From contig CAVQMO010000010.1 in NCBI GenBank assembly GCA_963713605.1, forward strand, positions 1,066,676 to 1,130,675: a DNA stretch of 64,000 nucleotides, read 5' to 3'. The translations under genes and the position numbers were made by a program. Shown here in pieces: positions 1-64,000 of the stretch (positions are counted from its first letter, which is position 1; each line of letters begins with the position of its first letter). The stretch comes from an uncultured Nitrososphaerales archaeon. Its GTDB lineage: Archaea; Thermoproteota; Nitrososphaeria; Nitrososphaerales; Nitrososphaeraceae. The notes beneath the pieces are model-generated. The model worked only from the letters and a program-made list of their open reading frames with translations, had not been told where the DNA came from and did no database searches.

Positions 1-781
1 TTATCAGTATTCCTGAGAAAACCGAAAATATTCTAATAAAACCAGAAGGTGTAGGCCTACCTAACGATCCGATTGCTTTATCTAAATCAAAGGCTCGCAT
101 AATAAAGGCAATGCCAAGAATGCTTAAGGCAAGGGCAACTGCTTCCTTGGTAAGCCCGAAAACAGTAGCGATCCCTGTCGCAACCAACAATGCTCCGGGA
201 ACACCCAAGAAGAATTTGGAGTATCTTGGATCATATACTAGCATTTTTACATATCTGCCTAGAACAGCATAGGAATACTCCACACTCCGGCTATGCTTTA
301 TTATTATCCGTTGGAGTGAAATAATAGGCACTAGTGTTTGCAAAACAGGGATTACTGATTCATCATCTTCCCCGTCAGATACCAAAACAACCGCATCCGC
401 TTGGTACGAATTGATAATTAGTTGAACTTCTGAATAGATTTTTTCATCAGCCTCTATTCCTCTTTCATATCTTCCAGCAACCAATGCGACCTCAGCATTA
501 TGTCCTTTAGAAATCAACTCTTCATATGTTTTCACTGCTCCAAAGATTGCATTTGCATCAGGATCTTCTGGGTCCTCGATGGCCAAGCGTATCCCTGCAT
601 TTATGCATGAACTTCGTCCGACGATAGGCGTCTGCAGTCCTCCCTTAGAGCCTATATCGTCATCTCTATCAACACAAAGGACAAGAATCTTGTTATGTGA
701 TGCAGGTTTCTTTATGATTTCCTCTGAGGATGAAAGTAGGCTCTTTCGATATCCTTTACTCTTACCGATCACATCTGACAA
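1..781 (-). CDS. DUF373 family membrane protein (runs off window start)
   Basis: Manual translation gives KILVLCVDRDDDIGSKGG...AIEDPEDPDANAIF...VLVSDGEDDE, the archaeal DUF373 signature; probable TTG start at 781. Confidence 0.8.
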   Translation of the reverse strand, partial: MSDVIGKSKGYRKSLLSSSEEIIKKPASHNKILVLCVDRDDDIGSKGGLQTPIVGRSSCINAGIRLAIEDPEDPDANAIFGAVKTYEELISKGHNAEVALVAGRYERGIEADEKIYSEVQLIINSYQADAVVLVSDGEDDESVIPVLQTLVPIISLQRIIIKHSRSVEYSYAVLGRYVKMLVYDPRYSKFFLGVPGALLVATGIATVFGLTKEAVALALSILGIAFIMRAFDLDKAIGSLGRPTPSGFIRIFSVFSGILI

Positions 782-961
782 TTCGAGGGCACGTACAGAT
801 TACAAGAATGTTGAACCTCCTAATTAATCTGATCAAGAAGAGATTTGAGAAAAAAACATTTAACCGTGAAAAGAAAAAAATCGATGACGTTGATTTCTAC
901 ATTATATGATCAAACTGCTTCATTCAAAGACGATAATTGATTTATTAACGTGTGACTTTAC

Positions 962-1294
962 ATGAAGTCGATGCGCGGAGATATCCAAATCTATGCCGCC
1001 AGAATGACAAAATACAGTGACTCTTTAATGATAAATGTCTGCGATGCAGATCTAGTTGGTAAAACATTGAATCAAGGAGAAATGGTCATTTCCCTATCGC
1101 TAGACTATTTTCAGGAAGAAATAATTGAAAAGGAGAAAGCTGCTGACCTTCTGAATAAGTGCTCGATTGCTAATCTTGTTGGTGAGAAGATTGTCGCATT
1201 GGCCATCTCTATGGGACTAGCAAAAGAGGTTAGTGTGAAACGAATCTGCGGCGTCCCTTTCTTAATGATTTTTAAGTTCTGCCAGACATCGTGA
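962..1294 (+). CDS. DUF424 family protein
   Basis: MINVCDADLVGK...SIANLVGEKIV...ICGVP motif pattern. Confidence 0.8.
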   Translation: MKSMRGDIQIYAARMTKYSDSLMINVCDADLVGKTLNQGEMVISLSLDYFQEEIIEKEKAADLLNKCSIANLVGEKIVALAISMGLAKEVSVKRICGVPFLMIFKFCQTS

Positions 1295-1407
1295 TTCGCA
1301 TAAAACTAGTTGATGGTATTGTTGTTGTTCGACTTTTTTTGAATTTTCAAAGCTGTTACTTTAATATATCTAACTTATTCCAATGAAGGAACAGGGACGT
1401 ACCAGGA

Positions 1408-2040
1408 TTGAGTGTGGAAGATAACTTGAGAGCGTCTAAACATGGGGCAGAAGTCTCCCAACAGTTCATCAAGATTCCAGGAGAAAGGATAGGGGTTCTG
1501 ATAGGCAAGAAAGGTGCAGTAGTAGAGAGAATAAAACAGGAATGTAGCGTAAACGTTGAGATTGAGAGCGAGACCGGAAACGTGATTGTTAGATACGATT
1601 CCATGTCTCTACTTGAAGGACATCCTTTCAAAGCGCTGGAGATAATCTCTGCCATTGCCAGAGGCTTTTCACCAGAGAGGGCATTCAAATTGCTCCATGA
1701 AGATGTTGTTTTTCAACTGCTTGATATGAGGGACTATGTAGGGAACTCGCAGAGTTCATTGATGAGATTAAAGGGCAGAATAATCGGTGAACGAGGAAAG
1801 TCCAGGCGCACCATCGAAGAGCTAAGTGGGGCCGATCTTTCAGTCTACGGACACACCGTTGGCTTTATTGGGATTTTTGAGGCCATTAAGGTAGCAGTTG
1901 AGGCGATAATTCTATTGACGAAAGGAAGTTCTCACAGGAGTGTTTATGCAATGTTGCAGAACTACAGACGCAAACTAAAACAAGAAAAGATATCCCTCTG
2001 GGAGGGACAGTTAACCATGGGTAAACAAAAATTAGGTTAG
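1408..2040 (+). CDS. KH-domain rRNA processing protein (Dim2/Pno1-like)
   Basis: KH GxxG loops IGVLIGKKG and GRIIGERGKSRRTIEELS; AIARGFSPERA. Confidence 0.9.
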   Translation: MSVEDNLRASKHGAEVSQQFIKIPGERIGVLIGKKGAVVERIKQECSVNVEIESETGNVIVRYDSMSLLEGHPFKALEIISAIARGFSPERAFKLLHEDVVFQLLDMRDYVGNSQSSLMRLKGRIIGERGKSRRTIEELSGADLSVYGHTVGFIGIFEAIKVAVEAIILLTKGSSHRSVYAMLQNYRRKLKQEKISLWEGQLTMGKQKLG

Positions 2041-2083
2041 GACTTCACCATTATGAATGAAGCCATTATTCCGCTTCTGATGA

Positions 2084-2665
2084 CTAGGTATCTAATTTTT
2101 TTCTATCGATAGTTCGCGCCCATCGCTTGAAGACGTTATTTGGAATACGGAATTGGTCTAAGACCTTTCCTACGATGTGGTTCACTAGATCGTCAATAGT
2201 TTCCGGTTTATGGTAGAAGCCGGGCATGGCAGGGAGCAACACGGCACCGGTCTTATTCAACCGAAGCATATTGAGAAGATGAATTCTCGATAGAGGCGTT
2301 TCGCGGGGAACTATTACCAATCTTCGTGTCTCCTTCAAGCAAACGTCTGCAGCACGTGAAATTAGATTATCATCATAACCATTCGCTATGCTTGACAATG
2401 TTTTCATGCTGCATGGAATAATCACCATGCCATCTGAGAGAAAAGACCCACTGGATATTTCCGATGCCATGTTATGAGGGTCGTAATTTACAGATGCAAG
2501 TGATTTAATGTATTTGGTGGTGAAATTTGTTTCAATTCTAATAGTTTTTTCGGCCCATTCACTAATAATCAAATGACTCTCAATATTCAACTCAAAGAGT
2601 GCCTCTAGAAATTTTATCCCATAGATAACGCCAGAGCCCCCAGTGATCCCTACAATGAGTTTCAT
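2084..2665 (-). CDS. ubiX: Flavin prenyltransferase UbiX
   Basis: IVGITGGSG, ISSGS, PCSMKTL, VPRETPL, PAMPGFYHKP motifs. Confidence 0.95.
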   Translation of the reverse strand: MKLIVGITGGSGVIYGIKFLEALFELNIESHLIISEWAEKTIRIETNFTTKYIKSLASVNYDPHNMASEISSGSFLSDGMVIIPCSMKTLSSIANGYDDNLISRAADVCLKETRRLVIVPRETPLSRIHLLNMLRLNKTGAVLLPAMPGFYHKPETIDDLVNHIVGKVLDQFRIPNNVFKRWARTIDRKKLDT

Positions 2666-2758
2666 ATTCTACCTTAGTAAAAGGCAATTCCTATTTATTC
2701 CTGATGACCCGGTAGTAACAAAACAAATTAATGAACATTCATCTACGACAATTCTACA

Positions 2759-3659
2759 ATGCGCTTAACAGTATTTGGAAGTCTTGCATTGGACACTACT
2801 AGAACTCCATTTAGGACGGAAGTGGAAATAATGGGAGGCGCTCGCTACATATGCAGCTCTTGCCTCCAGCAAGTTCGTCGAAACAGAGATCCTGGGAGTA
2901 ATCGGATCTGATTTTCCAGAAAAATACCTGGAGATCTTGCGATCAAAAGTTGGAACAGCTGGACTTGTGATGAAATCTGGTAAAAGAACATTTAGATATG
3001 ATTCTTCATTTAATTACGATCTTTCGCACAGGACTACTAACAAGACGGAGCTTAACGTGATATCAGAATACGAACCGTCGGTACCAGATCAACTTAAGAA
3101 TTCAATGTATATCTATTTGGCAAACAACGATCCGATTCAGAATATGAAGATGCTTAAGCAATTCATAAATCCAAAGTTGGTAGTTTGTGATACCATAGAA
3201 TTTTGGATTCAAACCAAACCCGATGCGGTGAAAAAAATGTTTGGAATGGTCCACGGTGTGATTATTAATGATCAGGAAGCAAGAATGCTTTGTGGCATGT
3301 CAAACCTAATTAAATGTGCCAAAGAGATACTCTCGTGGGGTCCAGAATTTGTTATCATCAAAAAGGGGGAACACGGTTCGGTCTTGGTGCGATCTGATAT
3401 GATCTTTGTTGCTCCTGCTTATCCGCTTGAGGAGATTGTCGACCCTACTGGAGCTGGTGACTCCTTTGCCGGAGGATTTATGGGGCACTTGGCCTCAATT
3501 GAAGCTAATGATGTGAAAGAATTTAGGTCTGCAGTAGTTTACGGTAACGTCATGGGCTCTTTTGCAGTAGAAGACTTTGGTTTGACCAGACTTCTTAACA
3601 TCGGCAATGAAGAAATTATCAAAAGATTCCATCTCTACCGAACACTAACACAGCTTTAG
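2759..3659 (+). CDS. PfkB-family carbohydrate/nucleoside kinase (frameshift near 2840)
   Basis: N-terminus MRLTVFGSLALD...GGA lies upstream of the tracked ORF; DPTGAGDSFAGGF PfkB motif. Confidence 0.9.
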
Positions 3660-3714
3660 ACTTCGCAGATTTTTTAAGCTTGTTGCTTCGAAAACAGGAA
3701 GTAAGCATGCACCA

Positions 3715-4344
3715 ATGACGATCGCACCTCTCAATCATGTAACGGCTTGTTTAGGACGTACTTTCTACGAAAGGGATACCTGTGAGGTAGCAAAATCACT
3801 TTTGGGGAAGATTTTTGCACGGAAAATAATATCGCCAGGTGGTAACATAAGATTGGCTGGTTACGTTGTCGAAACTGAAGCATATGGTTACCGAGATGAC
3901 CCCGCTAGTCACGCGTTTAGTGGTAATAGGCCCAGGAACTCTATTATGTTCGGGGACGTGGGCTGTTTATATGTATATTTTGTTTATGGTAAACACTTTT
4001 GTGCTAACGTCACCGCAAGAAAGAACGATACCAAGGCTGGTGCCGTACTAATTAGATCCATTCTGCCTTTAGCGGGACAAGATATGATGAGCAAGATGAG
4101 AAAGAATTCTAAGAATTTGACAATAGGTCCTGGTCGGGTTACAGAGGCTATGTCAATAACGTTGGCTCACAATGGCTTGGACGTTACTCAAGAGACCTCT
4201 CTTATCTCTATCCATCAAGGGCTAGAGATCGCCGACTTTATGACAAGCACAAGGATAGGGATATCAAAAGCCATTGACAGGCCTTGGCGATACACCGCTA
4301 CCAGATTTGCTTCTGGCTTGAAGATTAAATTCCGTGATAGGTGA
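3715..4344 (+). CDS. mpg: 3-methyladenine DNA glycosylase (MPG/AAG family)
   Basis: VETEAY, YVYFVYG, GAVLIR, GPG, TRIGIS...PWRY motifs. Confidence 0.92.
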   Translation: MTIAPLNHVTACLGRTFYERDTCEVAKSLLGKIFARKIISPGGNIRLAGYVVETEAYGYRDDPASHAFSGNRPRNSIMFGDVGCLYVYFVYGKHFCANVTARKNDTKAGAVLIRSILPLAGQDMMSKMRKNSKNLTIGPGRVTEAMSITLAHNGLDVTQETSLISIHQGLEIADFMTSTRIGISKAIDRPWRYTATRFASGLKIKFRDR

Positions 4345-4406
4345 TATCATGCTTACAATCTTTCAAGAAGTCATATAATCTTCTTGAAATTGTTCAAATT
4401 GCATTG

Positions 4407-5864
4407 TTAGGCGAGCAACACTTTTTTTCCTGCATTCATTATGTTTTTCTTGTCAAAAATCTTCTTTACTTGAACAAAAAGTTGGTAAGTATCAGCACCA
4501 AACATTTCTTTAATGTAGCGAGAACGCACCAACCCATCCCCATGTTCCGCACTAATGCTCCCTCTAAGCTCCTTCACTTTTAAAAAAACCTCGCTGGCAA
4601 GCTGCTCGATGACCAGTTCGCCCTGAGCAGACTGGGCATTAATTAGAGGTCTGGTGTGAATATTCCCATTACCAATATGACCGTACATCACATAATCCAA
4701 CATATACCTATCATAAATTTTCTGAATGAATGGAATGAATTCTTCTAACAAGGACGGATTAACTATAGTATCCTCAATAATTCCTATAGCCTTCTTATTA
4801 CCATCACTGATTCGCAGAATGTGGTTTAATGAGTTTCTTCTTTCTTCCCATGCAGCATTACAACTATTCGTGTCAGACAAGATCTCTATCGAATTGCATC
4901 TCTGTTGGAGTGCAGATCTACATCTATCAACTTGTTGTTCTAGTTTTGTCAGGGACTCTCCACAGAATTCCGCATAGATGGTAGGGAAATCCGTTAATCC
5001 TTTCTCTTTAAGGCGTCCGAAACTTAGGAGCTCAACAGCTGAAGGATGAAACGATAATATTTTCGGGATGAATTGCAATAAGCTTACCATATCTAAGAAT
5101 TCGCAAACAAGTAAAATCTCATATTGCGGAATTTCTATTGTTCTCAGTTTAGCTTTAGTTATGATTCCAAGCGTACCCTCTGCTCCTGCAAAAACCCTTT
5201 GGGGAAAATATGATCCGTTTCGGACCAAAGCATCCAGCCTAAATCCGGAGGAATTTTTTGAGGTATCTGGGTAAGACGCGGCGATCAGGCCTAAATTTGA
5301 TAAGACTATGGGAAGAATTGACCCACAGCGTTGATCAGGCTGGATTGATGAGCCGATTGTACTCGTGGATCCATCACAGTAGACCACGTCCAATTCTTCG
5401 ATGTAGTCAATAGTCCTACCATATCTTAACGTGTGAGCTCCACTCGAATTGTTGGCAATCATGCCACCAATCGTGCAAAAATTACTGCTCGATGGATCGG
5501 GGGGAAGCAACTTTCCTTTTTTCTTAAGCTCTTTGTCCAATACTGTCTTTACAACTCCGGGTTCGAGCACCACACAACTTTCTTCAATTTCAATGATCCT
5601 GTTCAAATGCTTGCCAATGTCAACTACTATTCCCTGGGTTAGTGCTTGTCCTAGTAGGCCCGTCCCACCTCCTTTGGGAGTTAATGGAATTTCTCTTCCA
5701 TATGCGTATTGACATATATTAATAACATCAGTCACGTCCTCCGGCACAAAAACCATTGACGGAAGAATCTGAAAACGACTAGCATCAACTGAGTGTATGA
5801 GCCTTGTCCATTGATCAGTGTACACCTTGCCTGCCAATTTCCCCCAATGGTCATCGTCTAGCAT
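4407..5864 (-). CDS. FAD-linked oxidoreductase (GlcD/D-lactate dehydrogenase family)
   Basis: GGGTGLLG, PDPSS, TIGGMIANNSSG, GAEGTLG, GHIGNGNIH, SAEHGDG. Confidence 0.9.
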   Translation of the reverse strand: MLDDDHWGKLAGKVYTDQWTRLIHSVDASRFQILPSMVFVPEDVTDVINICQYAYGREIPLTPKGGGTGLLGQALTQGIVVDIGKHLNRIIEIEESCVVLEPGVVKTVLDKELKKKGKLLPPDPSSSNFCTIGGMIANNSSGAHTLRYGRTIDYIEELDVVYCDGSTSTIGSSIQPDQRCGSILPIVLSNLGLIAASYPDTSKNSSGFRLDALVRNGSYFPQRVFAGAEGTLGIITKAKLRTIEIPQYEILLVCEFLDMVSLLQFIPKILSFHPSAVELLSFGRLKEKGLTDFPTIYAEFCGESLTKLEQQVDRCRSALQQRCNSIEILSDTNSCNAAWEERRNSLNHILRISDGNKKAIGIIEDTIVNPSLLEEFIPFIQKIYDRYMLDYVMYGHIGNGNIHTRPLINAQSAQGELVIEQLASEVFLKVKELRGSISAEHGDGLVRSRYIKEMFGADTYQLFVQVKKIFDKKNIMNAGKKVLLA

Positions 5865-6126
5865 CCGGATAAAATATACCGTATCAACGATATAAGTGAG
5901 CGGCACTTTGTTGCTTACCTTTGGCTATGATTGCACCCATGCAAGTATGTGGATCGATTTGATGTAAGAAATTTTTGTCCATCTAATAACCCAGGATCCC
6001 GCTAATCCTTTCGCTTGCAAGGGGGCCTCTGGACTGACCCTTTTGAGTTGATACCATAATTAAAAGGAGGTAACATTATGTAACAATTATTGGACTGGAA
6101 GGGCGGAAAAATGTCTATATCTAGAG

Positions 6127-6750
6127 TTGTGTCTTGATTCCCTTGTGAATAAGGGAAAATTATTTTTCATCTATGTTGCTAAAGAGTCAGAATGGAAGGA
6201 CAGAGAAAGTCAAGATTGGATCTATGTTCTAGCTATGGTGCGCTTTTTCAATTGGTGGATGAAAAGAAACTTCAATACTAGTTTCACAATAGATGCTGAT
6301 ATATTACCTGTGATTCCAGGCCATCTATTTGATCGAATGTCTATTGGCTATCTGACAAGAGATCACAAAGAAAGAGGGTCATCGACATATCATTTCTATC
6401 TGGCCTATTTTAAACCAATTTGGACTGATTGTAAGATCGAAGGATATTCAGCTGAAAATTTTTCGATGGTATATTGGAAGAGACCAGAACATAACGTATT
6501 TGGATATGATAGATCAAAATTCTTCGCGGAAAATAACTGTGCAAAAATATCTCACCTTCTTACCCATGAATGTTTGAGACTCTTAGGAAGACACAGAAAA
6601 GAGTATTTTTCATCGGTACATGACCTATGGGAAAGCCATATGAGAGGTTCAATTCCCTTTGTGTACCATAATGATAAATTTGCACAGGTTTCAGATGACT
6701 CAACATACTATTACAAGGTAATAGATGTGAAACGACTACGCCATCTGTGA
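6127..6750 (+). CDS. Conserved hypothetical protein, possible zincin-like HExxR motif
   Basis: 207-aa ORF containing SHLLTHECLR; no firm family. Confidence 0.6.
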   Translation: MCLDSLVNKGKLFFIYVAKESEWKDRESQDWIYVLAMVRFFNWWMKRNFNTSFTIDADILPVIPGHLFDRMSIGYLTRDHKERGSSTYHFYLAYFKPIWTDCKIEGYSAENFSMVYWKRPEHNVFGYDRSKFFAENNCAKISHLLTHECLRLLGRHRKEYFSSVHDLWESHMRGSIPFVYHNDKFAQVSDDSTYYYKVIDVKRLRHL

Positions 6751-6771
6751 CGCAAGTAAGAGTGAAAAAGA

Positions 6772-7047
6772 TTGGATCACTTTGAAGAAGTCGTGATTAA
6801 GTGTGGGGCGATTTCCTCTCTAATTGGGGTTGCCATCTTGACGACATTGATCATTGTCCTTTTAGCCTATCCGGTCTCAAAGTACTGTAAGGGTAACACT
6901 GACAATTGTGAATTCATTTCTCAGGCTCCCGAACCACTCAGAGGTATTGTTCAACCTATTACCTTGATTACGTCGTTGGCAGGAATAGCTGCTGGGATAT
7001 TATTGCTAAGGTTAGGGATGTGGCGCAGGACTAGAAAAATCACTTAG
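6772..7047 (+). CDS. Small two-TM membrane protein
   Basis: Two hydrophobic segments with a Cys-pair loop. Confidence 0.6.
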   Translation: MDHFEEVVIKCGAISSLIGVAILTTLIIVLLAYPVSKYCKGNTDNCEFISQAPEPLRGIVQPITLITSLAGIAAGILLLRLGMWRRTRKIT

Positions 7048-7462
7048 GACAGCGATATCCATTTAATATGAATACGGACGTCGCATCATTACCGAAAGTG
7101 TATCGGGTTCAATGAGATGGTCACGCGCATGAGTCTTAATATTCACGACATGAAGGATGGGGCCGAAGGGATATGTTCTACCTGCACCATCAGGTGTCAG
7201 TAATTGAACCCTTGATCCACGGGTTTCTGCCCAATTACGTTGGTTGGGATGTAAGATCTGGAGCCCGTTGCGATTCCTGGCTTCGCTACGACCCCACCCA
7301 GCAACGGCTGTAAATATTGAAGCGTAATATCTGCGTATCTGTGTAATCTGAACCTCAGGCAAAAATACTTGTCAAGGAAAGAGATAAATAATTTCGGAGC
7401 ATACCCAACGATATTGACCGGAGAAACGCAGACTGCGGGCAAGACGAACCAGAATAAAGATC

Positions 7463-8272
7463 TTGAGAGCAATAGCAGATAAAAGTGGCGCTGCAAGGTT
7501 CTCCGACATTAAGAATGCCACGCGACTTTCTACTGGTTCAATATACTATCATCTTGAACGAATGGCTGATTATGTAGGGAAAAATTCGAAGGAATATACC
7601 CTTACTGACCAAGGATTTCGGTTTCTTGAAGAAATCGATCATAGCTATATCGACAACCGACCAGAACAGATCCCTGTCCCTCAAAAGGTGATGGAGGCTC
7701 AGATGCCTTCCGGAGAAAGCATAGGCCGACAATCATTGAAGGGGTTTATGTGGATAATTCCTTATGCAGGTATAGTTGCCGCAATAATATCTGTGTTGCA
7801 GGTTAATTCGGCCTTGGGTCTCCCCGGATTGGATTTAGACAAGATGATTGCTAATGCAAGTTTAATATCATCTTTATCGATAACAGGTATTCTCGCTGCA
7901 GCATTCTTGATTATGTTCAGGAGGCAGATAATCCCTAGGGGAGTTAAAGGTATCATCTTGTCTACGGCGACTATAGTATCAGTACTTGCCGTGAATTTAA
8001 TAGTATTCTCGGGGCTTTATACACAGATAGGTGTGATTTCTAGTGTTTCTTATGCCACTGAAATAATTGCCAATGCAAGCTTAATATCATCTTTATCAAT
8101 AACAGGTATTCTCGCTGCAGCATTCTTGATTATGTTCAGGAGGCAGATAATCCCAGGAGGGGTTAGGGGATTGACATTTCCTGCTCTAATTGTAATATCG
8201 GTAGTCATTGTTAATATTCTTGTGTTCTCAGGGCTGGATGCACAAGTAACGATGAATCAAGTAGTTTATTAA
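7463..8272 (+). CDS. Winged-helix (ArsR-like) regulator fused to multi-TM domain
   Basis: RFSDIKNATRLSTGSIYYHL...YTLTDQG wHTH; internally duplicated TM segment; true start may be slightly upstream. Confidence 0.75.
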   Translation: MRAIADKSGAARFSDIKNATRLSTGSIYYHLERMADYVGKNSKEYTLTDQGFRFLEEIDHSYIDNRPEQIPVPQKVMEAQMPSGESIGRQSLKGFMWIIPYAGIVAAIISVLQVNSALGLPGLDLDKMIANASLISSLSITGILAAAFLIMFRRQIIPRGVKGIILSTATIVSVLAVNLIVFSGLYTQIGVISSVSYATEIIANASLISSLSITGILAAAFLIMFRRQIIPGGVRGLTFPALIVISVVIVNILVFSGLDAQVTMNQVVY

Positions 8273-8284
8273 ATTAGATTACGT

Positions 8285-8707
8285 TTGAGCCAGTCAACAT
8301 GGCTATTATACCTTAATAAAGGCTGTTGCAAGGTACTGGATACTGTAGTGGTTGCCCGCCGTAGAAATTGCGACATTATGTTGAAATCAGTTTTAGGACT
8401 TGAACCAAATGAAGCCCAACTTTACTTGTTGGTTGTTTATTCAGGGAAAATGACTGTCTCCAAAATTGCGGAGGCTTGCAATTGGAACGTTGAAAAGGCG
8501 AAGCTCTATTCAATTATGTTGATGGAGAAAGGAATGCTTATCGAGATCAACGACGATGAATTTGAGTCACTTCATCCTCGATTCGCATTATCAAACAGGT
8601 ATAGAAGGAGATGCAGTGAGTTAGGCATCGAATATGGTAGGAACGATCAAGTGGATAGCCTAGCGATCTATTTAGAAAAGCACTACGACTTGGCGAGAAC
8701 CAAATAA
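8285..8707 (+). CDS. TrmB-like HTH transcriptional regulator
   Basis: LGLEPNEAQLYLLVV..GKMTVSKIA...LMEKGML; real start probably near 8378. Confidence 0.65.
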   Translation: MSQSTWLLYLNKGCCKVLDTVVVARRRNCDIMLKSVLGLEPNEAQLYLLVVYSGKMTVSKIAEACNWNVEKAKLYSIMLMEKGMLIEINDDEFESLHPRFALSNRYRRRCSELGIEYGRNDQVDSLAIYLEKHYDLARTK

Positions 8708-8740
8708 ATATACCGAAGATTAAATCTAAGGACGAATTGA

Positions 8741-9178
8741 TTGACAGCGGATACGAGTGATTCCAATTCTGTCACCGGAGTTGTGTATTTTGGGGTAATC
8801 AATATAAATGAACGACATAGAAATATTGGATCTGTTGATGTCTGGCGAAGCGTAGTGACCAAAGAGTTTTTCTGTGAGGAAAAAAGAATCGGTATTCTGG
8901 ATATTTCAGACAAGATTGGGTTGCATAGAATTGACAAGAGTAAAAAATGGGCAGTTGCAGTACATAGAAAGAGAAGAGGAACTAACAGATGGAAGCTAGT
9001 TGAACTTATTGGAAAGGGTCCTCAACGATTCATAGATTCTGATGATGAGTCAGTAGTTGAAGTAAGTAGTGATAGCTATAGCATTGTTGATGTTGATTGG
9101 TGGAGTTTTTTGGTAGAACCCAATGTAAATCGAACAGTGGACGTTACTGAGGATCTTCCCGGAAATGCTGCCAGATAA
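8741..9178 (+). CDS. Hypothetical protein
   Basis: 145-aa ORF in operon-like context. Confidence 0.6.
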   Translation: MTADTSDSNSVTGVVYFGVININERHRNIGSVDVWRSVVTKEFFCEEKRIGILDISDKIGLHRIDKSKKWAVAVHRKRRGTNRWKLVELIGKGPQRFIDSDDESVVEVSSDSYSIVDVDWWSFLVEPNVNRTVDVTEDLPGNAAR

Positions 9179-9482
9179 AACTTCAGAATTCCACCACCCT
9201 TATACTGCAGTTATAACATCCTCTAGAGGAGGCAACATCGCAAGTAAGTTGAGAGGATATATACTGATAGATGGCAAGAAATTTCATTTCAGTGCGTTGG
9301 CATTTGGGAGGATCGGCGGGCATAATATTAACCTTAATCTTTCAAAGAAAACTCTTGCAGAGGTGACAAAGATGGGTCTAGATGGTGAAAAACTTTCTCT
9401 AAATCTGCAGAGAAAGCTCATTGAAGGGGACGTAATTCTGAAACCTAGTAGGCAAGTGGATAGAGATAAAATGACTGTCTAG
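9165..9482 (+). CDS. Hypothetical protein
   Basis: 105-aa ORF overlapping the previous stop; FGRIGGHNI. Confidence 0.6.
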   Translation: MLPDKTSEFHHPYTAVITSSRGGNIASKLRGYILIDGKKFHFSALAFGRIGGHNINLNLSKKTLAEVTKMGLDGEKLSLNLQRKLIEGDVILKPSRQVDRDKMTV

Positions 9483-10282
9483 ACCAGGGCATCTTTAAGT
9501 GAAGTTCCACAGTTGCATTTTTTTCTTCTTTTAGGGACCTCTACGATCAATTCCTTAATCAGGGTTTTAGTCTTCCCAATATTTGCTTGCAATTGGCTCA
9601 AAATACCTTGAGAGCTCACGGGGTGTTGAGCCCAGACATCGAAGTCAGTAATTGTTGCCAACGACACATAGCAAATTTCTGCCTCCCTAGCCAACACACA
9701 TTCAGGAACTAGGGTCATCCCGATTATGTGGGCACCTACCACCTCTCGGTAATATTTGGATTCCGCCCTGGTTGAGAATCTCGGACCTTCGATACACAAA
9801 TAGGTGGCATGATCGTGACAAGGGAATGAATGTTCTCTAGCCAATTTGGCAGTTATATCTCTAAGCTCAGGACAAAATGGATCGGCGACAGAAATATGAC
9901 AAACTCTTCCACCATGGTAGAAGGTCTGTTCCCTTCTTCTAGTAAAGTCTACAAACTGGTCAGGTACGATGATGTCTCCTGGGACAAGAGACTTATCAAG
10001 ACTTCCGACGGCGGAGGGAGAAATTATTCTTGATACTCTAATCTCCTTTAATGCCCAAATATTTGCTCTATAGTTGATGCCATGAGGAGGTATTGTATGA
10101 TTCCTACCATGTCGAGGCAAAAATGCGACCTTTACACCCTCTAATTCACCTATGGTGATGAGGTCAGAAGGTTGCCCAAATGGTGTACTCATCTTAGCTT
10201 CAACTATATTTGTGAGCATGGTGGTATCGTACATCCCTGTTCCTCCAATAATAGCAATATCAGCAGTGGGTCCGGTTGTCAT
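9479..10282 (-). CDS. mtnP: S-methyl-5'-thioadenosine phosphorylase
   Basis: IIGGTG, FLPRHG, NYRANIWAL, EGPRFSTRAES, GMTLVPE, TDFD. Confidence 0.95.
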   Translation of the reverse strand: MTTGPTADIAIIGGTGMYDTTMLTNIVEAKMSTPFGQPSDLITIGELEGVKVAFLPRHGRNHTIPPHGINYRANIWALKEIRVSRIISPSAVGSLDKSLVPGDIIVPDQFVDFTRRREQTFYHGGRVCHISVADPFCPELRDITAKLAREHSFPCHDHATYLCIEGPRFSTRAESKYYREVVGAHIIGMTLVPECVLAREAEICYVSLATITDFDVWAQHPVSSQGILSQLQANIGKTKTLIKELIVEVPKRRKKCNCGTSLKDALV

Positions 10283-10288
10283 CTTGAA

Positions 10289-10822
10289 TTAGTATACAAT
10301 TAATGACTGAATATTATACCCTAACTCCCGCAATGATGCTCCACCTTTCAGGTCCTTTAATTCAATCAAAAAAGCGAATCCAGAGATATTAGCCCCCTCA
10401 TCCCTCAATAACCTCGCAGCTGCCAAGGCCGTACCGCCTGTTGCTATCAGATCGTCTGCAACTATGACATTCTGTCCAGGTAGAAGACTCCCTTGTTGGA
10501 TCTCCATCTCTGCTGTGCCATATTCAATCTGATATGATTGTCGACTAGTCCTGCCTGGTAATTTTCCAGCTTTTCTAATCATGATTACACCTAAACCAAA
10601 TCTTATTGCGATACAGGTCGCAATGATAAAGCCTCTAGATTCAATTCCTGCAACCACCTTAGGCTTTTCTGCAATAAACCTGCGATGGAATTCTTCCGAG
10701 ATATAATTTAAAGCATTTCCGTCACTAATTAGAGGATTAATATCTCTGAATAATACTCCTTGTTTTGGGAAATCGGGAAAATCCTTTATTAGTTTCTTTA
10801 GATCGAGTGGCTTCGCAGTCAA
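10289..10822 (-). CDS. apt: Adenine phosphoribosyltransferase
   Basis: PDFPKQGVLFRDI, GIESRGF, RKAGKLPG, VADDLIATGGT. Confidence 0.95.
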   Translation of the reverse strand: MTAKPLDLKKLIKDFPDFPKQGVLFRDINPLISDGNALNYISEEFHRRFIAEKPKVVAGIESRGFIIATCIAIRFGLGVIMIRKAGKLPGRTSRQSYQIEYGTAEMEIQQGSLLPGQNVIVADDLIATGGTALAAARLLRDEGANISGFAFLIELKDLKGGASLRELGYNIQSLIVY

Positions 10823-11261
10823 TAAATCCCTACGGAAATCCCGTAGATAAAAAACCTTTCTAAACTAACTGCGAAAGCGTCGATAAGCTAATACGTCCAA
10901 TCATTTGTTTATTCCCCATTCTTAGTAATTCGAGTCGTGCGCAGTTACGGAATAAGAAATATTAACAATAGTAATCATATTAGCATTCAATTGGAATCTT
11001 TAAGCAGGGCAAATATTCCAGAATTCCACTACTTAGATATAACTTTCTCATTTGTTACACTACTACTTTTCGAATTGAGAATTTAGAATGCTTTATTTTC
11101 AAGTCCATCTTTCTGCTATATCTATTCACAAGTTTGGTATCCTACCGAATAAGACGAATAGTTTACTTTAATTTAGTGAAATAATTCTATTTTAGAGATT
11201 GTACTTTTCAAAAAGTTGAAAAGAAGATATAAATAATATCAAAGATAATATTTAGATAACT

Positions 11262-12785
11262 ATGCCTATTCGCAGTGGGGGAGAATATATACAGAGTCTT
11301 AGAGGGCGAAATCTAGAGGTATATTTATTTGGAGAACTTGTAAATGAACCCGTTGATCATCCTATGATACGACCCTCGATTAATGCTGTCGCTGAAACCT
11401 ATGAATTGGCCGAGAAGGAGCCTGAGCTAGCTTCGGTTCAATCGTCCCTGTCTAAAACGAGAGTGAATAGATTTCTACACATTACTGAAAGTGCAGCGGA
11501 TTTAGTCAATCAGAATCGTATGCAGCGAAAATTAGGACAACTGACCGCCACTTGTTTTCAGAGATGTGTCGGAATGGATGCTCTGAATTCTTTGTATTCC
11601 ACTACTTATGAGATCGATAAGAAGTATAATACCGAGTATCATCCTCGATTAAAAGAATTTATAAGATTTGTTCAAACTGAAAATTTGGTTATTGGTGGAG
11701 CAATGACTGACGTAAAGGGTGATCGAAGTCTTTCTCCCAGCCAACAGGACGACCCGGATATGTTTCTCCATATCTCAAAAAGAGATGAGAATGGTGTATA
11801 CGTGACCGGAGCTAAAGCACATCAGACTGGCTGCATCAATTCACATTGGATACTGGTAATGCCTACCATGAGATTGCGATCAGAAGATCGGGATTACGCG
11901 ATAGTGGGCGCAGTACCCGTTGATGCTCCTGGGATAATATACATTTACGGCAGACAATCATGCGATACGCGGAGCATGGAAGGTGGAGAGATTGACGCCG
12001 GAAATGCACAGTTTTCTGGTCAAGAGGCCATGATAATTTTTAAGGACGTATTCATTCCAAAAAAAATGATTTTCATGGATGGAGAAGTCGAGTATGCATC
12101 AATGCTTGTTGAGCGCTTTACATGCTATCATAGACGGAGTTATGTTTGCAAGACTGGTTTAGGGGACGTCTTAATCGGAGCTGCTGCTGCAATCGCGGAT
12201 TACAATGGGGTGGCAAACGCTTCTCATATCAAGGATAAGCTAGTCGAAATGACTCATTTGAATGAGACTATTTTTGCAGCAGGAATTGCTTCGTCGTACC
12301 AATCCCAACAGACTGCTTCTGGTAATTTTCAAAACGACGATATGCTCGCTAACGTCTGCAAGCACAATGTAACTAGATTTCCTTATGAGCTGAGCAGAAT
12401 AGCTCAGGATGTTGCAGGAGGTTTAATGGTGACAATGCCTTCTGAGAAGGACTTTAAGAGCCCAAAAGTTGGGCCTTTGCTTGATAAATACCTAAAGGGA
12501 AGAAAAGGTGTATCGACGGAAAACCGTGTTAGAATATTGAGATTAATTGAAAACATGACACTTGGCAGGAACGCGGTGGGATATCTTACTGAATCAATGC
12601 ATGGAGCCGGTTCACCTCAGGCACAACGCATTCAAATTGCAAGACAAATGCAATTGGGATACAAAAAGAAGTTAGCAAAGAAATTAGCAAATGTCCACGA
12701 AGGTGAAACAGAAGAGTTAGACCATGAACAGGCAGATTATTTTAATAAGATATTCGGAATGGACGATTCAAAACGCGTCACTTGA
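11262..12785 (+). CDS. hcd: 4-hydroxybutyryl-CoA dehydratase (3HP/4HB carbon fixation cycle)
   Basis: TCFQRCVGMD, AMTDVKGDR, GAKAHQTG, YHRRSYVCK Fe-S ligands, HGAGSPQAQ. Confidence 0.95.
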   Translation: MPIRSGGEYIQSLRGRNLEVYLFGELVNEPVDHPMIRPSINAVAETYELAEKEPELASVQSSLSKTRVNRFLHITESAADLVNQNRMQRKLGQLTATCFQRCVGMDALNSLYSTTYEIDKKYNTEYHPRLKEFIRFVQTENLVIGGAMTDVKGDRSLSPSQQDDPDMFLHISKRDENGVYVTGAKAHQTGCINSHWILVMPTMRLRSEDRDYAIVGAVPVDAPGIIYIYGRQSCDTRSMEGGEIDAGNAQFSGQEAMIIFKDVFIPKKMIFMDGEVEYASMLVERFTCYHRRSYVCKTGLGDVLIGAAAAIADYNGVANASHIKDKLVEMTHLNETIFAAGIASSYQSQQTASGNFQNDDMLANVCKHNVTRFPYELSRIAQDVAGGLMVTMPSEKDFKSPKVGPLLDKYLKGRKGVSTENRVRILRLIENMTLGRNAVGYLTESMHGAGSPQAQRIQIARQMQLGYKKKLAKKLANVHEGETEELDHEQADYFNKIFGMDDSKRVT

Positions 12786-13524
12786 GCAAATGTAGCTATT
12801 TACACCTGTAACGCGTGGTTCATTCAGTTCACAAAGATTAGCTAGAATACAAGTAATGATTTTAAAATAGTAGCTCGAGCGACAAATATAGAACTACGAA
12901 GCGTTTTACTATTTAACCAAACGATTTTATCCAATAATTCCCTAATCATCTTTAGACCATCAACTTTCATTCTCGTTCATACCTCCTCTTAGTTCAATTG
13001 TTTGCTAAAAATATTGACAATACTTCTGGCAACACAAGATATAGGCGCCTCATTAACAAATGATTATGACGCAGTAGTCACAAAATAGGGTGATGCTAAG
13101 TCATCTTCATTGACCAATACGCACAATGCATTAATTCTTGCCGAGTTGCTTAATCAAATTCATTTTCTTAAATCTACTTGTAGATTCGAGTTATGTCTAG
13201 CTATCAGATCAAGAAATAATCCCTATCTACACGAGATAACATGCGTCTTACCATTCACGCAGGCCCTAAACGAAAATCCTTGAAGAACCATAAAATTCAG
13301 TCGAATGGTTTTTACTAGAAAGCTTTCCTTCAATGTAATCCAAATCTCTTAAATAGTAAACACCAATTCATAGGACAGTAGAAATTTTAGACCTCGTACC
13401 GAAGATCAAAGTGCTCGTTTCTTGAATAAAGTATCATGAACCCCACATCGATATGGTAATAAAGACTACATTGGCCCTGTAATAGGAGCTATTCTTATAT
13501 TTAAGCAGGATAGATTATCTGTCG

Positions 13525-13785
13525 TTGGCAACACAAGCGTATTGTGTAAAATGTAAGGCAAAACGAGATATGGAAGATGAAAAGCAGATAACGATGAAAA
13601 ATGGTCAAAGGGCTTTGTCGGGAACTTGTCCTGTTTGTGGTACAAAAATGTTCAAGATAGGTGGTGGCAGAGTGAAAGTCGCAGCTGCTCCTAAGGCTAA
13701 GGCGGGCAAAAGCAAAACAGCAAAGAAATCTAGCCCTAAGGCTAAGGTTAAGGCAAAGACGAAGTCAAAAACTAAAAGAAAGTGA
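13525..13785 (+). CDS. DUF5679-like CxxC...CxxC small protein with Lys/Ala-rich tail
   Basis: AYCVKCK...MKNG..A..GTCPVCGTKMFKI followed by a basic tail. Confidence 0.8.
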   Translation: MATQAYCVKCKAKRDMEDEKQITMKNGQRALSGTCPVCGTKMFKIGGGRVKVAAAPKAKAGKSKTAKKSSPKAKVKAKTKSKTKRK

Positions 13786-13971
13786 AAAAATCATCTGCAC
13801 TTGATAAACGGAAGCAAGTGTTAGATAACAAATTTTTTCTTCTTGTAATCGCAACAATCCTGGCGTACTTGATCGACGAAACCTAATTCTCTCCCATTAC
13901 AATAGAGCATTATCAGTAGTAGTGGTGTTGATTAATTCCTCCCCCCTGCGGCCTCATGATTGGTTTCCCAC

Positions 13972-15054
13972 TCAACGTCGCTTACGAAGAGTTCGTTCGA
14001 CCGTTCCTAGTTTCTCCTCGTCGCCACACTCCCTTATAAGCTCGCGAAGAATCTCGCGAGCATTTCCATTCTTTATGTTATTTCTTGCTAATTCTATTCC
14101 TTCACTTAGCTTGTCTACTACATTCCCTATTAACAAAGCAGCAGCAGCGTTTAACACCACTACATCTTGTATTTGCTCTGGGGCATAGCCATATATGGTC
14201 TCAATGGTTACTCTAACAGATTCCTCTTTCGAACTTATTGTAAGATCGTCCCTCTCCGAAAGAGTCAAATCATATTCTTGTGGGCGGATGAGGATTGTGC
14301 TTACCTCGCCTTGATTGAAGTAAATAACCTTACTATCGCAAGTATTAGTCAGTTCATCAAACCCATCTTGTGAATAAGCTACCATGAACCTCTTAAGACT
14401 TGAGTTTTTCATAACATTCGATATTTGTGTTAACAATGACGGTTTGGACACACCAATTAGTTGACCACTCAAGTTAACACAAGGATTGCAAAGTGGACCT
14501 ACAATATTTAGAATAGTTCTTATTCCCAATCCCCTCCGGGCGATGGAGATATTTTTCATCAAGGGATGAAAATTTGGCGCGAACAGAAAGGTAACTCCAA
14601 CATTATCAAGTGTATACAGCAACCTCTCGTTAGGCGAAAGAAGATCAAACCCTACAGCTTCAAGAAAATCTGCACTTCCACAAGGACCAGACATGGAACG
14701 GTTTCCGTGTTTTGCAACTCGGCAACCCGAAGCCGCTGTGACAATGGCGGCAGCAGTACTTATGTTAAAAGTTTTCAACGTTTCTCCACCTGTACCGCAG
14801 ATATCAATGGATGGTCCTAATGCGGGTCCAAACGCGTTTTCTTTCTCTCTAACTGCCTCATAGGTACCCAATATCTCGTCATCGGATTCACCCTTCATGG
14901 CTAACGCGGTGAGAAACGAACCAATAGCTATGTCGGATTCGCTTCCATTGAACATACGTTCGAAGGCAAAAACCGTTTCCGCTTTGCTAAGATTGGCCTT
15001 TTCTGTGACCACTCTCTCGATCAACACTTGCAGAGGAGATCTAGCAGATTTCAT
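13972..15054 (-). CDS. trpD: Anthranilate phosphoribosyltransferase
   Basis: DICGTGG..TFNIST, AKHGNRS, GSAD, FAPNFHP, DGFDE. Confidence 0.95.
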   Translation of the reverse strand: MKSARSPLQVLIERVVTEKANLSKAETVFAFERMFNGSESDIAIGSFLTALAMKGESDDEILGTYEAVREKENAFGPALGPSIDICGTGGETLKTFNISTAAAIVTAASGCRVAKHGNRSMSGPCGSADFLEAVGFDLLSPNERLLYTLDNVGVTFLFAPNFHPLMKNISIARRGLGIRTILNIVGPLCNPCVNLSGQLIGVSKPSLLTQISNVMKNSSLKRFMVAYSQDGFDELTNTCDSKVIYFNQGEVSTILIRPQEYDLTLSERDDLTISSKEESVRVTIETIYGYAPEQIQDVVVLNAAAALLIGNVVDKLSEGIELARNNIKNGNAREILRELIRECGDEEKLGTVERTLRKRR

Positions 15055-15638
15055 CTTCTTATCATATTCAAAAAATTCAAAAGAATCTGAGGGCCTTGCG
15101 TTGTCATTACTGATTCCGGGTGGAATTGTACCCCTTCAATTAGATACTTCTTGTGCTTCACTGCCATTATTTCACGATCATCCTTGGAAAGTGCAGTAAC
15201 TTCTAGGCAATCCGGGACCTTGGACGGGTCAGCAACTAGCGAATGATATCTTGTCGCTACAAATGGATTATCAATATTGATGAACAGATCACTTGAAGCA
15301 TACTCTATCTCACTTACCTTTCCATGCCTAATCTCCTTAGCATTAATAATCCTTCCGCCAAATGAGCTGACAATGCCTTGATGTCCTAGACAAATGCCAA
15401 GTATAGGAAATGAAGGGCCCATCTCACTGATAACACTGCCGCATATTCCAAAGTCTCGCTTCTCTGTAGGAGTTCCTGGACCTGGCGATATCACGATACC
15501 ATCCGGATTCATTTTCCTAATTTCTCTAATAGAGCTTTCATCATTTCGCACCACCGTTGGTTTATATCCAAGCTTGCCAATTAGTTGAGCCACATTGTAA
15601 ACGAAAGAGTCATAGTTGTCAATGATAAGGATTTTCAA
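15051..15638 (-). CDS. trpG: Anthranilate synthase component II (glutamine amidotransferase)
   Basis: IDNYDSF, ISPGPG, GICLGHQ, RYHSL, GVQFHPES. Confidence 0.95.
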   Translation of the reverse strand: MKILIIDNYDSFVYNVAQLIGKLGYKPTVVRNDESSIREIRKMNPDGIVISPGPGTPTEKRDFGICGSVISEMGPSFPILGICLGHQGIVSSFGGRIINAKEIRHGKVSEIEYASSDLFINIDNPFVATRYHSLVADPSKVPDCLEVTALSKDDREIMAVKHKKYLIEGVQFHPESVMTTQGPQILLNFLNMIRR

Positions 15639-15819
15639 CTTGAAATGTCACCTCCATATGAAATCTCTGCACTTCGTTTGTAGTTGAAGCCGGAAGTGAA
15701 TCGATCACGAGTGTATGCATAATTAAATTTCTTCAACCTATAAAAATCTAATTGATACTTGGATAGTTTTCTATAGGACAACTACAGTATATAAAAGCAA
15801 ACCTTCTGCTTCTTATTCT

Positions 15820-16866
15820 ATGGTGAAGCAAAAGGTCAAAGTATTCATTAATGGATATGGGAATATAGGAAGGAGAATCGCTTCGGCCCTATCAAAGGAC
15901 AACGAAATTGATTTGTTAGGGATTGCCAAATACACCATGGATGAGCAGATGTTAATAGATCTCAAGGCTAAATTTGATATTTACGTCCCTGAAAACTTAG
16001 TCCATAGATACAAGAACTCGATAACCGGCTCTATTGGAGAAGCTGTCTCTGAGTGTGACCTAGTGTTAGATGCGGCTAAGGAAGGCGGCGGATACAGTAA
16101 TAAAATTAAACTCTATGAACCTCTCCGAAAACCTGCTATCTTCCAAGGAGGAGAAGAACGACATGGTGATAGAGCAGTCGCAAAAATGATACATAATTCC
16201 AGGGTAAATTACGATGAAGCTTCAGGGAAACAGTACGTAATCCAAGGCAGCTGTAACGTATCTGGAATGGGGAAGATCATTCAGCCGCTGATGGAAAGGT
16301 TTGGGGATGAAATCCAACGTTTTGATGTCACTTTGGTTAGAAGGTGGGCAGATCTAGAAGATTCCAAAGAAGTGAAAGATTCCATCCAGTGGGACAAGAA
16401 TCCACATCATCAAGAGGACGTGAAGGACTTTATTCCTCGTGCCAATCTTTTTGTTGAGGCTTTTAAAGTGCCTTCTAGAATGATGCATCTTCACCAGATG
16501 ATTGTCCGATTTGGTTCAAAATCACCTACCAAGGACCAAATTCTAGACGTATTTACTAAAGAATTCGCTGTAGCCATTTTAAATTCTGCTAAAGGAACTG
16601 CGGATGTTAGAATGAAAGCAATTGAGCTCGGATTTGAACATGGAGACACGAACATGGTACACATTCATCAAGACGTGCTACGAACCCAAGGTGAAACCCT
16701 AAAGATTGTATATTCAGACGACCAAACAGGTCTGGTAATCCCAGAGAATCATCTTCTTCTCCAGTCAATGATTATGCGGAGACCTAGGTTAGAAGCAATA
16801 AAAAGAACAGACGAATTATTTCGAATTAGCGAAAAGAAAGAAAAGCTGGAAAAGGAATTTGGTTAA
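15820..16866 (+). CDS. gap: Archaeal type II glyceraldehyde-3-phosphate dehydrogenase
   Basis: INGYGNIGRR, IFQGGE, GSCN catalytic Cys, VRRWAD, HH..DV, VIPEN. Confidence 0.88.
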   Translation: MVKQKVKVFINGYGNIGRRIASALSKDNEIDLLGIAKYTMDEQMLIDLKAKFDIYVPENLVHRYKNSITGSIGEAVSECDLVLDAAKEGGGYSNKIKLYEPLRKPAIFQGGEERHGDRAVAKMIHNSRVNYDEASGKQYVIQGSCNVSGMGKIIQPLMERFGDEIQRFDVTLVRRWADLEDSKEVKDSIQWDKNPHHQEDVKDFIPRANLFVEAFKVPSRMMHLHQMIVRFGSKSPTKDQILDVFTKEFAVAILNSAKGTADVRMKAIELGFEHGDTNMVHIHQDVLRTQGETLKIVYSDDQTGLVIPENHLLLQSMIMRRPRLEAIKRTDELFRISEKKEKLEKEFG

Positions 16867-17115
16867 AATTTTGAAACTAGCTTTTTTGTATTATCAATTC
16901 CCATGTTATACTTTCTTCTGGACCTTGCATAGTATCGATCGTATGAGAATATCTTTATTTATTGTTCACTGTTGAGTTTGGTCCTGATGCCATAGACTTA
17001 TTCAAAGGATGCAAGGTGGTTTTGAACTGACTTCGTCCTATTTAGTCATTGTATATCAGGACACCATAGGAACAGACGCCTAACCTTCAGGAATGGATGG
17101 TCTTACCTAATTAGA

Positions 17116-18012
17116 CTAACGAGTAATAATATCCACATGATCAATCTTGGGTATTATGGTGTGTTCAGACTGAGTTACGATTTGGCCTTGAGTCTCGATC
17201 AGGATAGGATAGGCATGAATATTTTTCTTTGCGACTAGAACGTCTATTGAGCTGAGCACTTCAGCAGCTTCATAGCTATCCATCAACCATCTAGCTGCGA
17301 ATGGTAAGGTTTTATACGTGTTCCATATTGTTTCCAAGATATTATCAGCTTTCTTGTCTTTGGAAGGTTTCCTAGATCGAATCGCAAAGATGTTCCTTGT
17401 TTTCCCCTCGAATACAACACCCTGACCATTCTTTGTGGTCACAAATGGTTCGATTGCGTAAGCTTGGTTTTCCACTAACCCAAATGATGGTCCTATGGTG
17501 CGTATATTTGGTATCGATTTCCCTGCGTGAATAGTATACTGTTCCAAAGAATGACCGCTCAAATTCTGGATGGGTTTGAAGCCAAATTTGGCTATCGTGC
17601 TTTCAATAACCTTTCCTATTTCGTTTACGCGGGCGTTAGCGGTGGCGTATCTTACTGCCTCGGCCAATGCGGCCTCTGATGCTCTTACTAGAGGATCATA
17701 CTTCGCGTCGTAGCAAACCGTTATAGCAGTATCAGCTATATATCCGTAAATTTGCACACCTATGTCGATCTTGAGTACGTCACCGTCCTTTACCTCTGTT
17801 TCATCGTATGGCTCGGCAGTATAATGTGCAGCTACATCATTTAGGCTGACATTGACAGGGAAGGCAGGAAGTCCTCCAAGTACCCGAATCTTATTTTCCA
17901 AAGTATTACAAATGTCCAGCAGTCTTCTTCCAACATAGTTGGTATTTCTTGCAGTCTCCCTAACCTCGGACGCTATTTGTCCTGCCTTCTGATAGCACTG
18001 CAGATAATCCAT
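17116..18012 (-). CDS. map: Methionine aminopeptidase type II
   Basis: AFPVNVS, AAHYT, KIDIG..GYIADTA, NLSGH, AIEPF, EHT; start at ATG 18012. Confidence 0.95.
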   Translation of the reverse strand: MDYLQCYQKAGQIASEVRETARNTNYVGRRLLDICNTLENKIRVLGGLPAFPVNVSLNDVAAHYTAEPYDETEVKDGDVLKIDIGVQIYGYIADTAITVCYDAKYDPLVRASEAALAEAVRYATANARVNEIGKVIESTIAKFGFKPIQNLSGHSLEQYTIHAGKSIPNIRTIGPSFGLVENQAYAIEPFVTTKNGQGVVFEGKTRNIFAIRSRKPSKDKKADNILETIWNTYKTLPFAARWLMDSYEAAEVLSSIDVLVAKKNIHAYPILIETQGQIVTQSEHTIIPKIDHVDIITR

Positions 18013-18084
18013 GGGACAGGAGAATCTGTTTATCATGATATATATAGAGCTACTGTGTGTGAAAAAAAGGAAACTGAATTGACC

Positions 18085-18158
18085 GGGGTCGTTGTCTAGC
18101 TTGGTATGATGCCAGCCTTGGGCGCTGGAGGCCGCCGGTTCAAATCCGGCCGATCCCA
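18085..18158 (+). tRNA. tRNA-Pro(UGG), intronless, CCA not encoded
   Basis: Acceptor GGGGTCG/CGATCCC, anticodon arm CCAGC-CTTGGGC-GCTGG, T arm GCCGG-TTCAAAT-CCGGC. Confidence 0.95.
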
Positions 18159-18253
18159 TGGTTATTCAATCTGCAATGGTTCGTTCGGCTTCTTATGAGC
18201 TATCCAGAGCTGGTAGCAGATATACTAATAAAGTTTAGCTGGTTAAGTGTAAC

Positions 18254-18427
18254 GTGAAGTCAATAATCATAGAGGATTCAACATTTAAAAGATTATCTGG
18301 AATCCTCGCTGAGACTATGCATATCTCCAAGAGAGATCTTACGTATGACGATCTTTTCAATGAGCTCATAGATGTTTACCAGGAACACAATTGGGGGGCT
18401 CTCGGTGGTGGTGCAGGTGGAGGTTAG
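18254..18427 (+). CDS. 57-aa ribbon-helix-helix-like microprotein with Gly-rich C-terminus
   Basis: GTG-start ORF below track cutoff: MKSIIIEDSTFKRLSGILAETMHISKRDLTYDDLFNELIDVYQEHNWGALGGGAGGG. Confidence 0.65.
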   Translation: MKSIIIEDSTFKRLSGILAETMHISKRDLTYDDLFNELIDVYQEHNWGALGGGAGGG

Positions 18428-18573
18428 CTTTTTCACTCCGTATGTGTCATATCAAGATTTGCAAGAGCTAGATAACTATCAAAATAAGACGATAGTGAAG
18501 AGGATAGTAGTTAAGGCTAGTATCTAGAATATTTAACGTAACTCCTTTAATATTAAAAACAATAACAGGCCTT

Positions 18574-18885
18574 TTGGCGATGGTCAAAAAGGAGTTCATT
18601 ATGGTAGTTGATGATACCCAGATCCCAGTTTTGGGCCATACTCACAGAAATGTCGCTGTAAAGTACCTCATGAAAAGGAGAAGATCCCTTTTGATGACCA
18701 AAGATCCTTCAAAGGTTGAAAATATGTATACGAGTCTTCCTACACAAATAATGGTAAGGAGTAAGAGGGTTAGTCATGCATATGATATAAACTGGGAGAG
18801 GGTAGGTACAGAAAATTTTGAGGGTTCTAGGTTCCCATTTACGATCTCAGAACAAGTTCAGCTTCAGACCTTGAGCGGACCTTGA
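18574..18885 (+). CDS. Conserved hypothetical protein
   Basis: 103-aa ORF with upstream TTTAATATTAAAAA TATA-like box. Confidence 0.65.
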   Translation: MAMVKKEFIMVVDDTQIPVLGHTHRNVAVKYLMKRRRSLLMTKDPSKVENMYTSLPTQIMVRSKRVSHAYDINWERVGTENFEGSRFPFTISEQVQLQTLSGP

Positions 18886-18923
18886 CTATGCTAGAATACT
18901 AAGTTAAGGAGAATAAAATCATC

Positions 18924-18969
18924 TCAGCGCAATTCTCATGTCGTCCAAACCAAGTCGGTTCATCATCAC
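18924..18969 (-). ncRNA. Candidate box C/D sRNA
   Basis: Minus strand (GTG)ATGATGA...TGGA...ACATGA...CTGA in an intergenic region. Confidence 0.3.
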
Positions 18970-19303
18970 TAGCCCACCCCGAAGAGCGATCCAATTAGCG
19001 TTATCATCTATTTTTCTTTACATACCTCTCCTTCTACGAACCTTTCGAACGATGAAATTGCCTTAAGCCTTCTCCATGCCTCCGGGCGATTCTAGTTGTT
19101 CATCTGCTCACGATAATGTTTATTCGACATTGACCTTTGAGGTAGGCAAAAGAAGCTTAAACTGTCTTGCTGAACAGTAGCGATCAACCAATGGGTCTGA
19201 CATTTGGATGAGGTATGCAACGGGTGCTTCTCAAAATATATAGGCAGGTAGCTTCTATATACTTGTTAAGAGGGATTTGAGTTTATCTGGAGGCTACTGG
19301 TGA

Positions 19304-20743
19304 ATGTCAGGTGATTTTAAAGCAATGGTTGAGGTCCTGCTTGAAAAAAAGCCAGAGATCAGCGCAGAAGACATTAAAAATCTTGTAGACGAGAAAAAGC
19401 GGAAGATTGGGGCGGGTTACCTGACTGATCAGGGGGCTTTATTTCTCGTCGCCGCTGACCTGGGCATCTCACTTGAACGAAATCAGTCCAGCCTCCAGAA
19501 ACTAAAGGATCTTTATGTGGGGGCAAGAGATATCAGTGTTGTTGGCAGAGTAATGTCGATCTATCCCACACGTACTTTCATGAGAAAGGATAATAGCGAA
19601 GAGTTGCGCAACAGAACCCTTACGATTCTTGACGGCGATGCTGCAATAAGGCTCAAACTTTGGGAGAAGAGAGTCGAATTTCCAGAGGAATCCGGTTTAC
19701 GTCCAGGAGATCTCATTAAAGTGACCAAAGGTTACGTTAAATCAGGTCTAGACGGAAAACCAATCCTTAACGTGGGAGATATGAGCGCTATTGATGTAAT
19801 TAAGGAAGGTATTATGGATATACCAACTCTGGACCATTTTGCATGTGATATTTCAAAAATTTCCGGTCAAACTGACAATGTGGTAATTTTCGGAAGGATT
19901 TCATCATCACCTAGAATAGTTGAATATAAGAACATTAGAGGTCAAGACAGCAAGGCTCTTCAGTTGAATGTATCAAACGATGATGGCACAAAGACAGTGC
20001 GAACAGTTATCTGGAATATAGACGAATCGAGACTTCCCAAGATTTTGGCAGTGGGTTCGAATATAAACCTCGTAGGTGTAAGAATTAAGCAAGGAAGTGC
20101 GCAATATGGAAACTCCGAATTTGAAATACACGGAGATGAAGGGACTTCTCTGGATATATCCAACTCTGGAGTAGAACCTGATGTACTAGCCCTCAAATTG
20201 ATTTCTATCGGAAAGGACTTAGGAACTGGCTACCTAGAATGTCTCGCTTTCCAAAAAGATGGGAAGATCACCATGCTTAGAATTGATTCTAAGTTGTTGA
20301 AAACCTCGATCAATTCGGGTACAATAATTCAATGCATACCAAGCATGATTCTTGGTAATCAAATAACTCTGTCTAGGGATGATTCCTATGTCAGCGAGAT
20401 CGAAGATGATTCATCATTCCCATCCATTGAAACGCTCGAAACCAAAATCGAAGACATTACCAATTCTGACCGTCCGTATCTGGTTGAAGGAATCGTGCTT
20501 CAGACACCCTCAATCAATACCGTTACTACAAGAAATGGGGAGAATATCTCACTGGCCGAGACTATGTTAGGGGATGATACTGCTGAAATAACCCTTTTAG
20601 GGTGGAGAGATCTATCTAATCTTGTAACCGATCTTAAGGTTGGCGAGAGAATAAAAATCAGAGGAGTCGTCACTAGCACCAGTAGGGACGGCAAACTTCA
20701 AATCTCATTGAAACCTTATTCTAGCATTCACAAAATTGGGTAA
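19304..20743 (+). CDS. Replication protein A-like multi-OB-fold ssDNA-binding protein
   Basis: GAGYLTDQGALFLVAADLG N-terminus; repeated OB folds (LKLWE, TVIWN, LGDDTAEITLLGW). Confidence 0.85.
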   Translation: MSGDFKAMVEVLLEKKPEISAEDIKNLVDEKKRKIGAGYLTDQGALFLVAADLGISLERNQSSLQKLKDLYVGARDISVVGRVMSIYPTRTFMRKDNSEELRNRTLTILDGDAAIRLKLWEKRVEFPEESGLRPGDLIKVTKGYVKSGLDGKPILNVGDMSAIDVIKEGIMDIPTLDHFACDISKISGQTDNVVIFGRISSSPRIVEYKNIRGQDSKALQLNVSNDDGTKTVRTVIWNIDESRLPKILAVGSNINLVGVRIKQGSAQYGNSEFEIHGDEGTSLDISNSGVEPDVLALKLISIGKDLGTGYLECLAFQKDGKITMLRIDSKLLKTSINSGTIIQCIPSMILGNQITLSRDDSYVSEIEDDSSFPSIETLETKIEDITNSDRPYLVEGIVLQTPSINTVTTRNGENISLAETMLGDDTAEITLLGWRDLSNLVTDLKVGERIKIRGVVTSTSRDGKLQISLKPYSSIHKIG

Positions 20744-20761
20744 TCTTAAATGTGTCCCAAA

Positions 20762-23590
20762 CTACTTTGGTTTATTAGTCATTCCAAAAGCCTCGGGTAA
20801 GTACATGTACTGTCTCTCTGCTTCGTATATACTTCTATACAATGTTGACTCATCGATGCTATTGCGAAGAACCCTAGCAGCAGTGTCTGCGCCGATACCA
20901 TGTCCTGATAAAACTGTAATTGCCTTCCTCCCGAAGTTATTTATTAGAGAAGCAATTTTCCATGCTCGATCAAACCTTCGGTTGTCATCGGCTGTGATCC
21001 TGACTCCTTTAAGCTTTTTTATAATTATACTAGGAAGTTCAAGATCCGAAACATAAGTTGCGGTAATTAGGCGGGAACTGCATTTCTTACAATGAATTTG
21101 GTCAGGTACATCCTTCGTTTCAAATACTCTTTCCCACTCTCCGCAACGAATACAGATTAATCGGTGTTTAGCCCTTAGGAGTCTTTCTTTAACGAGCTCA
21201 ATGATCCCAGTTTCTAAACTCAGCGGTGCAGCAGAAAATCTTTGATAGCGTTCCACTGTAGGCTTGGCTAAGTCAGTAAATTCTTCAACTTCGACCCATT
21301 GAAGCCTAATCAAGTCATTTGCATATCCTTGAAGAATCCTATTCGTAGTAAGCACATCGTATTTTTCATGGACGAGTTCTCGTATTGCTTCAGCACTAAC
21401 AGGGGTCTTCATATACCTATCATACAGCAATCTGGCTATTTTCTTGTCGTATACTGACTCTTTCGATACAATACCAAACCTCCTCCCTACTGTCCATACC
21501 TTCCAATTCATAACATAGGTACCAGAGAATGAAGCAATCAGTATAGGTTCGCAGTCGACTAATTCATTGAATATCCGTTCAATGTGAGCTTTTCCTATTT
21601 TTGCAGCAGCCGATGTAAGCAAAATCCTGTAAGCGTCAGATCTGCTTTCGATTATATATCCCAGTTGAGAAGAAAGGAGCGTAGAGAGAACCGATGCAAA
21701 GGTGTTGTTCACTTTTGTTCCAAACGGCATATGCAAAATCAATGCATTATTCTTTCGGCTACTTTCAATCAAAATCAGCTTCGAACCAGGTAGCTCCTTC
21801 AAGAAGACCAAACTGTTTTTGACAGTTTCTCCACTGAAGAATTCATCAGAATTAGCACTGCGTCGTCGGCTTTCGGCTACCCTGACAGCTGTTAAATAAT
21901 CTACTGGGATCGTTTCTCCTGCCCAATATGGCACATTCATAGTGACCCCCCGCAGAGGCTCAACATTAACTACTAATCGTTTTTCATCAATTGAGACAAT
22001 TTTCCATTGCAAACCCTTTAAAACAAAAACGTTTCCCCTTTCTCCATAATCTCCAACAAATTGTTGGTCCAACATCCCTATTTTTCTTTTAGCGACAATA
22101 TCTATGACCTCGAATTTCTGAACAAAAGGTATCATTGAAAGATTATTGAAATAATACTTGTAGGATCTGAGCGTATATCTATATGAGTTTTCTGCGATGT
22201 CTATTCTTATTAATCCAACATCAGCAAGGATCTTGAGCGACATCATCAAATCCGATATCTGAAGGTTTCGAAAAGGATACGACTTTCTGATGAGTTGAAA
22301 TGCCTCACTCATAGGGATAGATCTCCTTGCTTGCAAAGAGATACCTACCAAATGGTGAGCCATTACATCAAATGGCAACTGATGTATTACTTGCTCCTCC
22401 ATTTCCCCCTTCCTCGTTCGATATAATATGGCATGGGCTTCAAGTTCATCATCATGGGAACTGGTAATAATTAGTCCCTTTGCGGACCTTCGATTATTAT
22501 GTCTACTTCGACCAATCCTTTGAACAAGTTTTGATATCTGTCTTGGGGATCCATAATGGATGACCAGATCAACTGAACCAATATCCAATCCCAATTCCAG
22601 AGATGATGTGCAAACGACTAGTCCAGCAGAACCTTCACGCAATTTCTTCTCTGTTTCCTCCCGACTGGTCTTCGAAAGGGAACCGTGGTGAACATCGACC
22701 CCGAACCTGGCACGCGATTTTAGGATTGTTCCTATATATTCTGCTTCATCTCTAGTGTTAGTAAAGACCAAGATCGATTTTCCTTCGTGTATCATGGGAT
22801 CAACATATGTAAGAATCAGCTGACACACGTCGTTTATAGATCCGTTAATGTATTTGATGTCTATATCATATTCTCTCAATGACTTATCCATCAATACTGC
22901 GATGTCCCTACCAGAGCCAGCCACGAACTTCCCCGCTTCACGCGGATCTGCCACGCTTGCAGAAAGGCCTATTCTGGATGGTCTATTCCTGGCAACCTTT
23001 TCCAATCGTTCTAGACTCACCGATAGATGAGATCCCCTTTCGTTAGGAAGTAGCTCATGGACTTCATCAACAATGACCCACTCTACCGATGCTAAATGTC
23101 CAATGAGTATGCTATTTGTTAGAATGTTCCCGAGAGTCTCAGGAGTAGTTATCAATACATCAGGAGGATCGTTGGACATCTTTTTCTTTTTAATTGCACT
23201 TGTATCTCCGTGTCTTATCTCTAAGCGCAAGCCCAGGTGGTTCGCGTATTTCTCAATTCTTCTAAAGACGTCATTGTTTAACGACCGGAGTGGAGTAATA
23301 TACAAAGCCCTAATCCCTTTAGACTTTTCAACATTCGAATCCCTGATCATAGTTAACACCGGCAGGATCGCTGCTTCAGTTTTACCCGAACCAGTTGGTG
23401 CAATAAGTATCGAATCTATTTTTCTACAAATTACTGGTAGAGATCTGGCTTGAATATTTGTAAGATTTGTGAAGCCCTGGTTCAGAAAAAATTCTCTTGT
23501 GTTAGCCTCAATTCCCAAGCATCTACGACCCGATGTCGGAACTCTTCCTTGAGTTTCTTGTTGAATGCTGTCGTGCGTCAGACTTTTCAT
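20762..23590 (-). CDS. lhr: Lhr-like SF2 ATP-dependent helicase
   Basis: APTGSGKT, ITPLRSL, DEVH, GLSAS, HHGSLS, SLELGLDIG, QRIGRS; C-terminal Zn finger. Confidence 0.92.
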   Translation of the reverse strand: MKSLTHDSIQQETQGRVPTSGRRCLGIEANTREFFLNQGFTNLTNIQARSLPVICRKIDSILIAPTGSGKTEAAILPVLTMIRDSNVEKSKGIRALYITPLRSLNNDVFRRIEKYANHLGLRLEIRHGDTSAIKKKKMSNDPPDVLITTPETLGNILTNSILIGHLASVEWVIVDEVHELLPNERGSHLSVSLERLEKVARNRPSRIGLSASVADPREAGKFVAGSGRDIAVLMDKSLREYDIDIKYINGSINDVCQLILTYVDPMIHEGKSILVFTNTRDEAEYIGTILKSRARFGVDVHHGSLSKTSREETEKKLREGSAGLVVCTSSLELGLDIGSVDLVIHYGSPRQISKLVQRIGRSRHNNRRSAKGLIITSSHDDELEAHAILYRTRKGEMEEQVIHQLPFDVMAHHLVGISLQARRSIPMSEAFQLIRKSYPFRNLQISDLMMSLKILADVGLIRIDIAENSYRYTLRSYKYYFNNLSMIPFVQKFEVIDIVAKRKIGMLDQQFVGDYGERGNVFVLKGLQWKIVSIDEKRLVVNVEPLRGVTMNVPYWAGETIPVDYLTAVRVAESRRRSANSDEFFSGETVKNSLVFLKELPGSKLILIESSRKNNALILHMPFGTKVNNTFASVLSTLLSSQLGYIIESRSDAYRILLTSAAAKIGKAHIERIFNELVDCEPILIASFSGTYVMNWKVWTVGRRFGIVSKESVYDKKIARLLYDRYMKTPVSAEAIRELVHEKYDVLTTNRILQGYANDLIRLQWVEVEEFTDLAKPTVERYQRFSAAPLSLETGIIELVKERLLRAKHRLICIRCGEWERVFETKDVPDQIHCKKCSSRLITATYVSDLELPSIIIKKLKGVRITADDNRRFDRAWKIASLINNFGRKAITVLSGHGIGADTAARVLRNSIDESTLYRSIYEAERQYMYLPEAFGMTNKPK

Positions 23591-23736
23591 AGACTAGTAT
23601 CCCAATTATGCCTAGCACGAATAACGAAACTGCTATCCAGGCATACGAGTCGAAATTTGATATTGCTTCTACAGTCATTCAATATCGAGATTCCGATCCT
23701 CCAATATAATCGTTGGTCACGCACATGCAGAATGAG

Positions 23737-24143
23737 TTATTTTTCTTCGATTTCATTTTCTATGTACAATGCAAAATCACGAGAGCTCAAGATTCCGAGA
23801 GGCTTATTTGGTTCATCAGTATTCACGACCAAAAGATGTCTAACATTATTCTGTTTCATCACATCTGCTCGCAGCTTCAACTGGAGAATATGGATCAATT
23901 GTAACGATAGGAGTAGACATTAGGTCTTGGACAAGGATACTATTGCAAGGAACATCTTCAATACATGAACTCCTTACCAGGTCTCTATGCGTAACAATTC
24001 CTACTGGAGTCTCATTCGAATCCAAAACAACTAATGCAGAGGCACTGTCCTGGTCCATTTTCAGGGCCGCCTCCTGTGCTGTACTGGTTTGAAGTATATA
24101 CGACAATTTCAGCTGTCATAAATTTTCCTATAGAATTTTTCAT
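23737..24143 (-). CDS. CBS-domain protein (two frameshifts)
   Basis: MKNSIGKFMTAEIV...PVGIVTHRDLV...LMSTPIVTID...ADVMKQNNVRHLLV...LGILSSRD. Confidence 0.8.
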
Positions 24144-24274
24144 GTCCTATATTCTGGTTTCCATCCTATAAACGATATACCTAGTTTACACAGTACACGT
24201 CAATAGAGCCATCCCTGTTCAAATCCAGTTGGGGCAAACGATATAATACCTAGACCTAAGATTCATCATTATCA

Positions 24275-25324
24275 ATGTCATCTTCATCTGAAACAAAACC
24301 CTCTAACTTAAAGAAACGAAAGGCAGTTGTGCTACTGTCAGGGGGGCTAGATAGTAATCTCTCCACAAGACTGGTACTGGATCAGGAAATTGAAGTGGAG
24401 GCTGTTGCAGTAAAAACTCCATTCTGTGATTTTGATTGTGGAAAGGGATGCGGCCACAGAGTAAAGGAGGTTGCAGACTCATTGGGGATTAGATTAAAAA
24501 CGGTTTATTTTGGAGATGAATATCTTGCAATGCTCAAGAATCCGAAACATGGTTTTGGATCGGGTATGAATCCATGCATCGACTGTAGGGCGATGATGTA
24601 CAAGGCTGCGAAAGAGCATATGGAGGACATCGGAGCTTCGGTACTTGGTGACAGGAGAAGTATTGTCCCAGAGACCTATGAGCCAACACCATCACGCTCT
24701 CAGAACAATTGAGGAAGAATCCAACTTGGTCGGCAAAGTAATTAGGCCTCTTTCAGCAGGAAAGCTCCTCCTTCCAATGCAGAAGAATTAGGTTTTATTG
24801 ATAGAAGCAAGCTGCGTTCTATCTCAGGCAGATCTCGAAAAGAACAATTGGCATTGGCTAAGGAGTTTGGAATTCAAGACCCTCCAAATTCTGCAGGTGG
24901 GTGTCTTCTTACCGATCCCTGCTTCTCAAAGCGGGTTTATGATCTTTTTGACCATACTGATGGAATTCCGACCCTTAACGACGTCGAACTTCTCAAAGTG
25001 GGAAGGCATTTCAGATTATCGACTGATGCCAAGCTTATAGTTGGTAGAAACCAGAGGGAAAATGAAATCATGAAATTTCTCTGTCTCGACGACGACTACT
25101 CTCTTGAGGCTATTGAGTTTACTGGGCCATTAGGGATATTAAGAATTAAAAAAGATTCTGATGTTAGGAACGATCTAATGCCAATTGCGGGAGGAATTGT
25201 GGGACGGTACAGCGATGCCCCAAGAGGTCATATCGTGAAGTTGACCCTTATCAATCAGCAAAAAGAGTCAAGGATAGATTGTCAAATGTTGGATAATTCT
25301 GTAGTAAGAAAATTAAGTATATGA
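24275..25324 (+). CDS. ThiI/MnmA-like tRNA sulfurtransferase (frameshifted)
   Basis: LLSGGLDS PP-loop, NPCIDCR, TGEV..QRPMSQ, AGGCLLTD, GRHFR..LIVGRN. Confidence 0.85.
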
Positions 25325-25408
25325 TCTAACCTTACGGGTCAATATCTTTTGACCAGAATGACTATTTGATTATTTCTGAAATTCATTCAATGGATAAGAG
25401 ATAATTTA

Positions 25409-25687
25409 ATGCTAGCGCATGAGCCACAGGTTTATTTGAAAGCGATAACTCTTCGCGATCCTACTGAAGTTCAGTTGATTAAAGAAGACTTGGAGAAACA
25501 GATGATCGTGATCATTAGGGTCACACCACTCACTCAAAAGAGCGTCGACGAGTTACGAAGGGTCATCGACGATCTATACAAATTTGTTCAATCCGCAGGC
25601 GGAGATATAGCAAGATTGGGTGAAGAACGGGTCGTAATTACTCCGTCAAAAGTAAAAATTTGGAGGGGTTCTTCCGGACTTACCTAG
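25409..25687 (+). CDS. sepF: SepF-like protein
   Basis: IVIIRVTPL...GGDIARLGEERVVITPSKVKI. Confidence 0.8.
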   Translation: MLAHEPQVYLKAITLRDPTEVQLIKEDLEKQMIVIIRVTPLTQKSVDELRRVIDDLYKFVQSAGGDIARLGEERVVITPSKVKIWRGSSGLT

Positions 25688-25780
25688 TAATTTAGAATCG
25701 AGAACAACAATTAATTCACTTTGGAGTTAAAATAGTATTTTAATATAAAGCGATGCGAAAAGCATTTGCAATTGAAGCTT

Positions 25781-27656
25781 TCATATTAGTTTCACTGCCT
25801 CTTCTACTAGAGGATGCTGTGTGTGAATCCTGAGAATCCGATTAATCGATCCAGCCAGGTTCTGAGCTTTATTCTTATCTCCGTGGTTTACAATAACCTT
25901 CCTTAGCTTTTGCTTCATTCTTTTTACATATGCCAGGATCTGCCCATAATCTGAGTGATTTGTAAAATCTGTAAAGCTCTCTACTCTACATTCAATACTA
26001 AACCTCTTTCCTTCGATCATTAAATCCTTTTTACCTTCTATTAAATTACGGGCTGGAGTGTTTAAAAAGGGCTGGGACGTTAAGATAACGGCGCTCAGAG
26101 GATCATCGCACATCTGCTGGAGATAATCGACAGACGGGCCATGAGTTAGCATTGACGAAGGTGAGATTATCAGATGTGAGCCTTTCCTAAGTTTCTTAGA
26201 TTCAATAATCTGAGAATTTGGTGGCCAGAACATGTTTACAGAATAACCATCAATTTCCTGCTTGATTTCCTTTGAAAGATATTCCATATAGGTCTCGTAA
26301 ATCGAACTTGCCTCACCTATCGTTTTCTCAATGCAAATTCTTGCAGAAAGCGAACCCGCCTTAACAAAATTGCTCAAAGTCAAAATCAGTTCTTGAGATT
26401 GTCCTAAAATAGGAACGGGAAAAAGCAGATTCCCACCTCGGGATAAGCGAGCTGTTGATCAGTTCGAGTAGTTTTTGATTCATTTCTTCACTTGATTGAA
26501 GGATGTCTTCTTTACCTCCCAAAGTAGATTCGACTATGAGTGTCTCTACACGTTGGAAATTCCAATAGGCGTTTTCAAGCGCCAATGATCTACCAAATTT
26601 AAAATCTCCTGTATATAGTAGGTTATGGTCACCATTTCCAAAATGCAGATGAGTGACCGATGATCCCAAAATATGACCTGCGTTCGCAAGGGTTAGCCTA
26701 ACATCAGGAGTAATATCTGTGACCACCGCATAAGGTAATGGTATCATATGACTAATGACGTCCTCGATCTCACTTGAAATGGAATTCATAAAGCCCAGCT
26801 CTTTCATTGATTGCAGGCTACCTTTAAGTAGCAAATACGTCAAAGGAATGGTAGGTTCAGAGCAGTAAATTGGGCCCTTGTAACCATGCTTGAGCAGCAT
26901 TGGCAGGAAACCTGAGTGATCTAAATGGGCGTGACTCAATAGCACACAATCAATATCGTCTATACTAAGGCCAGTAATGTCAAACCTGGGTGCGAAAGTC
27001 GCAATGCCATTGGCAAATGAATTGAAACCACAATCAAGAAGGACGTTACTCTCATTGGTGGTCACTAAAATGCAAGATCTACCTATCTCATTAAATCCAC
27101 CCAACAAAACTAGGCTAACTTCAGTTCTTTCATTTAGTCTTGGACGAAAGATCTTTTCACCTACTTCTTTATAGAATCGAATTCGGTCATTGGCCCTTCG
27201 AACCATAATAGCGTTAACCTGTTCCAACAATTCAGTATCCTTTGGTGAACGTCTGATGATGAACTTCCATCCAGTTTTTTCAGCTAATATTGCGTTGTCT
27301 TGATCGTTTATCAAATATTCTCTTGTTAAATCTTCGACCAAAGCTGTGACTTCTCCAACTGCAGGATCAAATAGTAATTTTGAAACCTTATAACCACTAG
27401 GAAGTGTCGTTCGTAACACGTCAGCGCATTCTGCCTCTGATCTCCTGATGGACTCATCAGTTCGAACGACAATCCTTTTTTTTACCGTATTAACCATATT
27501 TGAAACGATGTTACTGTTTAGGATAAAATATGCAGGATTAGTAGAGAACAAAGCGATTCTTGGTCCCTCGTATTCTATTCGCGTGAGCCCAGATTCTGAA
27601 GGTAATGTATTCAATATTTTCACCATTAAATTCTGTCCGGTCTGTTCGCGAATCAT
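25781..27656 (-). CDS. KH + beta-CASP metallo-beta-lactamase ribonuclease (aCPSF1-like; frameshift near 26430)
   Basis: RIEYEGP, LGGFNEIGRSC, SHAHLDHSG, AGHILGS, YTGDFK, HSD, VNHGD. Confidence 0.88.
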
Positions 27657-28365
27657 AGGCTAAGATCGTTCTCAACCTATGCATATATATATGCTTGACG
27701 TTAAACGCTTCGGAACAATACAATAACAGCCATTAACAAGCAGAAGTATGTCCGATTATGGACAGACTTGCATTTGCATCGGGATTAATTTTATTTCCCT
27801 TCGACCAATGTAGATAAGTATAGATACTTATCAAAGTCACTGCATAAATGTAGACGTTACAAATAGTAGAAAATATCCACTAAAGGAATCAAGCTTCTGG
27901 GGATAGTTGCTAACATTACATTGGATTCTTCAAAGCCAATGGATATGAAGACATGTCACCAGGATCTACTTTACATACAAACATTACAAGTTCAGATTCA
28001 TAATCTGAAGATTTTGTGAAATAATTATTCAATAGTAATGGCAAAGTTGAATTCAGCAAATTCAGAGGTTAGTTCAAATTACGTTTTGAATAATCTACAG
28101 ATGGATCTGATCCTTTAATACAATAACAATCTTCGACTGGGGAACATAATTCTTAGAAATCAATTAGGATCTAATCGATTTGTCAGGCAGCGATATTTGG
28201 AGGTTGAATTCCAAATCATTTTCCCTGCCATAAAACTACTCCGGCTCAAAATTATTAAACGGAGGAAATTTCAGAGCCTAATGATAATTCGACACATCCA
28301 AATTGTCCAGATACGGTTATAGATAGGATCAACTGATGGTAAGGTAGCTTTGTGGTAGCTTACCT

Positions 28366-29430
28366 TTGACCCAGGAATCGCATTTGATGGAGTTGCCGAG
28401 AAAGATATTGATAGGATCAACTGTTATTGTGGGATTGGGTAATTTCATTCAGCAGCTTGACCACTCTTTTTCAAGAGTAGCATTTATCAGCGGTGAGACT
28501 GTGAAAGAGAGGACCCAAATAAGTTCCCAAAAATCCATGAGAGATGCAGGGTTAAACGAATACAAATGGTTTGTAGCCGCTGACGCTAATGTTAATGAAG
28601 CAGGAAAATTGGCTAGAGCACTTAAAGGGTACGACCCTGACGTAATAATTGGACAAGGAGGAGGGCGTTCCGTCGACCTCGCCAAGATGACAGCATATAG
28701 TTTGGGTAAGTCTTTCATAAGCGTCCCTACTTCTGCTTCGCATGATGGGATATCAAGTCCTTTTGTTTCAATGAGGGGATCAGACAAGCCATATTCGATA
28801 AAGGCAAAAACTCCTATTGGCGTATTGGCAGATGTGGAACTGATGTCAAAAGCTCCACCTCGCTTGATGATAAGCGGATGTGGAGACCTCGTTGGTAAGA
28901 TAACAGCTGTCAAAGATTGGGAACTTGCTAGAGACGAAGTAAATGAATACTATGGAACATATGCTGCGAATCTTGCATACTTAAGTGCAAAAATAATTCT
29001 CGACGAGGGTTACAATCTTGTGAAAGATAATTTGTATGGATTAAGAACAGTGGTAGAGGCGCTAATAAGCGCAGGGGTAGCGTCCTGCATTGCAGGGAGC
29101 AGCAGACCCTGCTCTGGCTCGGAACATCTTTTTAGTCACGCAGTCGAATATGTGGCAGGTAAGAATTCTGGACTTCACGGAGAACGAGTCGGCATTGGAA
29201 CAATCATGATGGCCAAGTTACATGGGTTAGATTGGGAAAAGATAGTCGAGACTTTAGCTTTATTTGGTGCCCCAACAAGAGGAAAGCAGATCAATTTGAC
29301 TGAAGATGAAGTGGTGCAATCGCTGGTTTTAGCAAGTTCTTTACGACCTGAAAGATACACGATTCTCAATAGAGAAAAATTAGACAAAGGTAAGGCAGCT
29401 AGTCTTGCAAAAGCGGTAAAAGTGGTCTGA
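28366..29430 (+). CDS. egsA: sn-glycerol-1-phosphate dehydrogenase
   Basis: GGGRSVDLAK, VPTSASHDGISSP, SSRPCSGSEHLFSHA, LHGERVG. Confidence 0.95.
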   Translation: MTQESHLMELPRKILIGSTVIVGLGNFIQQLDHSFSRVAFISGETVKERTQISSQKSMRDAGLNEYKWFVAADANVNEAGKLARALKGYDPDVIIGQGGGRSVDLAKMTAYSLGKSFISVPTSASHDGISSPFVSMRGSDKPYSIKAKTPIGVLADVELMSKAPPRLMISGCGDLVGKITAVKDWELARDEVNEYYGTYAANLAYLSAKIILDEGYNLVKDNLYGLRTVVEALISAGVASCIAGSSRPCSGSEHLFSHAVEYVAGKNSGLHGERVGIGTIMMAKLHGLDWEKIVETLALFGAPTRGKQINLTEDEVVQSLVLASSLRPERYTILNREKLDKGKAASLAKAVKVV

Positions 29431-29472
29431 GCCGTTGAAGACAAGTAGCTTATACTAAAGGTAGGTAATCTT

Positions 29473-30274
29473 TTAATTGCTTCCTTGCTCTTCTACTTTC
29501 TTGCTTCCTTGCTCTTCTACTTTCTTGCTTCCTTGCTCTTCTACTTTCTTGCTTCCTTGCTCTTCAATATTGTTGTCCTTTTGAGCATTCTCTCTACTGA
29601 CATATTCTTCAATGAATCTGACTGATGTTATTGAAGGTAACGTACTTAAAAATTTCATTTGAAACCGCTCCTTTTATGATTTGTATTCCGTCCAATAGAA
29701 AAGTTTCCTCTGGTAGGATCAGTTCAAGAATCGGATCTTTCATTTCGAATTTGATCTTATCTTCTTTTAGCGGTATCCACCTTCTAGTCAATGACTTTAC
29801 TTTATCTTCGTCCGTTTGAATTTTCTTTACCACATTGACACTGTAGAGTATAACTCTACCGGCATACCTATGATTGAAATCTAGTTGAACTCTGCCTGAA
29901 CCTACATACCTGACTATGCCCTTTCGTTTTTCTATTTCGATTTCGTCACCAATAGAGACCTCATCTGCCTTGTCACCAAGCTTCCTTTGAGGAATCATTC
30001 GGATTTTACTAGGATCTCTTTCGCCAAAGCCCTTATCTGGCGAAATTTCCACATCCATCTTATCACCTTCGTTTGCTGTGGATAGAGCTTCGTCCAGTCC
30101 CTTCAAGACCCAACCCTCCCCCACCGAGATTAATTTCGGTTCATATTTGTGGGAAGGATCGTGTGTGCCCGATTTTTTGGCATCTTCTTCAATGGTGGTT
30201 TCTATTATATTATCAGTATCCTTAATCTTGGCTGTGTAATCTAAGAGTATGAGCGAACCTTTCTCTAAGGGCAT
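29473..30274 (-). CDS. Long-type FKBP peptidyl-prolyl isomerase (SlyD-like; frameshift near 29615)
   Basis: LLDYT, VGEGWVLKGLDEAL, PDKGFGERD, LDFNHRYAG; tail of EEQGSKKV repeats. Confidence 0.88.
29478..29566. repeat. 24-bp tandem repeat (about 3.7 units) encoding EEQGSKKV
   Basis: TTGCTTCCTTGCTCTTCTACTTTC repeated. Confidence 0.9.
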
Positions 30275-30333
30275 ACATGTCGCTATCGAAGTACCATATA
30301 TTAAGTTTGAGTGTTCCTTACAAGAGATTGCCT

Positions 30334-31473
30334 TCAAACATTCAAGGCTTTCATCGCGACAGGTATGGCTTCAGATTTCGTTTGAATACCCATCATTTTC
30401 AAAGCTGACACGATAGCCGACAAAGTTCTAATTACATGATAGCGATCTACCTCACCCATTGAGCCTATCCTAAAAACCTTTCCTTTCAACTCGCCGAAAC
30501 CGCCTGCAATCAGAACTCGGAAATGTTCGCCAAGGATTTTTCTGAAAGTCTTGTCTTCGATGCCAGGTATGTAATTAAAGGCTATCACTACGTTACTCCT
30601 TGCTTCTGGATGGGCGAAAGGAGTGAACCCTATCTCACTCAGACCGGTGTAGAATGCATTGGCACATTTCCTATGGCGCTCAACTCTCTTTTCTAGTCCC
30701 TCTTCCAATACCATCTCCAAAGCTTCTCTGTATGCGAACAATAGCGGTAACGCAGGAGTGAAGGGAGTTTCACCATTGTCTCCGAAATATTTGAAATATC
30801 TTTTTAAGTTAAAGTATTGGGTTGGAGGCGGGCTTTCGATCATCTGTTTCTTTGCCCTGGCGCTAATGGATATAGGGGCAACACCTGGTGGTGCGGCGAG
30901 TGCCTTCTGGGAGGCGGTCATACACACATCTATTCCCCATTTGTCAACCGGAAGTTCGTCTCCTCCTAAAATAGACACCGCGTCTACAATGAAAAGGGAC
31001 CCATACTTCGAACAAAGTTCTCCAAGCTTTTCTAGATATCTTAAGGTTGTTCCAGTTGAAGTCTCATTATAAACCGCATAGAGTGCTTTTATGTCCTTAT
31101 TTGCTTCAAATGCACCCTCTAATTGTTCAAGAGGCGGATTCTCTCCAAATTTCGAATTTATCCGAATGGGATTGCCGCCCCAACTTTCAATGAGATCAGC
31201 CAATCTACCTCCAAATTCCCCATTGACAGGAATCACGATATTATCACCCTTCTTAACTAGATTGACAACTGATGCTTCTACTGCGCCTGTGCCTGAAGCA
31301 GTTAAGACGACTACATCATTAGAGGTCTGAAAAACGCGCTGGGTTTTATCTACTACGTCTCGGTAGAGGCTTCGAAAGTCGTCGCTTCTATGATTAATTA
31401 TTGGGGAAAGCATAGCGTTCATCACTCTGCCTGGCACATTTGTGGGCCCAGGAAGCATTACCAGATATTCCAT
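30334..31473 (-). CDS. Class V PLP aminotransferase (serine-pyruvate/alanine-glyoxylate type)
   Basis: MLPGPTNVP, NETSTG, VDAVS, ASQKALAAPPG, TPFTP, FRIGSMG. Confidence 0.92.
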   Translation of the reverse strand: MEYLVMLPGPTNVPGRVMNAMLSPIINHRSDDFRSLYRDVVDKTQRVFQTSNDVVVLTASGTGAVEASVVNLVKKGDNIVIPVNGEFGGRLADLIESWGGNPIRINSKFGENPPLEQLEGAFEANKDIKALYAVYNETSTGTTLRYLEKLGELCSKYGSLFIVDAVSILGGDELPVDKWGIDVCMTASQKALAAPPGVAPISISARAKKQMIESPPPTQYFNLKRYFKYFGDNGETPFTPALPLLFAYREALEMVLEEGLEKRVERHRKCANAFYTGLSEIGFTPFAHPEARSNVVIAFNYIPGIEDKTFRKILGEHFRVLIAGGFGELKGKVFRIGSMGEVDRYHVIRTLSAIVSALKMMGIQTKSEAIPVAMKALNV

Positions 31474-31562
31474 TTAGGTCTCAATACCGTGGAACATCAT
31501 CCGTTATTTATACAATTACGTTTATTACCTAATTGCCTATTGAGGTATGTAACAATATAACC

Positions 31563-32655
31563 ATGCATATCAAGGAACATAGGAAGCGAGTATTGGATTA
31601 CGCGGAGAAGATTAATTGTAGTACAGTGGTATCATTTAATCCAGAAGACACATACTATCTAACAGGTTTTTGGGGAGAGTCAGTAAGCATTTGTACTGAT
31701 GAAAGCACCAAGATTATTACTCCTGCTCTTGAGACGGATAGAGCCCAAGAAGCCGCTCTTTCATGTGAGGTAATATCTGCAGAAAGAGGAAAAGACATGC
31801 TTTTACGCGTAATAGACGAATTAGCAGGGAAATCCGTGTGTACAGATACGTACCAATTTTCATACTATTAAGATGATGGCTGAAAAACTTGGTGAAAGAA
31901 ATGTAAAAGTGAATAACAAACCCTTTACCATGAGTCGAATCATAAAGGATCTTGATGAACAGGAATATATCACTAAGGCTGCAAAAATTGTTGACCGCTT
32001 GTTCGATTTAAGCGCTGAACAAATTAGAGTGAATAGAACAGAAATTGAATTAATGGCATTGCTTGTTTCTGAAACTTATCTTCTTGGAGGAACAATAGTC
32101 TCATATAAGAGTACTCGATATCCGTTTATTATCGCTGGTGGCCCTAACGCAGCCTTTCCTCATTCTGAGATCACCACACGACCATTTTCAATGGGGGATA
32201 CGGTAATTGTTGATTTGGTAGTTCAATATAGGGGGTACGTGGCAGACGCTACACGGACATTTGTTATTGGTCGTGTGACTGACGAAATAAAACAAATCTA
32301 TGAATGTGTAAAGGATGCACAACAAGTCGGTTTGGACTCGCTGCGCTCAGCCGTAGATTTCGGGCATGTCGATCTGGCCTGCAGAAATCTAATTATTGAT
32401 AGAGGATATGGAAGTAAATTCGTACACTCCACAGGCCACGGAATAGGATTGGAAGTGCATGAATCGCCCTGGATCAGCAAAACTGGAAAAGAGAAGGTAA
32501 GGCCAGGGATGTGTGTCACGATTGAACCAGGTGTATATATAAATGGAAGGTTTGGCGTGCGAATTGAGGACAGCGTCATAATCAAAACTGCGAACGGCAA
32601 AGATAACAGTCCCAAAATCAGAAACACGATCTCTAATCTAAATCAGCTTTCCTAA
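31563..32655 (+). CDS. pepQ: Xaa-Pro aminopeptidase, M24B (frameshift near 31860)
   Basis: YYLTGF, PH, DATRT, HSTGHGIGLEVHE, TIEPGVY, GVRIED. Confidence 0.88.
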
Positions 32656-33960
32656 GGAGCTGATTTGTTTAGGCTAGTAGTTTCGGACGAAAGATATTTT
32701 CTTTCAATCAAATCCAATATTTGTGCCGCTATCTTATCTTTTGATTGAATCGGTAAGTGTACGGTGCTCTTTTGTCGATCGATTATGTAGACTTCATTAT
32801 TATCTGATCCAAACCCTATAGTCCCTTTTCCGACGTCATTTGCTACAATCAGATCCGCTCCAGATTCTAGTAGTTTAGTGTAAGCCTTTTCAATAAGGAC
32901 TCTCGGTTCTACGTTATGCTCAGCCTTAAATCCAACCAAGAAAATGTCATAATTACATACCTTCTTTACTTTTGTAATAATTTTGTCGACCGGTACAAGA
33001 GTGATTTCTACCTTTCCTAGAGAACTTTCGATTTTGTTCTTCCATTTCTTTGCAACAGAAAAATCAGAAGTGGCTGATGTAAGGATAACTACATCAAATC
33101 TCTTCTCAGATAGTTTGGACATTACTAATTCAAACATCTCTTGAGCTGTATTCACCCTTTGAATTTCCATGCCTTGAGCTTGTAGGTAAGTGCCAGGATC
33201 CACCGATCCATGTCCATAGACTAAGGTCACACTTGCCCCTCTGCCGCATGCCTCCTTTGCAAGTGACATACCCATCTTTCCCGAACTCATATTCATGATA
33301 ACTCGAACTGGATCAATGTATTCAGCAGTACTTCCAGCAGTAATCAAGAAGCTCCTTCCTGCCAATTTTTTGTTGTTGCCCAATTGATTGTTTAGAACAT
33401 ACTCAAGAAGTTCATTGGCAGCAATCAGTTTGGCTTTTCCCTGTTCAATCCGCGGCTCCAGAAATTCTACTCCGTTTGCTTTGAGCTTGTTGATATTCTC
33501 CTGTATGATCTTATTGGAGTACATCGCTTCGTGCATGGCAGGACAGATAACAATTGGGATACCGGATCCAAGTGCCACAGTTAGGACAGAAGTCACAACC
33601 GTGTCATCTATTCCACTAGCTAATTTTCCAAGCGTATTAGCGGTACACGGGTAAACTATAACCATGTCAGTAGTATTTCGATCACCCAATGAAATATGTT
33701 CCAAATTACCGGTCAATTCAGTAACTACATCATTTCCTGTTGCCCATTTCATCATCTCATTGGAAACGAATGTTTTTGACGTCACATGATTCATGGCTGC
33801 GAAGACCTCTGCTCCATGCTTAATCAACAATCTAGCGACGTCAATGGCCTTGTATGCCGCAACACTGCCTGTAATGCAAAATATAATGCGGATGCCTACT
33901 CAGCTCTTCTCCTTCAGTACAGTAAATGTCTCTAGTTGGACGATACGAATACTTTTTCAT
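32652..33960 (-). CDS. coaBC: Phosphopantothenoylcysteine decarboxylase/synthetase (frameshift near 33895)
   Basis: ITGSVAAYK, PCTANTLGK, PAMH, TAGSTAEYIDPVR, SSGKMG, VGFKAE, IVAND. Confidence 0.93.
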
Positions 33961-34850
33961 TTGGTAACTCGAAGACTGCATTCATTCAAAAATTCTCCAT
34001 ATTCCTTAGAATCCATGTGGATAACATTCTCATTGCTGGGAAATATTCCTGATTTTACCTCCCGCGAATAGGTTTGAACAGAAGCGGCAATTAATTGATT
34101 TAAATCCAGATACTTCTTTACAAATCTTGGCTTCAACTTTTGATAGATTCCCAGCATGTCATAAGTTACTAATACTTGACCATCGCAAATAGGTCCTGAG
34201 CCTATTCCTATAGTTGGTATCGATAAATTCTTGGTTATTATTTCGGCGGCTTCAGTAGTTACCATTTCAAGTACAATACTAAATGCTCCTGCCTTTTCAA
34301 TAGACTTTGCATCTTGTAAGAGTTTTAGGGCTGATTCCTTGGTTTTTCCGGCAGCATTTGATGAATTCCACATGCTCGAAGTCTGAGGTTTGTATCCAAT
34401 ATGTCCCATAACAGGTATCCCTATATCAACCAAGGCTTTTATTCGATCAAATATTTCTTCCCCGCCCTCGACCTTAACTGAGTCCGCTCCGGCCTTGATC
34501 AATCTTACTGCGTTTGAGATGGTCTTGTTGATGCTATTTTGGTATGATCCAAATGGCATATCTACAGTTATCATTGCTTTATTTGCGGCATTGGATACAG
34601 CCTTACAAAATAGTAACATTTCTACCATATTAACTGGCCGTGTGGTTGGGTATCCAAGCATTACCATTCCTGCACTATCTCCTACGAGTATTATGTCAAT
34701 GTCACTCGTGTCAATAATTAAAGCAATTGAAAAGTCATATGCAGTCAAAACCGCCAGTTTTTCTCCTTTCTTCTTTGTATCTACGATTTCGAACACCGTT
34801 TTTTTTCTAGATTGGTTGCTAAATGGTTGCACTAATTTCAGAACCTCCAA
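33957..34850 (-). CDS. panB: Ketopantoate hydroxymethyltransferase
   Basis: LTAYD, LVGDS, DMPFGSY, VKVEGG, GHIG, IGIGSG..CDGQVLV. Confidence 0.95.
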   Translation of the reverse strand: MEVLKLVQPFSNQSRKKTVFEIVDTKKKGEKLAVLTAYDFSIALIIDTSDIDIILVGDSAGMVMLGYPTTRPVNMVEMLLFCKAVSNAANKAMITVDMPFGSYQNSINKTISNAVRLIKAGADSVKVEGGEEIFDRIKALVDIGIPVMGHIGYKPQTSSMWNSSNAAGKTKESALKLLQDAKSIEKAGAFSIVLEMVTTEAAEIITKNLSIPTIGIGSGPICDGQVLVTYDMLGIYQKLKPRFVKKYLDLNQLIAASVQTYSREVKSGIFPSNENVIHMDSKEYGEFLNECSLRVTK

Positions 34851-35588
34851 GACGAATGAGTCTTAGGCTTTCATTCAAATTCCTAATATTGTCAAATCTA
34901 CTAATCATGTCTGTTAAAGAATGTCTATTCTTGCTTTTAAACTCCAATATGGTCCGAATCAAAATGGGGATTACCCTGACAACGTTATCAACTATGCAAA
35001 TAGTAGCATGGACTGCGGTCCTTGAGAGTGGATTTAGATCAACTGCTATTACCTTTTTACCCATTCTTATCAGGGCTTCAGTCCTATCTCCATCTTCTAG
35101 AGGAACAAATACGGTGTCAGCAGCTGCAATCCCCCTTGGATCAATGCGCTTTCGTTCTCCATTTAAGTTGGGAATAACTGCAGTCCTATCTCTGCCTACT
35201 CCTAGAACGTCTGTTGCTCCTAATCTTTCGAGATGATTCCTTATTGCGCGCTCTCTGCGCACTGAATGATAAAATAGATTCACCTCGATCAGTGCCCCGC
35301 ATGCTCTACTCAGCTCTACTATCTCTTTTCCACACAGAGTAGCAAAATTCCCGTTCACAGATATGATGGGATGGCTAGAAGTAAGTAAGATGGCCGACAG
35401 GCAGCGTTGATAGCCATGATGGCACTTCGGGTTGTTTTCTCGCCTATTAGATAGTCAAAGGTCTCTCCCCTTCCATATGCAATCAGACCTTCTTCAACAA
35501 CAAGTCCATCTTTTAATCCATCCACGAGCATTTCTCTTATTCGTAGTGACACTGCTCTCGGATGATCCTTTGGAATACTAATTCGCAT
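34819..35588 (-). CDS. Phosphopantothenate synthetase, archaeal PPS (frameshift near 35390)
   Basis: IPKDHPRAVSL, GRGETFDYLIGE, SVNGN, EVNLF, VPLEDGDR, DLNPLSRT. Confidence 0.9.
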
Positions 35589-36527
35589 ATTTACATTCGC
35601 ATATCAGTCTTGCGCCCATCGAATCAATGTTAGCTTCGATAATCATTCCATCAAATTTACTCAGACATGATCGCACCTCTTTTGCTCTTTCGCGTCGGAC
35701 AATCGTGAACACAGTTTCACCGAATAATGCAATACTGCATTTGAATCCTTCAGATTTCAGAGCTCTAATGGGTTCATTGCAAATGCCATTGGTCAAGCCC
35801 AATGCATTAGCAAGACTAAAGGATGAATCCAGAAATCCGTCTATGTCATCCATTAACTTTAATCTATTCAACAGACTCTCTAGAACAGCAATTCTTATCA
35901 CCTATGTTCATTAATTGGTTACTCAGCATCGTCTTGGTTGATAGCGGCGAAATGCATAGGATAGTTGCAACGTAGCCGTTAAGTTCCTTTCTCAACGTCA
36001 GTCCCTTTCCAGGTGCACCTGGTTTCAACCGAATTTCGTACCCCCCTACATATAACGCCGCAACTGTACCTAGCCCTGTTTTGCACGCAATATCTGCGCA
36101 ATGAGCTACCTAAGCCGCCCTCTACCTTGCTAAGGCCTATATTCAGCGAATTGTTTAAGGCATAGGAAAGGCTCACCGCCGCTGCGCCACTTGAGCCAAG
36201 ACCAAATCCAATCGGTATCCCAGTGGTGTGACTAATCTGCAGAAAAATAGGCTTGTCAATTAGATTGAGATAGTACTCTGCAACATACGATGATACAGGT
36301 GCCTCTTGCACTTGAATACCGTCAATAGAAATACAATAGCCTTTGGTTTTAGCTTCAAAGGTGGTAGCAGTCGTGGTAATGCCCCTAGAAATTGAAAAAC
36401 CCGCACCTATTGAACCCGTACTAAGAATATCTGTCTTCTGTGGTTCTGCAGGAGCAAATATACCTGTTACGTGTCCGGGACTGAATGCCGTAGATGTAGC
36501 AACGATATCTGAGAGTAACGTAGCCAT
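35578..36527 (-). CDS. Pantoate kinase, GHMP family (frameshifted)
   Basis: AFSPGHVTG, GSIGAG, PIGFGLGSSGA, TGLGTV, ALFGETVF; within the CoA operon. Confidence 0.88.
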
Positions 36528-36594
36528 AACTTATTTAGAATTTATTGATAATATAAGAATAATGTTTAATTAGTTTAAATATGTTTAAATTTAA

Positions 36595-37595
36595 ATGGTC
36601 TCCTACGCTCGCCGACTTCAGAAAATAGGAAGTAGCACGCTTGTATCACTGCCAGCTAATTGGGTCCGTCAGAATCAACTAAAGAAAGGTGATACCATTC
36701 TAATGGAACTTAGCAATGATAATTCAATTGCCATAATTCCGTCAAATGACAGGGATGGAATCATCCGGGGATTTGGTATCGGTTATCCCGCTAGGGTTGT
36801 AGATATTCTCATTAACCAGTTATTCGGAGCTTACCTTTTAGGGTTTGATAACATTAGGATCAAGGCTAGAACCCCAATAGACTATGAAGATCGGGAGAAA
36901 ATCCTAACTGCCTCAAGTAAGCTAGTAGGACTTGAAATTGTTGACGAGGATAGCCTCAACATCAACTTTCAATTCCTTATAGATGCTAACTCACTAGATG
37001 CCGCGAAGATTCTCCGTAGAATGAATGCAATAATCAAAGGAATGATGAGGGATGGGCTTAAGGCTATAGTGAACAAAGACATGAAGCTAATAAAGACTCA
37101 TTGCAAGACGAGACGACGAAATCGATAGACAGTACTTTCTTGCTGGTTCGTCTGATCAGAAGTGCAATGCTAAATCAACGAATTGCACGCAAACTCGATC
37201 TGAGCAATATCGACATTCTCGATTACAGAGTAGCGGCGAGCTACCTAGAAAGCGCTGGTGATTATGTTTCAGAATTTTCGTCCTCAATACCGAAATTATG
37301 GGGAACTGGAATTGGAAATGATATTGTAGAAGCTGGCATGATCGTTGACAATATGCAGCACAGAGCTATAAGCGCATTTATAGCTAAGGACGATTTGCTG
37401 AGCGAGGAAGTAGTGACGATGTACCTAAAATTCTCAAAACTATCTGTTTCTATAAAAGAGAAGTCCACTAAGGGCTCACAACCTGACCCAAACATTTCGA
37501 TTCTCAACTGCGTCTATTCTATGGACCGGATTGCTAAATGTTGGGTCGACATTGCGGATCTTGTAAAACCAGGATATCCAAAATCACAAATTTAA
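36595..37595 (+). CDS. AbrB-PhoU family phosphate regulator (frameshift near 37100)
   Basis: RRLQKIGSSTLVSLPANW AbrB domain; AYLLG; LESAGD and DRIA PhoU repeats. Confidence 0.85.
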
Positions 37596-37888
37596 GAGTC
37601 CAATTGAATCTGTTCCCCATGCAATATTCCTACTTAATTGAAAATGATAAACCAAAGATGCGAGATGATGGTCAATTTTGCCCTAATCGTTGATGAGTTC
37701 TCAATCACCTCTGTCTAACCTGATAGTATGCAGCCAATAAATTTAGCATATGCTCTGCGTTCTTCTTCGAGGAGCTCAGTTGAATGAATGAACGAATGAA
37801 AGGAAATAATCTTTAGATCACAGTTGCAAATCTTGCGCGCACAAAACCAAATGAAGAATAAATAATACTACGCCTTATATGATGCCAT

Positions 37889-38321
37889 ATGCCCCCAACA
37901 GAAGGGAATTCCCTCGGAAAAAAATAAGTCTATCATAAAATCATTTATTGAAGAGATTTTCAACGAACACAATTTATCATCAGCCGAAAAATACTTCGGT
38001 CAAGATTCTGTTGAAGGCATTCCTCAGGCAGGGCAGGGCGTTGAAGGATTTAGACAGTTTTCAACCGCATTCTTTAAGGCATTTCCTGACATGCATACAA
38101 CGGTAGAACTTTTCGTGGCAGAAAATAATCATGTGATGGTATTTCTAAATGGATCTGGAACTCACATAGGCAAGTTTCACGGTTACCAACCTACACACAA
38201 TAAGGTGAACATCAGATCCGCAGGTCTGTACAAAATATAAAATGATTTAATTACTGGGCATTGGGATGTGGTAGATCACCTTGATTTGCTAAAACAAACT
38301 GGTGCATTACTTCCTGGGTAA
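37889..38321 (+). pseudogene. SnoaL-like ester cyclase, disrupted
   Basis: NKSIIKSFIEEIFNEHN...AFPD...GTHIGKFHG..PT...GHWDVVD with a frameshift and an in-frame TAA near 38238. Confidence 0.75.
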
Positions 38322-38887
38322 GAGTATTAGGAAACGGCAGACTCATTAGGTATGGTGCGAGCTGGGTCTGTCGGTATTTAAATCAGAAAGTCAGATTTGG
38401 ATTTGCGCAAGGCGACGGGGTGTGTCATACACCCGGCTCCTAAAAACTTCAGCAGTCTTATAGATAAATGAATTACTGAAATCTGGAAATTATAGTGATA
38501 TTTCTGCTAGTATCGCAAAAATCAATTTTCCTTTATTACAACCAGGATGTAACCCAAATCATCTTATTCGATGTGATGGAATATTTAGTTTATAATTTTA
38601 TACAATCGGAGGACGGTTTTTACATGAGGCCATTAGTTTGTCAATTTTTACCTAATGGTGTAAAAACCTATAAATAACAAATTTGATTGGTATTAGTAGT
38701 ATTAGTGTACAGTAATAAAGCATGTTGGGTAAGCTGTGTATGTAGCTGTCCTTCTCTATCTACTTTTATGATATGTCGAATTTAACTTGTTATTAAATAC
38801 ATCGAACAATTCTGTGTTAGTATACTTATTTTTACCTTCAGTATTCTTATGACCGTAATCGGTTCTTATGTGCAAGATGAATATCAC

Positions 38888-38931
38888 TTTGGACTCTAAA
38901 AGAATACTCCTTGGACTCTAAAAGAATACTC
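38888..38931. repeat. 21-bp direct repeat upstream of the Ala/Gly-rich gene
   Basis: TTGGACTCTAAAAGAATACTC twice, just upstream of TTTATATAAAA. Confidence 0.8.
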
Positions 38932-38999
38932 CAACGTGTATTCTCTTCTAGTAGAATTTATATAAAAATGCTTATATACTATTGTTATACCCAGGTACT

Positions 39000-40723
39000 T
39001 TGAGTAACTTGAGAAACAATGTTTTTTCATACATATTTGTAGCAATACTAATGGGGGCACTTGGACTTCACGTAATACCAATTAATCAGGTATTTGCGTC
39101 CACTGGTGCATCCTCAGCCGCAGCAGCGGCAGCAGGTGACGCCGCAGCAGCAGCCGCAGCAGCAGCTGGTGGTTCAGCGCGCGCAGCTGCAGCCGCAGGT
39201 GACGCCGCAGCAGCAGCCGCAGCAGCAGCTGGTGGTTCAGCGGCGCAGCCGCAGCTGCAGCAGGCTCAGCAGCCGGCAGCAGCAGTAGCAGCAGGTGGCG
39301 GTTCAGCAGCCGGCAGCAGCAGCAGCAGGTGGAGCGAGCAGCAGTAGCGAGCAGCTGGTGGTTCAGCAGCCGCAGCCGCAGCCGCAGGTGAAGCAGCAGC
39401 AGCCGCAGGCAGCGGCTGGAAACGATCCAGCAGCAGCGGCCGCAGCAGCAGCAGGTAACTCCGGAGCCGCAGCAGCAGCAGCAGCCGCAGCTGGCAATGG
39501 TGCAGCTGCAGGTGGCAGCAGCAGGCTCAGCAGCCGGCAGCAGTAGCAGCAGCCGGTGGTTCAGCAGCAGCCGCAGCAGCAGCAGGCTCAGCAGCGGCAG
39601 CAGTAGCAGCAGCCGGTGGTTCAGGCAGCAGCCGGAGCAGCAGCAGGTGGAGCAGCAGCAGCCGCAGCTGCTGCTGGAGGAGATCCTGGCTCAGCAGCCG
39701 CAGCAGCAGCAGCCGGCAGCAGGTGGTTCAGGAGCAGCCGGCAGCAGCAGCAGGTGGAGCAGCAGCAGCCGGAGCAGGCAGCGGGTGGCGGTGGTTCAGC
39801 AGCAGCAGCCGCAGCAGCAGGTGGAGCGCGGAGCAGCCGCTGGAGCAGCAGCAGCGGGTGGTGGTTCAGGCAGCAGCAGCCGGAGCAGCTGGCGCAGCAG
39901 CGTCAGCAGCAGCCGGAGCAGCTGGTGGTGGTTCATCAGCCGCCGGCAGCAGCAGCAGCAGCAGCGGGTGGTGGAGCTGCAGGCGCAGCAGCTGGCTCAG
40001 GAGCAGCAGCAGCCGGAGCAGCTGGTGGTGGTGCTGGAGCGGCAGCAGCAGCCGCCTCAGCAGCCGGCAGCAGCAGCGTCAGGCGGAGCCTCGGCTGGAG
40101 CAGGAGCAGCAGCAGGTGGTGCGAGCCGGAGCAGCCGGAGCAGCTGGCGGGGATGCTGCTGCAGCAGCCGCAGCAGCAGCAGAAGAGAATGGAGCCTCGG
40201 CCGCAGCAGCAGCAGCAGCAGGTAGCGGCAGCAGAGCAGCTGCGAGCAGCAGCAGAAGATGCAGCTGCAGCAGCTGCTGCTGCTGGAGGAGATGAATCTA
40301 CAGCAGCCGCCGGAGCAGCAGCTGCTGCTGGAGCAGCTGGTGCGGCAGCAGCAGGAGGCGCAGATCCAGAAGAAGCAGCCGGCAGCAGGTTCTTCAGCAG
40401 CAGGTGCAGCAGAGGAGTCTCAGAGAAACATGGTAGCCGCTGAACAACCGGTTATAGATAACATGGTAGCCGCTGAACAACCTGGCGCAGCACCAGCTGT
40501 TGAAGCTGAACCTCCTGCAGAACAACCTCCAGCTGACGAACCAGAACAACCTCCAGCCTGACGAACCAGAACAACCTCCAGCTGACGAACCAGAACAACC
40601 TCCAGCTGACGGCGAAGGCAATGGCAATGGTGACGGCGAAGGCAATGGCAATGGTGACGGCGAAGGAATGGCAATGGTGACGGCGAAGGAAATGGCAATG
40701 GTGACGGCGAAGGCAACAATTAG
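39000..40723 (+). CDS. Secreted poly-Ala/Gly low-complexity protein with EQPPADEP and GNGDGE C-terminal repeats (many indels)
   Basis: Signal peptide ...LGLHVIPINQVFA, then GCA-rich (A)nGG blocks; stop at 40721-40723 followed by a T-tract. Confidence 0.75.
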
Positions 40724-41412
40724 TGGAAACAAAACCCACTTCCTTTTTTTATAATTAATACTTGAATGAAATAGATTCGAACCCCTTTTCTTCTCTGTGA
40801 TTCAGAACGTTAATTCTTACTTAAAGTAGACTATGTTTTATGCCAATAAACAAACATCTGAAACTTTCCACATATTCTTTTTCAAGTTGCAGTTCTTCCT
40901 GATAACGAAGTACCTCCTGAAGGTAGAGCACCTGTGAAGGAGAAGAAGGCGGAGTCTCCTATGCCACACGTTAGACATTGTAATTTAATCATCTAGCTGA
41001 TGATCGTCTGCTCTTTAAAGATGCAATTTAAAGGGAATAGATAGTAGCGATTAGGGCAGGGGGGGCCGTAGATCCTATTGAAGCAAAAAAGAATCGGATT
41101 TTCTATCTGTCTCAGAAAGGCAACTACTAGCCAATCAAGGAATTCAGTGCTGGCACAACATATCACTCTGCGAGTTTTTGTCTGGTAGTCCGATTAAATA
41201 TTACCATACTTATAATTCGTATGTATCCTTGACTGACTTCGTATCTAATTATTCGTAACTGTAGGTAAAAGAATGTTTTCACAGGATTAAGATTGCTTAA
41301 TCAAAATTTCCCAAACACATTCATGTTTGTGCCTGACAACATGGGTTTTCACCCAATTTTATAAATTGTGGTTTATGTTGTTTTTCTTTTTCGCATTAGA
41401 TGATGATTTAAA

Positions 41413-42294
41413 TTGTCAGAGAACCCTTGTGAGCCAAAAAATTCTGTAATGGATTACATATTTGGCCAGACTCTCAAAGATGATATAACAGTGTTGGTAG
41501 ACCCAATCCTGAGTCGAAACGGTGCATGTTATTGCGGCACCGGAAATAAATATAAAAACTGTCACTTGAAGCCATTTTATTCAACCGAACATTGTTCATG
41601 TAAGATTAGCGAATTTGACACCATCAAGTTTGAAAATAGGCTTTCACAACAACACTTCGCAGCCCAATTTCATGGAATATTGAGATAGCCGATTTGTTAA
41701 AGCCGTTTTCGGATTTGAAAGAAGATGATGGATGGGAAAATCGTATTAAGAAGAGATTAAGTAAAATTCATCATAAATTAGACGCGATAGAGTATCACAT
41801 TGAATCGTTCAAGAAATTTGAAAAGAATGTCGAACCCGATTGGAATCATATTGTTGAAAATACTACGATGAACAAGATATATGATGATCCCCTGTTAATT
41901 TGCAATTTTGAGTCATTTCTTTTTCAATCGAAATCTTGACTAGATGTTTTTTCTCAGTTACTTGCATATAGTTTCAATGAGAACAATACCACTAATGCCA
42001 ACAATGGAACCGATCTCATCAACCAATTGCGGAAGAAACTGCAGAAGGATAACAGTAAGGAAGTAAGAAGGGTGATTGATGTTATTCAAGGTAGTCGAAA
42101 CTGGATCAAGGAATAGATTGAAATGCGTGACGAAGTCGCCCATTTCTCATCTCGAAGGGCTTTCCTGCTTTCTAATCACGCAGAGTAACGAAGCCGACGA
42201 ATATGTCAGGGTTTATTATCCATCTATACCTTCTGGAGAGCGAGTTTCTAAAGTCTGCACCGAGATTGCTTGTCTGTACTGCAGTACAATTTGA
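41413..42294 (+). pseudogene. SEC-C motif + HEPN-like protein, disrupted
   Basis: CYCGTGNKYKNCH; FESFLFQSKS*LDVFSQ; WIKE*IEMRDEVAH (Rx4H) with in-frame stops. Confidence 0.65.
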
Positions 42295-42358
42295 GCACCT
42301 TTTCCTCTATGGTTTATTATAGTCTCATTAGCGCCTTTATTTTGCTGCTGTCGTAATA

Positions 42359-43381
42359 TTAGTGACTACCATTTCCTGCGGTAGGTATACTTATGAATGG
42401 TGTTTCTCCCCCTCCTGCTCCTCCACCTACCACTAGAGGCAACTGGCCATCCCATTTCTGGGATTTGAGCCAATCTAGATAGCTAGGACTCTGCCGCAGC
42501 TGCTCATCTATTGTGGTTATAGCTTGTGCTTCACCTTGTGCCTGTAGTACGTTCGCTTGTCTAACTCCTTCAGCTCTAGCAATGTTTGCTTGCTGCTCTC
42601 CCACTGCTCTTGCTTCTGCCTGTTGCGCCTCAATCTCAATTCTACGCAGCTCATTCTGTGCCTGCAATGCCCTCTGTTGGGCTGCTACTTTTGCCTCTAC
42701 TGCTCTTACGAATTCTGGTGAAAATTCAAACTCAGTAATTGATATTGCGTCTACGACGATATTGTATGCAGCTAATCTGGCCCTAATCTGTTGCTCAATC
42801 TCTGTTTTGACACTCTCTCTTTGAGTAATGAGCTCCTCTGCATTAAATCTGGCGGTTACTTGTTTGACCGACTCTTGAATTGCTGGTACAATCACTCTGT
42901 TTGCGTAATCAAGTCCTAGATTTTTGTAAACATTCTGTGCATTATCAGGATCTAGATGATAATTCAGTGCTACCTGTGTTCTTACGTCTTGAAGGTCCCC
43001 GGATGCAGAAGCTGCATCCTCTGTTATCCTTTGTGTTCTTACTTCCATCTGTACTACATTATCTCTTACTGGAACTACGAAATGAATCCCCTCATTTAAT
43101 GAACTACTAACGTCAACGGCACCGAAATTTAACAATACTCCTCTATTTCCAGCGTCGACGATCTTTACACTATTTGTAACTAGGAATGCTACTATGATTA
43201 TGCCAATTACTGCGGGAATGACTATTTTTATGAGTGAGTTTGATCCCTTACCGATTCCAGGTCCTCCTGATCCTCTACGAAAAAAACCACCTCCACCTGG
43301 AAATCTGTCACCCCCACCTGTGTCTTCAAGGGGCTCCCCTTCTGGAGTCATCTTTCTATTTTTCCCTGGTTTTAAGTTCAT
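42359..43381 (-). CDS. Prohibitin/SPFH (band 7) protein
   Basis: GNRGVLLNFG, EGIHF, SGDLQ, FNAEELITQRE, AVEAKVAAQQ, KWDGQLP. Confidence 0.93.
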   Translation of the reverse strand: MNLKPGKNRKMTPEGEPLEDTGGGDRFPGGGGFFRRGSGGPGIGKGSNSLIKIVIPAVIGIIIVAFLVTNSVKIVDAGNRGVLLNFGAVDVSSSLNEGIHFVVPVRDNVVQMEVRTQRITEDAASASGDLQDVRTQVALNYHLDPDNAQNVYKNLGLDYANRVIVPAIQESVKQVTARFNAEELITQRESVKTEIEQQIRARLAAYNIVVDAISITEFEFSPEFVRAVEAKVAAQQRALQAQNELRRIEIEAQQAEARAVGEQQANIARAEGVRQANVLQAQGEAQAITTIDEQLRQSPSYLDWLKSQKWDGQLPLVVGGGAGGGETPFISIPTAGNGSH

Positions 43382-43614
43382 AGTGGTTGTAACTTTTGAG
43401 AAAACCCATGTCCAACATCGATAGGTATATTGTCATGATGTAAAGCAGTTTGAGATATCCAGAGCAATTGTGAATGAAAAAAATGCACATTTACTACTTA
43501 TATACATATGTATATGTAAAGTGGGGGGAATCTTTCAATCATTGAAGTAGTTTTAAATCAATCGAATTACATTTATTGTTAAATGAGAAGAGATCCCCGA
43601 ACAGGACTAAATAA

Positions 43615-43760
43615 CGCAGAATCTCATCTCATAATACTGTAAGAATAGAAGCAGAGTTGCTTAAGGGATATATCAGTATTGGGACATGTTTTTTGTACCA
43701 ATTTCTAAGTGGTAGTGGTAATAAAATTCGTGCTCCTGCCCTGGTGACAAATAACAATGT
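43615..43760 (+). pseudogene. Trypsin-like serine protease N-terminal remnant
   Basis: RIEAEL..GYISIGTCFLY...PALVTNNNV resembles GTGF...LVTNxHV. Confidence 0.4.
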
Positions 43761-43890
43761 TTTAGAAATGCTTTATCCTTAACATTGAATGCAGCAATTG
43801 TTGCTGCTACTACCAGTTAGAAAAACTGGTGAATCATTTTTGACGCAAGGTTCAGGCTCAAACTAAGGGACCCGAAATAATCATTTGCCA

Positions 43891-44202
43891 CTAGCAACTA
43901 TCAAACAAAGTACAAAGTGGCTGTGTGGTGTGTGTTTTAGAACTTGTTTTCGATTCATCTCCCGAACTTGCTTCCGATTCATCTCCCGAACTTGCTTCCG
44001 ATTCATCTCCCAAACTTGCTATACCACCAGTTCCTTCCGTGGAATTGCCTTCGGTCATGTTGCCGCCAGTTGTATTTCCCATAGTCATGTTGCCAGTCGT
44101 CTGTGTCGATGCTAGACCAATTCCAAGACCAGCTATCATTACGGCTGCAGTTGCAATCATCGCCGATATCATAATATGAAGTGTTTGTTGATTCATTTTC
44201 AC
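43891..44202 (-). CDS. Small secreted protein (NMT-linker, GGIA family)
   Basis: Signal peptide, GNMT/GNTT repeats, TGGIAS, GDESEASS repeats, ends CTLFDSC. Confidence 0.7.
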   Translation of the reverse strand: MKMNQQTLHIMISAMIATAAVMIAGLGIGLASTQTTGNMTMGNTTGGNMTEGNSTEGTGGIASLGDESEASSGDESEASSGDESKTSSKTHTTQPLCTLFDSC

Positions 44203-44818
44203 GATATAGAAGTAGGTACTATAACCTGCTTATAACCTTGGGTGGTGCGGTGAGGAAGGTGGAGCGGGGACTTCGTGGTGGTTGTGTTTCGATGCAAACA
44301 ACATAAGTGAACCTGAAAAATATGATGAATATAGCGTCAGAATGGAATTGCCAGCATATGCAGACTCTGACGTCGACAACGACTGTGATGACACGCTGTG
44401 TTTGATATTTGTAAGGGGAGATAATCACTGGCTATCTCGGTTACAGAGGGTTTACAATACCGATTATTAGTAACGGCGCGATGGACGAAGTAGCTGCAGA
44501 TTGGAGAGAACAGCATTGAGATAAATTCTTGAGGTCACCCCGTCGGTGTATGAATCATATTTGACTTAACAATTAGGCTCAGCATTCTATGATACATCGA
44601 TTAGCAACAGAAGAATAAGGCCGGTGAAATAAAGATTTCAAACAATTTAAACTCCTTTAAACTCTATAATGGACGTTCGTATATGTATATCACAAGCGAT
44701 ATCTACACACTTTCACGCTCAGGACTTTGTTACCCTCTCATTAGTAACAAATTAGTGCTTTGAATTAACTAGGATTTCAATTAAAAAAGAAATAAGGATA
44801 TTATGACATTGTTTGCTC

Positions 44819-45040
44819 TCAACAAGGAGGCATGTGAGGCCCACCGCACATTTTGGTCGCGGCTATGCCACCAGTTTCTTCCGTGGTAGTCCCGCTGGTC
44901 ATATTACCGCCAGTCATATTTCCTATAGTAGCGTTGTCAGCTGTCTGTGCCAATGCTAGGCCAATCCCAAAATTTGCTAGTGCAGCCATGGCAATTACCA
45001 TCACCGTCGCCATAGTTACCACTAAAAGTCTCGATCTCAT
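44819..45040 (-). CDS. Small secreted protein (NMT-linker, GGIA family)
   Basis: Signal peptide ..GIGLALA, GNMTGGNMT, TGGIAA, ends CGGPHMPPC. Confidence 0.7.
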   Translation of the reverse strand: MRSRLLVVTMATVMVIAMAALANFGIGLALAQTADNATIGNMTGGNMTSGTTTEETGGIAATKMCGGPHMPPC

Positions 45041-45359
45041 CGTGATAATCTAAATCTTGATGAGTATATATATCGTTTGTACAACTTACTCGTGTATGAT
45101 TCAGAATAATAGTATTTTTGATATCAAACTAAACAGCGGCGGGTTAAATTGTAGCAAAACCCAATAAACCGTTCTATCTTCATAAATGTTGTAGTTTGAT
45201 TAAAACAGAATTTACAATTTGACAGTAGATACCTTACCCACACAGCATATGAGCAAACTACTACTGTATAAAGTCAGTGAACCTGTTACTCGAGCTAATT
45301 GGCGTTGTATATGCATGCCGGACAACATCATCGTTTATATCCTTTTTTGAATATCATTT

Positions 45360-45449
45360 CTAATCATTACTCCTTATGACCAGCATGCACATTCTCATAG
45401 CATCAAGCAAGTCATCAAATGAAGTTGCATCCTTATCAAGCATACCTTC
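45360..45449 (-). repeat. Terminase-like 3' tail copy A
   Basis: EGMLDKDATSFDDLLDAMRMCML...*. Confidence 0.8.
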
Positions 45450-45879
45450 CTTTCGTACCTACTTCCTTTTCATAGCGCTCTTTTGCAGTCGGGCATTGGT
45501 ACTGATTGTAACTGTAGTATATTGCAACGACCAATTTTGATACTAAGACAACAACCGGTAATCTACCCTTACCTTACCTTCGTGTATCGTTCCTGATTAT
45601 CTGAATTCTGACATTCTACCTCATAGAGTCGTTCCTCATTATCTGAAATGAATCGAACATTCTTTTGACAACAGGTAGATAGGTGTCAAAATAACCGGGT
45701 TCTGCCTGATATTTTATTTCAAACATTTCATTTTCAAGAGGAGCAGCCACTTCTAGCCATTTTCGAGTCTCATTATTGACATATGAGTAATGGACGATCT
45801 GATAAGCAGGAATCCCGGAGAGAGTAGTATTGGATTGGTCAACTAATCACTTACTTTATGTTTCCGTTAAAGTATGACT

Positions 45880-46515
45880 CTAAAGCAGACTCATGCTTGA
45901 ATTTGGTAATATACGAGTACTTATCGATACGCTAACCGGCTCGGCTAAATCAAAAATACTTCTGTTTATTTCCAATGAATAAAGGAAGGCTACGTGATAT
46001 GCTGCAAGGTTTATTTCAGATTTTGTCCAATTAGGCGGATAATCCATCTTTATATCATAATCTGGGTTTTCATAAGTTAGAAATTCGTTCGAACCAAAGA
46101 CATTATCGAAATAGACTAGGCCTAAGCCCCCAAATGCCATAACTATAATTATGATTGAGCCTATTAACGCAACCGATTGCTGAGGAGTTAACACTTTGTT
46201 ACTTTTAATTTTATGTTGCAATTTATTACTGCCAATGTCTGCCTTTCTAAGTGCCGAATCGAAAGTAAGCGCATGGGTATATGACCGCTCTAACTTTGTT
46301 GGTAGTATTTCTCTAAGTCTTCGTTCCTTGACTATTCCATCAAATGTAGTTTCTATGTCTTTGCGGATTGCTTCGTTTGACAGGCCGTCCTTCTTACCCT
46401 GCTCGTATAACTTTACGGCTACATCAGCAGCGCTAACAAATGCTTGTTTTAGCTCCTCAAGAAGTTTTGAATATTCTCCGGAGCGCTTGGGTTCTATCCC
46501 TTCTGCGGACGTCAT
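45880..46515 (-). CDS. Chimeric ORF: helical N-domain + TM + truncated PsbP-like domain
   Basis: KLYEQGKKDGLS..IRKDIE N-domain; TM; FLTYENPDYDIKMDYPPNW. Confidence 0.55.
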   Translation of the reverse strand: MTSAEGIEPKRSGEYSKLLEELKQAFVSAADVAVKLYEQGKKDGLSNEAIRKDIETTFDGIVKERRLREILPTKLERSYTHALTFDSALRKADIGSNKLQHKIKSNKVLTPQQSVALIGSIIIIVMAFGGLGLVYFDNVFGSNEFLTYENPDYDIKMDYPPNWTKSEINLAAYHVAFLYSLEINRSIFDLAEPVSVSISTRILPNSSMSLL

Positions 46516-46709
46516 TTCTTAGACTTTTTAGCCGGAACGACAGTCTTACGTACTGCAGCGATTAATTCGCCATCCTTACAGACTTCTAAAGTCCATTCAA
46601 CTTCTTCCCCTGCCTTCAGGCCCCACTGTTTTACGATGAACATTGGAACCGTCGTCTTCAAGGATGCCTTGTTTTTCGTGTTCAAAGATAGGGCTGTTCT
46701 CTCTCCCAT
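46512..46709 (-). CDS. AbrB/MazE-family DNA-binding protein
   Basis: SLKTTVPMFIVKQWGLKAGEEVEW; ATG at 46709. Confidence 0.8.
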   Translation of the reverse strand: MGERTALSLNTKNKASLKTTVPMFIVKQWGLKAGEEVEWTLEVCKDGELIAAVRKTVVPAKKSKK

Positions 46710-46917
46710 AGTAATACTACTTGTATACATACAATGGAATATATAATCAGCTAACTTATAAGTATACCTTCTAGTATCCCCAAATGTATATATACCTGTT
46801 GGTGGGTATATTAATAGTAATATTAGAAATGAGTCAAAATCAGATTCAAAAACAAGAAAATAATGAAATACGGCAGTACCCTCCAACTGCCCCCTCCTGC
46901 AGAATTAACTGTACAGC

Positions 46918-47304
46918 GTGAGGATTGAACAAACCGTGAAAGGTGCAAGGATAAGCGTCCACTGCTATAAAAGGATTCTTGAGTTAGCGGCTAGGGAAGC
47001 GATAGAGGCGTACTTAAGTACTCGCAGACAGTTAAAAGAGGTAGGTCTTAAGGTGGCCTATGATTGTAGATCCAATGGATTCGCCAATGTTCAAGTCTAT
47101 CTTGCGGGGAAAGATGATCAGGGTCGTGCAATTCGACTAGAAAGTGACGGGGTAACACCCCATGTACACAAAACTAAAGTACCTTCCCAACAACAGGCAC
47201 AACAGCAGCAGCAACAATTCCGACAGTCGGAAAATAATGTTGTTACTACTATGCATTGCTTCGAACGATGGACGCAAAACTCGACAGGATTCTTAATGTT
47301 CTAA
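46918..47304 (+). CDS. Hypothetical mobile-element protein (possibly degraded)
   Basis: Divergent from the AbrB gene; RLESDGVTPHVH then poly-Q. Confidence 0.4.
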   Translation: MRIEQTVKGARISVHCYKRILELAAREAIEAYLSTRRQLKEVGLKVAYDCRSNGFANVQVYLAGKDDQGRAIRLESDGVTPHVHKTKVPSQQQAQQQQQQFRQSENNVVTTMHCFERWTQNSTGFLMF

Positions 47305-47537
47305 CGGCAAGGGAAACCAGCAGTACCAGGACCTAACTAGTAATTAGTAAGAATGACTAAAGTTAGCATGCAAGATCGGGAATGGGGCAAGAGGGATAAA
47401 GTGACCAACATCCGAGAATGGTAGAAGACGGAAAATACCATCTTACTGCATCCTACAACCATTGGTCATATCACGAGGCGAGGCGATTGAGCTCGTGCAC
47501 GAAGCCATCGGCCGCCCTGTTCCCGGAGGTCGTGAAC

Positions 47538-48353
47538 TTACGCCTTCAGCGCCAGTGTGAGCAGGTAGTCCTGCCTCATCAAATTCTCATGTATGTAAGG
47601 TGTAATGGCTCGTATAAAGTCGTGTTCTAGTGCCTCGACCTTAGCTAGTACCCTGTCCCCCAAGTGCTTGGATGGCGCGTATCAGGGGCCCATATTTTGT
47701 ACTAAACAATTGCCAAAAATGGTTTGGGCTCAATACAGGAATGTGTACGGCACCTCGTTCGAAGTGAAGGTCCTTGACGTTGCTACTGCCTAGACGCTCC
47801 TGTACTGTCTGTGGAATTCCCCATTGCATAGGCGAGGGAGGGCTCCCAGGAGGAGGCGGGACATGCTTTACAATAGCCGCGAAGAATCTTCCTACTGTAT
47901 GTTCAGGAGGCCAAGTTGTAAATGCGATACGGCCCCCTTCCTTTGTGACTCTGATCAGCTCTTTGGAGCAACCTCTGGACGAGGAGTAAACATATGTCCT
48001 AGACTTGATAACACTATGTCAAATGAATTATCAGGAAAGGGAAGGTCTTCAGCATCACCGTGTTTCCATTCGATCCCTTCCGTTACACCGGCAAGGGCTG
48101 CTTCTTCCTTCGCACGTGCCAAAAGTTCAGGTGTGAGGTCTATCCCAATTACCTTCCCCCCTGCTCTGCACGCAGTGATAGCTGTAATGCCAGTACCACA
48201 TGCTACGTCTAGCACTTGCTCACCACGACTGACACTTGCGGCACGTACTAAGTGAGCGGACATAGGAGAAAGGAAGGTCGCTATGTCGTTATAAGAACCC
48301 AAGGCCCAAGTTGCCTTCGCTTTCTCCTTGAGATCTGCAATAGGGTCGCTCAA
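47538..48353 (-). CDS. Class I SAM-dependent methyltransferase (frameshifted)
   Basis: VLDVACGTG, GIDLTP, GDAEDLPFPDNSFD, GGRIAFTTW, WG; ends YLLTLALKA*. Confidence 0.85.
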
Positions 48354-48458
48354 AACAAATCTTCAAAGTACTATTCGACTAGTTGTAATAAAGTTTTTAT
48401 GTTCTAAGGAACGGTATCACCGAGAATTGTCCCTCTAAATTTCAGAACCTACATCATT

Positions 48459-48867
48459 GTGAGGGTCATGTGTCGTTCCCTCTGTCGTCATTCTACACAT
48501 GTGACTCTTCATGATGATGCAGAGGGATATGCCGCGGGATGGAATCCTGGTAATGTTCCTATTACCCCCCTACAAATTCCTCCTATAATTAGCGCTCCAC
48601 CCTTCGGACTCATCACAATCAAATCACCGGTTGAGTTGGAGGGCTTCATTTTCTATAGAAGCCACGTTCGTAAATCCTCAGAATCCTGAAACATTCCAAA
48701 CACCAGAAGAACCACCTATAGTGATTACTAGAGCAGGGCAATGCGAACTGGGTGATGTTAATACATCTACAAATACATTTGGCCTAGATTGTACTCGGGA
48801 TGATGGTACTGGTTCTGTAAGTAGACCCCTTGATGGAGCCATCCTTACATATATTATCACTAAATAG
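48459..48867 (+). pseudogene. Hypothetical protein fragment
   Basis: Two overlapping frames (LHDDAEGYAAGWNP... / ...DGAILTYIITK*). Confidence 0.4.
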
Positions 48868-48894
48868 TCTCACAAGAGAGTAAAACTGACTCGA

Positions 48895-48987
48895 TCAATG
48901 GCAAAATAACAAACTCATTCGAAACGCATCGAATAAATCATCCTGGCTAGTTGCTTCCTTGTCTAATGCACCTTCCCCATTTTCTAG
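48895..48987 (-). repeat. Terminase-like 3' tail copy B
   Basis: LENGEGALDKEATSQDDLFDAFRMSLLFCH*. Confidence 0.9.
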
Positions 48988-49098
48988 AGAAACATTATTA
49001 GAGAACTATAGAAGAATCCATTCTTACATAACTATAGAAGAATCTTATATAAATGATGTTTACGTTATAATAGTTTTACAGTGAGATGATATGAGACG

Positions 49099-49278
49099 AT
49101 GAGATGGGAATGTATTTACTGTAACAGCGTAATGGATAGCACAAACTTTACAGAATTCATAAAACAAAGTGACAACGACAGGAACAGCGTTCAACAAGCG
49201 AAAGTGCAATATCATACTTGGAGACCGCTGCCAGAGTCAGGCGACGAGGCTAGTGCCAGAACAGAAGCGCTAGTCTAA
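49099..49278 (+). CDS. Small CxxC protein, paralog of 60580 ORF
   Basis: MRWECIYCNSVMDSTNFTEFIKQSDND...VQYHTWR. Confidence 0.6.
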   Translation: MRWECIYCNSVMDSTNFTEFIKQSDNDRNSVQQAKVQYHTWRPLPESGDEASARTEALV

Positions 49279-49612
49279 AACCGTCGAACAAATCGTCATA
49301 TGAAGTAGCATCTTTATCTAGGGACCCTTCTCCTTTTTCAACTGCCGTACGTAATGCGGTAATTAACTTCGCATGCTTGGGATTAATTTCTACTTGGCCA
49401 TCATTGTACTCGAGCATCTGCTTACAATGGGCAAGCATCTTTTTATGTTCCTTGGAAAATGCTACCGGGATCACAAACATATTTTCCTCCAGGAATTTCA
49501 AGTCGTAAATTGATGGGTACTGTTTCTTCAAATAAGAACATACGCGTTCATAGTTTGTATCCTCATCCAATCTTTCCTTTAAAGCACGGATAAAGGATGG
49601 ATTAGCGCCGGA
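49250..49612 (-). pseudogene. Terminase large subunit-like C-terminal nuclease fragment (longest tail copy, C)
   Basis: GANPSFIRALKERL...IPVAF...KLITALRTAVEKGEGSLDKDATSYDDLFDGFRLAL, resembling the DxAxP...DDxxDAxR RNase H-type terminase motifs. Confidence 0.6.
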
Positions 49613-49614
49613 AA

Positions 49615-49683
49615 CAATACCAGAACGCTAAACTCATTCGAAACGCATCAAATAAATCATCGGTTGACGTTGCTTCCTTGTCT
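49615..49683 (-). repeat. Terminase-like 3' tail copy D
   Basis: DKEATSTDDLFDAFRMSLAFWY, abutting copy C. Confidence 0.9.
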
Positions 49684-49856
49684 GCATTACTAAATCATCT
49701 TAGCGTACTTACTAAGTTAAAGGACTCAAGTTCGTACTTGGTAGCGTTCGACAGTAAATCTACGGAAGTCTCATTTAACTCTGGATCACCTGTTTCTACA
49801 AAGTCACGAAACAGAGCATAACTTGCACGCTCAGAATTCAAACTTTTTATGTATGT

Positions 49857-50282
49857 ATGGAAAGCAGGCAGCGTGAAGTAAGTGATATAAGAAGTATTGA
49901 AACAGGTATTCAATTCCTTTCTCAGGCTGAGAAAATGGATGAGCTTCATGATGAAATTGGCTTATCTAAGAATGGTTGTAGTTTTCTGCTGCAGCATCCC
50001 AATGGCCTAAAGATATCAGTTGTATCTTTCGAAGATTTGAGGGATGGTGAATTCCTCGAGTTAGCCCATTTTGGAAGACGTCCCAATGATATACAAAGGA
50101 AAAAATGGATTGCTGAAAATGGTATGCAAAAGGACCACGAGCGGCTAGCAGAAGTACTTAGGCAGAGGATGGAAGGCGAGATCCCGGATAAAAATATGAC
50201 CGCGGAAGAAGTGAAGGGCATAATATCATCGGCTCTCAACGATAGTAACAGTAGTAATAGTAGTAGTAGTACTAGGTACTAG
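49857..50282 (+). CDS. Hypothetical protein
   Basis: 141-aa ORF, Ser-rich end. Confidence 0.45.
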   Translation: MESRQREVSDIRSIETGIQFLSQAEKMDELHDEIGLSKNGCSFLLQHPNGLKISVVSFEDLRDGEFLELAHFGRRPNDIQRKKWIAENGMQKDHERLAEVLRQRMEGEIPDKNMTAEEVKGIISSALNDSNSSNSSSSTRY

Positions 50283-50890
50283 TGGCAATCGTAAGAGAAA
50301 GCGCAAAGAATGACTATTCGCTTTCTCGGAACTCCATTAGCCACGATCGACCAATCTTAATACTTAACACACGTTATAAAGCCACCTCATACTATCTCCT
50401 TACCGAGTGGCCTTAATAACAAGGAGAGCCTATCAGATTCAGGGCCTTACTAGGGTTCACAAATACTCGCTAGAACAAATATTGTATTTCCTTCTAAGAA
50501 GGACGATCGGTGGGCATTGGTCGTGTCGTTGACAATAACAGGCTAGACTCATCTGCATATTCCTACATTACAAATAAATCAAAGACGCTAAAAAGTAGTG
50601 GAGCCGGTATAGGATAGAGACCCGCCAACCACTGACCGTCCATATGAAGTAATATCTATTACTGTACCTTGCAGAACGGATAACTTCTTCATATGAAACT
50701 GTTTATTGTAATGATGGTATCTCCATGTGATCCTTTCCTGACCGCTTTAAATCACTGGGTGTGGTTGGGCCAAGTTAACGAGTTTATGCCTAAATAGGTC
50801 AAGAGTTAAGTCCTAACTACTTTGATGACAAATCGACTAGGACGAGCAGAAGCGCATTTTAACTAACTAACTACTTGACTAACTAATCGA

Positions 50891-50923
50891 CTAATGCCAG
50901 AACTCCAGTGACAATCTGAAACT
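50891..50923 (-). repeat. Terminase-like 3' tail copy E
   Basis: SFRLSLEFWH*. Confidence 0.8.
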
Positions 50924-50950
50924 CAATCTCAGTCATAAAAACATCTTTTA

Positions 50951-51018
50951 CATAAACTATAGATGATAAATCAGATTTAAGTAGAGAACATATCTCACCA
51001 AATCCAGATTAGTCATTT
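50951..51018 (+). promoter_or_regulatory. Conserved upstream element of collagen genes (copy 1; others near 52481 and 57530)
   Basis: ATAAACTATAGATGATAAATCAGATTTAA shared by three loci. Confidence 0.65.
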
Positions 51019-51047
51019 TGTGTTTTTGGATGCTTGTAGCAGAAGGT

Positions 51048-52367
51048 ATGGATAATAAGACCAACAACGGAAATCGAAAAATATCAGTTTCAGTAGTCAC
51101 GATAATGCTCATAGTTGGAGCAGTATCAACAGCACAACTATCGTCTATGGTAATAACTAATGGTAATGTAGTCTACGCCTATTCTGCCAATTCTGAATCA
51201 AGCAGCATCTCAAGTCATTAACTGCTCGGGACAAGATGAGAGTAGCCAAAATTGTGTAAACAATAATCTTGAAACGCAAGGAAAAGATAATGATGTAAAT
51301 GCTCAGATCTCGACACCATCAGGACCCCAAGGGCCTTCTGGACCTCAAGGACCGGAGGGACCCCAAGGACCACAAGGAGTGCAGGGACCAGCAGGTGCAG
51401 TAGGACCAGCAGGACCACAGGGTGAACAAGGACTACAAGGGATTCAAGGAATTCAAGGAGTTAAAGGAGATACTGGCGCTACAGGACCAGCAGGACCAGC
51501 AGGTGCAGAAGGACCAGCAGGACCAGCAGGTGCTAGTAGGACCAGCAGGACCAGCAGGTGCTGAAGGACCAGAAGGTGCTGAAGGACCAGCAGGACCAGC
51601 AGGCAGCAGGTGCAAAGGACAGCAGGCTGCAACAGGTACCAGTAGGACCAGCAGGTGCTGAAGGACCAGCAGGACCAGCAGGGCCAGCAGGTGCAATAGG
51701 ACCAGCAGGACCAGCAGGTGCAATAGGACCAGCAGGACCAGCAGGATGCAATAGGACCAGCAGGACCAGCAGGACCAGCAGGACCAGCAGGTGCAAAAGG
51801 ACCAGCAGGACCAGCAGGTGCAGCAGGTGCAATAGGACCAGCAGGTCCGAAGGACCAGCAGGTGCAGAAGGACCAGCAGGACCAGCAGGTGCAATAGGAC
51901 CAGCAGGACCAGCAGGTGCAATAGGACCAGCAGGACCAGCAGGTGCAATAGGACCAGCAGGACCAGCAGGTGGCAGCAGGTGCAATAGGACCAGCAGGTG
52001 CAATAGGACCAGCAGGACCAGCAGGTGAATAGACCAGCAGGACCAGCAGGTGCAATAGGACCAGCAGGTCCAGCAGGACCAGCAGGACCTGACAAGGTAT
52101 TACAAACTACGAGCTACAAGCAAATCCGCCCACTACAATTACGCCCAACTCGGGAATTGGAACTAGCATGGTGACCTGCCCTCCAGGAACAGTCGTGACG
52201 GGAGGAGGAATGGAGCTCCTCGGCGCCCAACCAAGTTACGTTCTCTGTTGAAACGGGCCACCAGATTGGCAATGGATGGACGGTTGAATTTTTTAATGGT
52301 ACTCCTACTTCTGCTAATGCCCAATTGCGTGCTGTGGCAACCTGTGCTTCACTAATACCACCTCTAG
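51048..52367 (+). CDS. Secreted collagen-like protein 1 (frameshifted; end approximate)
   Basis: Signal ..VVYAYS, NCSG...NCVNN, long GPA/GAI Gly-X-Y run, C-terminal [11 protein letters not shown]...ATCA. Confidence 0.85.
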
Positions 52368-52575
52368 GTACCTTAAGTAAGGACAAACCTCCACCTCTTT
52401 TTTTCCATTCAAACTTCCCACTCTTTTTATCTTTTTGAAACACGAATATTTTTAGAACACGAATATTTTTAGAATCCTTGATATAAACTATAGATGATAA
52501 ATCAGATTTAACTAGCAAACAGATTTCACCAAATCCAAATAAATCAATTTCCCCTTCTTGGTACCGCTAGAGAGC

Positions 52576-53601
52576 ATGGGAACCAATATTAGAAAAACCA
52601 AGGGAATTCGGACGTTATCTATGTCGGTAACTACGATATTGCTCGTTGGCAGCATCAGTGGTACAACTGTCGTCTATGACATTATCCAATGGTAATGTAG
52701 TTTACGCGTATTCTTCCAACTTTAATTCGGCAGCGTCTCTTGTCATTAACTGTTCAGGAGATCATGAGAGTAGTCAAAATTGTGTAAACAATAATCTGGA
52801 ATCACAGGGAAAAAATAATGACAATAATGCGCAGGTAAGCACACTACCTGGACCGCCAGGACCTCAAGGACCAGCAGGACCAGCAGGATCACAGGGTGAA
52901 CAAGGACTACAAGGAGTTAAAGGAGATACTGGCGCTACAGGACCAGCAGGACCAGCAGGTGTACTAAGGACCAGCAGGATCACAGGGTGAACAAGGACTA
53001 CAAGGAGTTAAAGGAGATACTGGCGCTACAGGACCAGCAGGATCACAGGGTGAACAAGGACTACAAGGAGTTAAAGGAGATACTGGCGCTACAGGACCAG
53101 CAGGATCACAGGGTGAACAAGGACTACAAGGAGTTAAAGGAGATACTGGCGCTACAGGACCAGCAGGATCACAGGGTGAACAAGGACTACAAGGAGTTAA
53201 AGGAGATACTGGCGCTACAGGACCAGCAGGACTCACAGGGTGAACAAGGACTACAAGGAGTTAAAGGAGATACTGGCGCTACAGGACCCGCAGGTGCAGT
53301 AGGACCAGCAGGACCACAAGGAGAGAGTGCAACCACGCAGGTATTGCAAGCCAGAGTTACTGCTACAAATTTCAAGACCATACCTTCGGGTACGGGCGAC
53401 CAGGTTTTCGCACCATCATGTGCATCTGACGAGGTTGTGACGGGAGGGGGAACGTTTACTACCGGAAGTCAAAACAACGAAAATAAACTTGAGGATACAA
53501 GTGCTTTCGGCCCTGGGAGTTTTAGGATTATCAATCCCGGTCCAAATGCAGTAAATATAGGTGCATACGCAATATGTGCAAAGTTAGTCGACGCACCCTG
53601 A
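52576..53601 (+). CDS. Secreted collagen-like protein 2 (frameshifted)
   Basis: Paralogous N-terminus; 63-bp unit [21 protein letters not shown] about 6 times; [11 protein letters not shown]...AYAICAKL. Confidence 0.85.
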
Positions 53602-53617
53602 CTCTCTTTTGTATTTT

Positions 53618-53688
53618 CTAGTGCCTAAATGCATCCACCAGGTCATCATATGACGTTGCTTCCTTGTCCAGGACGCCTTCTCCCCATT
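53618..53688 (-). repeat. Terminase-like 3' tail copy F
   Basis: GEGVLDKEATSYDDLVDAFRH* (internal deletion). Confidence 0.9.
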
Positions 53689-53842
53689 AATCCTAAATCA
53701 AAATCTAAGACCAAAACAGAGGACACATCATGAAGAGGCTCCATTACGTTATCAGTTAAAGATCTAGTTATTTATTTTCTGGTTTCATGTGGTCTTAAGT
53801 TTACCTACCCGGAAGGGAGATCAGCAACAGCATATCGACACA

Positions 53843-54466
53843 ATGACTGCTGAAAATGCTGCCACCGATTTGTTGCCATGGATTGTTGCCGGAATCACCG
53901 GGATAGGAGTAGTAGTTTCCTTTATTACATTTTGGTTTCAGCGGGAAAGATCTCATGAGACTGCTAAAGCAGAGAAACAAAGAGTTCTTCTCGCTAGATT
54001 AGCAGAAGCCTTTCGATTGTTATATGATGTAAGACATAGAGTGGCGCGAAAAGTTGTTTACGGTAATCCTGACCCTTCATCATTTGAAATCATTGGACTT
54101 AATAGGCCTACAGTTGAAGGAAATTATAGTTATGACGAACTGACTCGAATATGCAAAGAGATAGTGAAAAATGATTGCAACGAAATCGGCGTTCTAGCAC
54201 ATCATGGTCTTGTAGACGGAGATAAATTCATCGAAGAAGGCTTTTGGGTTATTCTGAAAGTCTGGGACCTCCTAAAGGATGACATAGTGGAAAGACGAAA
54301 AAGAGATTCATTAATGAAGTTATATATCCCTAAAAGTGCACAAAGGAGTCAAATGAACGTCCTGATGCCACTAAGGGACTCTCATCTGACTATGGTCTTC
54401 AGGTTCCTCCATATGGTTTTCAAGACCTTCATTTGGACTAGAGTATTCAGAAATACCGTCTGGTAA
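53843..54466 (+). CDS. Membrane-anchored DUF4760-like protein, C-terminus probably chimeric
   Basis: N-terminal TM; NDCNEIGVLAHHGLVD...W..LK..I.ERR pattern. Confidence 0.5.
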   Translation: MTAENAATDLLPWIVAGITGIGVVVSFITFWFQRERSHETAKAEKQRVLLARLAEAFRLLYDVRHRVARKVVYGNPDPSSFEIIGLNRPTVEGNYSYDELTRICKEIVKNDCNEIGVLAHHGLVDGDKFIEEGFWVILKVWDLLKDDIVERRKRDSLMKLYIPKSAQRSQMNVLMPLRDSHLTMVFRFLHMVFKTFIWTRVFRNTVW

Positions 54467-54589
54467 TAGGTCAAGGTGTGGGGGAAAATGTTCTGAACAA
54501 TAATAGTTAGTGCATTTTTTACATTGAGCGGTTGGCTTGTAATACCATACTCTTTTGGTAAAGAATTGCCCTAGATTCTGAGTACCCAA
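54371..54589 (-). CDS. Small Zn-finger-like protein fragment
   Basis: CKKCTNYYCSEHFPPH. Confidence 0.4.
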   Translation of the reverse strand: MGTQNLGQFFTKRVWYYKPTAQCKKCTNYYCSEHFPPHLDLLPDGISEYSSPNEGLENHMEEPEDHSQMRVP

Positions 54590-54701
54590 AAAAATAGTTT
54601 AAGCAAGCCAGAATTGCAAATAATATCGAAAGAAAAGGAAAGAAAAAAGAATGGACACTCTCTTTGCTGGTCGAAATAAATGACCTATTGCTAATCTTAT
54701 G

Positions 54702-55349
54702 TTACTTTCCTTTATCTCCGATGATTTCCACGAATCTGCTCTCAGGACCAAATACGATAGTCAAAACCCTCTCCTGACTGTTTCCCTCAGACTGCTTGAA
54801 ACTATTAAAGATGTTGGGGCAATCTCCGATACATATTCCACTCTGTTCACCACCTATCCTGTCACCATCCATCACAACAGTATATGGCTTGTCTTTATTG
54901 TCAGCAGCCTTGGAGTCTATGAAGTTTCTAGGTAATTGAACCTCTAAGGCACCTCCTTCTACGCCGCTTTGAGGATTAAGAGCAAGATATAATGCATTTC
55001 TATCAGGATTTGCTAGCATTCCAACGAGTGAACCTCCGATGATGTTATAACTAATAGGATTCGGTTGACCATCAGCCATTACGTCATACTTATTTGCATA
55101 GCCCGGGGCTGCGAGTGTTTTGAGCACGTCAATATCGACCTGATCAATAGCACTTGCATTTTCTATTTGCCCAGTAGCATTCTGTCCAGTAGCATTCTGT
55201 CCAGTAGCATTCTGCCCGTTTACCAATTCGAAAGGCATTACCGAAGTTCCGATGAAAATAACGCTGGCCAAAGTCAATGACAAAGCCACAAGTGGAAAAG
55301 ATATCTTCATCCTATTCTTGGATTTTACAACTAAACTACTTTCTGTCAT
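54702..55349 (-). CDS. Secreted protein with NATGQ repeats
   Basis: Signal peptide; NATGQ x3; LEVQLPRNFIDSK...VMDG...RVLTIVF...EIIG thaumarchaeal surface domain. Confidence 0.75.
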   Translation of the reverse strand: MTESSLVVKSKNRMKISFPLVALSLTLASVIFIGTSVMPFELVNGQNATGQNATGQNATGQIENASAIDQVDIDVLKTLAAPGYANKYDVMADGQPNPISYNIIGGSLVGMLANPDRNALYLALNPQSGVEGGALEVQLPRNFIDSKAADNKDKPYTVVMDGDRIGGEQSGICIGDCPNIFNSFKQSEGNSQERVLTIVFGPESRFVEIIGDKGK

Positions 55350-55426
55350 TAGAACAACTAACCTGAAAGATATTTATTAATCTTCGAGAACATAATTACA
55401 GCATGTTCTTACATCATCGTCATATA

Positions 55427-55543
55427 TCAATGCCATACTGCAAGGATAGTCTAAAACTATCGAATAGGTCGTCATGACTAGTCGTATCTTTGTCTAATGT
55501 GCCTTCACCATTCTACCGCAGTCCTTAACGCAGTGATTAACTG
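55427..55543 (-). repeat. Terminase-like 3' tail copy G
   Basis: LITALRTAVE/NGEGTLDKDTTSHDDLFDSFRLSLQ..WH*. Confidence 0.9.
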
Positions 55544-55821
55544 CCAAACTAATTAAACAGATCTTCATGTTCCTGGTGGGTGGCAACGACACTGACATGT
55601 CGCAGTTCCAGATTCAACAGGGGCCACTCCGGAACATTCAATATGCTTTTCGTCTCTGCATGCCTGAGATAATACCTCTTCAGTCAACGAATTATCCATA
55701 GGAGGCAATACATATAAGACATTCCAGAAAAGCAGTTCGGGCCAATCAGTATGTTGGTCGCTTCAATAATCTAAATATGGAATGATCCAAGTTATAAGAC
55801 CTGTTCGAAATACATGAGTTA

Positions 55822-56868
55822 ATGACTACCCTTATGGTTGGAATTCACAATTCTGTTCTCGTGCTTGATTCCTCAGATGATTTTAAGATTAGGGAGATTT
55901 CCAAAGGTGGTAATCCACAAGGTAAAGAGTCAGAATCTCCAGGGCATAAGCCATCGTGCATAGCATTTGATCCTCAAAACTCCCATCGTGCATATTGGGG
56001 TATTTTCAATAATGGCCTGTGGAAAACAGATGATCGTGGCCAGTCCTGGGATAACATTGGAAAAGATAGTTTCTCCAGCCCACGAATCATGTCCGTTGCG
56101 GTTAGTTCTCTGAATAGTGGAAATAAATCTAACAAAGTATATGCAGGAACCGAACCAAGTGCACTCTATGTTTCAAATGATGGAGGAGATAGTTGGGAAA
56201 GAATGAAAGCATTAAATGATTTACCCTCGTCAAAAACATGGAGCTTTCCACCGAGACCATATACTCATCACGTTCGTTGGATTGAACCAGATGCAACCAA
56301 TCCTGATTATCTATTTGTCGCTATAGAAGCAGGAGCCCTGGTGCAAAGCCGTGATGGAGGTAAAACTTGGATGGACAGAGTTAAAGGAGGCCCGTATGAC
56401 ACACATACTTTAGCTACTCATCCAAAAGCGCCCAAGCGCCTCTACTCCTCTGCAGGCGACGGGTACTATGAAAGTCTTGATTATGGAGAATCATGGAATA
56501 GACCCATGGAAGGATTGAAACATAGTTACCTTACTGGGATAGCAGTTGATTCGGGTAATCCTGATGCTGTGATTGTCTCAGCCTCTGATGGCCCTTTCAA
56601 GTCATTCTCTCCCAACAGCGCTGAAACATTTCTATACAGAAAAGATGATGAAGATGGCAAAAAATGGAAGGTTGTTTCAGACGGTGTTCCTCACCCAAGT
56701 GGAACTACTATGTCGATCTTGGCATCAAATCAAAAGGTTCAAGGAGAGTTTTATGCCGTCAATAATCATGGTGTCTTTATTTCGAACGATTTGGGTGAAT
56801 CATGGAGGGAACTTACTAATGAATGGCCCAACGAAAGTACTCCTTTGGCGCTTGCTGTTTCCGAATAA
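55822..56868 (+). CDS. BNR/Asp-box beta-propeller protein
   Basis: Asp-boxes TDDRGQSW, SNDGGDSW, SRDGGKTW, SLDYGESW, SNDLGESW; WSFPPRP.THHVRWI. Confidence 0.9.
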   Translation: MTTLMVGIHNSVLVLDSSDDFKIREISKGGNPQGKESESPGHKPSCIAFDPQNSHRAYWGIFNNGLWKTDDRGQSWDNIGKDSFSSPRIMSVAVSSLNSGNKSNKVYAGTEPSALYVSNDGGDSWERMKALNDLPSSKTWSFPPRPYTHHVRWIEPDATNPDYLFVAIEAGALVQSRDGGKTWMDRVKGGPYDTHTLATHPKAPKRLYSSAGDGYYESLDYGESWNRPMEGLKHSYLTGIAVDSGNPDAVIVSASDGPFKSFSPNSAETFLYRKDDEDGKKWKVVSDGVPHPSGTTMSILASNQKVQGEFYAVNNHGVFISNDLGESWRELTNEWPNESTPLALAVSE

Positions 56869-56898
56869 TGGTAAAGGGACATTACTAAATAATTTACA

Positions 56899-57009
56899 CA
56901 TGCCAGAACTGCAGAGACATTACGGAATGTTGCGACTAACTTTGTATGTTTAGGATTGGTTGTCGAAATGCATCAAACAAGTCATCATGGCTAGTGCTTC
57001 CTTGTCCAA
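56899..57009 (-). repeat. Terminase-like 3' tail copy H (two pieces)
   Basis: 56963-57009 LDKEA.SHDDLFDAFR; 56899-56928 FR.MSLQFWH. Confidence 0.85.
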
Positions 57010-57068
57010 TATGAAGTCAAGGTAAGGTGGAGAAAACTAATAGTCTAGTCTTTTGATTAAGGAGAATA

Positions 57069-57468
57069 TTGGATAATCAAGAAATACGTGCGATTCTGGA
57101 TCGTTATTGGGAAGCCACGTTAGCTCATGATTTAGAGAGGGTGCATGAGTTTTATCATGATGATGTTGTAGTCGAATTTCCACAATCTGGCGAACGCATT
57201 CGGGGCAAGCAAAACATATACGATCTCAGAGCACACTACCCCACTGAGGCTACTTATAAAATCCTGAGAGTTCGTGGAGATGGAAATCTCTGGACTACTG
57301 AAGTGACTGTCAACTATGAGAATGACAATGAACGCCCAGTCAATGGGGTAGCCATCATGGAGTTTCGAAATGATAAAATCGCACATGAAACACTCTATTT
57401 TGCATATCCATTTGAACCACCTGAGTGGAAGATCTCAATGGGTCGAGATTGTCAAGGATAACAAGTAA
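57069..57468 (+). CDS. SnoaL/NTF2-like protein
   Basis: YHDDVVVEFPQSGERIRG...EFRNDKIAHETLYFA.PFEPPEW; probable terminal frameshift. Confidence 0.85.
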
Positions 57469-57480
57469 ATGACTTGGTAA

Positions 57481-57507
57481 TCAGTGCCAGAACTGCAGAG
57501 ACAATCT
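57481..57507 (-). repeat. Terminase-like 3' tail copy I
   Basis: RLSLQFWH*. Confidence 0.8.
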
Positions 57508-57529
57508 GGCGGCGTCATAGGCTTCTTTG

Positions 57530-57645
57530 ATATAAACTATTGATGACAAATCAGATTAAAATACCAATCATATTCTCCAGAACCCAGATAAATTATTTAG
57601 CAGGACCGCCCGGAGTGACAGGAGTGACAGGTGCTCAAGGAGACC
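57530..57645 (+). pseudogene. Collagen gene remnant (promoter fused to a Gly-X-Y fragment)
   Basis: Third copy of the collagen upstream element directly followed by AGPPGVTGVTGAQG. Confidence 0.6.
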
Positions 57646-58258
57646 ATCCCTTCAGTGATTTATATGCCTCAGGGGTAATGAAGGTAAAGTATTGTTCCTC
57701 GTCCCCGGCATATACTATTAGTTTGGCGGCCAGGATATCATCCTCAGTATCATTACACCAAGGAATTACGTGTTTCCATTTAAGGTAATCCCATGCACCA
57801 ATTCTGATCCCTGAAGAGACCATTGTAAAGACTATGGGTTTAATTCTTCTGTCAGGGTATTCAATAATGATTTTTATTTCCTCTAGACTTGGCGCCCTGT
57901 CATTGGCGGCTTTTCCCGAATGGGGCAAACCGCGCGATATCTTCTTCCAATTCAATACGATGTCATTCATTTCACAGAATAATTTGGTTGCCCTATTGTA
58001 ATTTGGGATGGTACATTCTGCTATCTCGCCTCTTTTGGCTACAAATGCCATAAGACTTTCTTCACACCACTTAAGATCCTTGCTTGCCGTCAGATAGAAT
58101 TGTTCGGCCTGTTCAACTAAAGAGCCTTTCAACCCCAAGTAATCAAGAAATATTTTGAATCTGCGTGGATACTGTCGCTTAGATTCTGGTGCCTTTAGTG
58201 CGTACGTGAAAACAGTCATCGGGTCTTTTCTTGGTCTTTCTATGGGTCCTCTAAGCAA
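57635..58258 (-). mobile_element. Tyrosine recombinase/integrase, C-terminally truncated
   Basis: ALKAPESKRQYPRR, DRAPSLEEI, MVSSGIRIGAW (box I Arg), YFTFITPEA; no HxxR or catalytic Tyr. Confidence 0.85.
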
Positions 58259-58304
58259 ACTTCCTATTCTTTTATGGCAGTGGGCATAATTAAAGGGACA
58301 AGAT

Positions 58305-58332
58305 TGGCGCGGGCTCGGAGGGATTCGGAACC
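58305..58332 (-). other. tRNA 3'-end remnant (T arm + acceptor strand), probable att site
   Basis: GGTTC(C)GAATCCCTCCGAGCCCG, like the 3' end of archaeal tRNA-Arg, about 50 bp upstream of the integrase. Confidence 0.6.
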
Positions 58333-58834
58333 TTTGAGTATGCGGGTTCGTTTGCTAGTTAGAAGTGCTGTAAGTATTATGCAGACTCAGGATTTTCTAA
58401 TATCGTTAGCGATACCATTCGTGAAGGTTTAAAACTGGCCAACTGGCAACAACACACAAACCCACGTAATGAACCCAGAAAAAAATATTGGGTTTGTCTA
58501 ACTTGACCTACAGCTTTTTCCAGCCTCTAATATTCTGTCGATTGCTGCCCTGTCTAGTCTACCAGCCTTCCATAACTCTGATAGTAGTTGGTTTAGAAGC
58601 CTTGTTAGATTAGAGTTCTCGGGAATGTTTACTTTTCCTTCTGCCGCGCTCATACCTGTCTGTCTCAACCTTTACTTAGTTGTCGTTGCTTTAAGCATGT
58701 TTTGCAAGATATTTTCAAGGTGTGATTCGGAAGTGTCCTATTACCCAATACTGCGTATACATTGTTTACCATGGTGGGTTTATTATGCGCTGGAAATAGT
58801 AAAGGAACTATCTTCTTACGTTACCTAATAAAAA

Positions 58835-59110
58835 CTACTTTTTCTTATTATAATACGACCGTAGATCTTTCATGACTATCTTAAACCTATTCTCTAAACT
58901 ATCTAGTCTTTGACCCATTCTTTTATCGTCTTGGTGAGTATCGATAAGGTATCTGTATGCACTATCAATTGCTTTAAGGTAAGCGTATACATATGACTCT
59001 ACTGGTATATCCCTTGCCTGTACTTTCACGCCCTTCACGCTCCACTAATTCTTTGTATACCATTTCACCTTTGTTAATTATAATCTCTTCCAACTCTTTT
59101 TCATTCGACA
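58835..59110 (-). CDS. Hypothetical protein (frameshifted)
   Basis: MSNEKELEEIIINKGE.../KGVKVQARDIPVESYVYAYLKAID... Confidence 0.4.
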
Positions 59111-59238
59111 TTTTATGTCTAGATAAATTAGACACAGATATAAAATTACGGGGTTTCAGTAGAAGAAGAATAATAGGTGGTGAGATGTAAAACCATGCCC
59201 CAGATAGACCCCCACTCACTGCCAGGACAACTTCTTTT

Positions 59239-59340
59239 CTATCTTCGATTTACAGCATGGCAACGACACTCGCATGTAAAGGTATCGCTCCATTTACACG
59301 ATCTATGATTGTTTGTTAGGCATCCCAATGATAATTGCAT
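59239..59340 (-). CDS. 33-aa Cys/His-rich microprotein, copy 1
   Basis: MQLSLGCLTNNHRSCKWSDTFTCECRCHAVNRR*; paralog at 61089-61190. Confidence 0.75.
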   Translation of the reverse strand: MQLSLGCLTNNHRSCKWSDTFTCECRCHAVNRR

Positions 59341-59413
59341 TATTTACTTGATTTAATAATAGTCGGAGATCCTAAAAAATAGTGTATTACGATTGTTAAG
59401 GGGTTTGGGTAAT

Positions 59414-59500
59414 TTAATCCATAAATAATGCTAAATATCGATGTCCTCTCTGTGTGATTCGATACCGAGAGGGCCCCGTGAATTCATTTTCAGACAACAT
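59414..59500 (-). pseudogene. Winged-helix gene 3' tail, copy 1
   Basis: SENEFTGPSRYRITQRGHRYLALFMD*. Confidence 0.6.
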
Positions 59501-59536
59501 CTCTGCATACTATGGATCTGTCTTCCTGACAAACTG

Positions 59537-59875
59537 TTATGACGGATCATCAACTAATAGAGAATAGTTCTGTATCTTCAATAGGTCTGATACTGACGAT
59601 TCAAGTATCCTGAACTGAAAAGGGGCTTTCTCTCCTGCAGGTATAGTATCAGGAGTAACATACGTTATGTCGGTTCCTATAACATTTCCTTCTGCGTCGT
59701 ATAGTGTCGCCGATATCTCTACTATACCTACATCCCCGTTTCCATTGTTTATAACCTCTCCTGCTATATGATATGAAGGCGTCAACTCATTATTGTCTAG
59801 CCACGATTCTGTTTTGCCTACTATTTCTACTTGTGCTAGCACTTGTGTATTTAGAATCCCTAATATTCCTACCAT
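59537..59875 (-). CDS. FxLYD-domain protein
   Basis: HIAGEVINNG...ISATLYDAEGNVIG...IPAGEKAPF. Confidence 0.85.
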   Translation of the reverse strand: MVGILGILNTQVLAQVEIVGKTESWLDNNELTPSYHIAGEVINNGNGDVGIVEISATLYDAEGNVIGTDITYVTPDTIPAGEKAPFQFRILESSVSDLLKIQNYSLLVDDPS

Positions 59876-60225
59876 GGTAAAAAAGATACCAATGATAACA
59901 CTATATCATATATTTGTCCACCTACAAATCGGCTTAAGTCTATCTTTGTAGGAGCCAGAATATTGTAATATTGTTGTATACCAATTGACCTAGACTCGTC
60001 CTTTTGAATTAGCGCTGACACTATATGTTGGGGAGGTGGAGGTGAATATGGTTGCTGGACTTGCATCTGCATAGTAGGCTGCTGGGGCTGCTGCTGTTGA
60101 GTCCCCGTCTGGGCATTGAAGTTGGGACGTAGAGACGAAGATAACAAAGGCAACAGAAGAAAGCATACTATTAGCACCGCTAATTTCCTGGATATTGGTC
60201 CATTAATTATCACCCCTAACTGCAA
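59869..60225 (-). CDS. Hypothetical secreted protein fragment
   Basis: Signal-like segment then Q/P-rich linker. Confidence 0.4.
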   Translation of the reverse strand: MQLGVIINGPISRKLAVLIVCFLLLPLLSSSLRPNFNAQTGTQQQQPQQPTMQMQVQQPYSPPPPQHIVSALIQKDESRSIGIQQYYNILAPTKIDLSRFVGGQIYDIVLSLVSFLPW

Positions 60226-60404
60226 ACTATAAGCAATCTAGAGAGAAGTATTATGTAAACATTCAGTAAAGAGATTACATAGGCCTTACTAACTCCTTTT
60301 GACGATGGTTCGATTCATTCCTGAGGAATCAATCAATTCAATTGTAGATTCGATAATGGTAGCACCCTGTCCTTCAATAATTTGTCTTCATTTGGATCTT
60401 GTAT

Positions 60405-60475
60405 GGGTTATTACCTATCGCTGCTGGTCTGTGGATATTTCTAGCATAATTTCACCGTAGGCCTGTAATAGCCCT
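60405..60475 (+). repeat. Imperfect hairpin element, copy 1 (copy 2 at 60887-60961)
   Basis: GGGTTATTAC...GTAATAGCCC outer stem with inner GGTCTGTGG/CCGTAGGCC stem. Confidence 0.65.
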
Positions 60476-60579
60476 TCTATAATTAACCGATTAATTACTC
60501 CCCTATAGAAGTCAAAGGGGGAGACTTACAGAACTATGTGTGAACCTGTTATAAGCAATGACAAATAAGATGAGGCCGC

Positions 60580-60843
60580 ATGAGAGAGGAAATGAAGTGG
60601 GTTTGTGTGGATTGTAACAAAGTATTGGACAAAACCAACTTCGTCGATTTCATAAAGGAAAGTGACAACGATAAATATAGCAATCAAGAAGCGGTAGGTA
60701 CAGTATCACCACTGGAGATTTCTGCTGCCACCAACCTCATCGTCGTCATCATCATCAGAGGAGGAACACGAAATGGTAGACGTTCCTTGGCCCAAGCGGA
60801 CCATAATCTAAGGCCAGCCAGGCTTACTTTCTCTAGTCTCTAA
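60580..60843 (+). CDS. Small CxxC protein, paralog of 49099 ORF (frameshift near 60695)
   Basis: MKWVCVDCNKVLDKTNFVDFIKESDND...VQYHHWR. Confidence 0.6.
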   Translation: MREEMKWVCVDCNKVLDKTNFVDFIKESDNDKYSNQEAVGTVSPLEISAATNLIVVIIIRGGTRNGRRSLAQADHNLRPARLTFSSL

Positions 60844-60886
60844 CGACGGGAGAGGCTTATTTAGTTTAATGCACAACTGTCTATAC

Positions 60887-60961
60887 GGGGTTATTACTAT
60901 CCACCCTGGCCTGCGGATATTTCCTAGTACAGAATTTCACCGTCAGGTCGGTAATAACTCC
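60887..60961 (+). repeat. Imperfect hairpin element, copy 2
   Basis: GGGGTTATTAC...GTAATAACTCC outer stem with inner GGCCTGCGG/CCGTCAGGTC stem. Confidence 0.65.
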
Positions 60962-61088
60962 TTCAAACTTGAAGATAAACGTTCTGTTCGAATATCAAAG
61001 TATTAATCTGTCAATGATTAGCAAAACATTCCCTCAATGATCAGTTATTCCAGAAATTGAGCCGTTGTCTTCATTATCTTTGTTATTT

Positions 61089-61190
61089 CTATCGTCGATT
61101 TTCAGCGTGGCAGCGACATTCGCAAGTAATGTTATCGCTCCACTTACATGCCCTATGATTGTTTGTCAAGCACCCTAATGATAATTGCAT
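61089..61190 (-). CDS. 33-aa Cys/His-rich microprotein, copy 2
   Basis: MQLSLGCLTNNHRACKWSDNITCECRCHAENRR*. Confidence 0.75.
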   Translation of the reverse strand: MQLSLGCLTNNHRACKWSDNITCECRCHAENRR

Positions 61191-61275
61191 TATTTACTTA
61201 TCATAATAATAGTCGGAGATCCTAACTAGTGTATTACGATTGTAACGGGGTCGGGTAAAAATAAGAGGGTTATGG

Positions 61276-61539
61276 CTAGGTTGGACAATCTCCTAACGCT
61301 TTCTCGGCACCTTCGTTGGCTTGTTGTATTCCTCTGTCACTTGCATGAGTTGTAGTATCAGGCTCGGTCTTTGCATCCTGCTTTCCTTCTAAATCAAGCA
61401 TTTTATCACATGCCCTATCCGAACGTGAGTCTTCGCCAGAACTTGCGAATGATATTGCTATTGTGGAAGACTCTAGTACAGCCATCACAGAGGCAGATAT
61501 CGCCCCTAACATTAATCCCATGAGTATGGTCTTTTTCAT
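61276..61539 (-). CDS. Small secreted protein
   Basis: MKKTILMG signal peptide; two Cys; upstream TATTTATA box. Confidence 0.65.
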   Translation of the reverse strand: MKKTILMGLMLGAISASVMAVLESSTIAISFASSGEDSRSDRACDKMLDLEGKQDAKTEPDTTTHASDRGIQQANEGAEKALGDCPT

Positions 61540-61622
61540 TGCAGGGCCAGGCTATAGCGACGAAGTATAAATAGGTACGGCAGAAGAATCATTGCCCGAA
61601 CGTCATCGATAAAGGAAATTAC

Positions 61623-61706
61623 TCATTCGGTAAATAAGGACAAATACCGTTGTCCTCTCTGAGTTATTCGATACCGATATGGACCTGTTATATGATCTTC
61701 AGAACG
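61623..61706 (-). pseudogene. Winged-helix gene 3' tail, copy 2
   Basis: SEDHITGPYRYRITQRGQRYLSLFTE*. Confidence 0.6.
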
Positions 61707-62482
61707 CGACCGACTCAGTAATCTGTGAGCGATCTCAACCGCAGTATCGGAAGTGACGAATTCTGTAGTGACAATCCAAGTCATTTTGCATGTGATGGAA
61801 AGGTAGGAAACAGTCAAGATGATAACGAAGATGACCCTGATTATAGAACAGAGAGTGATCTAACTGATGCAGAAAAAGAAGAGAAAAAGACAGATACAAA
61901 AGGAGCCTGTTAGGGCGACGACTATGAAGGATTCTTAGTGGGAGAACTGCCAGAAGTTAGGTGATACAATTTATGATTCCTCGTAAGTCACCTACTTCTC
62001 CTCCTTTATTCGTTGGATATCAGTAACACTGGGTGCTATCTCTGCCTCTACTGCTTCACGTCTTTTTACCTCTAGCGTTCTCAAGATATCGTGTATTGCC
62101 TCTGCGGTAAGCCTGTGACTTTCCGCTTCGCCTATTTCACCGTTATGGACATAGCCCTCAGCCAATGTTGCTTGTCTATAGGCTCAAGTGATAGGTGGCC
62201 CATCGTCAACTCCATATCCGAACGGTCGATGCCTCTCAGGAGGTTGGATAAATTACTAAGTCTCTTTTCTCTCTTATCTTCCGACTGGTTAGACATAATA
62301 ACCATTATTCATAAAAATATTTAGATATATTCAATTTCACGGGGTATCCTCGTAGACAGAACATAAATACGTAAAAGACTACCGAAGAGATAGTTTGTCA
62401 ATCAATCTTTCATTTCTTGCATCATACGGTAACAGGGTCATTATTGACCTCGCAATAACACAAATGACCTAAATCTTTGATT

Positions 62483-62551
62483 CTAATGCCAGAACAACAA
62501 TGACATCCTGAATGCGTCCATAAGGTCGCTTCTTTGTCAAGCGATCCCTCC
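62483..62551 (-). repeat. Terminase-like 3' tail copy J
   Basis: EGSLDKEAT/LMDAFRMSLLFWH* (short internal deletion). Confidence 0.9.
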
Positions 62552-62587
62552 CGCAGGAAATCCTTAAGTAAAGAGGCCCATTATCAT

Positions 62588-63865
62588 ATGCATTTGTCAT
62601 TAAAGATAATAGCAGTAGTTCTTTCAGTTTATTCAATATCATTCTTATTTTGTGGTGTAGCCTTCACAGTTCATGCTCAATCGGACTTGCAGACAACAAA
62701 ATATAGAAATATGGTTATAGATTTGGGTAATGGTTTAAAGACTAACGCTAGGCTAAATCTTCCATCCAATGGGGACGGTCCCTTCCCAGGTGTTCTTCTT
62801 GTACCTGGCTCTGGAAAGACGGATATGAATGAAACTGCAGGCTACGTTCACATAGATAACGAAACAGGCTCAATTATTTATCCGCCTGGTAGACCGTTCT
62901 TTGAAATAGCCGAATATCTTTCAGAAAGAGGTTTTGCAGTATTGCAGTATGACAAGAGAGGTATTGGCGCGAATCTGACAGTTCTGGATAGCAATGTATG
63001 GGGGAATGTAACTGTTGATGAACTAAAGCAAGATGCAGAGAAGGCCTTAAATGTTCTTATACAGCAACCAGAGGTGGATGCTAGCCATGTAACTCTAGTT
63101 GGACATAGCGAGGGTACAACGATTGTCCCAAGAGTTGCAATCGACAATCCAGATAAAGTAGATAATATTGTACTGATGGGGACCTTGGCCCAAAACTTGC
63201 GTGAAATAGGATACTTCCAAGGTGTTACGAACCCAGTACACTACGCTCAACAGGTTCTAGACCATAATCACAATGGATTGATATCAGTACAAGAAGCGTC
63301 TGAGAATCCTATTTTTAATACTATTTTTGGGAACCTTACTCTATTTCTTGCTCAAAATATAACTGCTACAAATGGAACATCCGAACAACTAAATCCCCGA
63401 TATAATACGAATAATGATACTTTCATAAGTATTAATGAAGAACTCAAACCTAGGATAATAAATTTTATCAAATCATTTTCATCTCAGGTTGTAACACCAG
63501 GTGAAAAGTGCGATCCCCGTAACACCTGTCCCATTTGGCTTAAAACGCATTACCCTACACCTACTATAGATATCATAAGTAAAGTTCCATCAGATACATC
63601 TATTCTAATACAACAAGGGAAGAATGATTCACAAACCCCAATACAGCAAGCACTTCTTTTACAGCAGGAACTGACAGAAGTAAGACATCCTGATCATACA
63701 TTGATAACATACTCTGACCTCGGCCATGCTTTCTATCCTTCATCTCAATGGGTAACTGCTTTTGGCCCAATGGAACAAAAGGTTCTGGAAGATCTTTTTG
63801 GCTGGCTTTCAGATCCAGTCAGAGACTTTAAGAAGTTAACCATTTTATCTTCGCAAATGCCTTAG
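62588..63865 (+). CDS. Secreted alpha/beta hydrolase
   Basis: Signal peptide; VPGSG..D, YDKRG, GHSEG nucleophile, QGKNDSQ, LGH. Confidence 0.9.
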   Translation: MHLSLKIIAVVLSVYSISFLFCGVAFTVHAQSDLQTTKYRNMVIDLGNGLKTNARLNLPSNGDGPFPGVLLVPGSGKTDMNETAGYVHIDNETGSIIYPPGRPFFEIAEYLSERGFAVLQYDKRGIGANLTVLDSNVWGNVTVDELKQDAEKALNVLIQQPEVDASHVTLVGHSEGTTIVPRVAIDNPDKVDNIVLMGTLAQNLREIGYFQGVTNPVHYAQQVLDHNHNGLISVQEASENPIFNTIFGNLTLFLAQNITATNGTSEQLNPRYNTNNDTFISINEELKPRIINFIKSFSSQVVTPGEKCDPRNTCPIWLKTHYPTPTIDIISKVPSDTSILIQQGKNDSQTPIQQALLLQQELTEVRHPDHTLITYSDLGHAFYPSSQWVTAFGPMEQKVLEDLFGWLSDPVRDFKKLTILSSQMP

Positions 63866-63913
63866 GTTGTTAGCAGATTCCTCATCTGTAACGCGAATGA
63901 ATCGATAGCCAGA

Positions 63914-63987
63914 TTAATGCCAGAACTGCAGTGAAAGCCTGAAGTCCTCAGTGACTCACCATACTGCAAAGACAATCTGAATGTATC
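63914..63987 (-). repeat. Terminase-like 3' tail copies K and L
   Basis: 63914-63943 FRLSLQFWH*; 63958-63987 DTFRLSLQY. Confidence 0.8.
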
Positions 63988-64000
63988 CCTCAGTTTATCA

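Follow-up and report, generated by a model that had tools for sequence, protein, structure and literature searches.

Co-oriented terminase gene ends border cassette-like units in a soil ammonia-oxidising archaeon and may mark a recombination site

Why should one chromosome carry the same short end of a terminase gene a dozen times over, always pointing the same way? The question is raised by a 64,000-nt stretch of DNA (the window) from the genome of a soil ammonia-oxidising archaeon (G000; contigs labelled C5, C10, C12 etc.), in which the initial annotation noticed about 12 co-oriented, minus-strand pieces of the 3′ end of a large terminase gene (terL), here called tails. All 12 sites are real, and all lie on the minus strand. 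The tails range in length from 27 nt to 363 nt; seven of the 12 retain an F-W/C-H/Y terminus, followed immediately by a stop codon in six of the seven.

The lowest-coordinate member, tail 1 (45372..45527, ...LDKDATSFDDLLDAMRMCML), is decayed and was delimited by tblastn (45381-45527), profile search (45381-45452, model positions 471-495) and translation. Tail 2 (48895..48990) reads SLENGEGALDKEATSQDDLFDAFRMSLLFCH and closes with DAFRMSLLFCH and a stop codon. The longest of the array, tail 3 (49250..49615), runs from VSGANPSFI to DDLFDGFRLALLFWH, 121 codons up to FWH and a stop. It comes without its own cargo and adjoins tail 4 (49617..49685; ADKEATSTDDLFDAFRMSLAFWY, ending in DAFRMSLAFWY without a stop codon), which is fused directly to it, the following unit beginning at the very next base. 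Mini-tail 5 (50891..50920; FRLSLEFWH and stop) is the own tail of a collagen-like cassette, tail 6 (53624..53683; GEGVLDKEATSYDDLVDAFR) has lost its 3′ end, and tail 7 (55435..55543; QLITALRTAVE and GEGTLDKDTTSHDDLFDSFRLSLQY) was detected by tblastn and profile. The interrupted tail 8 (56900..57061) is the own tail of a SnoaL cassette. Mini-tail 9 (57481..57525; EAYDAARLSLQFWH and stop) is an internally deleted variant that also adjoins collagen-like cassettes on contigs C5 and C12. Tail 10 (62483..62550) carries an internal deletion, and window bases 62386-62521, which overlap it, are 99.3% identical to C10:874454-874589 of the same genome. Mini-tail 11 (63914..63949) reads EDFRLSLQFWH and stop, and tail 12 (63958..63999; DKLRDTFRLSLQYG, ending in RDTFRLSLQYG) reaches the window's edge, where the contig ends as well.

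Cargo genes on the plus strand are interspersed with these tails. Two collagen-repeat cassettes (50943..53601; Pfam Collagen, aligned cassette heads) contain repeats found both internally and genome-wide. They are joined by a BNR/Sortilin-Vps10-like gene (55822..56868; Pfam) with copies elsewhere, a SnoaL-like gene (57069..57461; PF12680, E 4e-15) and an alpha/beta-hydrolase gene (62534..63865; Pfam) with copies in G000 and in same-genus genomes. A small plus-strand CxxC ORF (49099..49278), convergent on tail 3 and with no match in Pfam or PHROG, belongs to a unit of about 200 bp that occurs at least 12 times in the genome, with a second window copy at 60580-60843. Several of the window's cargo genes converge on the preceding tail. 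Co-oriented with the tails, a truncated tyrosine-recombinase gene (57635..58258, minus strand) matches the integrase of terL locus L002 and five other G000 integrase loci by tblastn, and has no match in Pfam or PHROG.

The parent gene encodes a large-terminase-fold protein of about 495 amino acids, which bears out the terminase identity first proposed from the window. It matches PHROG_2 (E 3e-23 for protein P0017, 2e-17 for the G000 copy) and, in seven of 11 full-length copies scanned, Pfam PF17289 (Terminase_6C) above cut-off; a PDB sequence search returned no matches. In an AlphaFold2 model (mean pLDDT 68.8, 84-93 in the nuclease half), the predicted fold has two domains, an ATPase and an RNase H-type nuclease, as in the large terminases of tailed viruses. 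All top Foldseek matches of this model are large terminases (T4 gp17 at 1e-12, HK97 TerL, D6E, Sf6), and its ATPase and nuclease domains are each covered by separate matches. Eleven residues are invariant in 36 relatives (K89, K90, T92, G93, G95, E187, D189, D315, D375, D481, D484), and we take them to form the Walker motifs and the nuclease triad. Relatives at no more than 52% identity occur in IMG/VR head-tail virus contigs, beside head and tail genes. In contrast, no capsid or portal family was recognised by Pfam, which divergent archaeal capsids may escape, among 94 ORFs at 10 chromosomal terL loci. There, terL adjoins a gene for a helix-turn-helix (HTH) protein that, unlike the partner of tailed-virus terminases, is not recognised as a small terminase; a tyrosine integrase is often present, and one locus (L008) has a Ku gene. 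Of 80 other Nitrososphaeraceae genomes, 63 have multiple copies of the gene; it was not found in the seven genus g2 genomes searched. G000 has no intact terL; every copy in it is broken.

The array in the window is one among many in this genome. Profile searches detect 72 tails, 40 on the plus and 32 on the minus strand, which form 15 clusters and 26 singletons; the total rises to 98 once 27-nt mini-tails are added. Tail pairs no more than 10 kb apart number 31, against 11.5 expected and a maximum of 21 in 2000 random trials. Neighbouring profile-detected pairs are co-oriented in 26 of 31 cases (p = 2e-4), and 41 of 47 are when mini-tails are included, at a median spacing of 2.3 kb. The motif [RK]x[SAT][LMFI]xFW[HY]-stop occurs 48 times in the genome and never in two 1.5-Mb first-order Markov simulations. 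This pattern is far beyond chance; since the copies are clustered and locally co-oriented, they do not show the random orientation and even scatter that the initial annotation had named as evidence against its view. Copy number also rises steeply along the gene: by tblastn, residues 1-230 are present in 4-8 copies and residues 471-490 in 81-85, and profile searches count 4-6 copies at the 5′ end against 67-70 at the 3′ end. The last 25 codons thus exist in about 70-85 copies, and the HTH gene beside terL shows no comparable gradient. An alignment of 87 tails on their last codon shows similarity up to the stop codon and unrelated sequence beyond it.

Divergence among the tails is of a coding type. 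The terL frame of 24 distinct in-frame short tails has a pN/pS of 0.31 and the other two frames have 0.88 and 1.47, although these tails had been collected by protein similarity. The synonymous bias proposed at the outset is thus confirmed, and it supports the accompanying suggestion that the tails derive from many diverged coding alleles. Synonymous sites are saturated (pS 0.81), and the ratio of 0.31, compared with 0.16 in intact genes, indicates relaxed constraint. The last codons are nonetheless skewed at the DNA level: 36 of 46 tails have TTC and 22 of 25 have CAG, codons whose usage in the bodies of 16 intact genes is 40% and 54%, respectively. That this skew is confined to the last codons suggests a specific site. 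Ten folds of tails, covering both strands, gave z-scores from -1.6 to +1.1, and none was better than 13 of 200 shuffles.

Cargo and tail travel together. The SnoaL cassette keeps its own tail 0-112 nt from the start codon in 19 of 25 loci (five from G000 and 20 from eight other genomes, nine genomes in all), and 13 of these 19 tails start at terL residues 451-466. Tails that precede the cassette, present in 15 of the 25 loci, have starts spread between residues 368 and 486. Collagen-like cassettes likewise share a tail variant with an identical internal deletion. In each of 13 same-genus genomes, cassettes of the window turn up one by one on separate contigs and nowhere as a colinear array, which supports shuffling of cassettes between genomes. 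Among 59 loci of other genomes, 12 have extra tails; 18 of these 20 tails are co-oriented with the long terL copy and 14 lie downstream of it. At locus L002, two mini-tail units come after an intact terL, and 13 nt of one of them are identical to the gene end; no tail lies upstream of the integrase within 8 kb. At seven further loci with intact terL, profiles detect no tails in the roughly 3-15 kb downstream of the gene. Sequence shared by the flanks of units is only 9-13 nt long (e.g. GTTCTGGCACTAG in L002), and no unit has a clear identical flanking att core above about 13 nt. Recent duplicates begin at a tail end, 2 nt beyond the last sense codon in one case and 12 nt beyond it in another. 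An 816-bp duplicated unit, 99.4% identical, extends 21 nt beyond the stop, and its left junction shows neither a shared core nor a target duplication.

Integrases keep close company with the tails. Of 12 tyrosine-integrase loci, ten have terL fragments no more than 8 kb away (random mean 3.0, P(>=10) = 3e-4), and the strand is the same in nearly all. Most of the integrase genes at these loci are themselves fragments, and 12 loci stand against about 100 tails, most units having no integrase.

These observations are best explained, with a probability of roughly 0.5, by the terL 3′ end serving as a recombination site, the arrays arising from serial site-specific integration of elements and their miniaturised cassettes. 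Each tail would be the right-hand border of one mobile unit in a head-to-tail stack. The parent elements, resident in Nitrososphaeraceae chromosomes, carry the HTH protein, the terL ATPase-nuclease and often a tyrosine integrase, the putative recombining enzyme. Crossover would fall at the extreme end of terL, in roughly its last 12-27 nt (...CAG TTC TGG CAT, stop). Every incoming unit, either a whole element or a miniaturised derivative consisting of cargo and tail, would bring its own terL 3′ segment and recombine at a resident tail, so that it lands directly after the terL stop codon and pushes older units downstream. Repeated rounds would leave cargo-plus-tail units arrayed in one orientation, comparable to the pile-up of partial tRNA copies in tRNA-targeted islands. 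The 5′ ends, variable overall and fixed per cassette family, would be the fusion points of ancestral terL genes to cargo. The recurrent cargo-plus-tail units, shuffled cassettes and end codon skew fit the early idea of a cassette system with the tail as recombination anchor. Against site-specific integration stand the mixing within arrays of tails from two terL subfamilies with different C-termini, the lack of a clear att core above about 13 nt, the left junction of the 816-bp duplicate, the missing upstream tail at L002, the many units with no integrase and the intact terL loci with no tails downstream. The tails are also better read as borders of stacked, capsid-less terL/HTH/integrase units than as virus ends gathered by the host.

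A doubtful alternative makes the terminase itself the cassette-mobilising nuclease: guided by the HTH protein, the terL product would cut at a pac-like site where its own gene ends, and the fragments, variable at the left and constant at the right, would be packaged or released, after which end-joining or short-homology repair would insert them at other tail ends that had been cut. Several features speak for such breakage, namely units with one precise end and an unconserved left end, the bare left junction of the 816-bp duplicate, the Ku gene at L008, and a monotonic 5′ truncation gradient that resembles end-anchored processes. The terminase fold with its invariant nuclease-type acidic residues and ATPase motifs points the same way, and a gene that stays intact and multi-copy at 10 loci devoid of recognised capsid genes presumably does something. 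However, we know of no pac or cos site at any terL 3′ end, the HTH partner cannot be recognised as a small terminase, G000 holds about 100 tails yet no intact terL, and the integrase association is more simply explained by integrases doing the work. It is less probable still that the tails are just portable patches of homology, at which the terL 3′ segment of incoming DNA recombines with resident genes or tails through the host's general recombination, neither a dedicated site nor a dedicated enzyme being involved. One crossover joining a resident gene to a circle with a truncated tail would produce the order gene, stop, cargo, truncated tail, as judged from the anatomy, and a 136-bp patch (tail plus 100 nt) that is 99.3% identical between two arrays, with flanks at about 90%, looks like gene conversion. 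But tails saturated at synonymous sites are poor substrates for homologous recombination, many are just 27 nt long, and the skew confined to the last codons suggests a specific site.

Passive decay, in which independent proviruses or elements eroded and their terL 3′ ends survived by chance or detection bias with no role in array building, is improbable and already disfavoured. It would accommodate the broken terL copies of G000, the relaxed constraint on tails and the relatives in true head-tail virus contigs. Random deletion would not leave one gene end in 15-fold excess with the stop codon as shared boundary, nor does decay explain the local co-orientation, the conservation of cargo-plus-tail units across nine genomes or the lack of such a gradient in the neighbouring HTH gene. 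Most improbable of all is the antisense viral-memory locus that the initial annotation had entertained, to which nothing points. Cargo transcripts running into a preceding tail, as the convergent genes of the window would allow, could yield antisense RNA against terL-bearing viruses, but cargo orientation is mixed genome-wide (in 18 G000 intervals the longest ORF shares the tail's strand, in 11 it is antiparallel to the tail), and the tails are at least 48% diverged from the closest viral terL found.

Serial integration at terL ends has partial precedents. Integron arrays consist of small cassettes, most with a single gene, that each terminate in a conserved site, attC, which folds as an imperfect hairpin in single-stranded DNA. 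The archaeal cassettes are similarly small, mostly single-gene and closed by one conserved site, the terL tail; they recur in different order across genomes, and a tyrosine recombinase appears linked to the platform, as in integrons. Unlike attC, the tails do not fold as hairpins and evolve like the coding gene end that they are, cargo orientation is mixed, and the integrases match only the generic Phage_integrase and PHROG integrase families, with no match specific to the IntI type. Also close are the tycheposons of Prochlorococcus, tyrosine-recombinase elements that integrate in tandem at gene 3′ ends (bioRxiv 10.1101/2020.12.28.424599), and thaumarchaeal integrated elements, with a median att site of 17 bp and 14 of 68 located in 3′-distal parts of protein genes (PMC6563490). 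As in these tandem arrays, co-oriented partial 3′-end copies that bound the units are scattered through an accessory island, newer units would displace older ones, and integrase fragments lie among the units. As far as the available text of the two reports goes, four features set G000 apart: the repeat is the end of the element's own terminase gene, where theirs comes from a tRNA or host gene; the copies number about 100 per genome; many of the units, 0.3-1.5 kb in size, hold one gene and no integrase; and repeat 5′ ends vary continuously between cassette families. In gene content the parent element resembles NitKor-E1, an integrated element of Ca. Nitrosopumilus koreensis with TerS, TerL and a tyrosine integrase and no other head-tail virus genes, in which the authors call the role of the terminase enigmatic; the available text of that report describes no tail arrays (PMC6563490). 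A recombination site inside one of the element's own genes, as proposed here, also has a counterpart in the 'suicidal' integrases of SSV-type archaeal elements, which target tRNA genes; according to the part of the source available, the integrase gene is split there, whereas a site at the very end of terL would leave the gene whole (PMC7253208).

The tail-bordered cassettes look like scars left by a cassette-stacking mobile element not described before. It is even conceivable, though rather unlikely, that soil ammonia-oxidising archaea possess an integron-like cassette system of their own, whose site is the last 12-27 nt or so of a capsid-less terminase gene and where the terminase-fold nuclease may cut. 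If the terminase does cut this site, a virus packaging enzyme would have been turned into an engine for collecting and shuffling accessory genes.

All 12 fragments that the initial annotation had listed between window positions 45360 and 63987 are present on the minus strand, as judged from their translations. The longest (49250-49615) comprises 121 codons, VSGANPSFI...DDLFDGFRLALLFWH, and a stop, while mini-tails of 9-14 codons lie at 50891, 57481 and 63914. Another minus-strand tail (49617-49685) has FWY as its last residues and lacks a stop codon, and the 121-codon piece begins at the next base. The exact core pattern TTYTGGYAYTRR occurs at 49250, 50891, 57481, 62483 and 63914, every match being on the minus strand and at a coordinate given in the initial annotation. 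The right end of the window is also the end of the contig (C10:1066676-1130675). Genome-wide searches confirm the phenomenon and extend it beyond the window.

When extended, the best genomic copies prove to be fragments of a ~495-aa protein, encoded by a parent gene here termed terL, whose 3′ end gives rise to the tails. A large protein collection contains 3909 relatives at E <= 0.001, most of them ~500 aa long and derived from soil metagenomes and Nitrososphaeraceae MAGs; many of their contigs span only 1.6-3.5 kb. The family matches PHROG_2 (large terminase) with an E-value of 3e-23, and Pfam Terminase_6C scores above cut-off in 7 of 11 full-length copies scanned. Searching PDB sequences with a profile of 36 sequences returned chance matches only (E 0.17 or worse). 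In Foldseek searches with an AlphaFold2 model (mean pLDDT 68.8; 84-93 in the nuclease half), all top matches were large terminases, including T4 gp17 (1e-12), HK97, D6E and Sf6, with separate matches covering the ATPase and the nuclease domain. Residues K89, K90, T92, G93, G95, E187, D189, D315, D375, D481 and D484 are invariant in 36 relatives and presumably represent the ATPase and nuclease motifs. On the combined strength of PHROG_2, Pfam, fold and invariant residues, the earlier assignment of the parent as a terminase is right, and the tail encodes its last acidic cluster.

Coverage of a 494-aa terL reference by tblastn rises from 4-8 copies at residues 1-230 through 13-19 at 260-420 to 81-85 at 471-490, and a profile search reproduces the gradient (4-6 vs 67-70). 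The HTH gene that accompanies terL has ~20 copies in this genome and exhibits no such end gradient. No intact terL was found in the assembly, an 87%-complete MAG, where the best copy has two frameshifts. Alignment of 87 tails at the last codon revealed that similarity ends at the stop codon, the DNA beyond being unrelated. Two terL subfamilies are distinguished by their C-termini, ...SLQFWH-stop and ...CNYEPPKN-stop.

The 72 profile-detected tails (40 plus, 32 minus) form 31 neighbouring pairs within 10 kb, where 11.5 are expected and 2000 random placements never gave more than 21; 26 of these 31 pairs are co-oriented (p = 2e-4). Motif-defined mini-tails number 48, compared with 0 in simulations. 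Together, profile tails and extra mini-tails provide 98 ends, spaced at a median of 2.3 kb (interquartile range 0.8-3.5 kb), and 41 of 47 neighbours are paired in the same orientation. Contig C13 matches the ends of C2 (78569-100497) and C12 (377834-389318) at 99.2-99.7% identity. Strain variants are therefore represented redundantly in the assembly, and including C13 would count a few tails double. C13 was left out of the counts of tails, core patterns, codon use, mini-tails and integrase placement. At this level of identity, the three-copy repeat shared by C13, C2 and C12 reflects assembly redundancy and not an active element.

Information in the tail alignment amounts to 1.12, 1.41 and 0.78 bits at codon positions 1, 2 and 3, respectively. 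In 24 distinct short tails, synonymous divergence is saturated (pS 0.81) and pN is 0.25; pN/pS is 0.31 in frame versus 0.88 and 1.47 out of frame, with the caveat that protein-based detection favours conserved peptides. The ratio is 0.16 in seven intact terL genes. The low in-frame value and saturated pS therefore bear out the proposal that the tails derive from many diverged coding alleles, and these alleles are old. A library of alternative terL C-termini is ruled out, as the protein sequence is conserved rather than diversified. In the last codons of the tails, Phe is encoded by TTC in 36 of 46 cases and Gln by CAG in 22 of 25. The corresponding frequencies are 40% and 54% in the bodies of 16 intact terL genes, and 35% and 41% in long ORFs genome-wide. 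This codon choice points to a constraint that acts at the DNA level on ...CAG TTC TGG CAT.

Elsewhere in the family, terL occurs in 63 of 80 other genomes (61 of 78 leaving out the unpublished G035 and G077), many with ~20 scored matches each. None of the seven genomes of genus g2 yielded it. Pfam searches of 94 ORFs around 10 chromosomal terL loci detected no capsid or portal families; nearby genes encode transporters, kinases, dehydrogenases, defence functions, three DDE transposases and one integrase. The HTH gene lies upstream of terL. Its identity as a small terminase was set aside, since PHROGs gave weak generic HTH matches only. Relatives of terL in IMG/VR share 30-52% identity with it, and both annotated ones adjoin head-packaging genes. 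One locus (L088) encodes minor and major head and tail proteins, and the other (L091) gave a weak portal-family match. Given head genes beside the relatives on virus contigs and no capsid genes at the chromosomal loci, the chromosomal family appears to be a capsid-less offshoot of tailed-virus terminases. L088:2737-12079, where genes for a minor head, a major head and a minor tail protein flank the relative, is the closest viral kin found (52% identity) and possibly belongs to a relative of a helper or ancestor virus. The TerS/TerL pair of the element NitKor-E1 resembles the chromosomal family, and Krupovic et al. (2019; PMC6563490) call this capsid-less pair enigmatic.

At three loci, the HTH gene and terL are separated by other genes: an ABC transporter and a glutamate dehydrogenase (L003:657-6478), one ORF of no known kind (L004:8519-11467), or a histidine kinase with a response regulator (L010:6498-11488). 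These suggest a second insertion hotspot upstream of terL, outside what a model based on tails explains.

The SnoaL-like cassette (window 57030-57448) was surveyed at 25 loci, five in this genome and 20 from eight others. At 19 of the 25 loci, an opposite-strand tail is located 0-112 nt past the start codon of SnoaL, and this own tail begins at terL residues 451-466 in 13 of the 19. A preceding tail borders the SnoaL stop at 15 of the 25, starting anywhere from residue 368 to 486. The shared start of the own tail and the wide range of the preceding one indicate that the inherited unit is cargo plus its own downstream tail, set after another unit's stop codon. A tail variant with one internal deletion goes with collagen-like cassettes on C5 and C12 and is shared by the mini-tail at window 57481. 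The window's cassettes recur singly, on separate contigs, in 13/13 same-genus genomes (12/12 leaving out G035), and none of the 13 holds a colinear copy of the window array. Extra tails occur at 12 of 59 loci in other genomes; of 20 such tails, 18 point the same way as the long copy and 14 are found downstream of it. At L002, a locus with both an integrase and an intact terL, the order is integrase, 124-aa ORF, intact terL and two mini-tail units of 0.65-0.7 kb. In a tblastx comparison of four G078 loci for element borders, the pair L060 and L061 showed similarity limited to terL and ending ~40 nt after the gene.

Window 50943-53601 holds two genes for collagen-triple-helix repeats (GPAGPAG...), with long tandem repeats inside them. 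Each forms a cassette with its own mini-tail, and paralogues lie on C5 and C12. A ~200-bp unit (49014-49261 and 60580-60843) encodes a 40-45-aa CxxC mini-protein convergent on the terL stop codon. It has at least 12 copies in the genome, often directly after a tail, and the mini-protein matched no Pfam or PHROG family. At 62386-62538, a 140-150-bp piece (tail plus ~95 nt) is absent from an otherwise 90-92% identical copy at C1:573497 and has a counterpart of 99.3% identity 190 kb away on the window's own contig. It is the mark of a recent insertion, deletion or conversion event of small size at a tail. At 42359-43381 and 44018-45164, in an accessory region that begins upstream of the first tail, lie a 340-aa ORF with four paralogues elsewhere in the genome (76-86% identity) and, next to it, genes for small putative secreted proteins rich in Asn/Gly/Thr, which are also present on C3 and C12. 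Overlapping open frames of Ala/Gly/Ser/Gln-rich low-complexity repeats lie in 39497-40443, which has 55-67% G+C (genome ~40%) and a strong AT skew.

The L002-type tyrosine integrase is present at 12 loci of the genome, mostly as fragments. Ten of the 12, among them the one at window 57635-58258, are found no more than 8 kb from terL fragments, against a random mean of 3.0 (P(>=10) = 3e-4), and nearly all are on the same strand. Recent duplicates begin 2 nt and 12 nt past a tail's last codon; in the latter case, the tail end precedes both copies. The favoured reading, given a probability of about 0.5, is that a capsid-less terL/HTH/integrase element family and its miniaturised cassettes integrate serially and site-specifically at the terL 3′ end. 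Full elements and their cassettes would both be integrating units, with the terL 3′ end as a target reused serially. Arrays of partial tRNA genes offer a parallel, both in tycheposons (bioRxiv 10.1101/2020.12.28.424599) and in thaumarchaeal integrated elements (PMC6563490). Integration at tRNA genes themselves is rejected here, the sole window tRNA gene (tRNA-Pro at 18085) being far from the array. Several observations speak against a simple att model: the core shared between unit ends is at most ~13 nt, no tail lies upstream of the L002 integrase, and an 816-bp duplicate (99.4% identical) has a left end without shared core or target duplication. Against it also stand the mixing of both terL subfamilies within arrays and seven further intact terL genes without profile-detectable tails downstream. 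Around 27 intact genes, own-tail nucleotide matches number only three, all downstream and on the same strand, too few for statistics. Hairpins were sought in the tails and none found, so these are not integron attC sites.

The constant 3′ end of the tails was also ground for considering retroelement-type 5′ truncation or rolling-circle (IS91/Helitron-like) one-ended transposition. It is conceivable, but doubtful, that the terminase starts cutting at the end of its own gene. Recombination by homology alone seems unlikely and passive decay more so, while an antisense memory, raised in the initial annotation, is very improbable.

Nitrososphaeraceae are major soil nitrifiers, and little is understood of their accessory genomes. 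The full-text literature searched, mostly outside subscription journals, yielded no description of terminase-tail arrays. The cargo in the window includes hydrolases, SnoaL-like enzymes, methyltransferases and surface repeat proteins. If serial integration at the terL 3′ end is correct, a large share of the strain-variable genes of the family would reside in cassette arrays organised around a single recognisable site, which would serve as a simple sequence marker for locating these islands. Serial integration would also hint at a role for the capsid-less TerS/TerL pairs termed enigmatic by Krupovic et al. (2019; PMC6563490), and provide a candidate new system of archaeal recombination or gene capture that is tractable.

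Follow-up and report, generated by a model that had tools for sequence, protein, structure and literature searches.

The 64,000-nucleotide stretch of DNA analysed here (the window) carries eleven 5'-truncated 3' ends of the gene for the large terminase (TerL), all on the minus strand and hereafter called tails. With a probability of roughly 0.6, these tails are leftovers of capsid-less elements whose core was lost while their cargo was kept, and they now act as homologous landing and swap points by which same-strand rows are stacked. The host is likely a soil ammonia-oxidising archaeon; its genome is 87% complete and the assembly is indel-prone.

Terminase gene ends across the genome

The TerL assignment comes from profile comparison (phrog_2, E 1e-24 to 6e-21), and the top fold matches are T4 gp17 and the D6E, HK97 and Sf6 terminases; searching the PDB by sequence added no information. 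A DNA profile built from three full terL genes gave 162 matches genome-wide at E<=1 and none in the reversed genome, so the tails are not due to chance. The count of 122 tails fell to 116 distinct ones, in 52 clusters, once six duplicated contig copies were removed. Coverage of terL is strongly skewed, with 119 copies of the 3' end versus 3-8 of the 5' half, and in five other genomes the last 56 aa of TerL gave 291 matches versus 86 for the conserved 106-aa core. An assembly artefact was rejected as the source of this bias, since five other, more fragmented assemblies show it too. Within the family, 66 of 101 genomes give a match.

Neighbouring tails agree in strand in 19/19 pairs less than 1 kb apart and in 18/20 at 1-3 kb, versus 8/23 at 10-50 kb. 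An integrase remnant lies within 10 kb of 31% of tails, against 13% at random. No ordering of rows by length was found: the first tail is the longest in 15 of 34 rows (13.9 expected), which argues against an ordered, newest-first displacement and weighs on the preferred reading, as does the excess of tail loci (116) over integrase and TerS-like loci (21 each). GC skew, inspected for a link between tails and replication direction, is flat.

The array in the window

The array contains a terL 3' remnant of about 165 nt with a decayed end (45381-45546, minus strand, profile match), which lies ahead of the region covered by the first-pass annotation, and a small plus-strand ORF (48631-48867) converging on a 95-nt tail, also a profile match (48895-48989, minus); the same tail-plus-ORF end is met again at C3:8429 (prefixes denote contigs of the assembly). 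A 59-aa Cys-pair ORF (49099-49278, plus), whose flank recurs behind tails of 46-361 nt at six loci, overlaps the stop of the longest tail of the window (P0001, 361 nt; 49250-49610, minus). Another tail is fused directly ahead of this one (49616-49689, minus), and a 167-nt piece (49687-49853) that is 85% like the host stretch at C1:974574 is joined to the 5' end of the tail. The gene just downstream of that host stretch presumably encodes an S-adenosylhomocysteine hydrolase. A second integrase stub, considered at 49695-49949, was discarded, as the segment matches the host stretch instead.

A 32-nt tail (50891-50922, minus) has its 5' junction fused to the promoter-like upstream repeat of a collagen-like cargo family (50943-51019, plus; family D14), other copies of which lie at 52474-52550, without a tail, and at 57523-57599. 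Two collagen-like genes, frameshifted in the assembly (51018-53601, plus), are followed by a tail with an internal deletion (53618-53683, minus). A 215-aa cargo protein with an N-terminal hydrophobic stretch (54702-55349, minus) is encoded co-directionally with its own tail (55427-55542, minus), and a 96% identical block in genome G007 sits behind a 413-nt tail. Comparison of junction and downstream sequence identifies this window tail as a chimera: its 5' junction matches locus L039 of G007, while the remainder and the downstream DNA match locus L031.

A BNR/sortilin-type beta-propeller gene (55822-56868, plus), other copies of which lack this tail, is separated from the start of a SnoaL-like gene (57069-57461, plus) by a tail with an internal insertion and a mutated stop codon (56897-57009, minus). 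The SnoaL-like gene is followed by a 39-nt tail (57481-57519, minus) whose upstream sequence matches C5:25854 at 97.5% identity as far as the stop and whose downstream sequence is of SnoaL type, and by an N-terminal stub of an element-type tyrosine integrase on the strand of the tails (57635-58258, minus). Further on, a 150-nt insertion made of a tail end and about 95 nt (62388-62539, minus) is 99% identical to C10:874454-874589 and is lacking from the allele at C1:573497; a tail of 70 nt by profile (62483-62552, minus) lies mostly within it. Finally, an alpha/beta hydrolase gene (62534-63865, plus), multi-copy in this genome and its relatives, precedes a double tail at the contig end (63914-63999, minus), which recurs at C1:556030-556067 with a different downstream sequence. 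For half of the window between 44 and 64 kb, a homolog exists at another place in this genome. The array is not anchored at a tRNA (the nearest is 27 kb off, and Rfam gave no matches in 37000-64000), and a scan for promoters and terminators of bacterial type, unsuited to archaea, remained at chance level. No close strain sharing the island was found, which counts against the preferred reading.

The first-pass annotation had described cargo genes ending just ahead of a convergent tail, and all five plus-strand examples are present, with gaps of 27 bp (48867/48895), 16 bp (53601/53618), 28-30 bp (56868/56897-56899), 19 bp (57461/57481) and 48 bp (63865/63914). Whether these distances are shorter than random placement would give, a condition it set, was checked genome-wide: a convergent gene ends within 60 bp in 19 of 115 cases (16.5%) versus 6% (Fisher p 6e-5), the baseline being random intergenic points near tails, with draws that are not independent and genes from a simple caller. 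Of the 11 tails in the window, however, just 6 have a close convergent gene, even counting the small ORF at 49099-49278; the gene after tail 55427 runs co-directionally, tail 49616 is succeeded by another tail, and across the 115 tails the next gene is convergent in 58 cases and co-directional in 57. The idea of cargo plus terminase tail as the unit is supported in part: the slot behind terL is variable and neighbours change places at tails; a fixed gene-then-site geometry is not supported. Both reported cases of a promoter close to a truncated tail 5' end (50923 and 57507) represent one inherited junction family and so a single event. The same annotation proposed to look for homologs of the cargo at terminase 3' ends, and homologs of the window cargo do lie behind longer stretches of terL, or the whole gene, at other loci: 413 nt of terL precede the 215-aa gene, 881 nt precede SnoaL and 690 nt the 3' flank of the hydrolase, and cargo of the collagen-like type is also found near full terL. 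By a heuristic call, 24 of 69 genes behind tails encode an N-terminal hydrophobic stretch, against 724 of 3686.

Parent element, exchange at tails and competing explanations

Intact elements have the order integrase, primase, TerS-like gene, terL (L011+L105, L015, L126, L133-134 and L136), and bring variable cargo directly behind terL, where the gene differs between elements. They combine a feature of PICI-like satellites (tyrosine integrase plus primase/helicase module) with one of head-tail proviruses (Caudoviricetes), the large terminase. The TerS-like protein is an HTH protein encoded upstream of terL and called by position only; a paralog weakly matches phrog_7344. In L030, terL is followed by an unassigned 328-aa ORF.

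The viral family first proposed as the source of the tails is not supported if a provirus is meant, since neither capsid nor portal was found here or in 7/7 genus genomes searched. A Pfam search for HK97-type capsid and portal gave no matches; a first viral scan with one protein was empty; the 587 ORFs taken from 50 related viral loci gave matches that include no capsid or portal; and profiles of the capsids and portals of the viral loci matched 1/81 family genomes and 0/7 genus genomes. A divergent capsid could escape all of these searches. Judged by its sequence, intact terL is under purifying selection (dN/dS 0.055-0.084 in 7 of 10 pairs, the other three being saturated). All 31 aligned TerL proteins have another residue in place of the Walker A lysine. 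A dead motor was rejected as the meaning of this replacement: it also occurs in all 48 motif-showing viral loci (of 50), several of which have capsid or portal matches, and is thus a clade trait. The pattern used for the scan fixed the motif as far as the lysine position, which was itself left free.

On the preferred reading, the elements would travel as satellites in the shell of a helper virus and integrate through their own tyrosine integrase; no helper was found for this genus, a point against it, and no clear attachment repeats were seen at four intact elements. Deletion would have removed the replication-packaging core, which is missing from the loci as they now stand, or DNA beginning within terL may have been inserted at another place by microhomology of a few bases, giving a new 5' junction. 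Crossovers within tail sequence, with a second tail or an intact terL as the partner, would then swap the downstream DNA, as the chimeras suggest, so that a given junction comes to stand before many cargos and orientation within rows is preserved. General or homology-facilitated recombination may provide the enzyme; general recombination would have little length to work on in tails of 35-100 nt at about 75-85% identity, which again tells against this reading.

The alternative of decay alone, by which stacked elements would each have left a tail behind independently and the tails would have no role in later exchange, has to be weighed against the comparison of related loci. In 19 of 21 families, one cargo is found behind tails that differ greatly in length and extend up to the entire terL gene, and in 10 of 13 junction families one truncation junction leads to more than one downstream cargo type; together, these point to tails as real exchange points. 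Alignments of loci sharing a junction end between -6 and +19 of the stop in 21 of 32 cases, and in 19 three-way comparisons, read by eye and several of them too diverged to read, switch points spread from about -110 to -3. These patterns, the chimeric tails and the lack of enrichment near tRNAs (a tRNA within 10 kb of 13% of tails versus 17% at random) make decay alone improbable, although some loci look as it would predict: a decayed tRNA-Met island, with an integrase, six tails and no primase-like match, is bounded by two tRNA 3'-end repeats 2.1 kb apart with a tail between them, and a Trp codon has become a stop in 9 of 92 tails. Of the 405 repeat ends near tails, 364 lie outside them, as decay would have it, and 41 inside, versus 18.7 expected; tails are preferred, not exclusive, boundaries. 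Among 193 tails examined, two gave filled/empty pairs, both clean insertions with a 1-nt overlap and without an attachment repeat, and deletion of resident elements therefore cannot account for every junction.

Slightly ahead of decay alone, and still unlikely, is the proposal that the virus-derived terminase drives an integrase-independent cassette system in soil ammonia-oxidising archaea: TerS-TerL would cut at or close to the terL 3' end, tail-led cargo DNA would be packaged or released and pasted into recipients, and the more than 100 tails of each chromosome would be the landing pads for assembling and shuffling the flexible genome. It would explain why 71 of 90 A-type junctions fall within the last 120 nt of terL, a pile-up steeper than we can show trimming alone to give and hence a difficulty for the preferred reading. 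The two clean insertions, which start inside terL, a third tail-led junction some 10 nt away from one insertion, and purifying selection on terL without a capsid are also consistent with it, as are the acidic residues predicted for the nuclease, kept in nearly all 31 aligned TerL proteins. Against it, intact terL is as diverged at synonymous sites near its 3' end (0.44-0.51) as in the remainder of the gene, with no drop; no conserved DNA was seen past the stop, nor a conserved pac or att site in the tail; the inserts start widely apart (-70, -436 and -889); and the flexible genome is rich in other mosaic pieces (742 repeat pairs).

Integrons depend on IntI, attI and attC. The tails resemble them in that small cargo units lie between co-oriented short repeats in varying order, and an element integrase acting on a site in the last terL codons could excise and insert circular cassettes; the tails on both sides of SnoaL in 6 of 13 copies examined, the many switches in the last 30-45 nt and the integrase stub in the window would agree with this. 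The integron-like site of the earlier description does not hold up, since IntI, attC, hairpin, fixed crossover and uniform gene orientation are all lacking, and this explanation is very unlikely. The best match to the IntI model TIGR02249 in the 87% complete genome reaches 32 bits against a cut-off of 265, the attC core pair occurs in 0/90 tails versus 11/2000 random windows, mean hairpin z is -0.16/-0.13 versus -0.28 in the control, variation in tails follows codon position, switch points and cargo orientation (58:57) are not fixed, and of the 16 integrase loci on contigs with a tRNA call, 3 lie beside tRNA genes. That a homing endonuclease repeatedly gave terL new 3' ends and displaced the old ones is most improbable: displaced gene ends would be its expected scar, yet HNH gave two matches, at least 27 kb from any listed tail, LAGLIDADG_3 none, and junction positions vary continuously.

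Relation to known systems

Comparisons in this section follow the published descriptions. The cryptic integrated element NitKor-E1, found once in Ca. Nitrosopumilus koreensis AR1 and described as enigmatic and a likely relic, shares TerS, TerL, a tyrosine integrase, the lack of other virion genes and an ammonia-oxidising host with the elements reported here (PMC6563490). By that description, it differs in that terL is here selected across many elements, with 3' ends amplified more than 100-fold and recombined, and its terminase may be recast from an enigmatic relic as a selected, testable function. Tycheposon islands also combine integrase, replication module and cargo, grow by stacking of degenerate elements and leave remnants and partial tRNAs; as described, they are sited at tRNAs and their repeated scar is a partial tRNA (bioRxiv 10.1101/2020.12.28.424599), whereas the dominant scar here is the terL end, without tRNA enrichment and itself the swap point. 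PICIs and marine VEIME satellites similarly have an integrase, primase/helicase and small-terminase gene and need no capsid, and in the account given they carry TerS and are presumed to obtain TerL from their helper (PMC9618062); the elements described here, putative satellites, encode their own TerL. Rows of displaced 3' parts are also found in the Vibrio cholerae T6SS immunity orphan arrays and Rhs loci, where a conserved anchor is the proposed site of homology-facilitated illegitimate recombination, with ordered displacement at one fixed chromosomal locus in the description (PMC5361080); here the clusters number 52, the anchor gene is mobile and length order is absent.

Stacking and shuffling based on tails, as a form of island accretion, was not found in the literature searched. 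Dispersed mobile-gene ends serving as exchange points would give integron-like modularity without an integron, and tails would offer a countable marker of past acquisition that points to one abundant element family as a main carrier of accessory cargo in uncultured soil Nitrososphaeraceae, whose accessory genomes are large and mosaic. The sequencing runs that contain the stretch are from soil and rhizosphere.

Terminase gene ends in the genome and the family

Full-length relatives of the tails, i.e., of the 5'-truncated 3' ends of the large-terminase gene terL, are about 495 aa long and match the PHROG terminase large subunit; the best structural matches of a predicted TerL model (pLDDT 77.5, pTM 0.53) are likewise large terminases. 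In the source genome, 90 A-type and 26 B-type distinct terL fragments extend to the 3' end and 25 further fragments stop short of it, with a coverage of 119 at the final 30 nt versus 3-8 across the 5' half. The last 56 aa of TerL gave 47, 110, 38, 48, and 48 matches in five other genomes, and a better conserved 106-aa TerL core, used for comparison, gave 17, 32, 8, 10, and 19 in the same order. The phenomenon is real and family-wide: the tail protein was matched in 66 of 101 family genomes (15 of 18 genera), and the full TerL gave no match in 12 genomes from other families. Because differences between tails lie chiefly at third codon positions and nothing common to them was found 3' of the stop, their sequences identify the tails as descendants of many diverged, formerly functional terL alleles.

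The window is the final 64 kb of contig C10 in an assembly of 4.09 Mb that is 87% complete and prone to indels, and the tail array extends to the contig end. Since Nitrososphaeraceae is the source label of the tail protein's close homologs, a soil-dwelling ammonia-oxidising archaeon is the likely host. A DNA profile search of the window detected 11 tails, every one of them minus-strand, and, at the extreme end, a second, partial tail; the same profile found nothing in the reversed genome. All five stop-to-tail pairs listed in the first-pass annotation are present, with gaps of 27, 16, about 28, 19, and 48 bp. The proposed geometry, in which cargo (an accessory gene beside a tail) stops just before the tail, holds as a tendency and fails as a rule: among the 115 tails genome-wide having a downstream gene call, the next gene is convergent for 58 and co-directional for 57, and a convergent gene lies at most 60 bp away for 19, versus 6% of random intergenic points. 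Both examples of a promoter near a tail come from a single junction family of five members. Tail strand is the same in near-neighbour pairs almost without exception; distant pairs show no such agreement.

Parent elements and viral relatives

Intact terL is found within 10-25 kb stretches with tyrosine integrase and primase, helicase or polymerase genes, where an HTH gene occupies the TerS position and variable cargo lies ahead of, among and behind the core genes. Seven of 10 pairs of intact terL give a dN/dS of 0.055-0.084, the other three being saturated. The ends of four intact elements were looked for and none was established. TerL of related type is present in 50 viral loci, in several of them together with capsid or portal matches, and an apparently complete head-tail provirus with related-clade TerL (L103-L104; contig C1 of the relative G097, about 2.243-2.262 Mb) is a candidate type of helper virus; capsid and portal profiles from the viral loci, run against 81 genomes, matched G097 only. 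In the TerL tree, ten clearly virus-type rows split from the capsid-less elements with support of 100/100, and three long-branch viral rows were left unplaced.

The Walker A lysine is absent from this TerL clade, in capsid-less elements and capsid-carrying viruses alike (alignment A1; loci L051-L100). TerS-like/TerL/zinc-finger modules stand in tandem, with cargo in between, on G089:C43 (L133 6512-17948), and locus L011 holds two intact terL, 78% identical and 3.7 kb apart. By eye, a tRNA-like sequence adjoins the integrase of L134 (ARAGORN and Rfam gave no call). Two unassigned ORFs (228 and 328 aa) separate terL from an integrase at L030 7863-9541, the 328-aa one resembling a prohead protease by eye only.

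Probable stacking and core loss, and exchange within tails

At the tRNA-Met site C10:850575, six same-strand tails come after an integrase, as do two tRNA 3'-end repeats that have one of the tails between them; primase queries found no match in this island. The arrangement is one of stacking plus core loss. The window carries its own integrase stub, on the strand of the tails. Tail-led insertion is visible as a second route, filled/empty pairs being present for 2 of the 193 tails examined. One pair concerns 150 nt inserted at window 62388-62539, with microhomology of a few bases; the insert is 99% identical to C10:874454-874589, and an allele on contig C1 with flanks 97% and 92% identical lacks it. 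The other concerns a tail-led 2.5-kb insertion of the relative G001 that is absent at the corresponding site of contig C3.

Junctions were analyzed in 175 A-type tails from the source genome and fetched loci of relatives. With singletons scored as distinct types and kin not independent, 10 of 13 tail families with a common 5' junction have more than one downstream type, and 19 of 21 downstream families have different junctions, on tails from about 40 nt to full-length terL. Shared-junction alignments (n=32) end at -6 to +19 of the stop in 21 cases, end earlier in 5 and continue in 6; because the tails are all homologous, this pattern places the downstream swap somewhere inside the tail instead of at its stop. 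Two loci of the relative G007 are clearly combined in the tail at 55427, with a switch near -110, and the switch falls within the final 45 nt in other chimeric tails. Repeat ends fall in tails 2.2 times as often as expected, yet most of those nearby (364 of 405) are outside them.

We favor, with a probability of roughly 0.6, a scheme in which satellite-like elements would bring in cargo located behind terL, the element core would then be lost, and tail/terL homology would stack and shuffle the cargo; helper-dependent spread and the identity of the recombining enzyme are the parts that we infer. Its tidy version is opposed by the lack of any length order of tails within rows and by a sharp clustering of junctions within the final 120 nt of terL. 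This clustering keeps alive a model in which TerL cleavage would lie behind the junctions, itself unlikely. Passive decay alone fits worse and seems improbable, integrase-driven cassettes are a worse fit and very doubtful, and homing endonucleases, fitting worse too, are hardly credible.

The integron-like reading of the first-pass annotation was not borne out. In modularity the tail array resembles an integron cassette array, but it belongs outside that family: it has no IntI, no attC core and no hairpin, and neither a fixed crossover nor a uniform orientation. Intact terL shows no additional DNA-level conservation at its end. The array represents a form of mobile-element island accretion where a virus-derived terminase gene end is scar and swap point at once. 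Arrays of terL tails were not found described in the literature on Nitrososphaeraceae/Nitrososphaerales terminases, truncated terminases with repeats and islands, and genome expansion (mostly open-access texts); the supplements of PMC6563490 (NitKor-E1) list further elements, possibly relevant to the tails.

Other features of the window and its relatives

Unrelated cargo follows a gene that we take to be phoU-like in three genomes (window 37600 onward; L050/L119; L048), and G003 has an opposite-orientation tail row at this site. At 38982-40754 lies a long surface-type gene, Ala/Gly-rich and of low complexity, that has a repeat tail and is broken up by many assembly frameshifts, and a Band 7/SPFH gene (42359-43381) has four or more paralogs in other parts of the genome. 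Copies of the 320-nt piece at 58831-59164, 80-89% identical, lie in at least five places of the genome and in most genomes of the genus, and the piece may be a gene remnant or a small mobile element. A non-coding-looking repeat of 140-170 nt (59216-59412 and 61086-61258), without a match in Rfam, has more copies genome-wide. In G000, an 11.5-kb block present in three copies at 99% identity (C12:377833-389318, C2:78568-89999, C13:1-11422) is probably strain or assembly redundancy.

Follow-up and report, generated by a model that had tools for sequence, protein, structure and literature searches.

Two short Cys/His-rich ORFs of 33 aa, located in the terminal 64 kb of contig C10 in an archaeal genome (4.09 Mb, 15 contigs; this 64-kb stretch, analysed as a whole, is the window referred to below), are almost certainly real genes, and both are under strong purifying selection. 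They carry what appears, from sequence comparison, to be an uncatalogued module of 25–45 residues, S-x2-C-x4-H-x2-C-x(3-27)-C-x-C-x-C-H, found in stand-alone, fused and tandem forms. According to the reading preferred here, to which a probability of roughly 55% is assigned as a whole, the module would bind two zinc ions and expose to a partner a loop that is specific to each subfamily, and mobile elements would carry it as an accessory gene.

Microprotein copy 1 (59239..59340, minus strand, predicted pI 8.8) and copy 2 (61089..61190, minus strand) each comprise 102 nt with the stop codon and start with ATG; these positions and translations agree with those of an earlier note on this DNA. The candidate ligands of copy 1 are C7, H12, C15, C23, C25, C27 and H28, and copy 2 has the same seven, so that the five Cys and two His are all retained, as the note had claimed. 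The repeat holding both ORFs, put at about 175 bp in the note, aligns over 177 nt at 84% identity. Fourteen codons differ between the copies, 10 synonymously and four non-synonymously, which bears out the four residue differences and the synonymous excess seen earlier; counted as changes, there are 12 synonymous and four non-synonymous, with dN/dS 0.05 (NG86: dS 1.15, dN 0.055, Fisher p 2.5e-7). Under a null preserving transitions and transversions, P is 5e-5. The excess is confined to the one frame, with start and stop intact: the five other frames give synonymous/non-synonymous counts of 1/13, 8/7, 0/14, 2/12 and 1/14, four of them being almost wholly non-synonymous and the fifth 8/7. Despite a dS exceeding 1, the window copies agree at as many as 22/26 residues other than the ligands. 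A search of Rfam over positions 55000–64000 gave 0 matches at E ≤ 1 and hence no sign of a structured RNA. Taken together, the comparisons are strong support for a genuine microprotein that is under selection and whose Cys/His pattern is fixed.

The description of the microprotein as unannotated stands. The exact sequences of both window proteins are absent from a 15-billion protein collection, in which a 71-aa relative, P0158, is present, and Pfam, NCBIfam and PADLOC contain no such family at curated level. The description as duplicated holds in part. There are indeed two homologous copies, but they belong to a set of 31 loci in the genome, did not arise by local duplication and are not each other's closest relatives. 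Copy 2 has in C10:641346 (dS 0.30) a closer relative than copy 1 (dS 1.15), which indicates separate arrival or divergence of the window copies.

The pattern C-x3-5-H-x2-C-x2-20-C-x-C-x-C-H has 17 occurrences in the six-frame translation of the genome and none in three controls (one reversed and two shuffled genomes). An iterated HMM found 31 module loci, with the best reversed decoy at E 0.16. Nineteen of these loci are intact, with seven ligands and a start, one has the ligands without a standard start codon, and the other 11 are incomplete, that is, they lack a ligand, are frameshifted or are truncated. The assembly contains indel errors (conserved genes totalling 15.3 kb show five frameshifts, one of them in EF-1alpha), but only roughly one incomplete locus would be expected from such errors, and the 11 observed therefore point to birth and death of copies; ligand substitutions and one in-frame deletion represent real decay. 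Broken homologous repeats and an absence of synonymous bias had been named in the earlier note as outcomes that would tell against a gene. Broken repeats do occur at the 11 loci mentioned, but they are no sign of a non-coding repeat because dN/dS is 0.04–0.21 in all 15 pairs formed by six closely related intact copies (five of this genome and one of G001, the pairs being non-independent).

Many of the loci lie close to mobile-element genes. Terminase DNA is present within 5 kb of 16/31 loci, with 15.5% expected, integrase DNA is near 10/31 (8.7% expected), and one or the other is within 5 kb of 19/31 loci, compared with 20.7% of random points, in a test that is partly circular, since its queries were drawn from the loci's own neighbours. 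A second Cys/His-rich ORF lies within 5 kb of 12/31 loci, at several of them within 60 nt.

The surroundings of the window copies are a mosaic of fragments, in which both copies keep start, stop and ligands while their neighbours are broken. Directly downstream of copy 1 is a multi-copy gene of no known family (58835..59219, minus strand), present at five genome loci and split here by a frameshift. About 0.9 kb from copy 1 lies an integrase-like fragment (57635..58354, minus strand), which clusters with the integrase-like ORFs of the genome; it has no Pfam match and only a weak match to an unnamed PHROG, and a related protein in L069 matches phrog_1 (integrase). A 3′ relic of a terminase large subunit (55435..55596, minus strand) was identified through longer relatives that match phrog_2 (E 4e-15 and 6e-16). 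The relic directly follows a third, divergent member of the module (55565..55708, minus strand), which reads 47 aa from a TTG that may not be the true start, keeps the seven ligands and has a pI of 4.7. Farther away are a truncated second Cys/His-rich ORF (54371..54589, minus strand) of cluster CL1, which we take to be treble-clef-like and for which Pfam gives no match, and a relic copy (50457..50558, minus strand), of which the 5′ half (C-x4-H-x2-C) alone remains, with a TTTTTAG-type motif at the usual upstream place. At several other loci CL1 directly follows the microprotein. A multi-copy ORF-end fragment with a YRITQRG motif (59414..59500, minus strand) lies at copy 1, and the same ORF end is also found upstream of the C10:641346 copy; a second fragment of this type (61623..61817, minus strand) is located upstream of copy 2, with an 87-aa ORF (61276-61539) between the two.

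The upstream DNA of the copies is conserved over about 70 bp, as previously noted, and 60/68 aligned nt are identical. Given 12 changes at about 20 synonymous sites in the ORFs, this identity argues that the upstream DNA is constrained as well. In copy 1 (59341..59412, minus strand) it contains TTTTTAGG (59371-59378), which lies some 38 nt 5′ of the ATG; in copy 2 (61191..61258, minus strand) the T-run is three bases shorter. The same 30–40 upstream nt recur at 83–96% in four other genomes of the genus, and among the short members of the window type homology starts near ACTAGTTTTTAGG, about 30–40 nt 5′ of the start. The position of TTTTTAGG coincides with the peak of TATA boxes in this genome (-40 to -26), but those boxes have a sequence other than ACTAGTTTTTAGG, and TTTTTAGG was rejected as the general TATA box of the genome. 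The conserved DNA is probably a promoter variant with a very short leader; it may also be a recombination site. A fixed order of terminase end, TTTTTAGG and microprotein was discarded as a rule (2/16 terminase-like ends and 12/56 other motif matches, with a background of 10.5%). A sigma-70 scan, which gave fewer sites than in shuffles, is not applicable.

Beyond this genome, the module is a family-wide feature. With a profile of 19 sequences at E ≤ 0.001, 149 of 150 other Nitrososphaeraceae genomes were matched (148/149 without the unpublished G298), as were 103/103 good-quality genomes of the family, this genome counted. Family genomes mostly have one to five matches, and up to 27 occur in the genus of this genome. 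One genome was matched in an even sample of 200 across the phylum. Order-wide, a second, less sensitive profile matched 21/120 genomes, distributed as 7/13 in the genome's own family, 8/9 in f4, 4/13 in f7, 1/14 in f13 and 1/14 in f15. A syntenic relative in Nitrososphaeraceae is 73% identical. Five bacterial matches lack the motif and were dropped. A word search for longer fused forms, itself weak, gave none.

Among 1.84 billion representatives, 276 matched at E ≤ 0.001, and the motif is present in 147 of the best 150 of them, with 186 instances. In these instances the spacing from C to H is four in all, a constancy that is partly built in because the profile itself picked the best 150, and the loop has 3–27 residues. 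Ser is found three positions before the first Cys in 143 instances and His after the last Cys in 180. Two or more copies of the module occur in 18 proteins, one of which has an array of up to 11–12. A hydrophobic N-terminal stretch is present in just 5/150 of the best representatives, so most members are taken to be cytoplasmic. Across the family little besides the ligands is conserved, and the loop is conserved within each group. The matches in the ESM Atlas are 'hypothetical' clusters only (0.79–0.90), and a literature search, whose coverage left subscription journals mostly outside, found no description of the motif or family; papers matching the motif dealt, judging by their titles, with C1 domains, RAG-like transposons and other subjects.

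The module also occurs in Arthrobacter phages as stand-alone genes of 36–44 aa, which sit in replication, recombination or integrase regions. JEGGS gp64 (36 aa) and LittleTokyo gp29 (44 aa) are stand-alone proteins with the seven-ligand pattern. In Mudcat-type phages, a 36-aa stand-alone gene, uncalled in some records, lies downstream of the primase-polymerase gene. EastWest gp45, which follows RusA, is 50% identical to the window ORF over 30 residues (E 0.02). A 'recombination directionality factor' label found under the phage matches was disregarded, as it annotates the adjacent gene. Profile-profile comparison of phage with archaeal groups gives scores of 83–96%, and a phage-only HMM recovers the window ORFs at E about 3e-6, the phage set behind both figures having been largely picked for the same spacing. 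In IMG/VR contigs, 29–31-aa ORFs were found, and 21 of at least 119 pattern matches pass a complexity filter. The count itself (at least 119 in-frame, two out-of-frame) was rejected as a statistic, since it included 79 low-complexity repeats and 19 sequences with stops.

Some of these phage members are covered by PHROGs, and the window ORFs are not. P0089 matches phrog_15767 at 4.8e-13, and both it and its phage relatives carry the ligand pattern; the proteins matching this PHROG and phrog_33920, phrog_37854 and phrog_8957, all without an assigned function, share the seven ligands of the module. The window ORFs have no match to phrog_15767 or other PHROGs at E ≤ 0.1. The third copy (55565..55708) matches phrog_15767 at 0.0059, and 4/86 aligned members have a match. 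A search with phrog_15767 against this genome returned nothing at E ≤ 0.01, and the control of that search gave no match either.

Three genomic contexts were distinguished by a survey of loci in other genomes, chosen by E-value and viewed about 1.5 kb to each side. Members of group A have 55–95 aa and a GxWxGLG hairpin, and an integrase is present at 14/15 loci; their neighbours include a divergent gene of no known family (10 loci) and a primase-polymerase (five). The order, where seen in full, is integrase, convergent divergent-gene, module and primase. Core groups have an integrase or terminase near 0/17 loci, and their members either lie in synteny with EF-1alpha and a mannose-6-phosphate-isomerase-like cupin or occupy other fixed positions, which means that the module also works outside elements. 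Group C is the short LSLxC type found in the window. The type has expanded in this genus amid terminase and integrase debris. Across the group C loci of other genomes of the genus, a terminase relic is nearby in 4/17 and an integrase in 0/17, an observation that speaks against an element association for this type. The assignment of the microprotein to an element family, made in the earlier note, thus fits the window type, which lies amid terminase and integrase relics, but is too narrow for the module, which extends to core chromosomal genes, the integrative-element group and phage genes.

A metal-binding fold is likely from the conserved pattern. An AlphaFold model of the 33-aa protein, built without metal, has a pLDDT of 72 and a pTM of 0.36; for a 50-aa relative, also modelled without metal, the values are 78 and 0.52. 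The predicted structure is compact but modest. Comparison with the PDB by fold gave no match of Z ≥ 2 for the 33-aa model and a best Z of 2.3 for the 50-aa model, both being very small queries; the best Foldseek match to the PDB has E 7.4, again with a very small query, which does not make the fold new. Matches to PDB sequences of a bacteriocin (E 0.22) and a pollen allergen (E 0.095) were taken as chance. Arthrobacter phages Maja, Judy and Cheesy are among the best viral Foldseek matches of the 50-aa model (E 0.4–1.5, not significant) and also appear in the sequence search.

According to the preferred reading, the conserved upstream DNA would direct an almost leaderless mRNA, and in the cytoplasm the seven ligands would hold two Zn2+ as a Zn2Cys5His2 cluster. 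One Cys would have to bridge, because two tetrahedral sites need eight positions and there are seven ligands. The metal core would be a scaffold that shows the loop and the ends, conserved within the subfamily, to a protein or nucleic-acid partner. The window type would be an accessory gene of mobile elements bearing terminase or integrase, spreading by repeated insertion and recombination of these elements, some copies being kept and others decaying; the window copies would have been retained after their elements decayed. A role in element control is conceivable, though on balance doubtful. Charge is not conserved (predicted pI 8.8, 8.4 and 4.7 for the three intact members in the window), which argues against one common DNA-binding role.

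Partner binding seems fairly probable as opposed to bulk chelation. The main rival, a metallothionein-like buffer that would serve to store or detoxify Zn, Cu(I) or Cd and gain capacity from its many copies, is nevertheless suggested by the composition (7/33 residues are Cys or His, with a C-x-C-x-C run), by the stand-alone tiny genes, by arrays of up to 12 modules and by 19 intact paralogues. Ammonia-oxidising archaea rely heavily on copper enzymes. Bacterial metallothioneins (SmtA/BmtA, MymT) are small, cytoplasmic and Cys-rich with His and have C-x-C motifs, features that the module shares. It differs from them in having fewer Cys, a fixed spacing and conserved non-ligand residues. No metallothionein family was found among the Pfam matches of 86 members at E ≤ 0.05, and a scan of 108 neighbour ORFs (at least 105 aa, E ≤ 1e-5, many without a family) revealed neither a metal transporter nor a metal-sensing regulator, so no metal-resistance neighbourhood was seen. 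Preservation of 22/26 non-ligand residues at such divergence would be more than a plain chelator needs, and a loop conserved within groups, with the ligands alone conserved across the family, fits a metal-held scaffold with a specific loop better. Buffering also leaves the place of the module in phage early regions and beside integrases unexplained, and it is considered unlikely.

Less likely still is a protein of genetic conflict, that is, a small anti-defence factor, antitoxin or host-protein inhibitor that elements and phages would carry and whose loop would do the targeting. The members are tiny, diverge fast and are carried by phages and integrative elements, often with a second small Cys/His gene directly downstream, and the birth and death of copies would suit such a function; but PADLOC matched 0/86 members, and single-copy syntenic members beside EF-1alpha and the mannose-6-phosphate isomerase-like cupin are kept across genomes. 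Five closely spaced Cys could also form a thiol-disulfide switch or an Fe-S cluster in place of a zinc site. The two conserved His in a fixed register with the Cys would fit zinc better, and the lack of export signals in most members makes structural disulfides unlikely, so that a redox or other-cofactor module is judged quite improbable. The lowest probability, a very small one, is given to the window copies being silent relics, selected earlier on a donor element, or precursors of a ribosomally made peptide for a modifying enzyme. They are surrounded by broken genes, and 11/31 loci are incomplete; against this, start, stop, all ligands and the constrained upstream DNA have been kept while neighbours fragmented, and neither a radical-SAM nor another peptide-modifying family was found among the 108 neighbours of 38 loci.

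The scaffold reading can be extended, tentatively and with the whole chain being rather unlikely, as follows. The module would be an undescribed binuclear zinc mini-fold common to soil ammonia-oxidising archaea and actinobacterial phages, an interaction scaffold controlling mobile elements. It would be the first gene of an operon that diverges from a presumed regulator and leads to a primase, would have been taken into the archaeal core more than once, and would have been amplified in this genus to some 30 copies by a terminase element lacking capsid genes. In satellites, Cro-, AlpA- or Xis-type genes occupy that operon position. Soil Nitrososphaeraceae are major nitrifiers, and both Pfam and NCBIfam lack an entry for a family matched in nearly all of their genomes, with the 33-aa copies left uncalled. 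A zinc-cluster fold, probably new, in a peptide of 33 residues would be small enough for synthesis and NMR, and many 'hypothetical' actinophage genes would be tied to a module that is testable in Arthrobacter hosts.

By its sequence, the module seems to belong among small Cys/His metal-binding proteins, and its function is only what we infer. Zn2Cys5His2 clusters occur in RAG1 and PCAF_N/GCN5; like the module, these have two His besides five Cys, which suffices for two Zn with one bridging Cys (PMC8586995). This ligand set is conserved here, the His after the last Cys being present in 180/186 instances. The linear order in PCAF_N (C107 C113 C115 C142 C145 H147 H151) is unlike that of the module, and RAG1 and PCAF_N are parts of large eukaryotic proteins (PMC8586995). 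With no sequence or fold match, the likeness is one of analogy, not homology.

C(P)XCG zinc-finger micro-proteins of Haloferax, e.g. HVO_0758, are archaeal, shorter than 70 aa, Cys-dependent in folding and have many paralogues per genome, as the module does (PMC10716476). They have two C(P)XCG motifs with four Cys and one Zn (PMC10716476), whereas the module has seven candidate ligands and no such motif, and the window ORFs were rejected as C(P)XCG micro-proteins by sequence.

The contexts described here resemble cryptic integrated elements of Thaumarchaeota and NitKor-E1, a TerS-TerL element (PMC6563490, in the part available): they include an integrase with a divergent gene and a primase-polymerase, as well as terminase genes with no capsid genes seen nearby. 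That part reports no signature gene for the cryptic elements; the main text contains neither 'zinc finger' nor 'Cys', and the supplements may list such ORFs (PMC6563490). The GxWxGLG group, distinct from the shorter group of the window copies, is a candidate signature gene of these elements and would provide a candidate marker for archaeal integrative elements that are said to have none.

The last conserved housekeeping genes lie near 38 kb of the window, and a variable island stretches from there to the contig end (about 38000–64000). The island carries an Ala/Gly-rich repeat gene (39–40.7 kb) and collagen-like genes (51–53.6 kb), and also encodes a SnoaL-like protein, a protein with BNR repeats and a multi-copy alpha/beta hydrolase. 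Genes that look broken in this assembly call for caution, since its conserved genes contain about 0.33 frameshifts per kb; the gene for EF-1alpha, at 600129–601140 of the same contig (C10), is itself broken by a frameshift.

DNA of the terminase large subunit is dispersed across the genome as 85 fragments. Within the window, such DNA is found at 45381–45521, 48898–49682, 53624–53683 and 55435–55596, and 3′ tips of the gene are located near 56911, 57495 and 63928. A motif for the last codons of the terminase occurs 72 times genome-wide, with many sites reading FRLSLQFWH-stop, and the DNA 5′ of this motif is often unrelated; the 3′ tip of the gene behaves as if it were a recombination junction. 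Among the scanned neighbours of the putative TerS–TerL pairs at loci L095 and L096, no obvious capsid or portal gene was found. Together, the fragments and the putative pairs possibly represent a capsid-less element. An ORF at about 640.9–641.2 kb of contig C10 (1070–1402 of locus L020, the region near the module copy at 641346) has an N-terminus similar to that of an integrase, while its C-terminus is the YRITQRG piece, the end of a multi-copy ORF, which is also present at 59414–59500 and 61623–61817 of the window. This ORF is a recombined mosaic.

The Cys/His-rich module of the microprotein has further members. In family f4, of the same order, loci L241, L242, L245 and L246 form an additional syntenic group, in which the module occupies the C-terminus of a short ORF flanked by two conserved, putatively metabolic genes. 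In Mudcat-type phages, the module is a 36-aa gene (2501–2602 of phage locus L253), called in JEGGS and unannotated in several records (Xenomorph, Dynamite, BenitoAntonio). Proteins P0001, P0002 and P0034, matched by the module profile, are 195–621 aa long and consist for the most part of 5–12 tandem module copies; a search of Pfam assigned them to no family.

A second small Cys/His-rich family was found at 12 loci, often directly 3′ of the microprotein. Its members include 54371–54589 of the window (minus strand), L020:1560–1889 and, at another locus, L099:10981–11235; searches of Pfam and PHROG returned no match. The family has eight candidate ligands, with a spacing that we take to be treble-clef-like.
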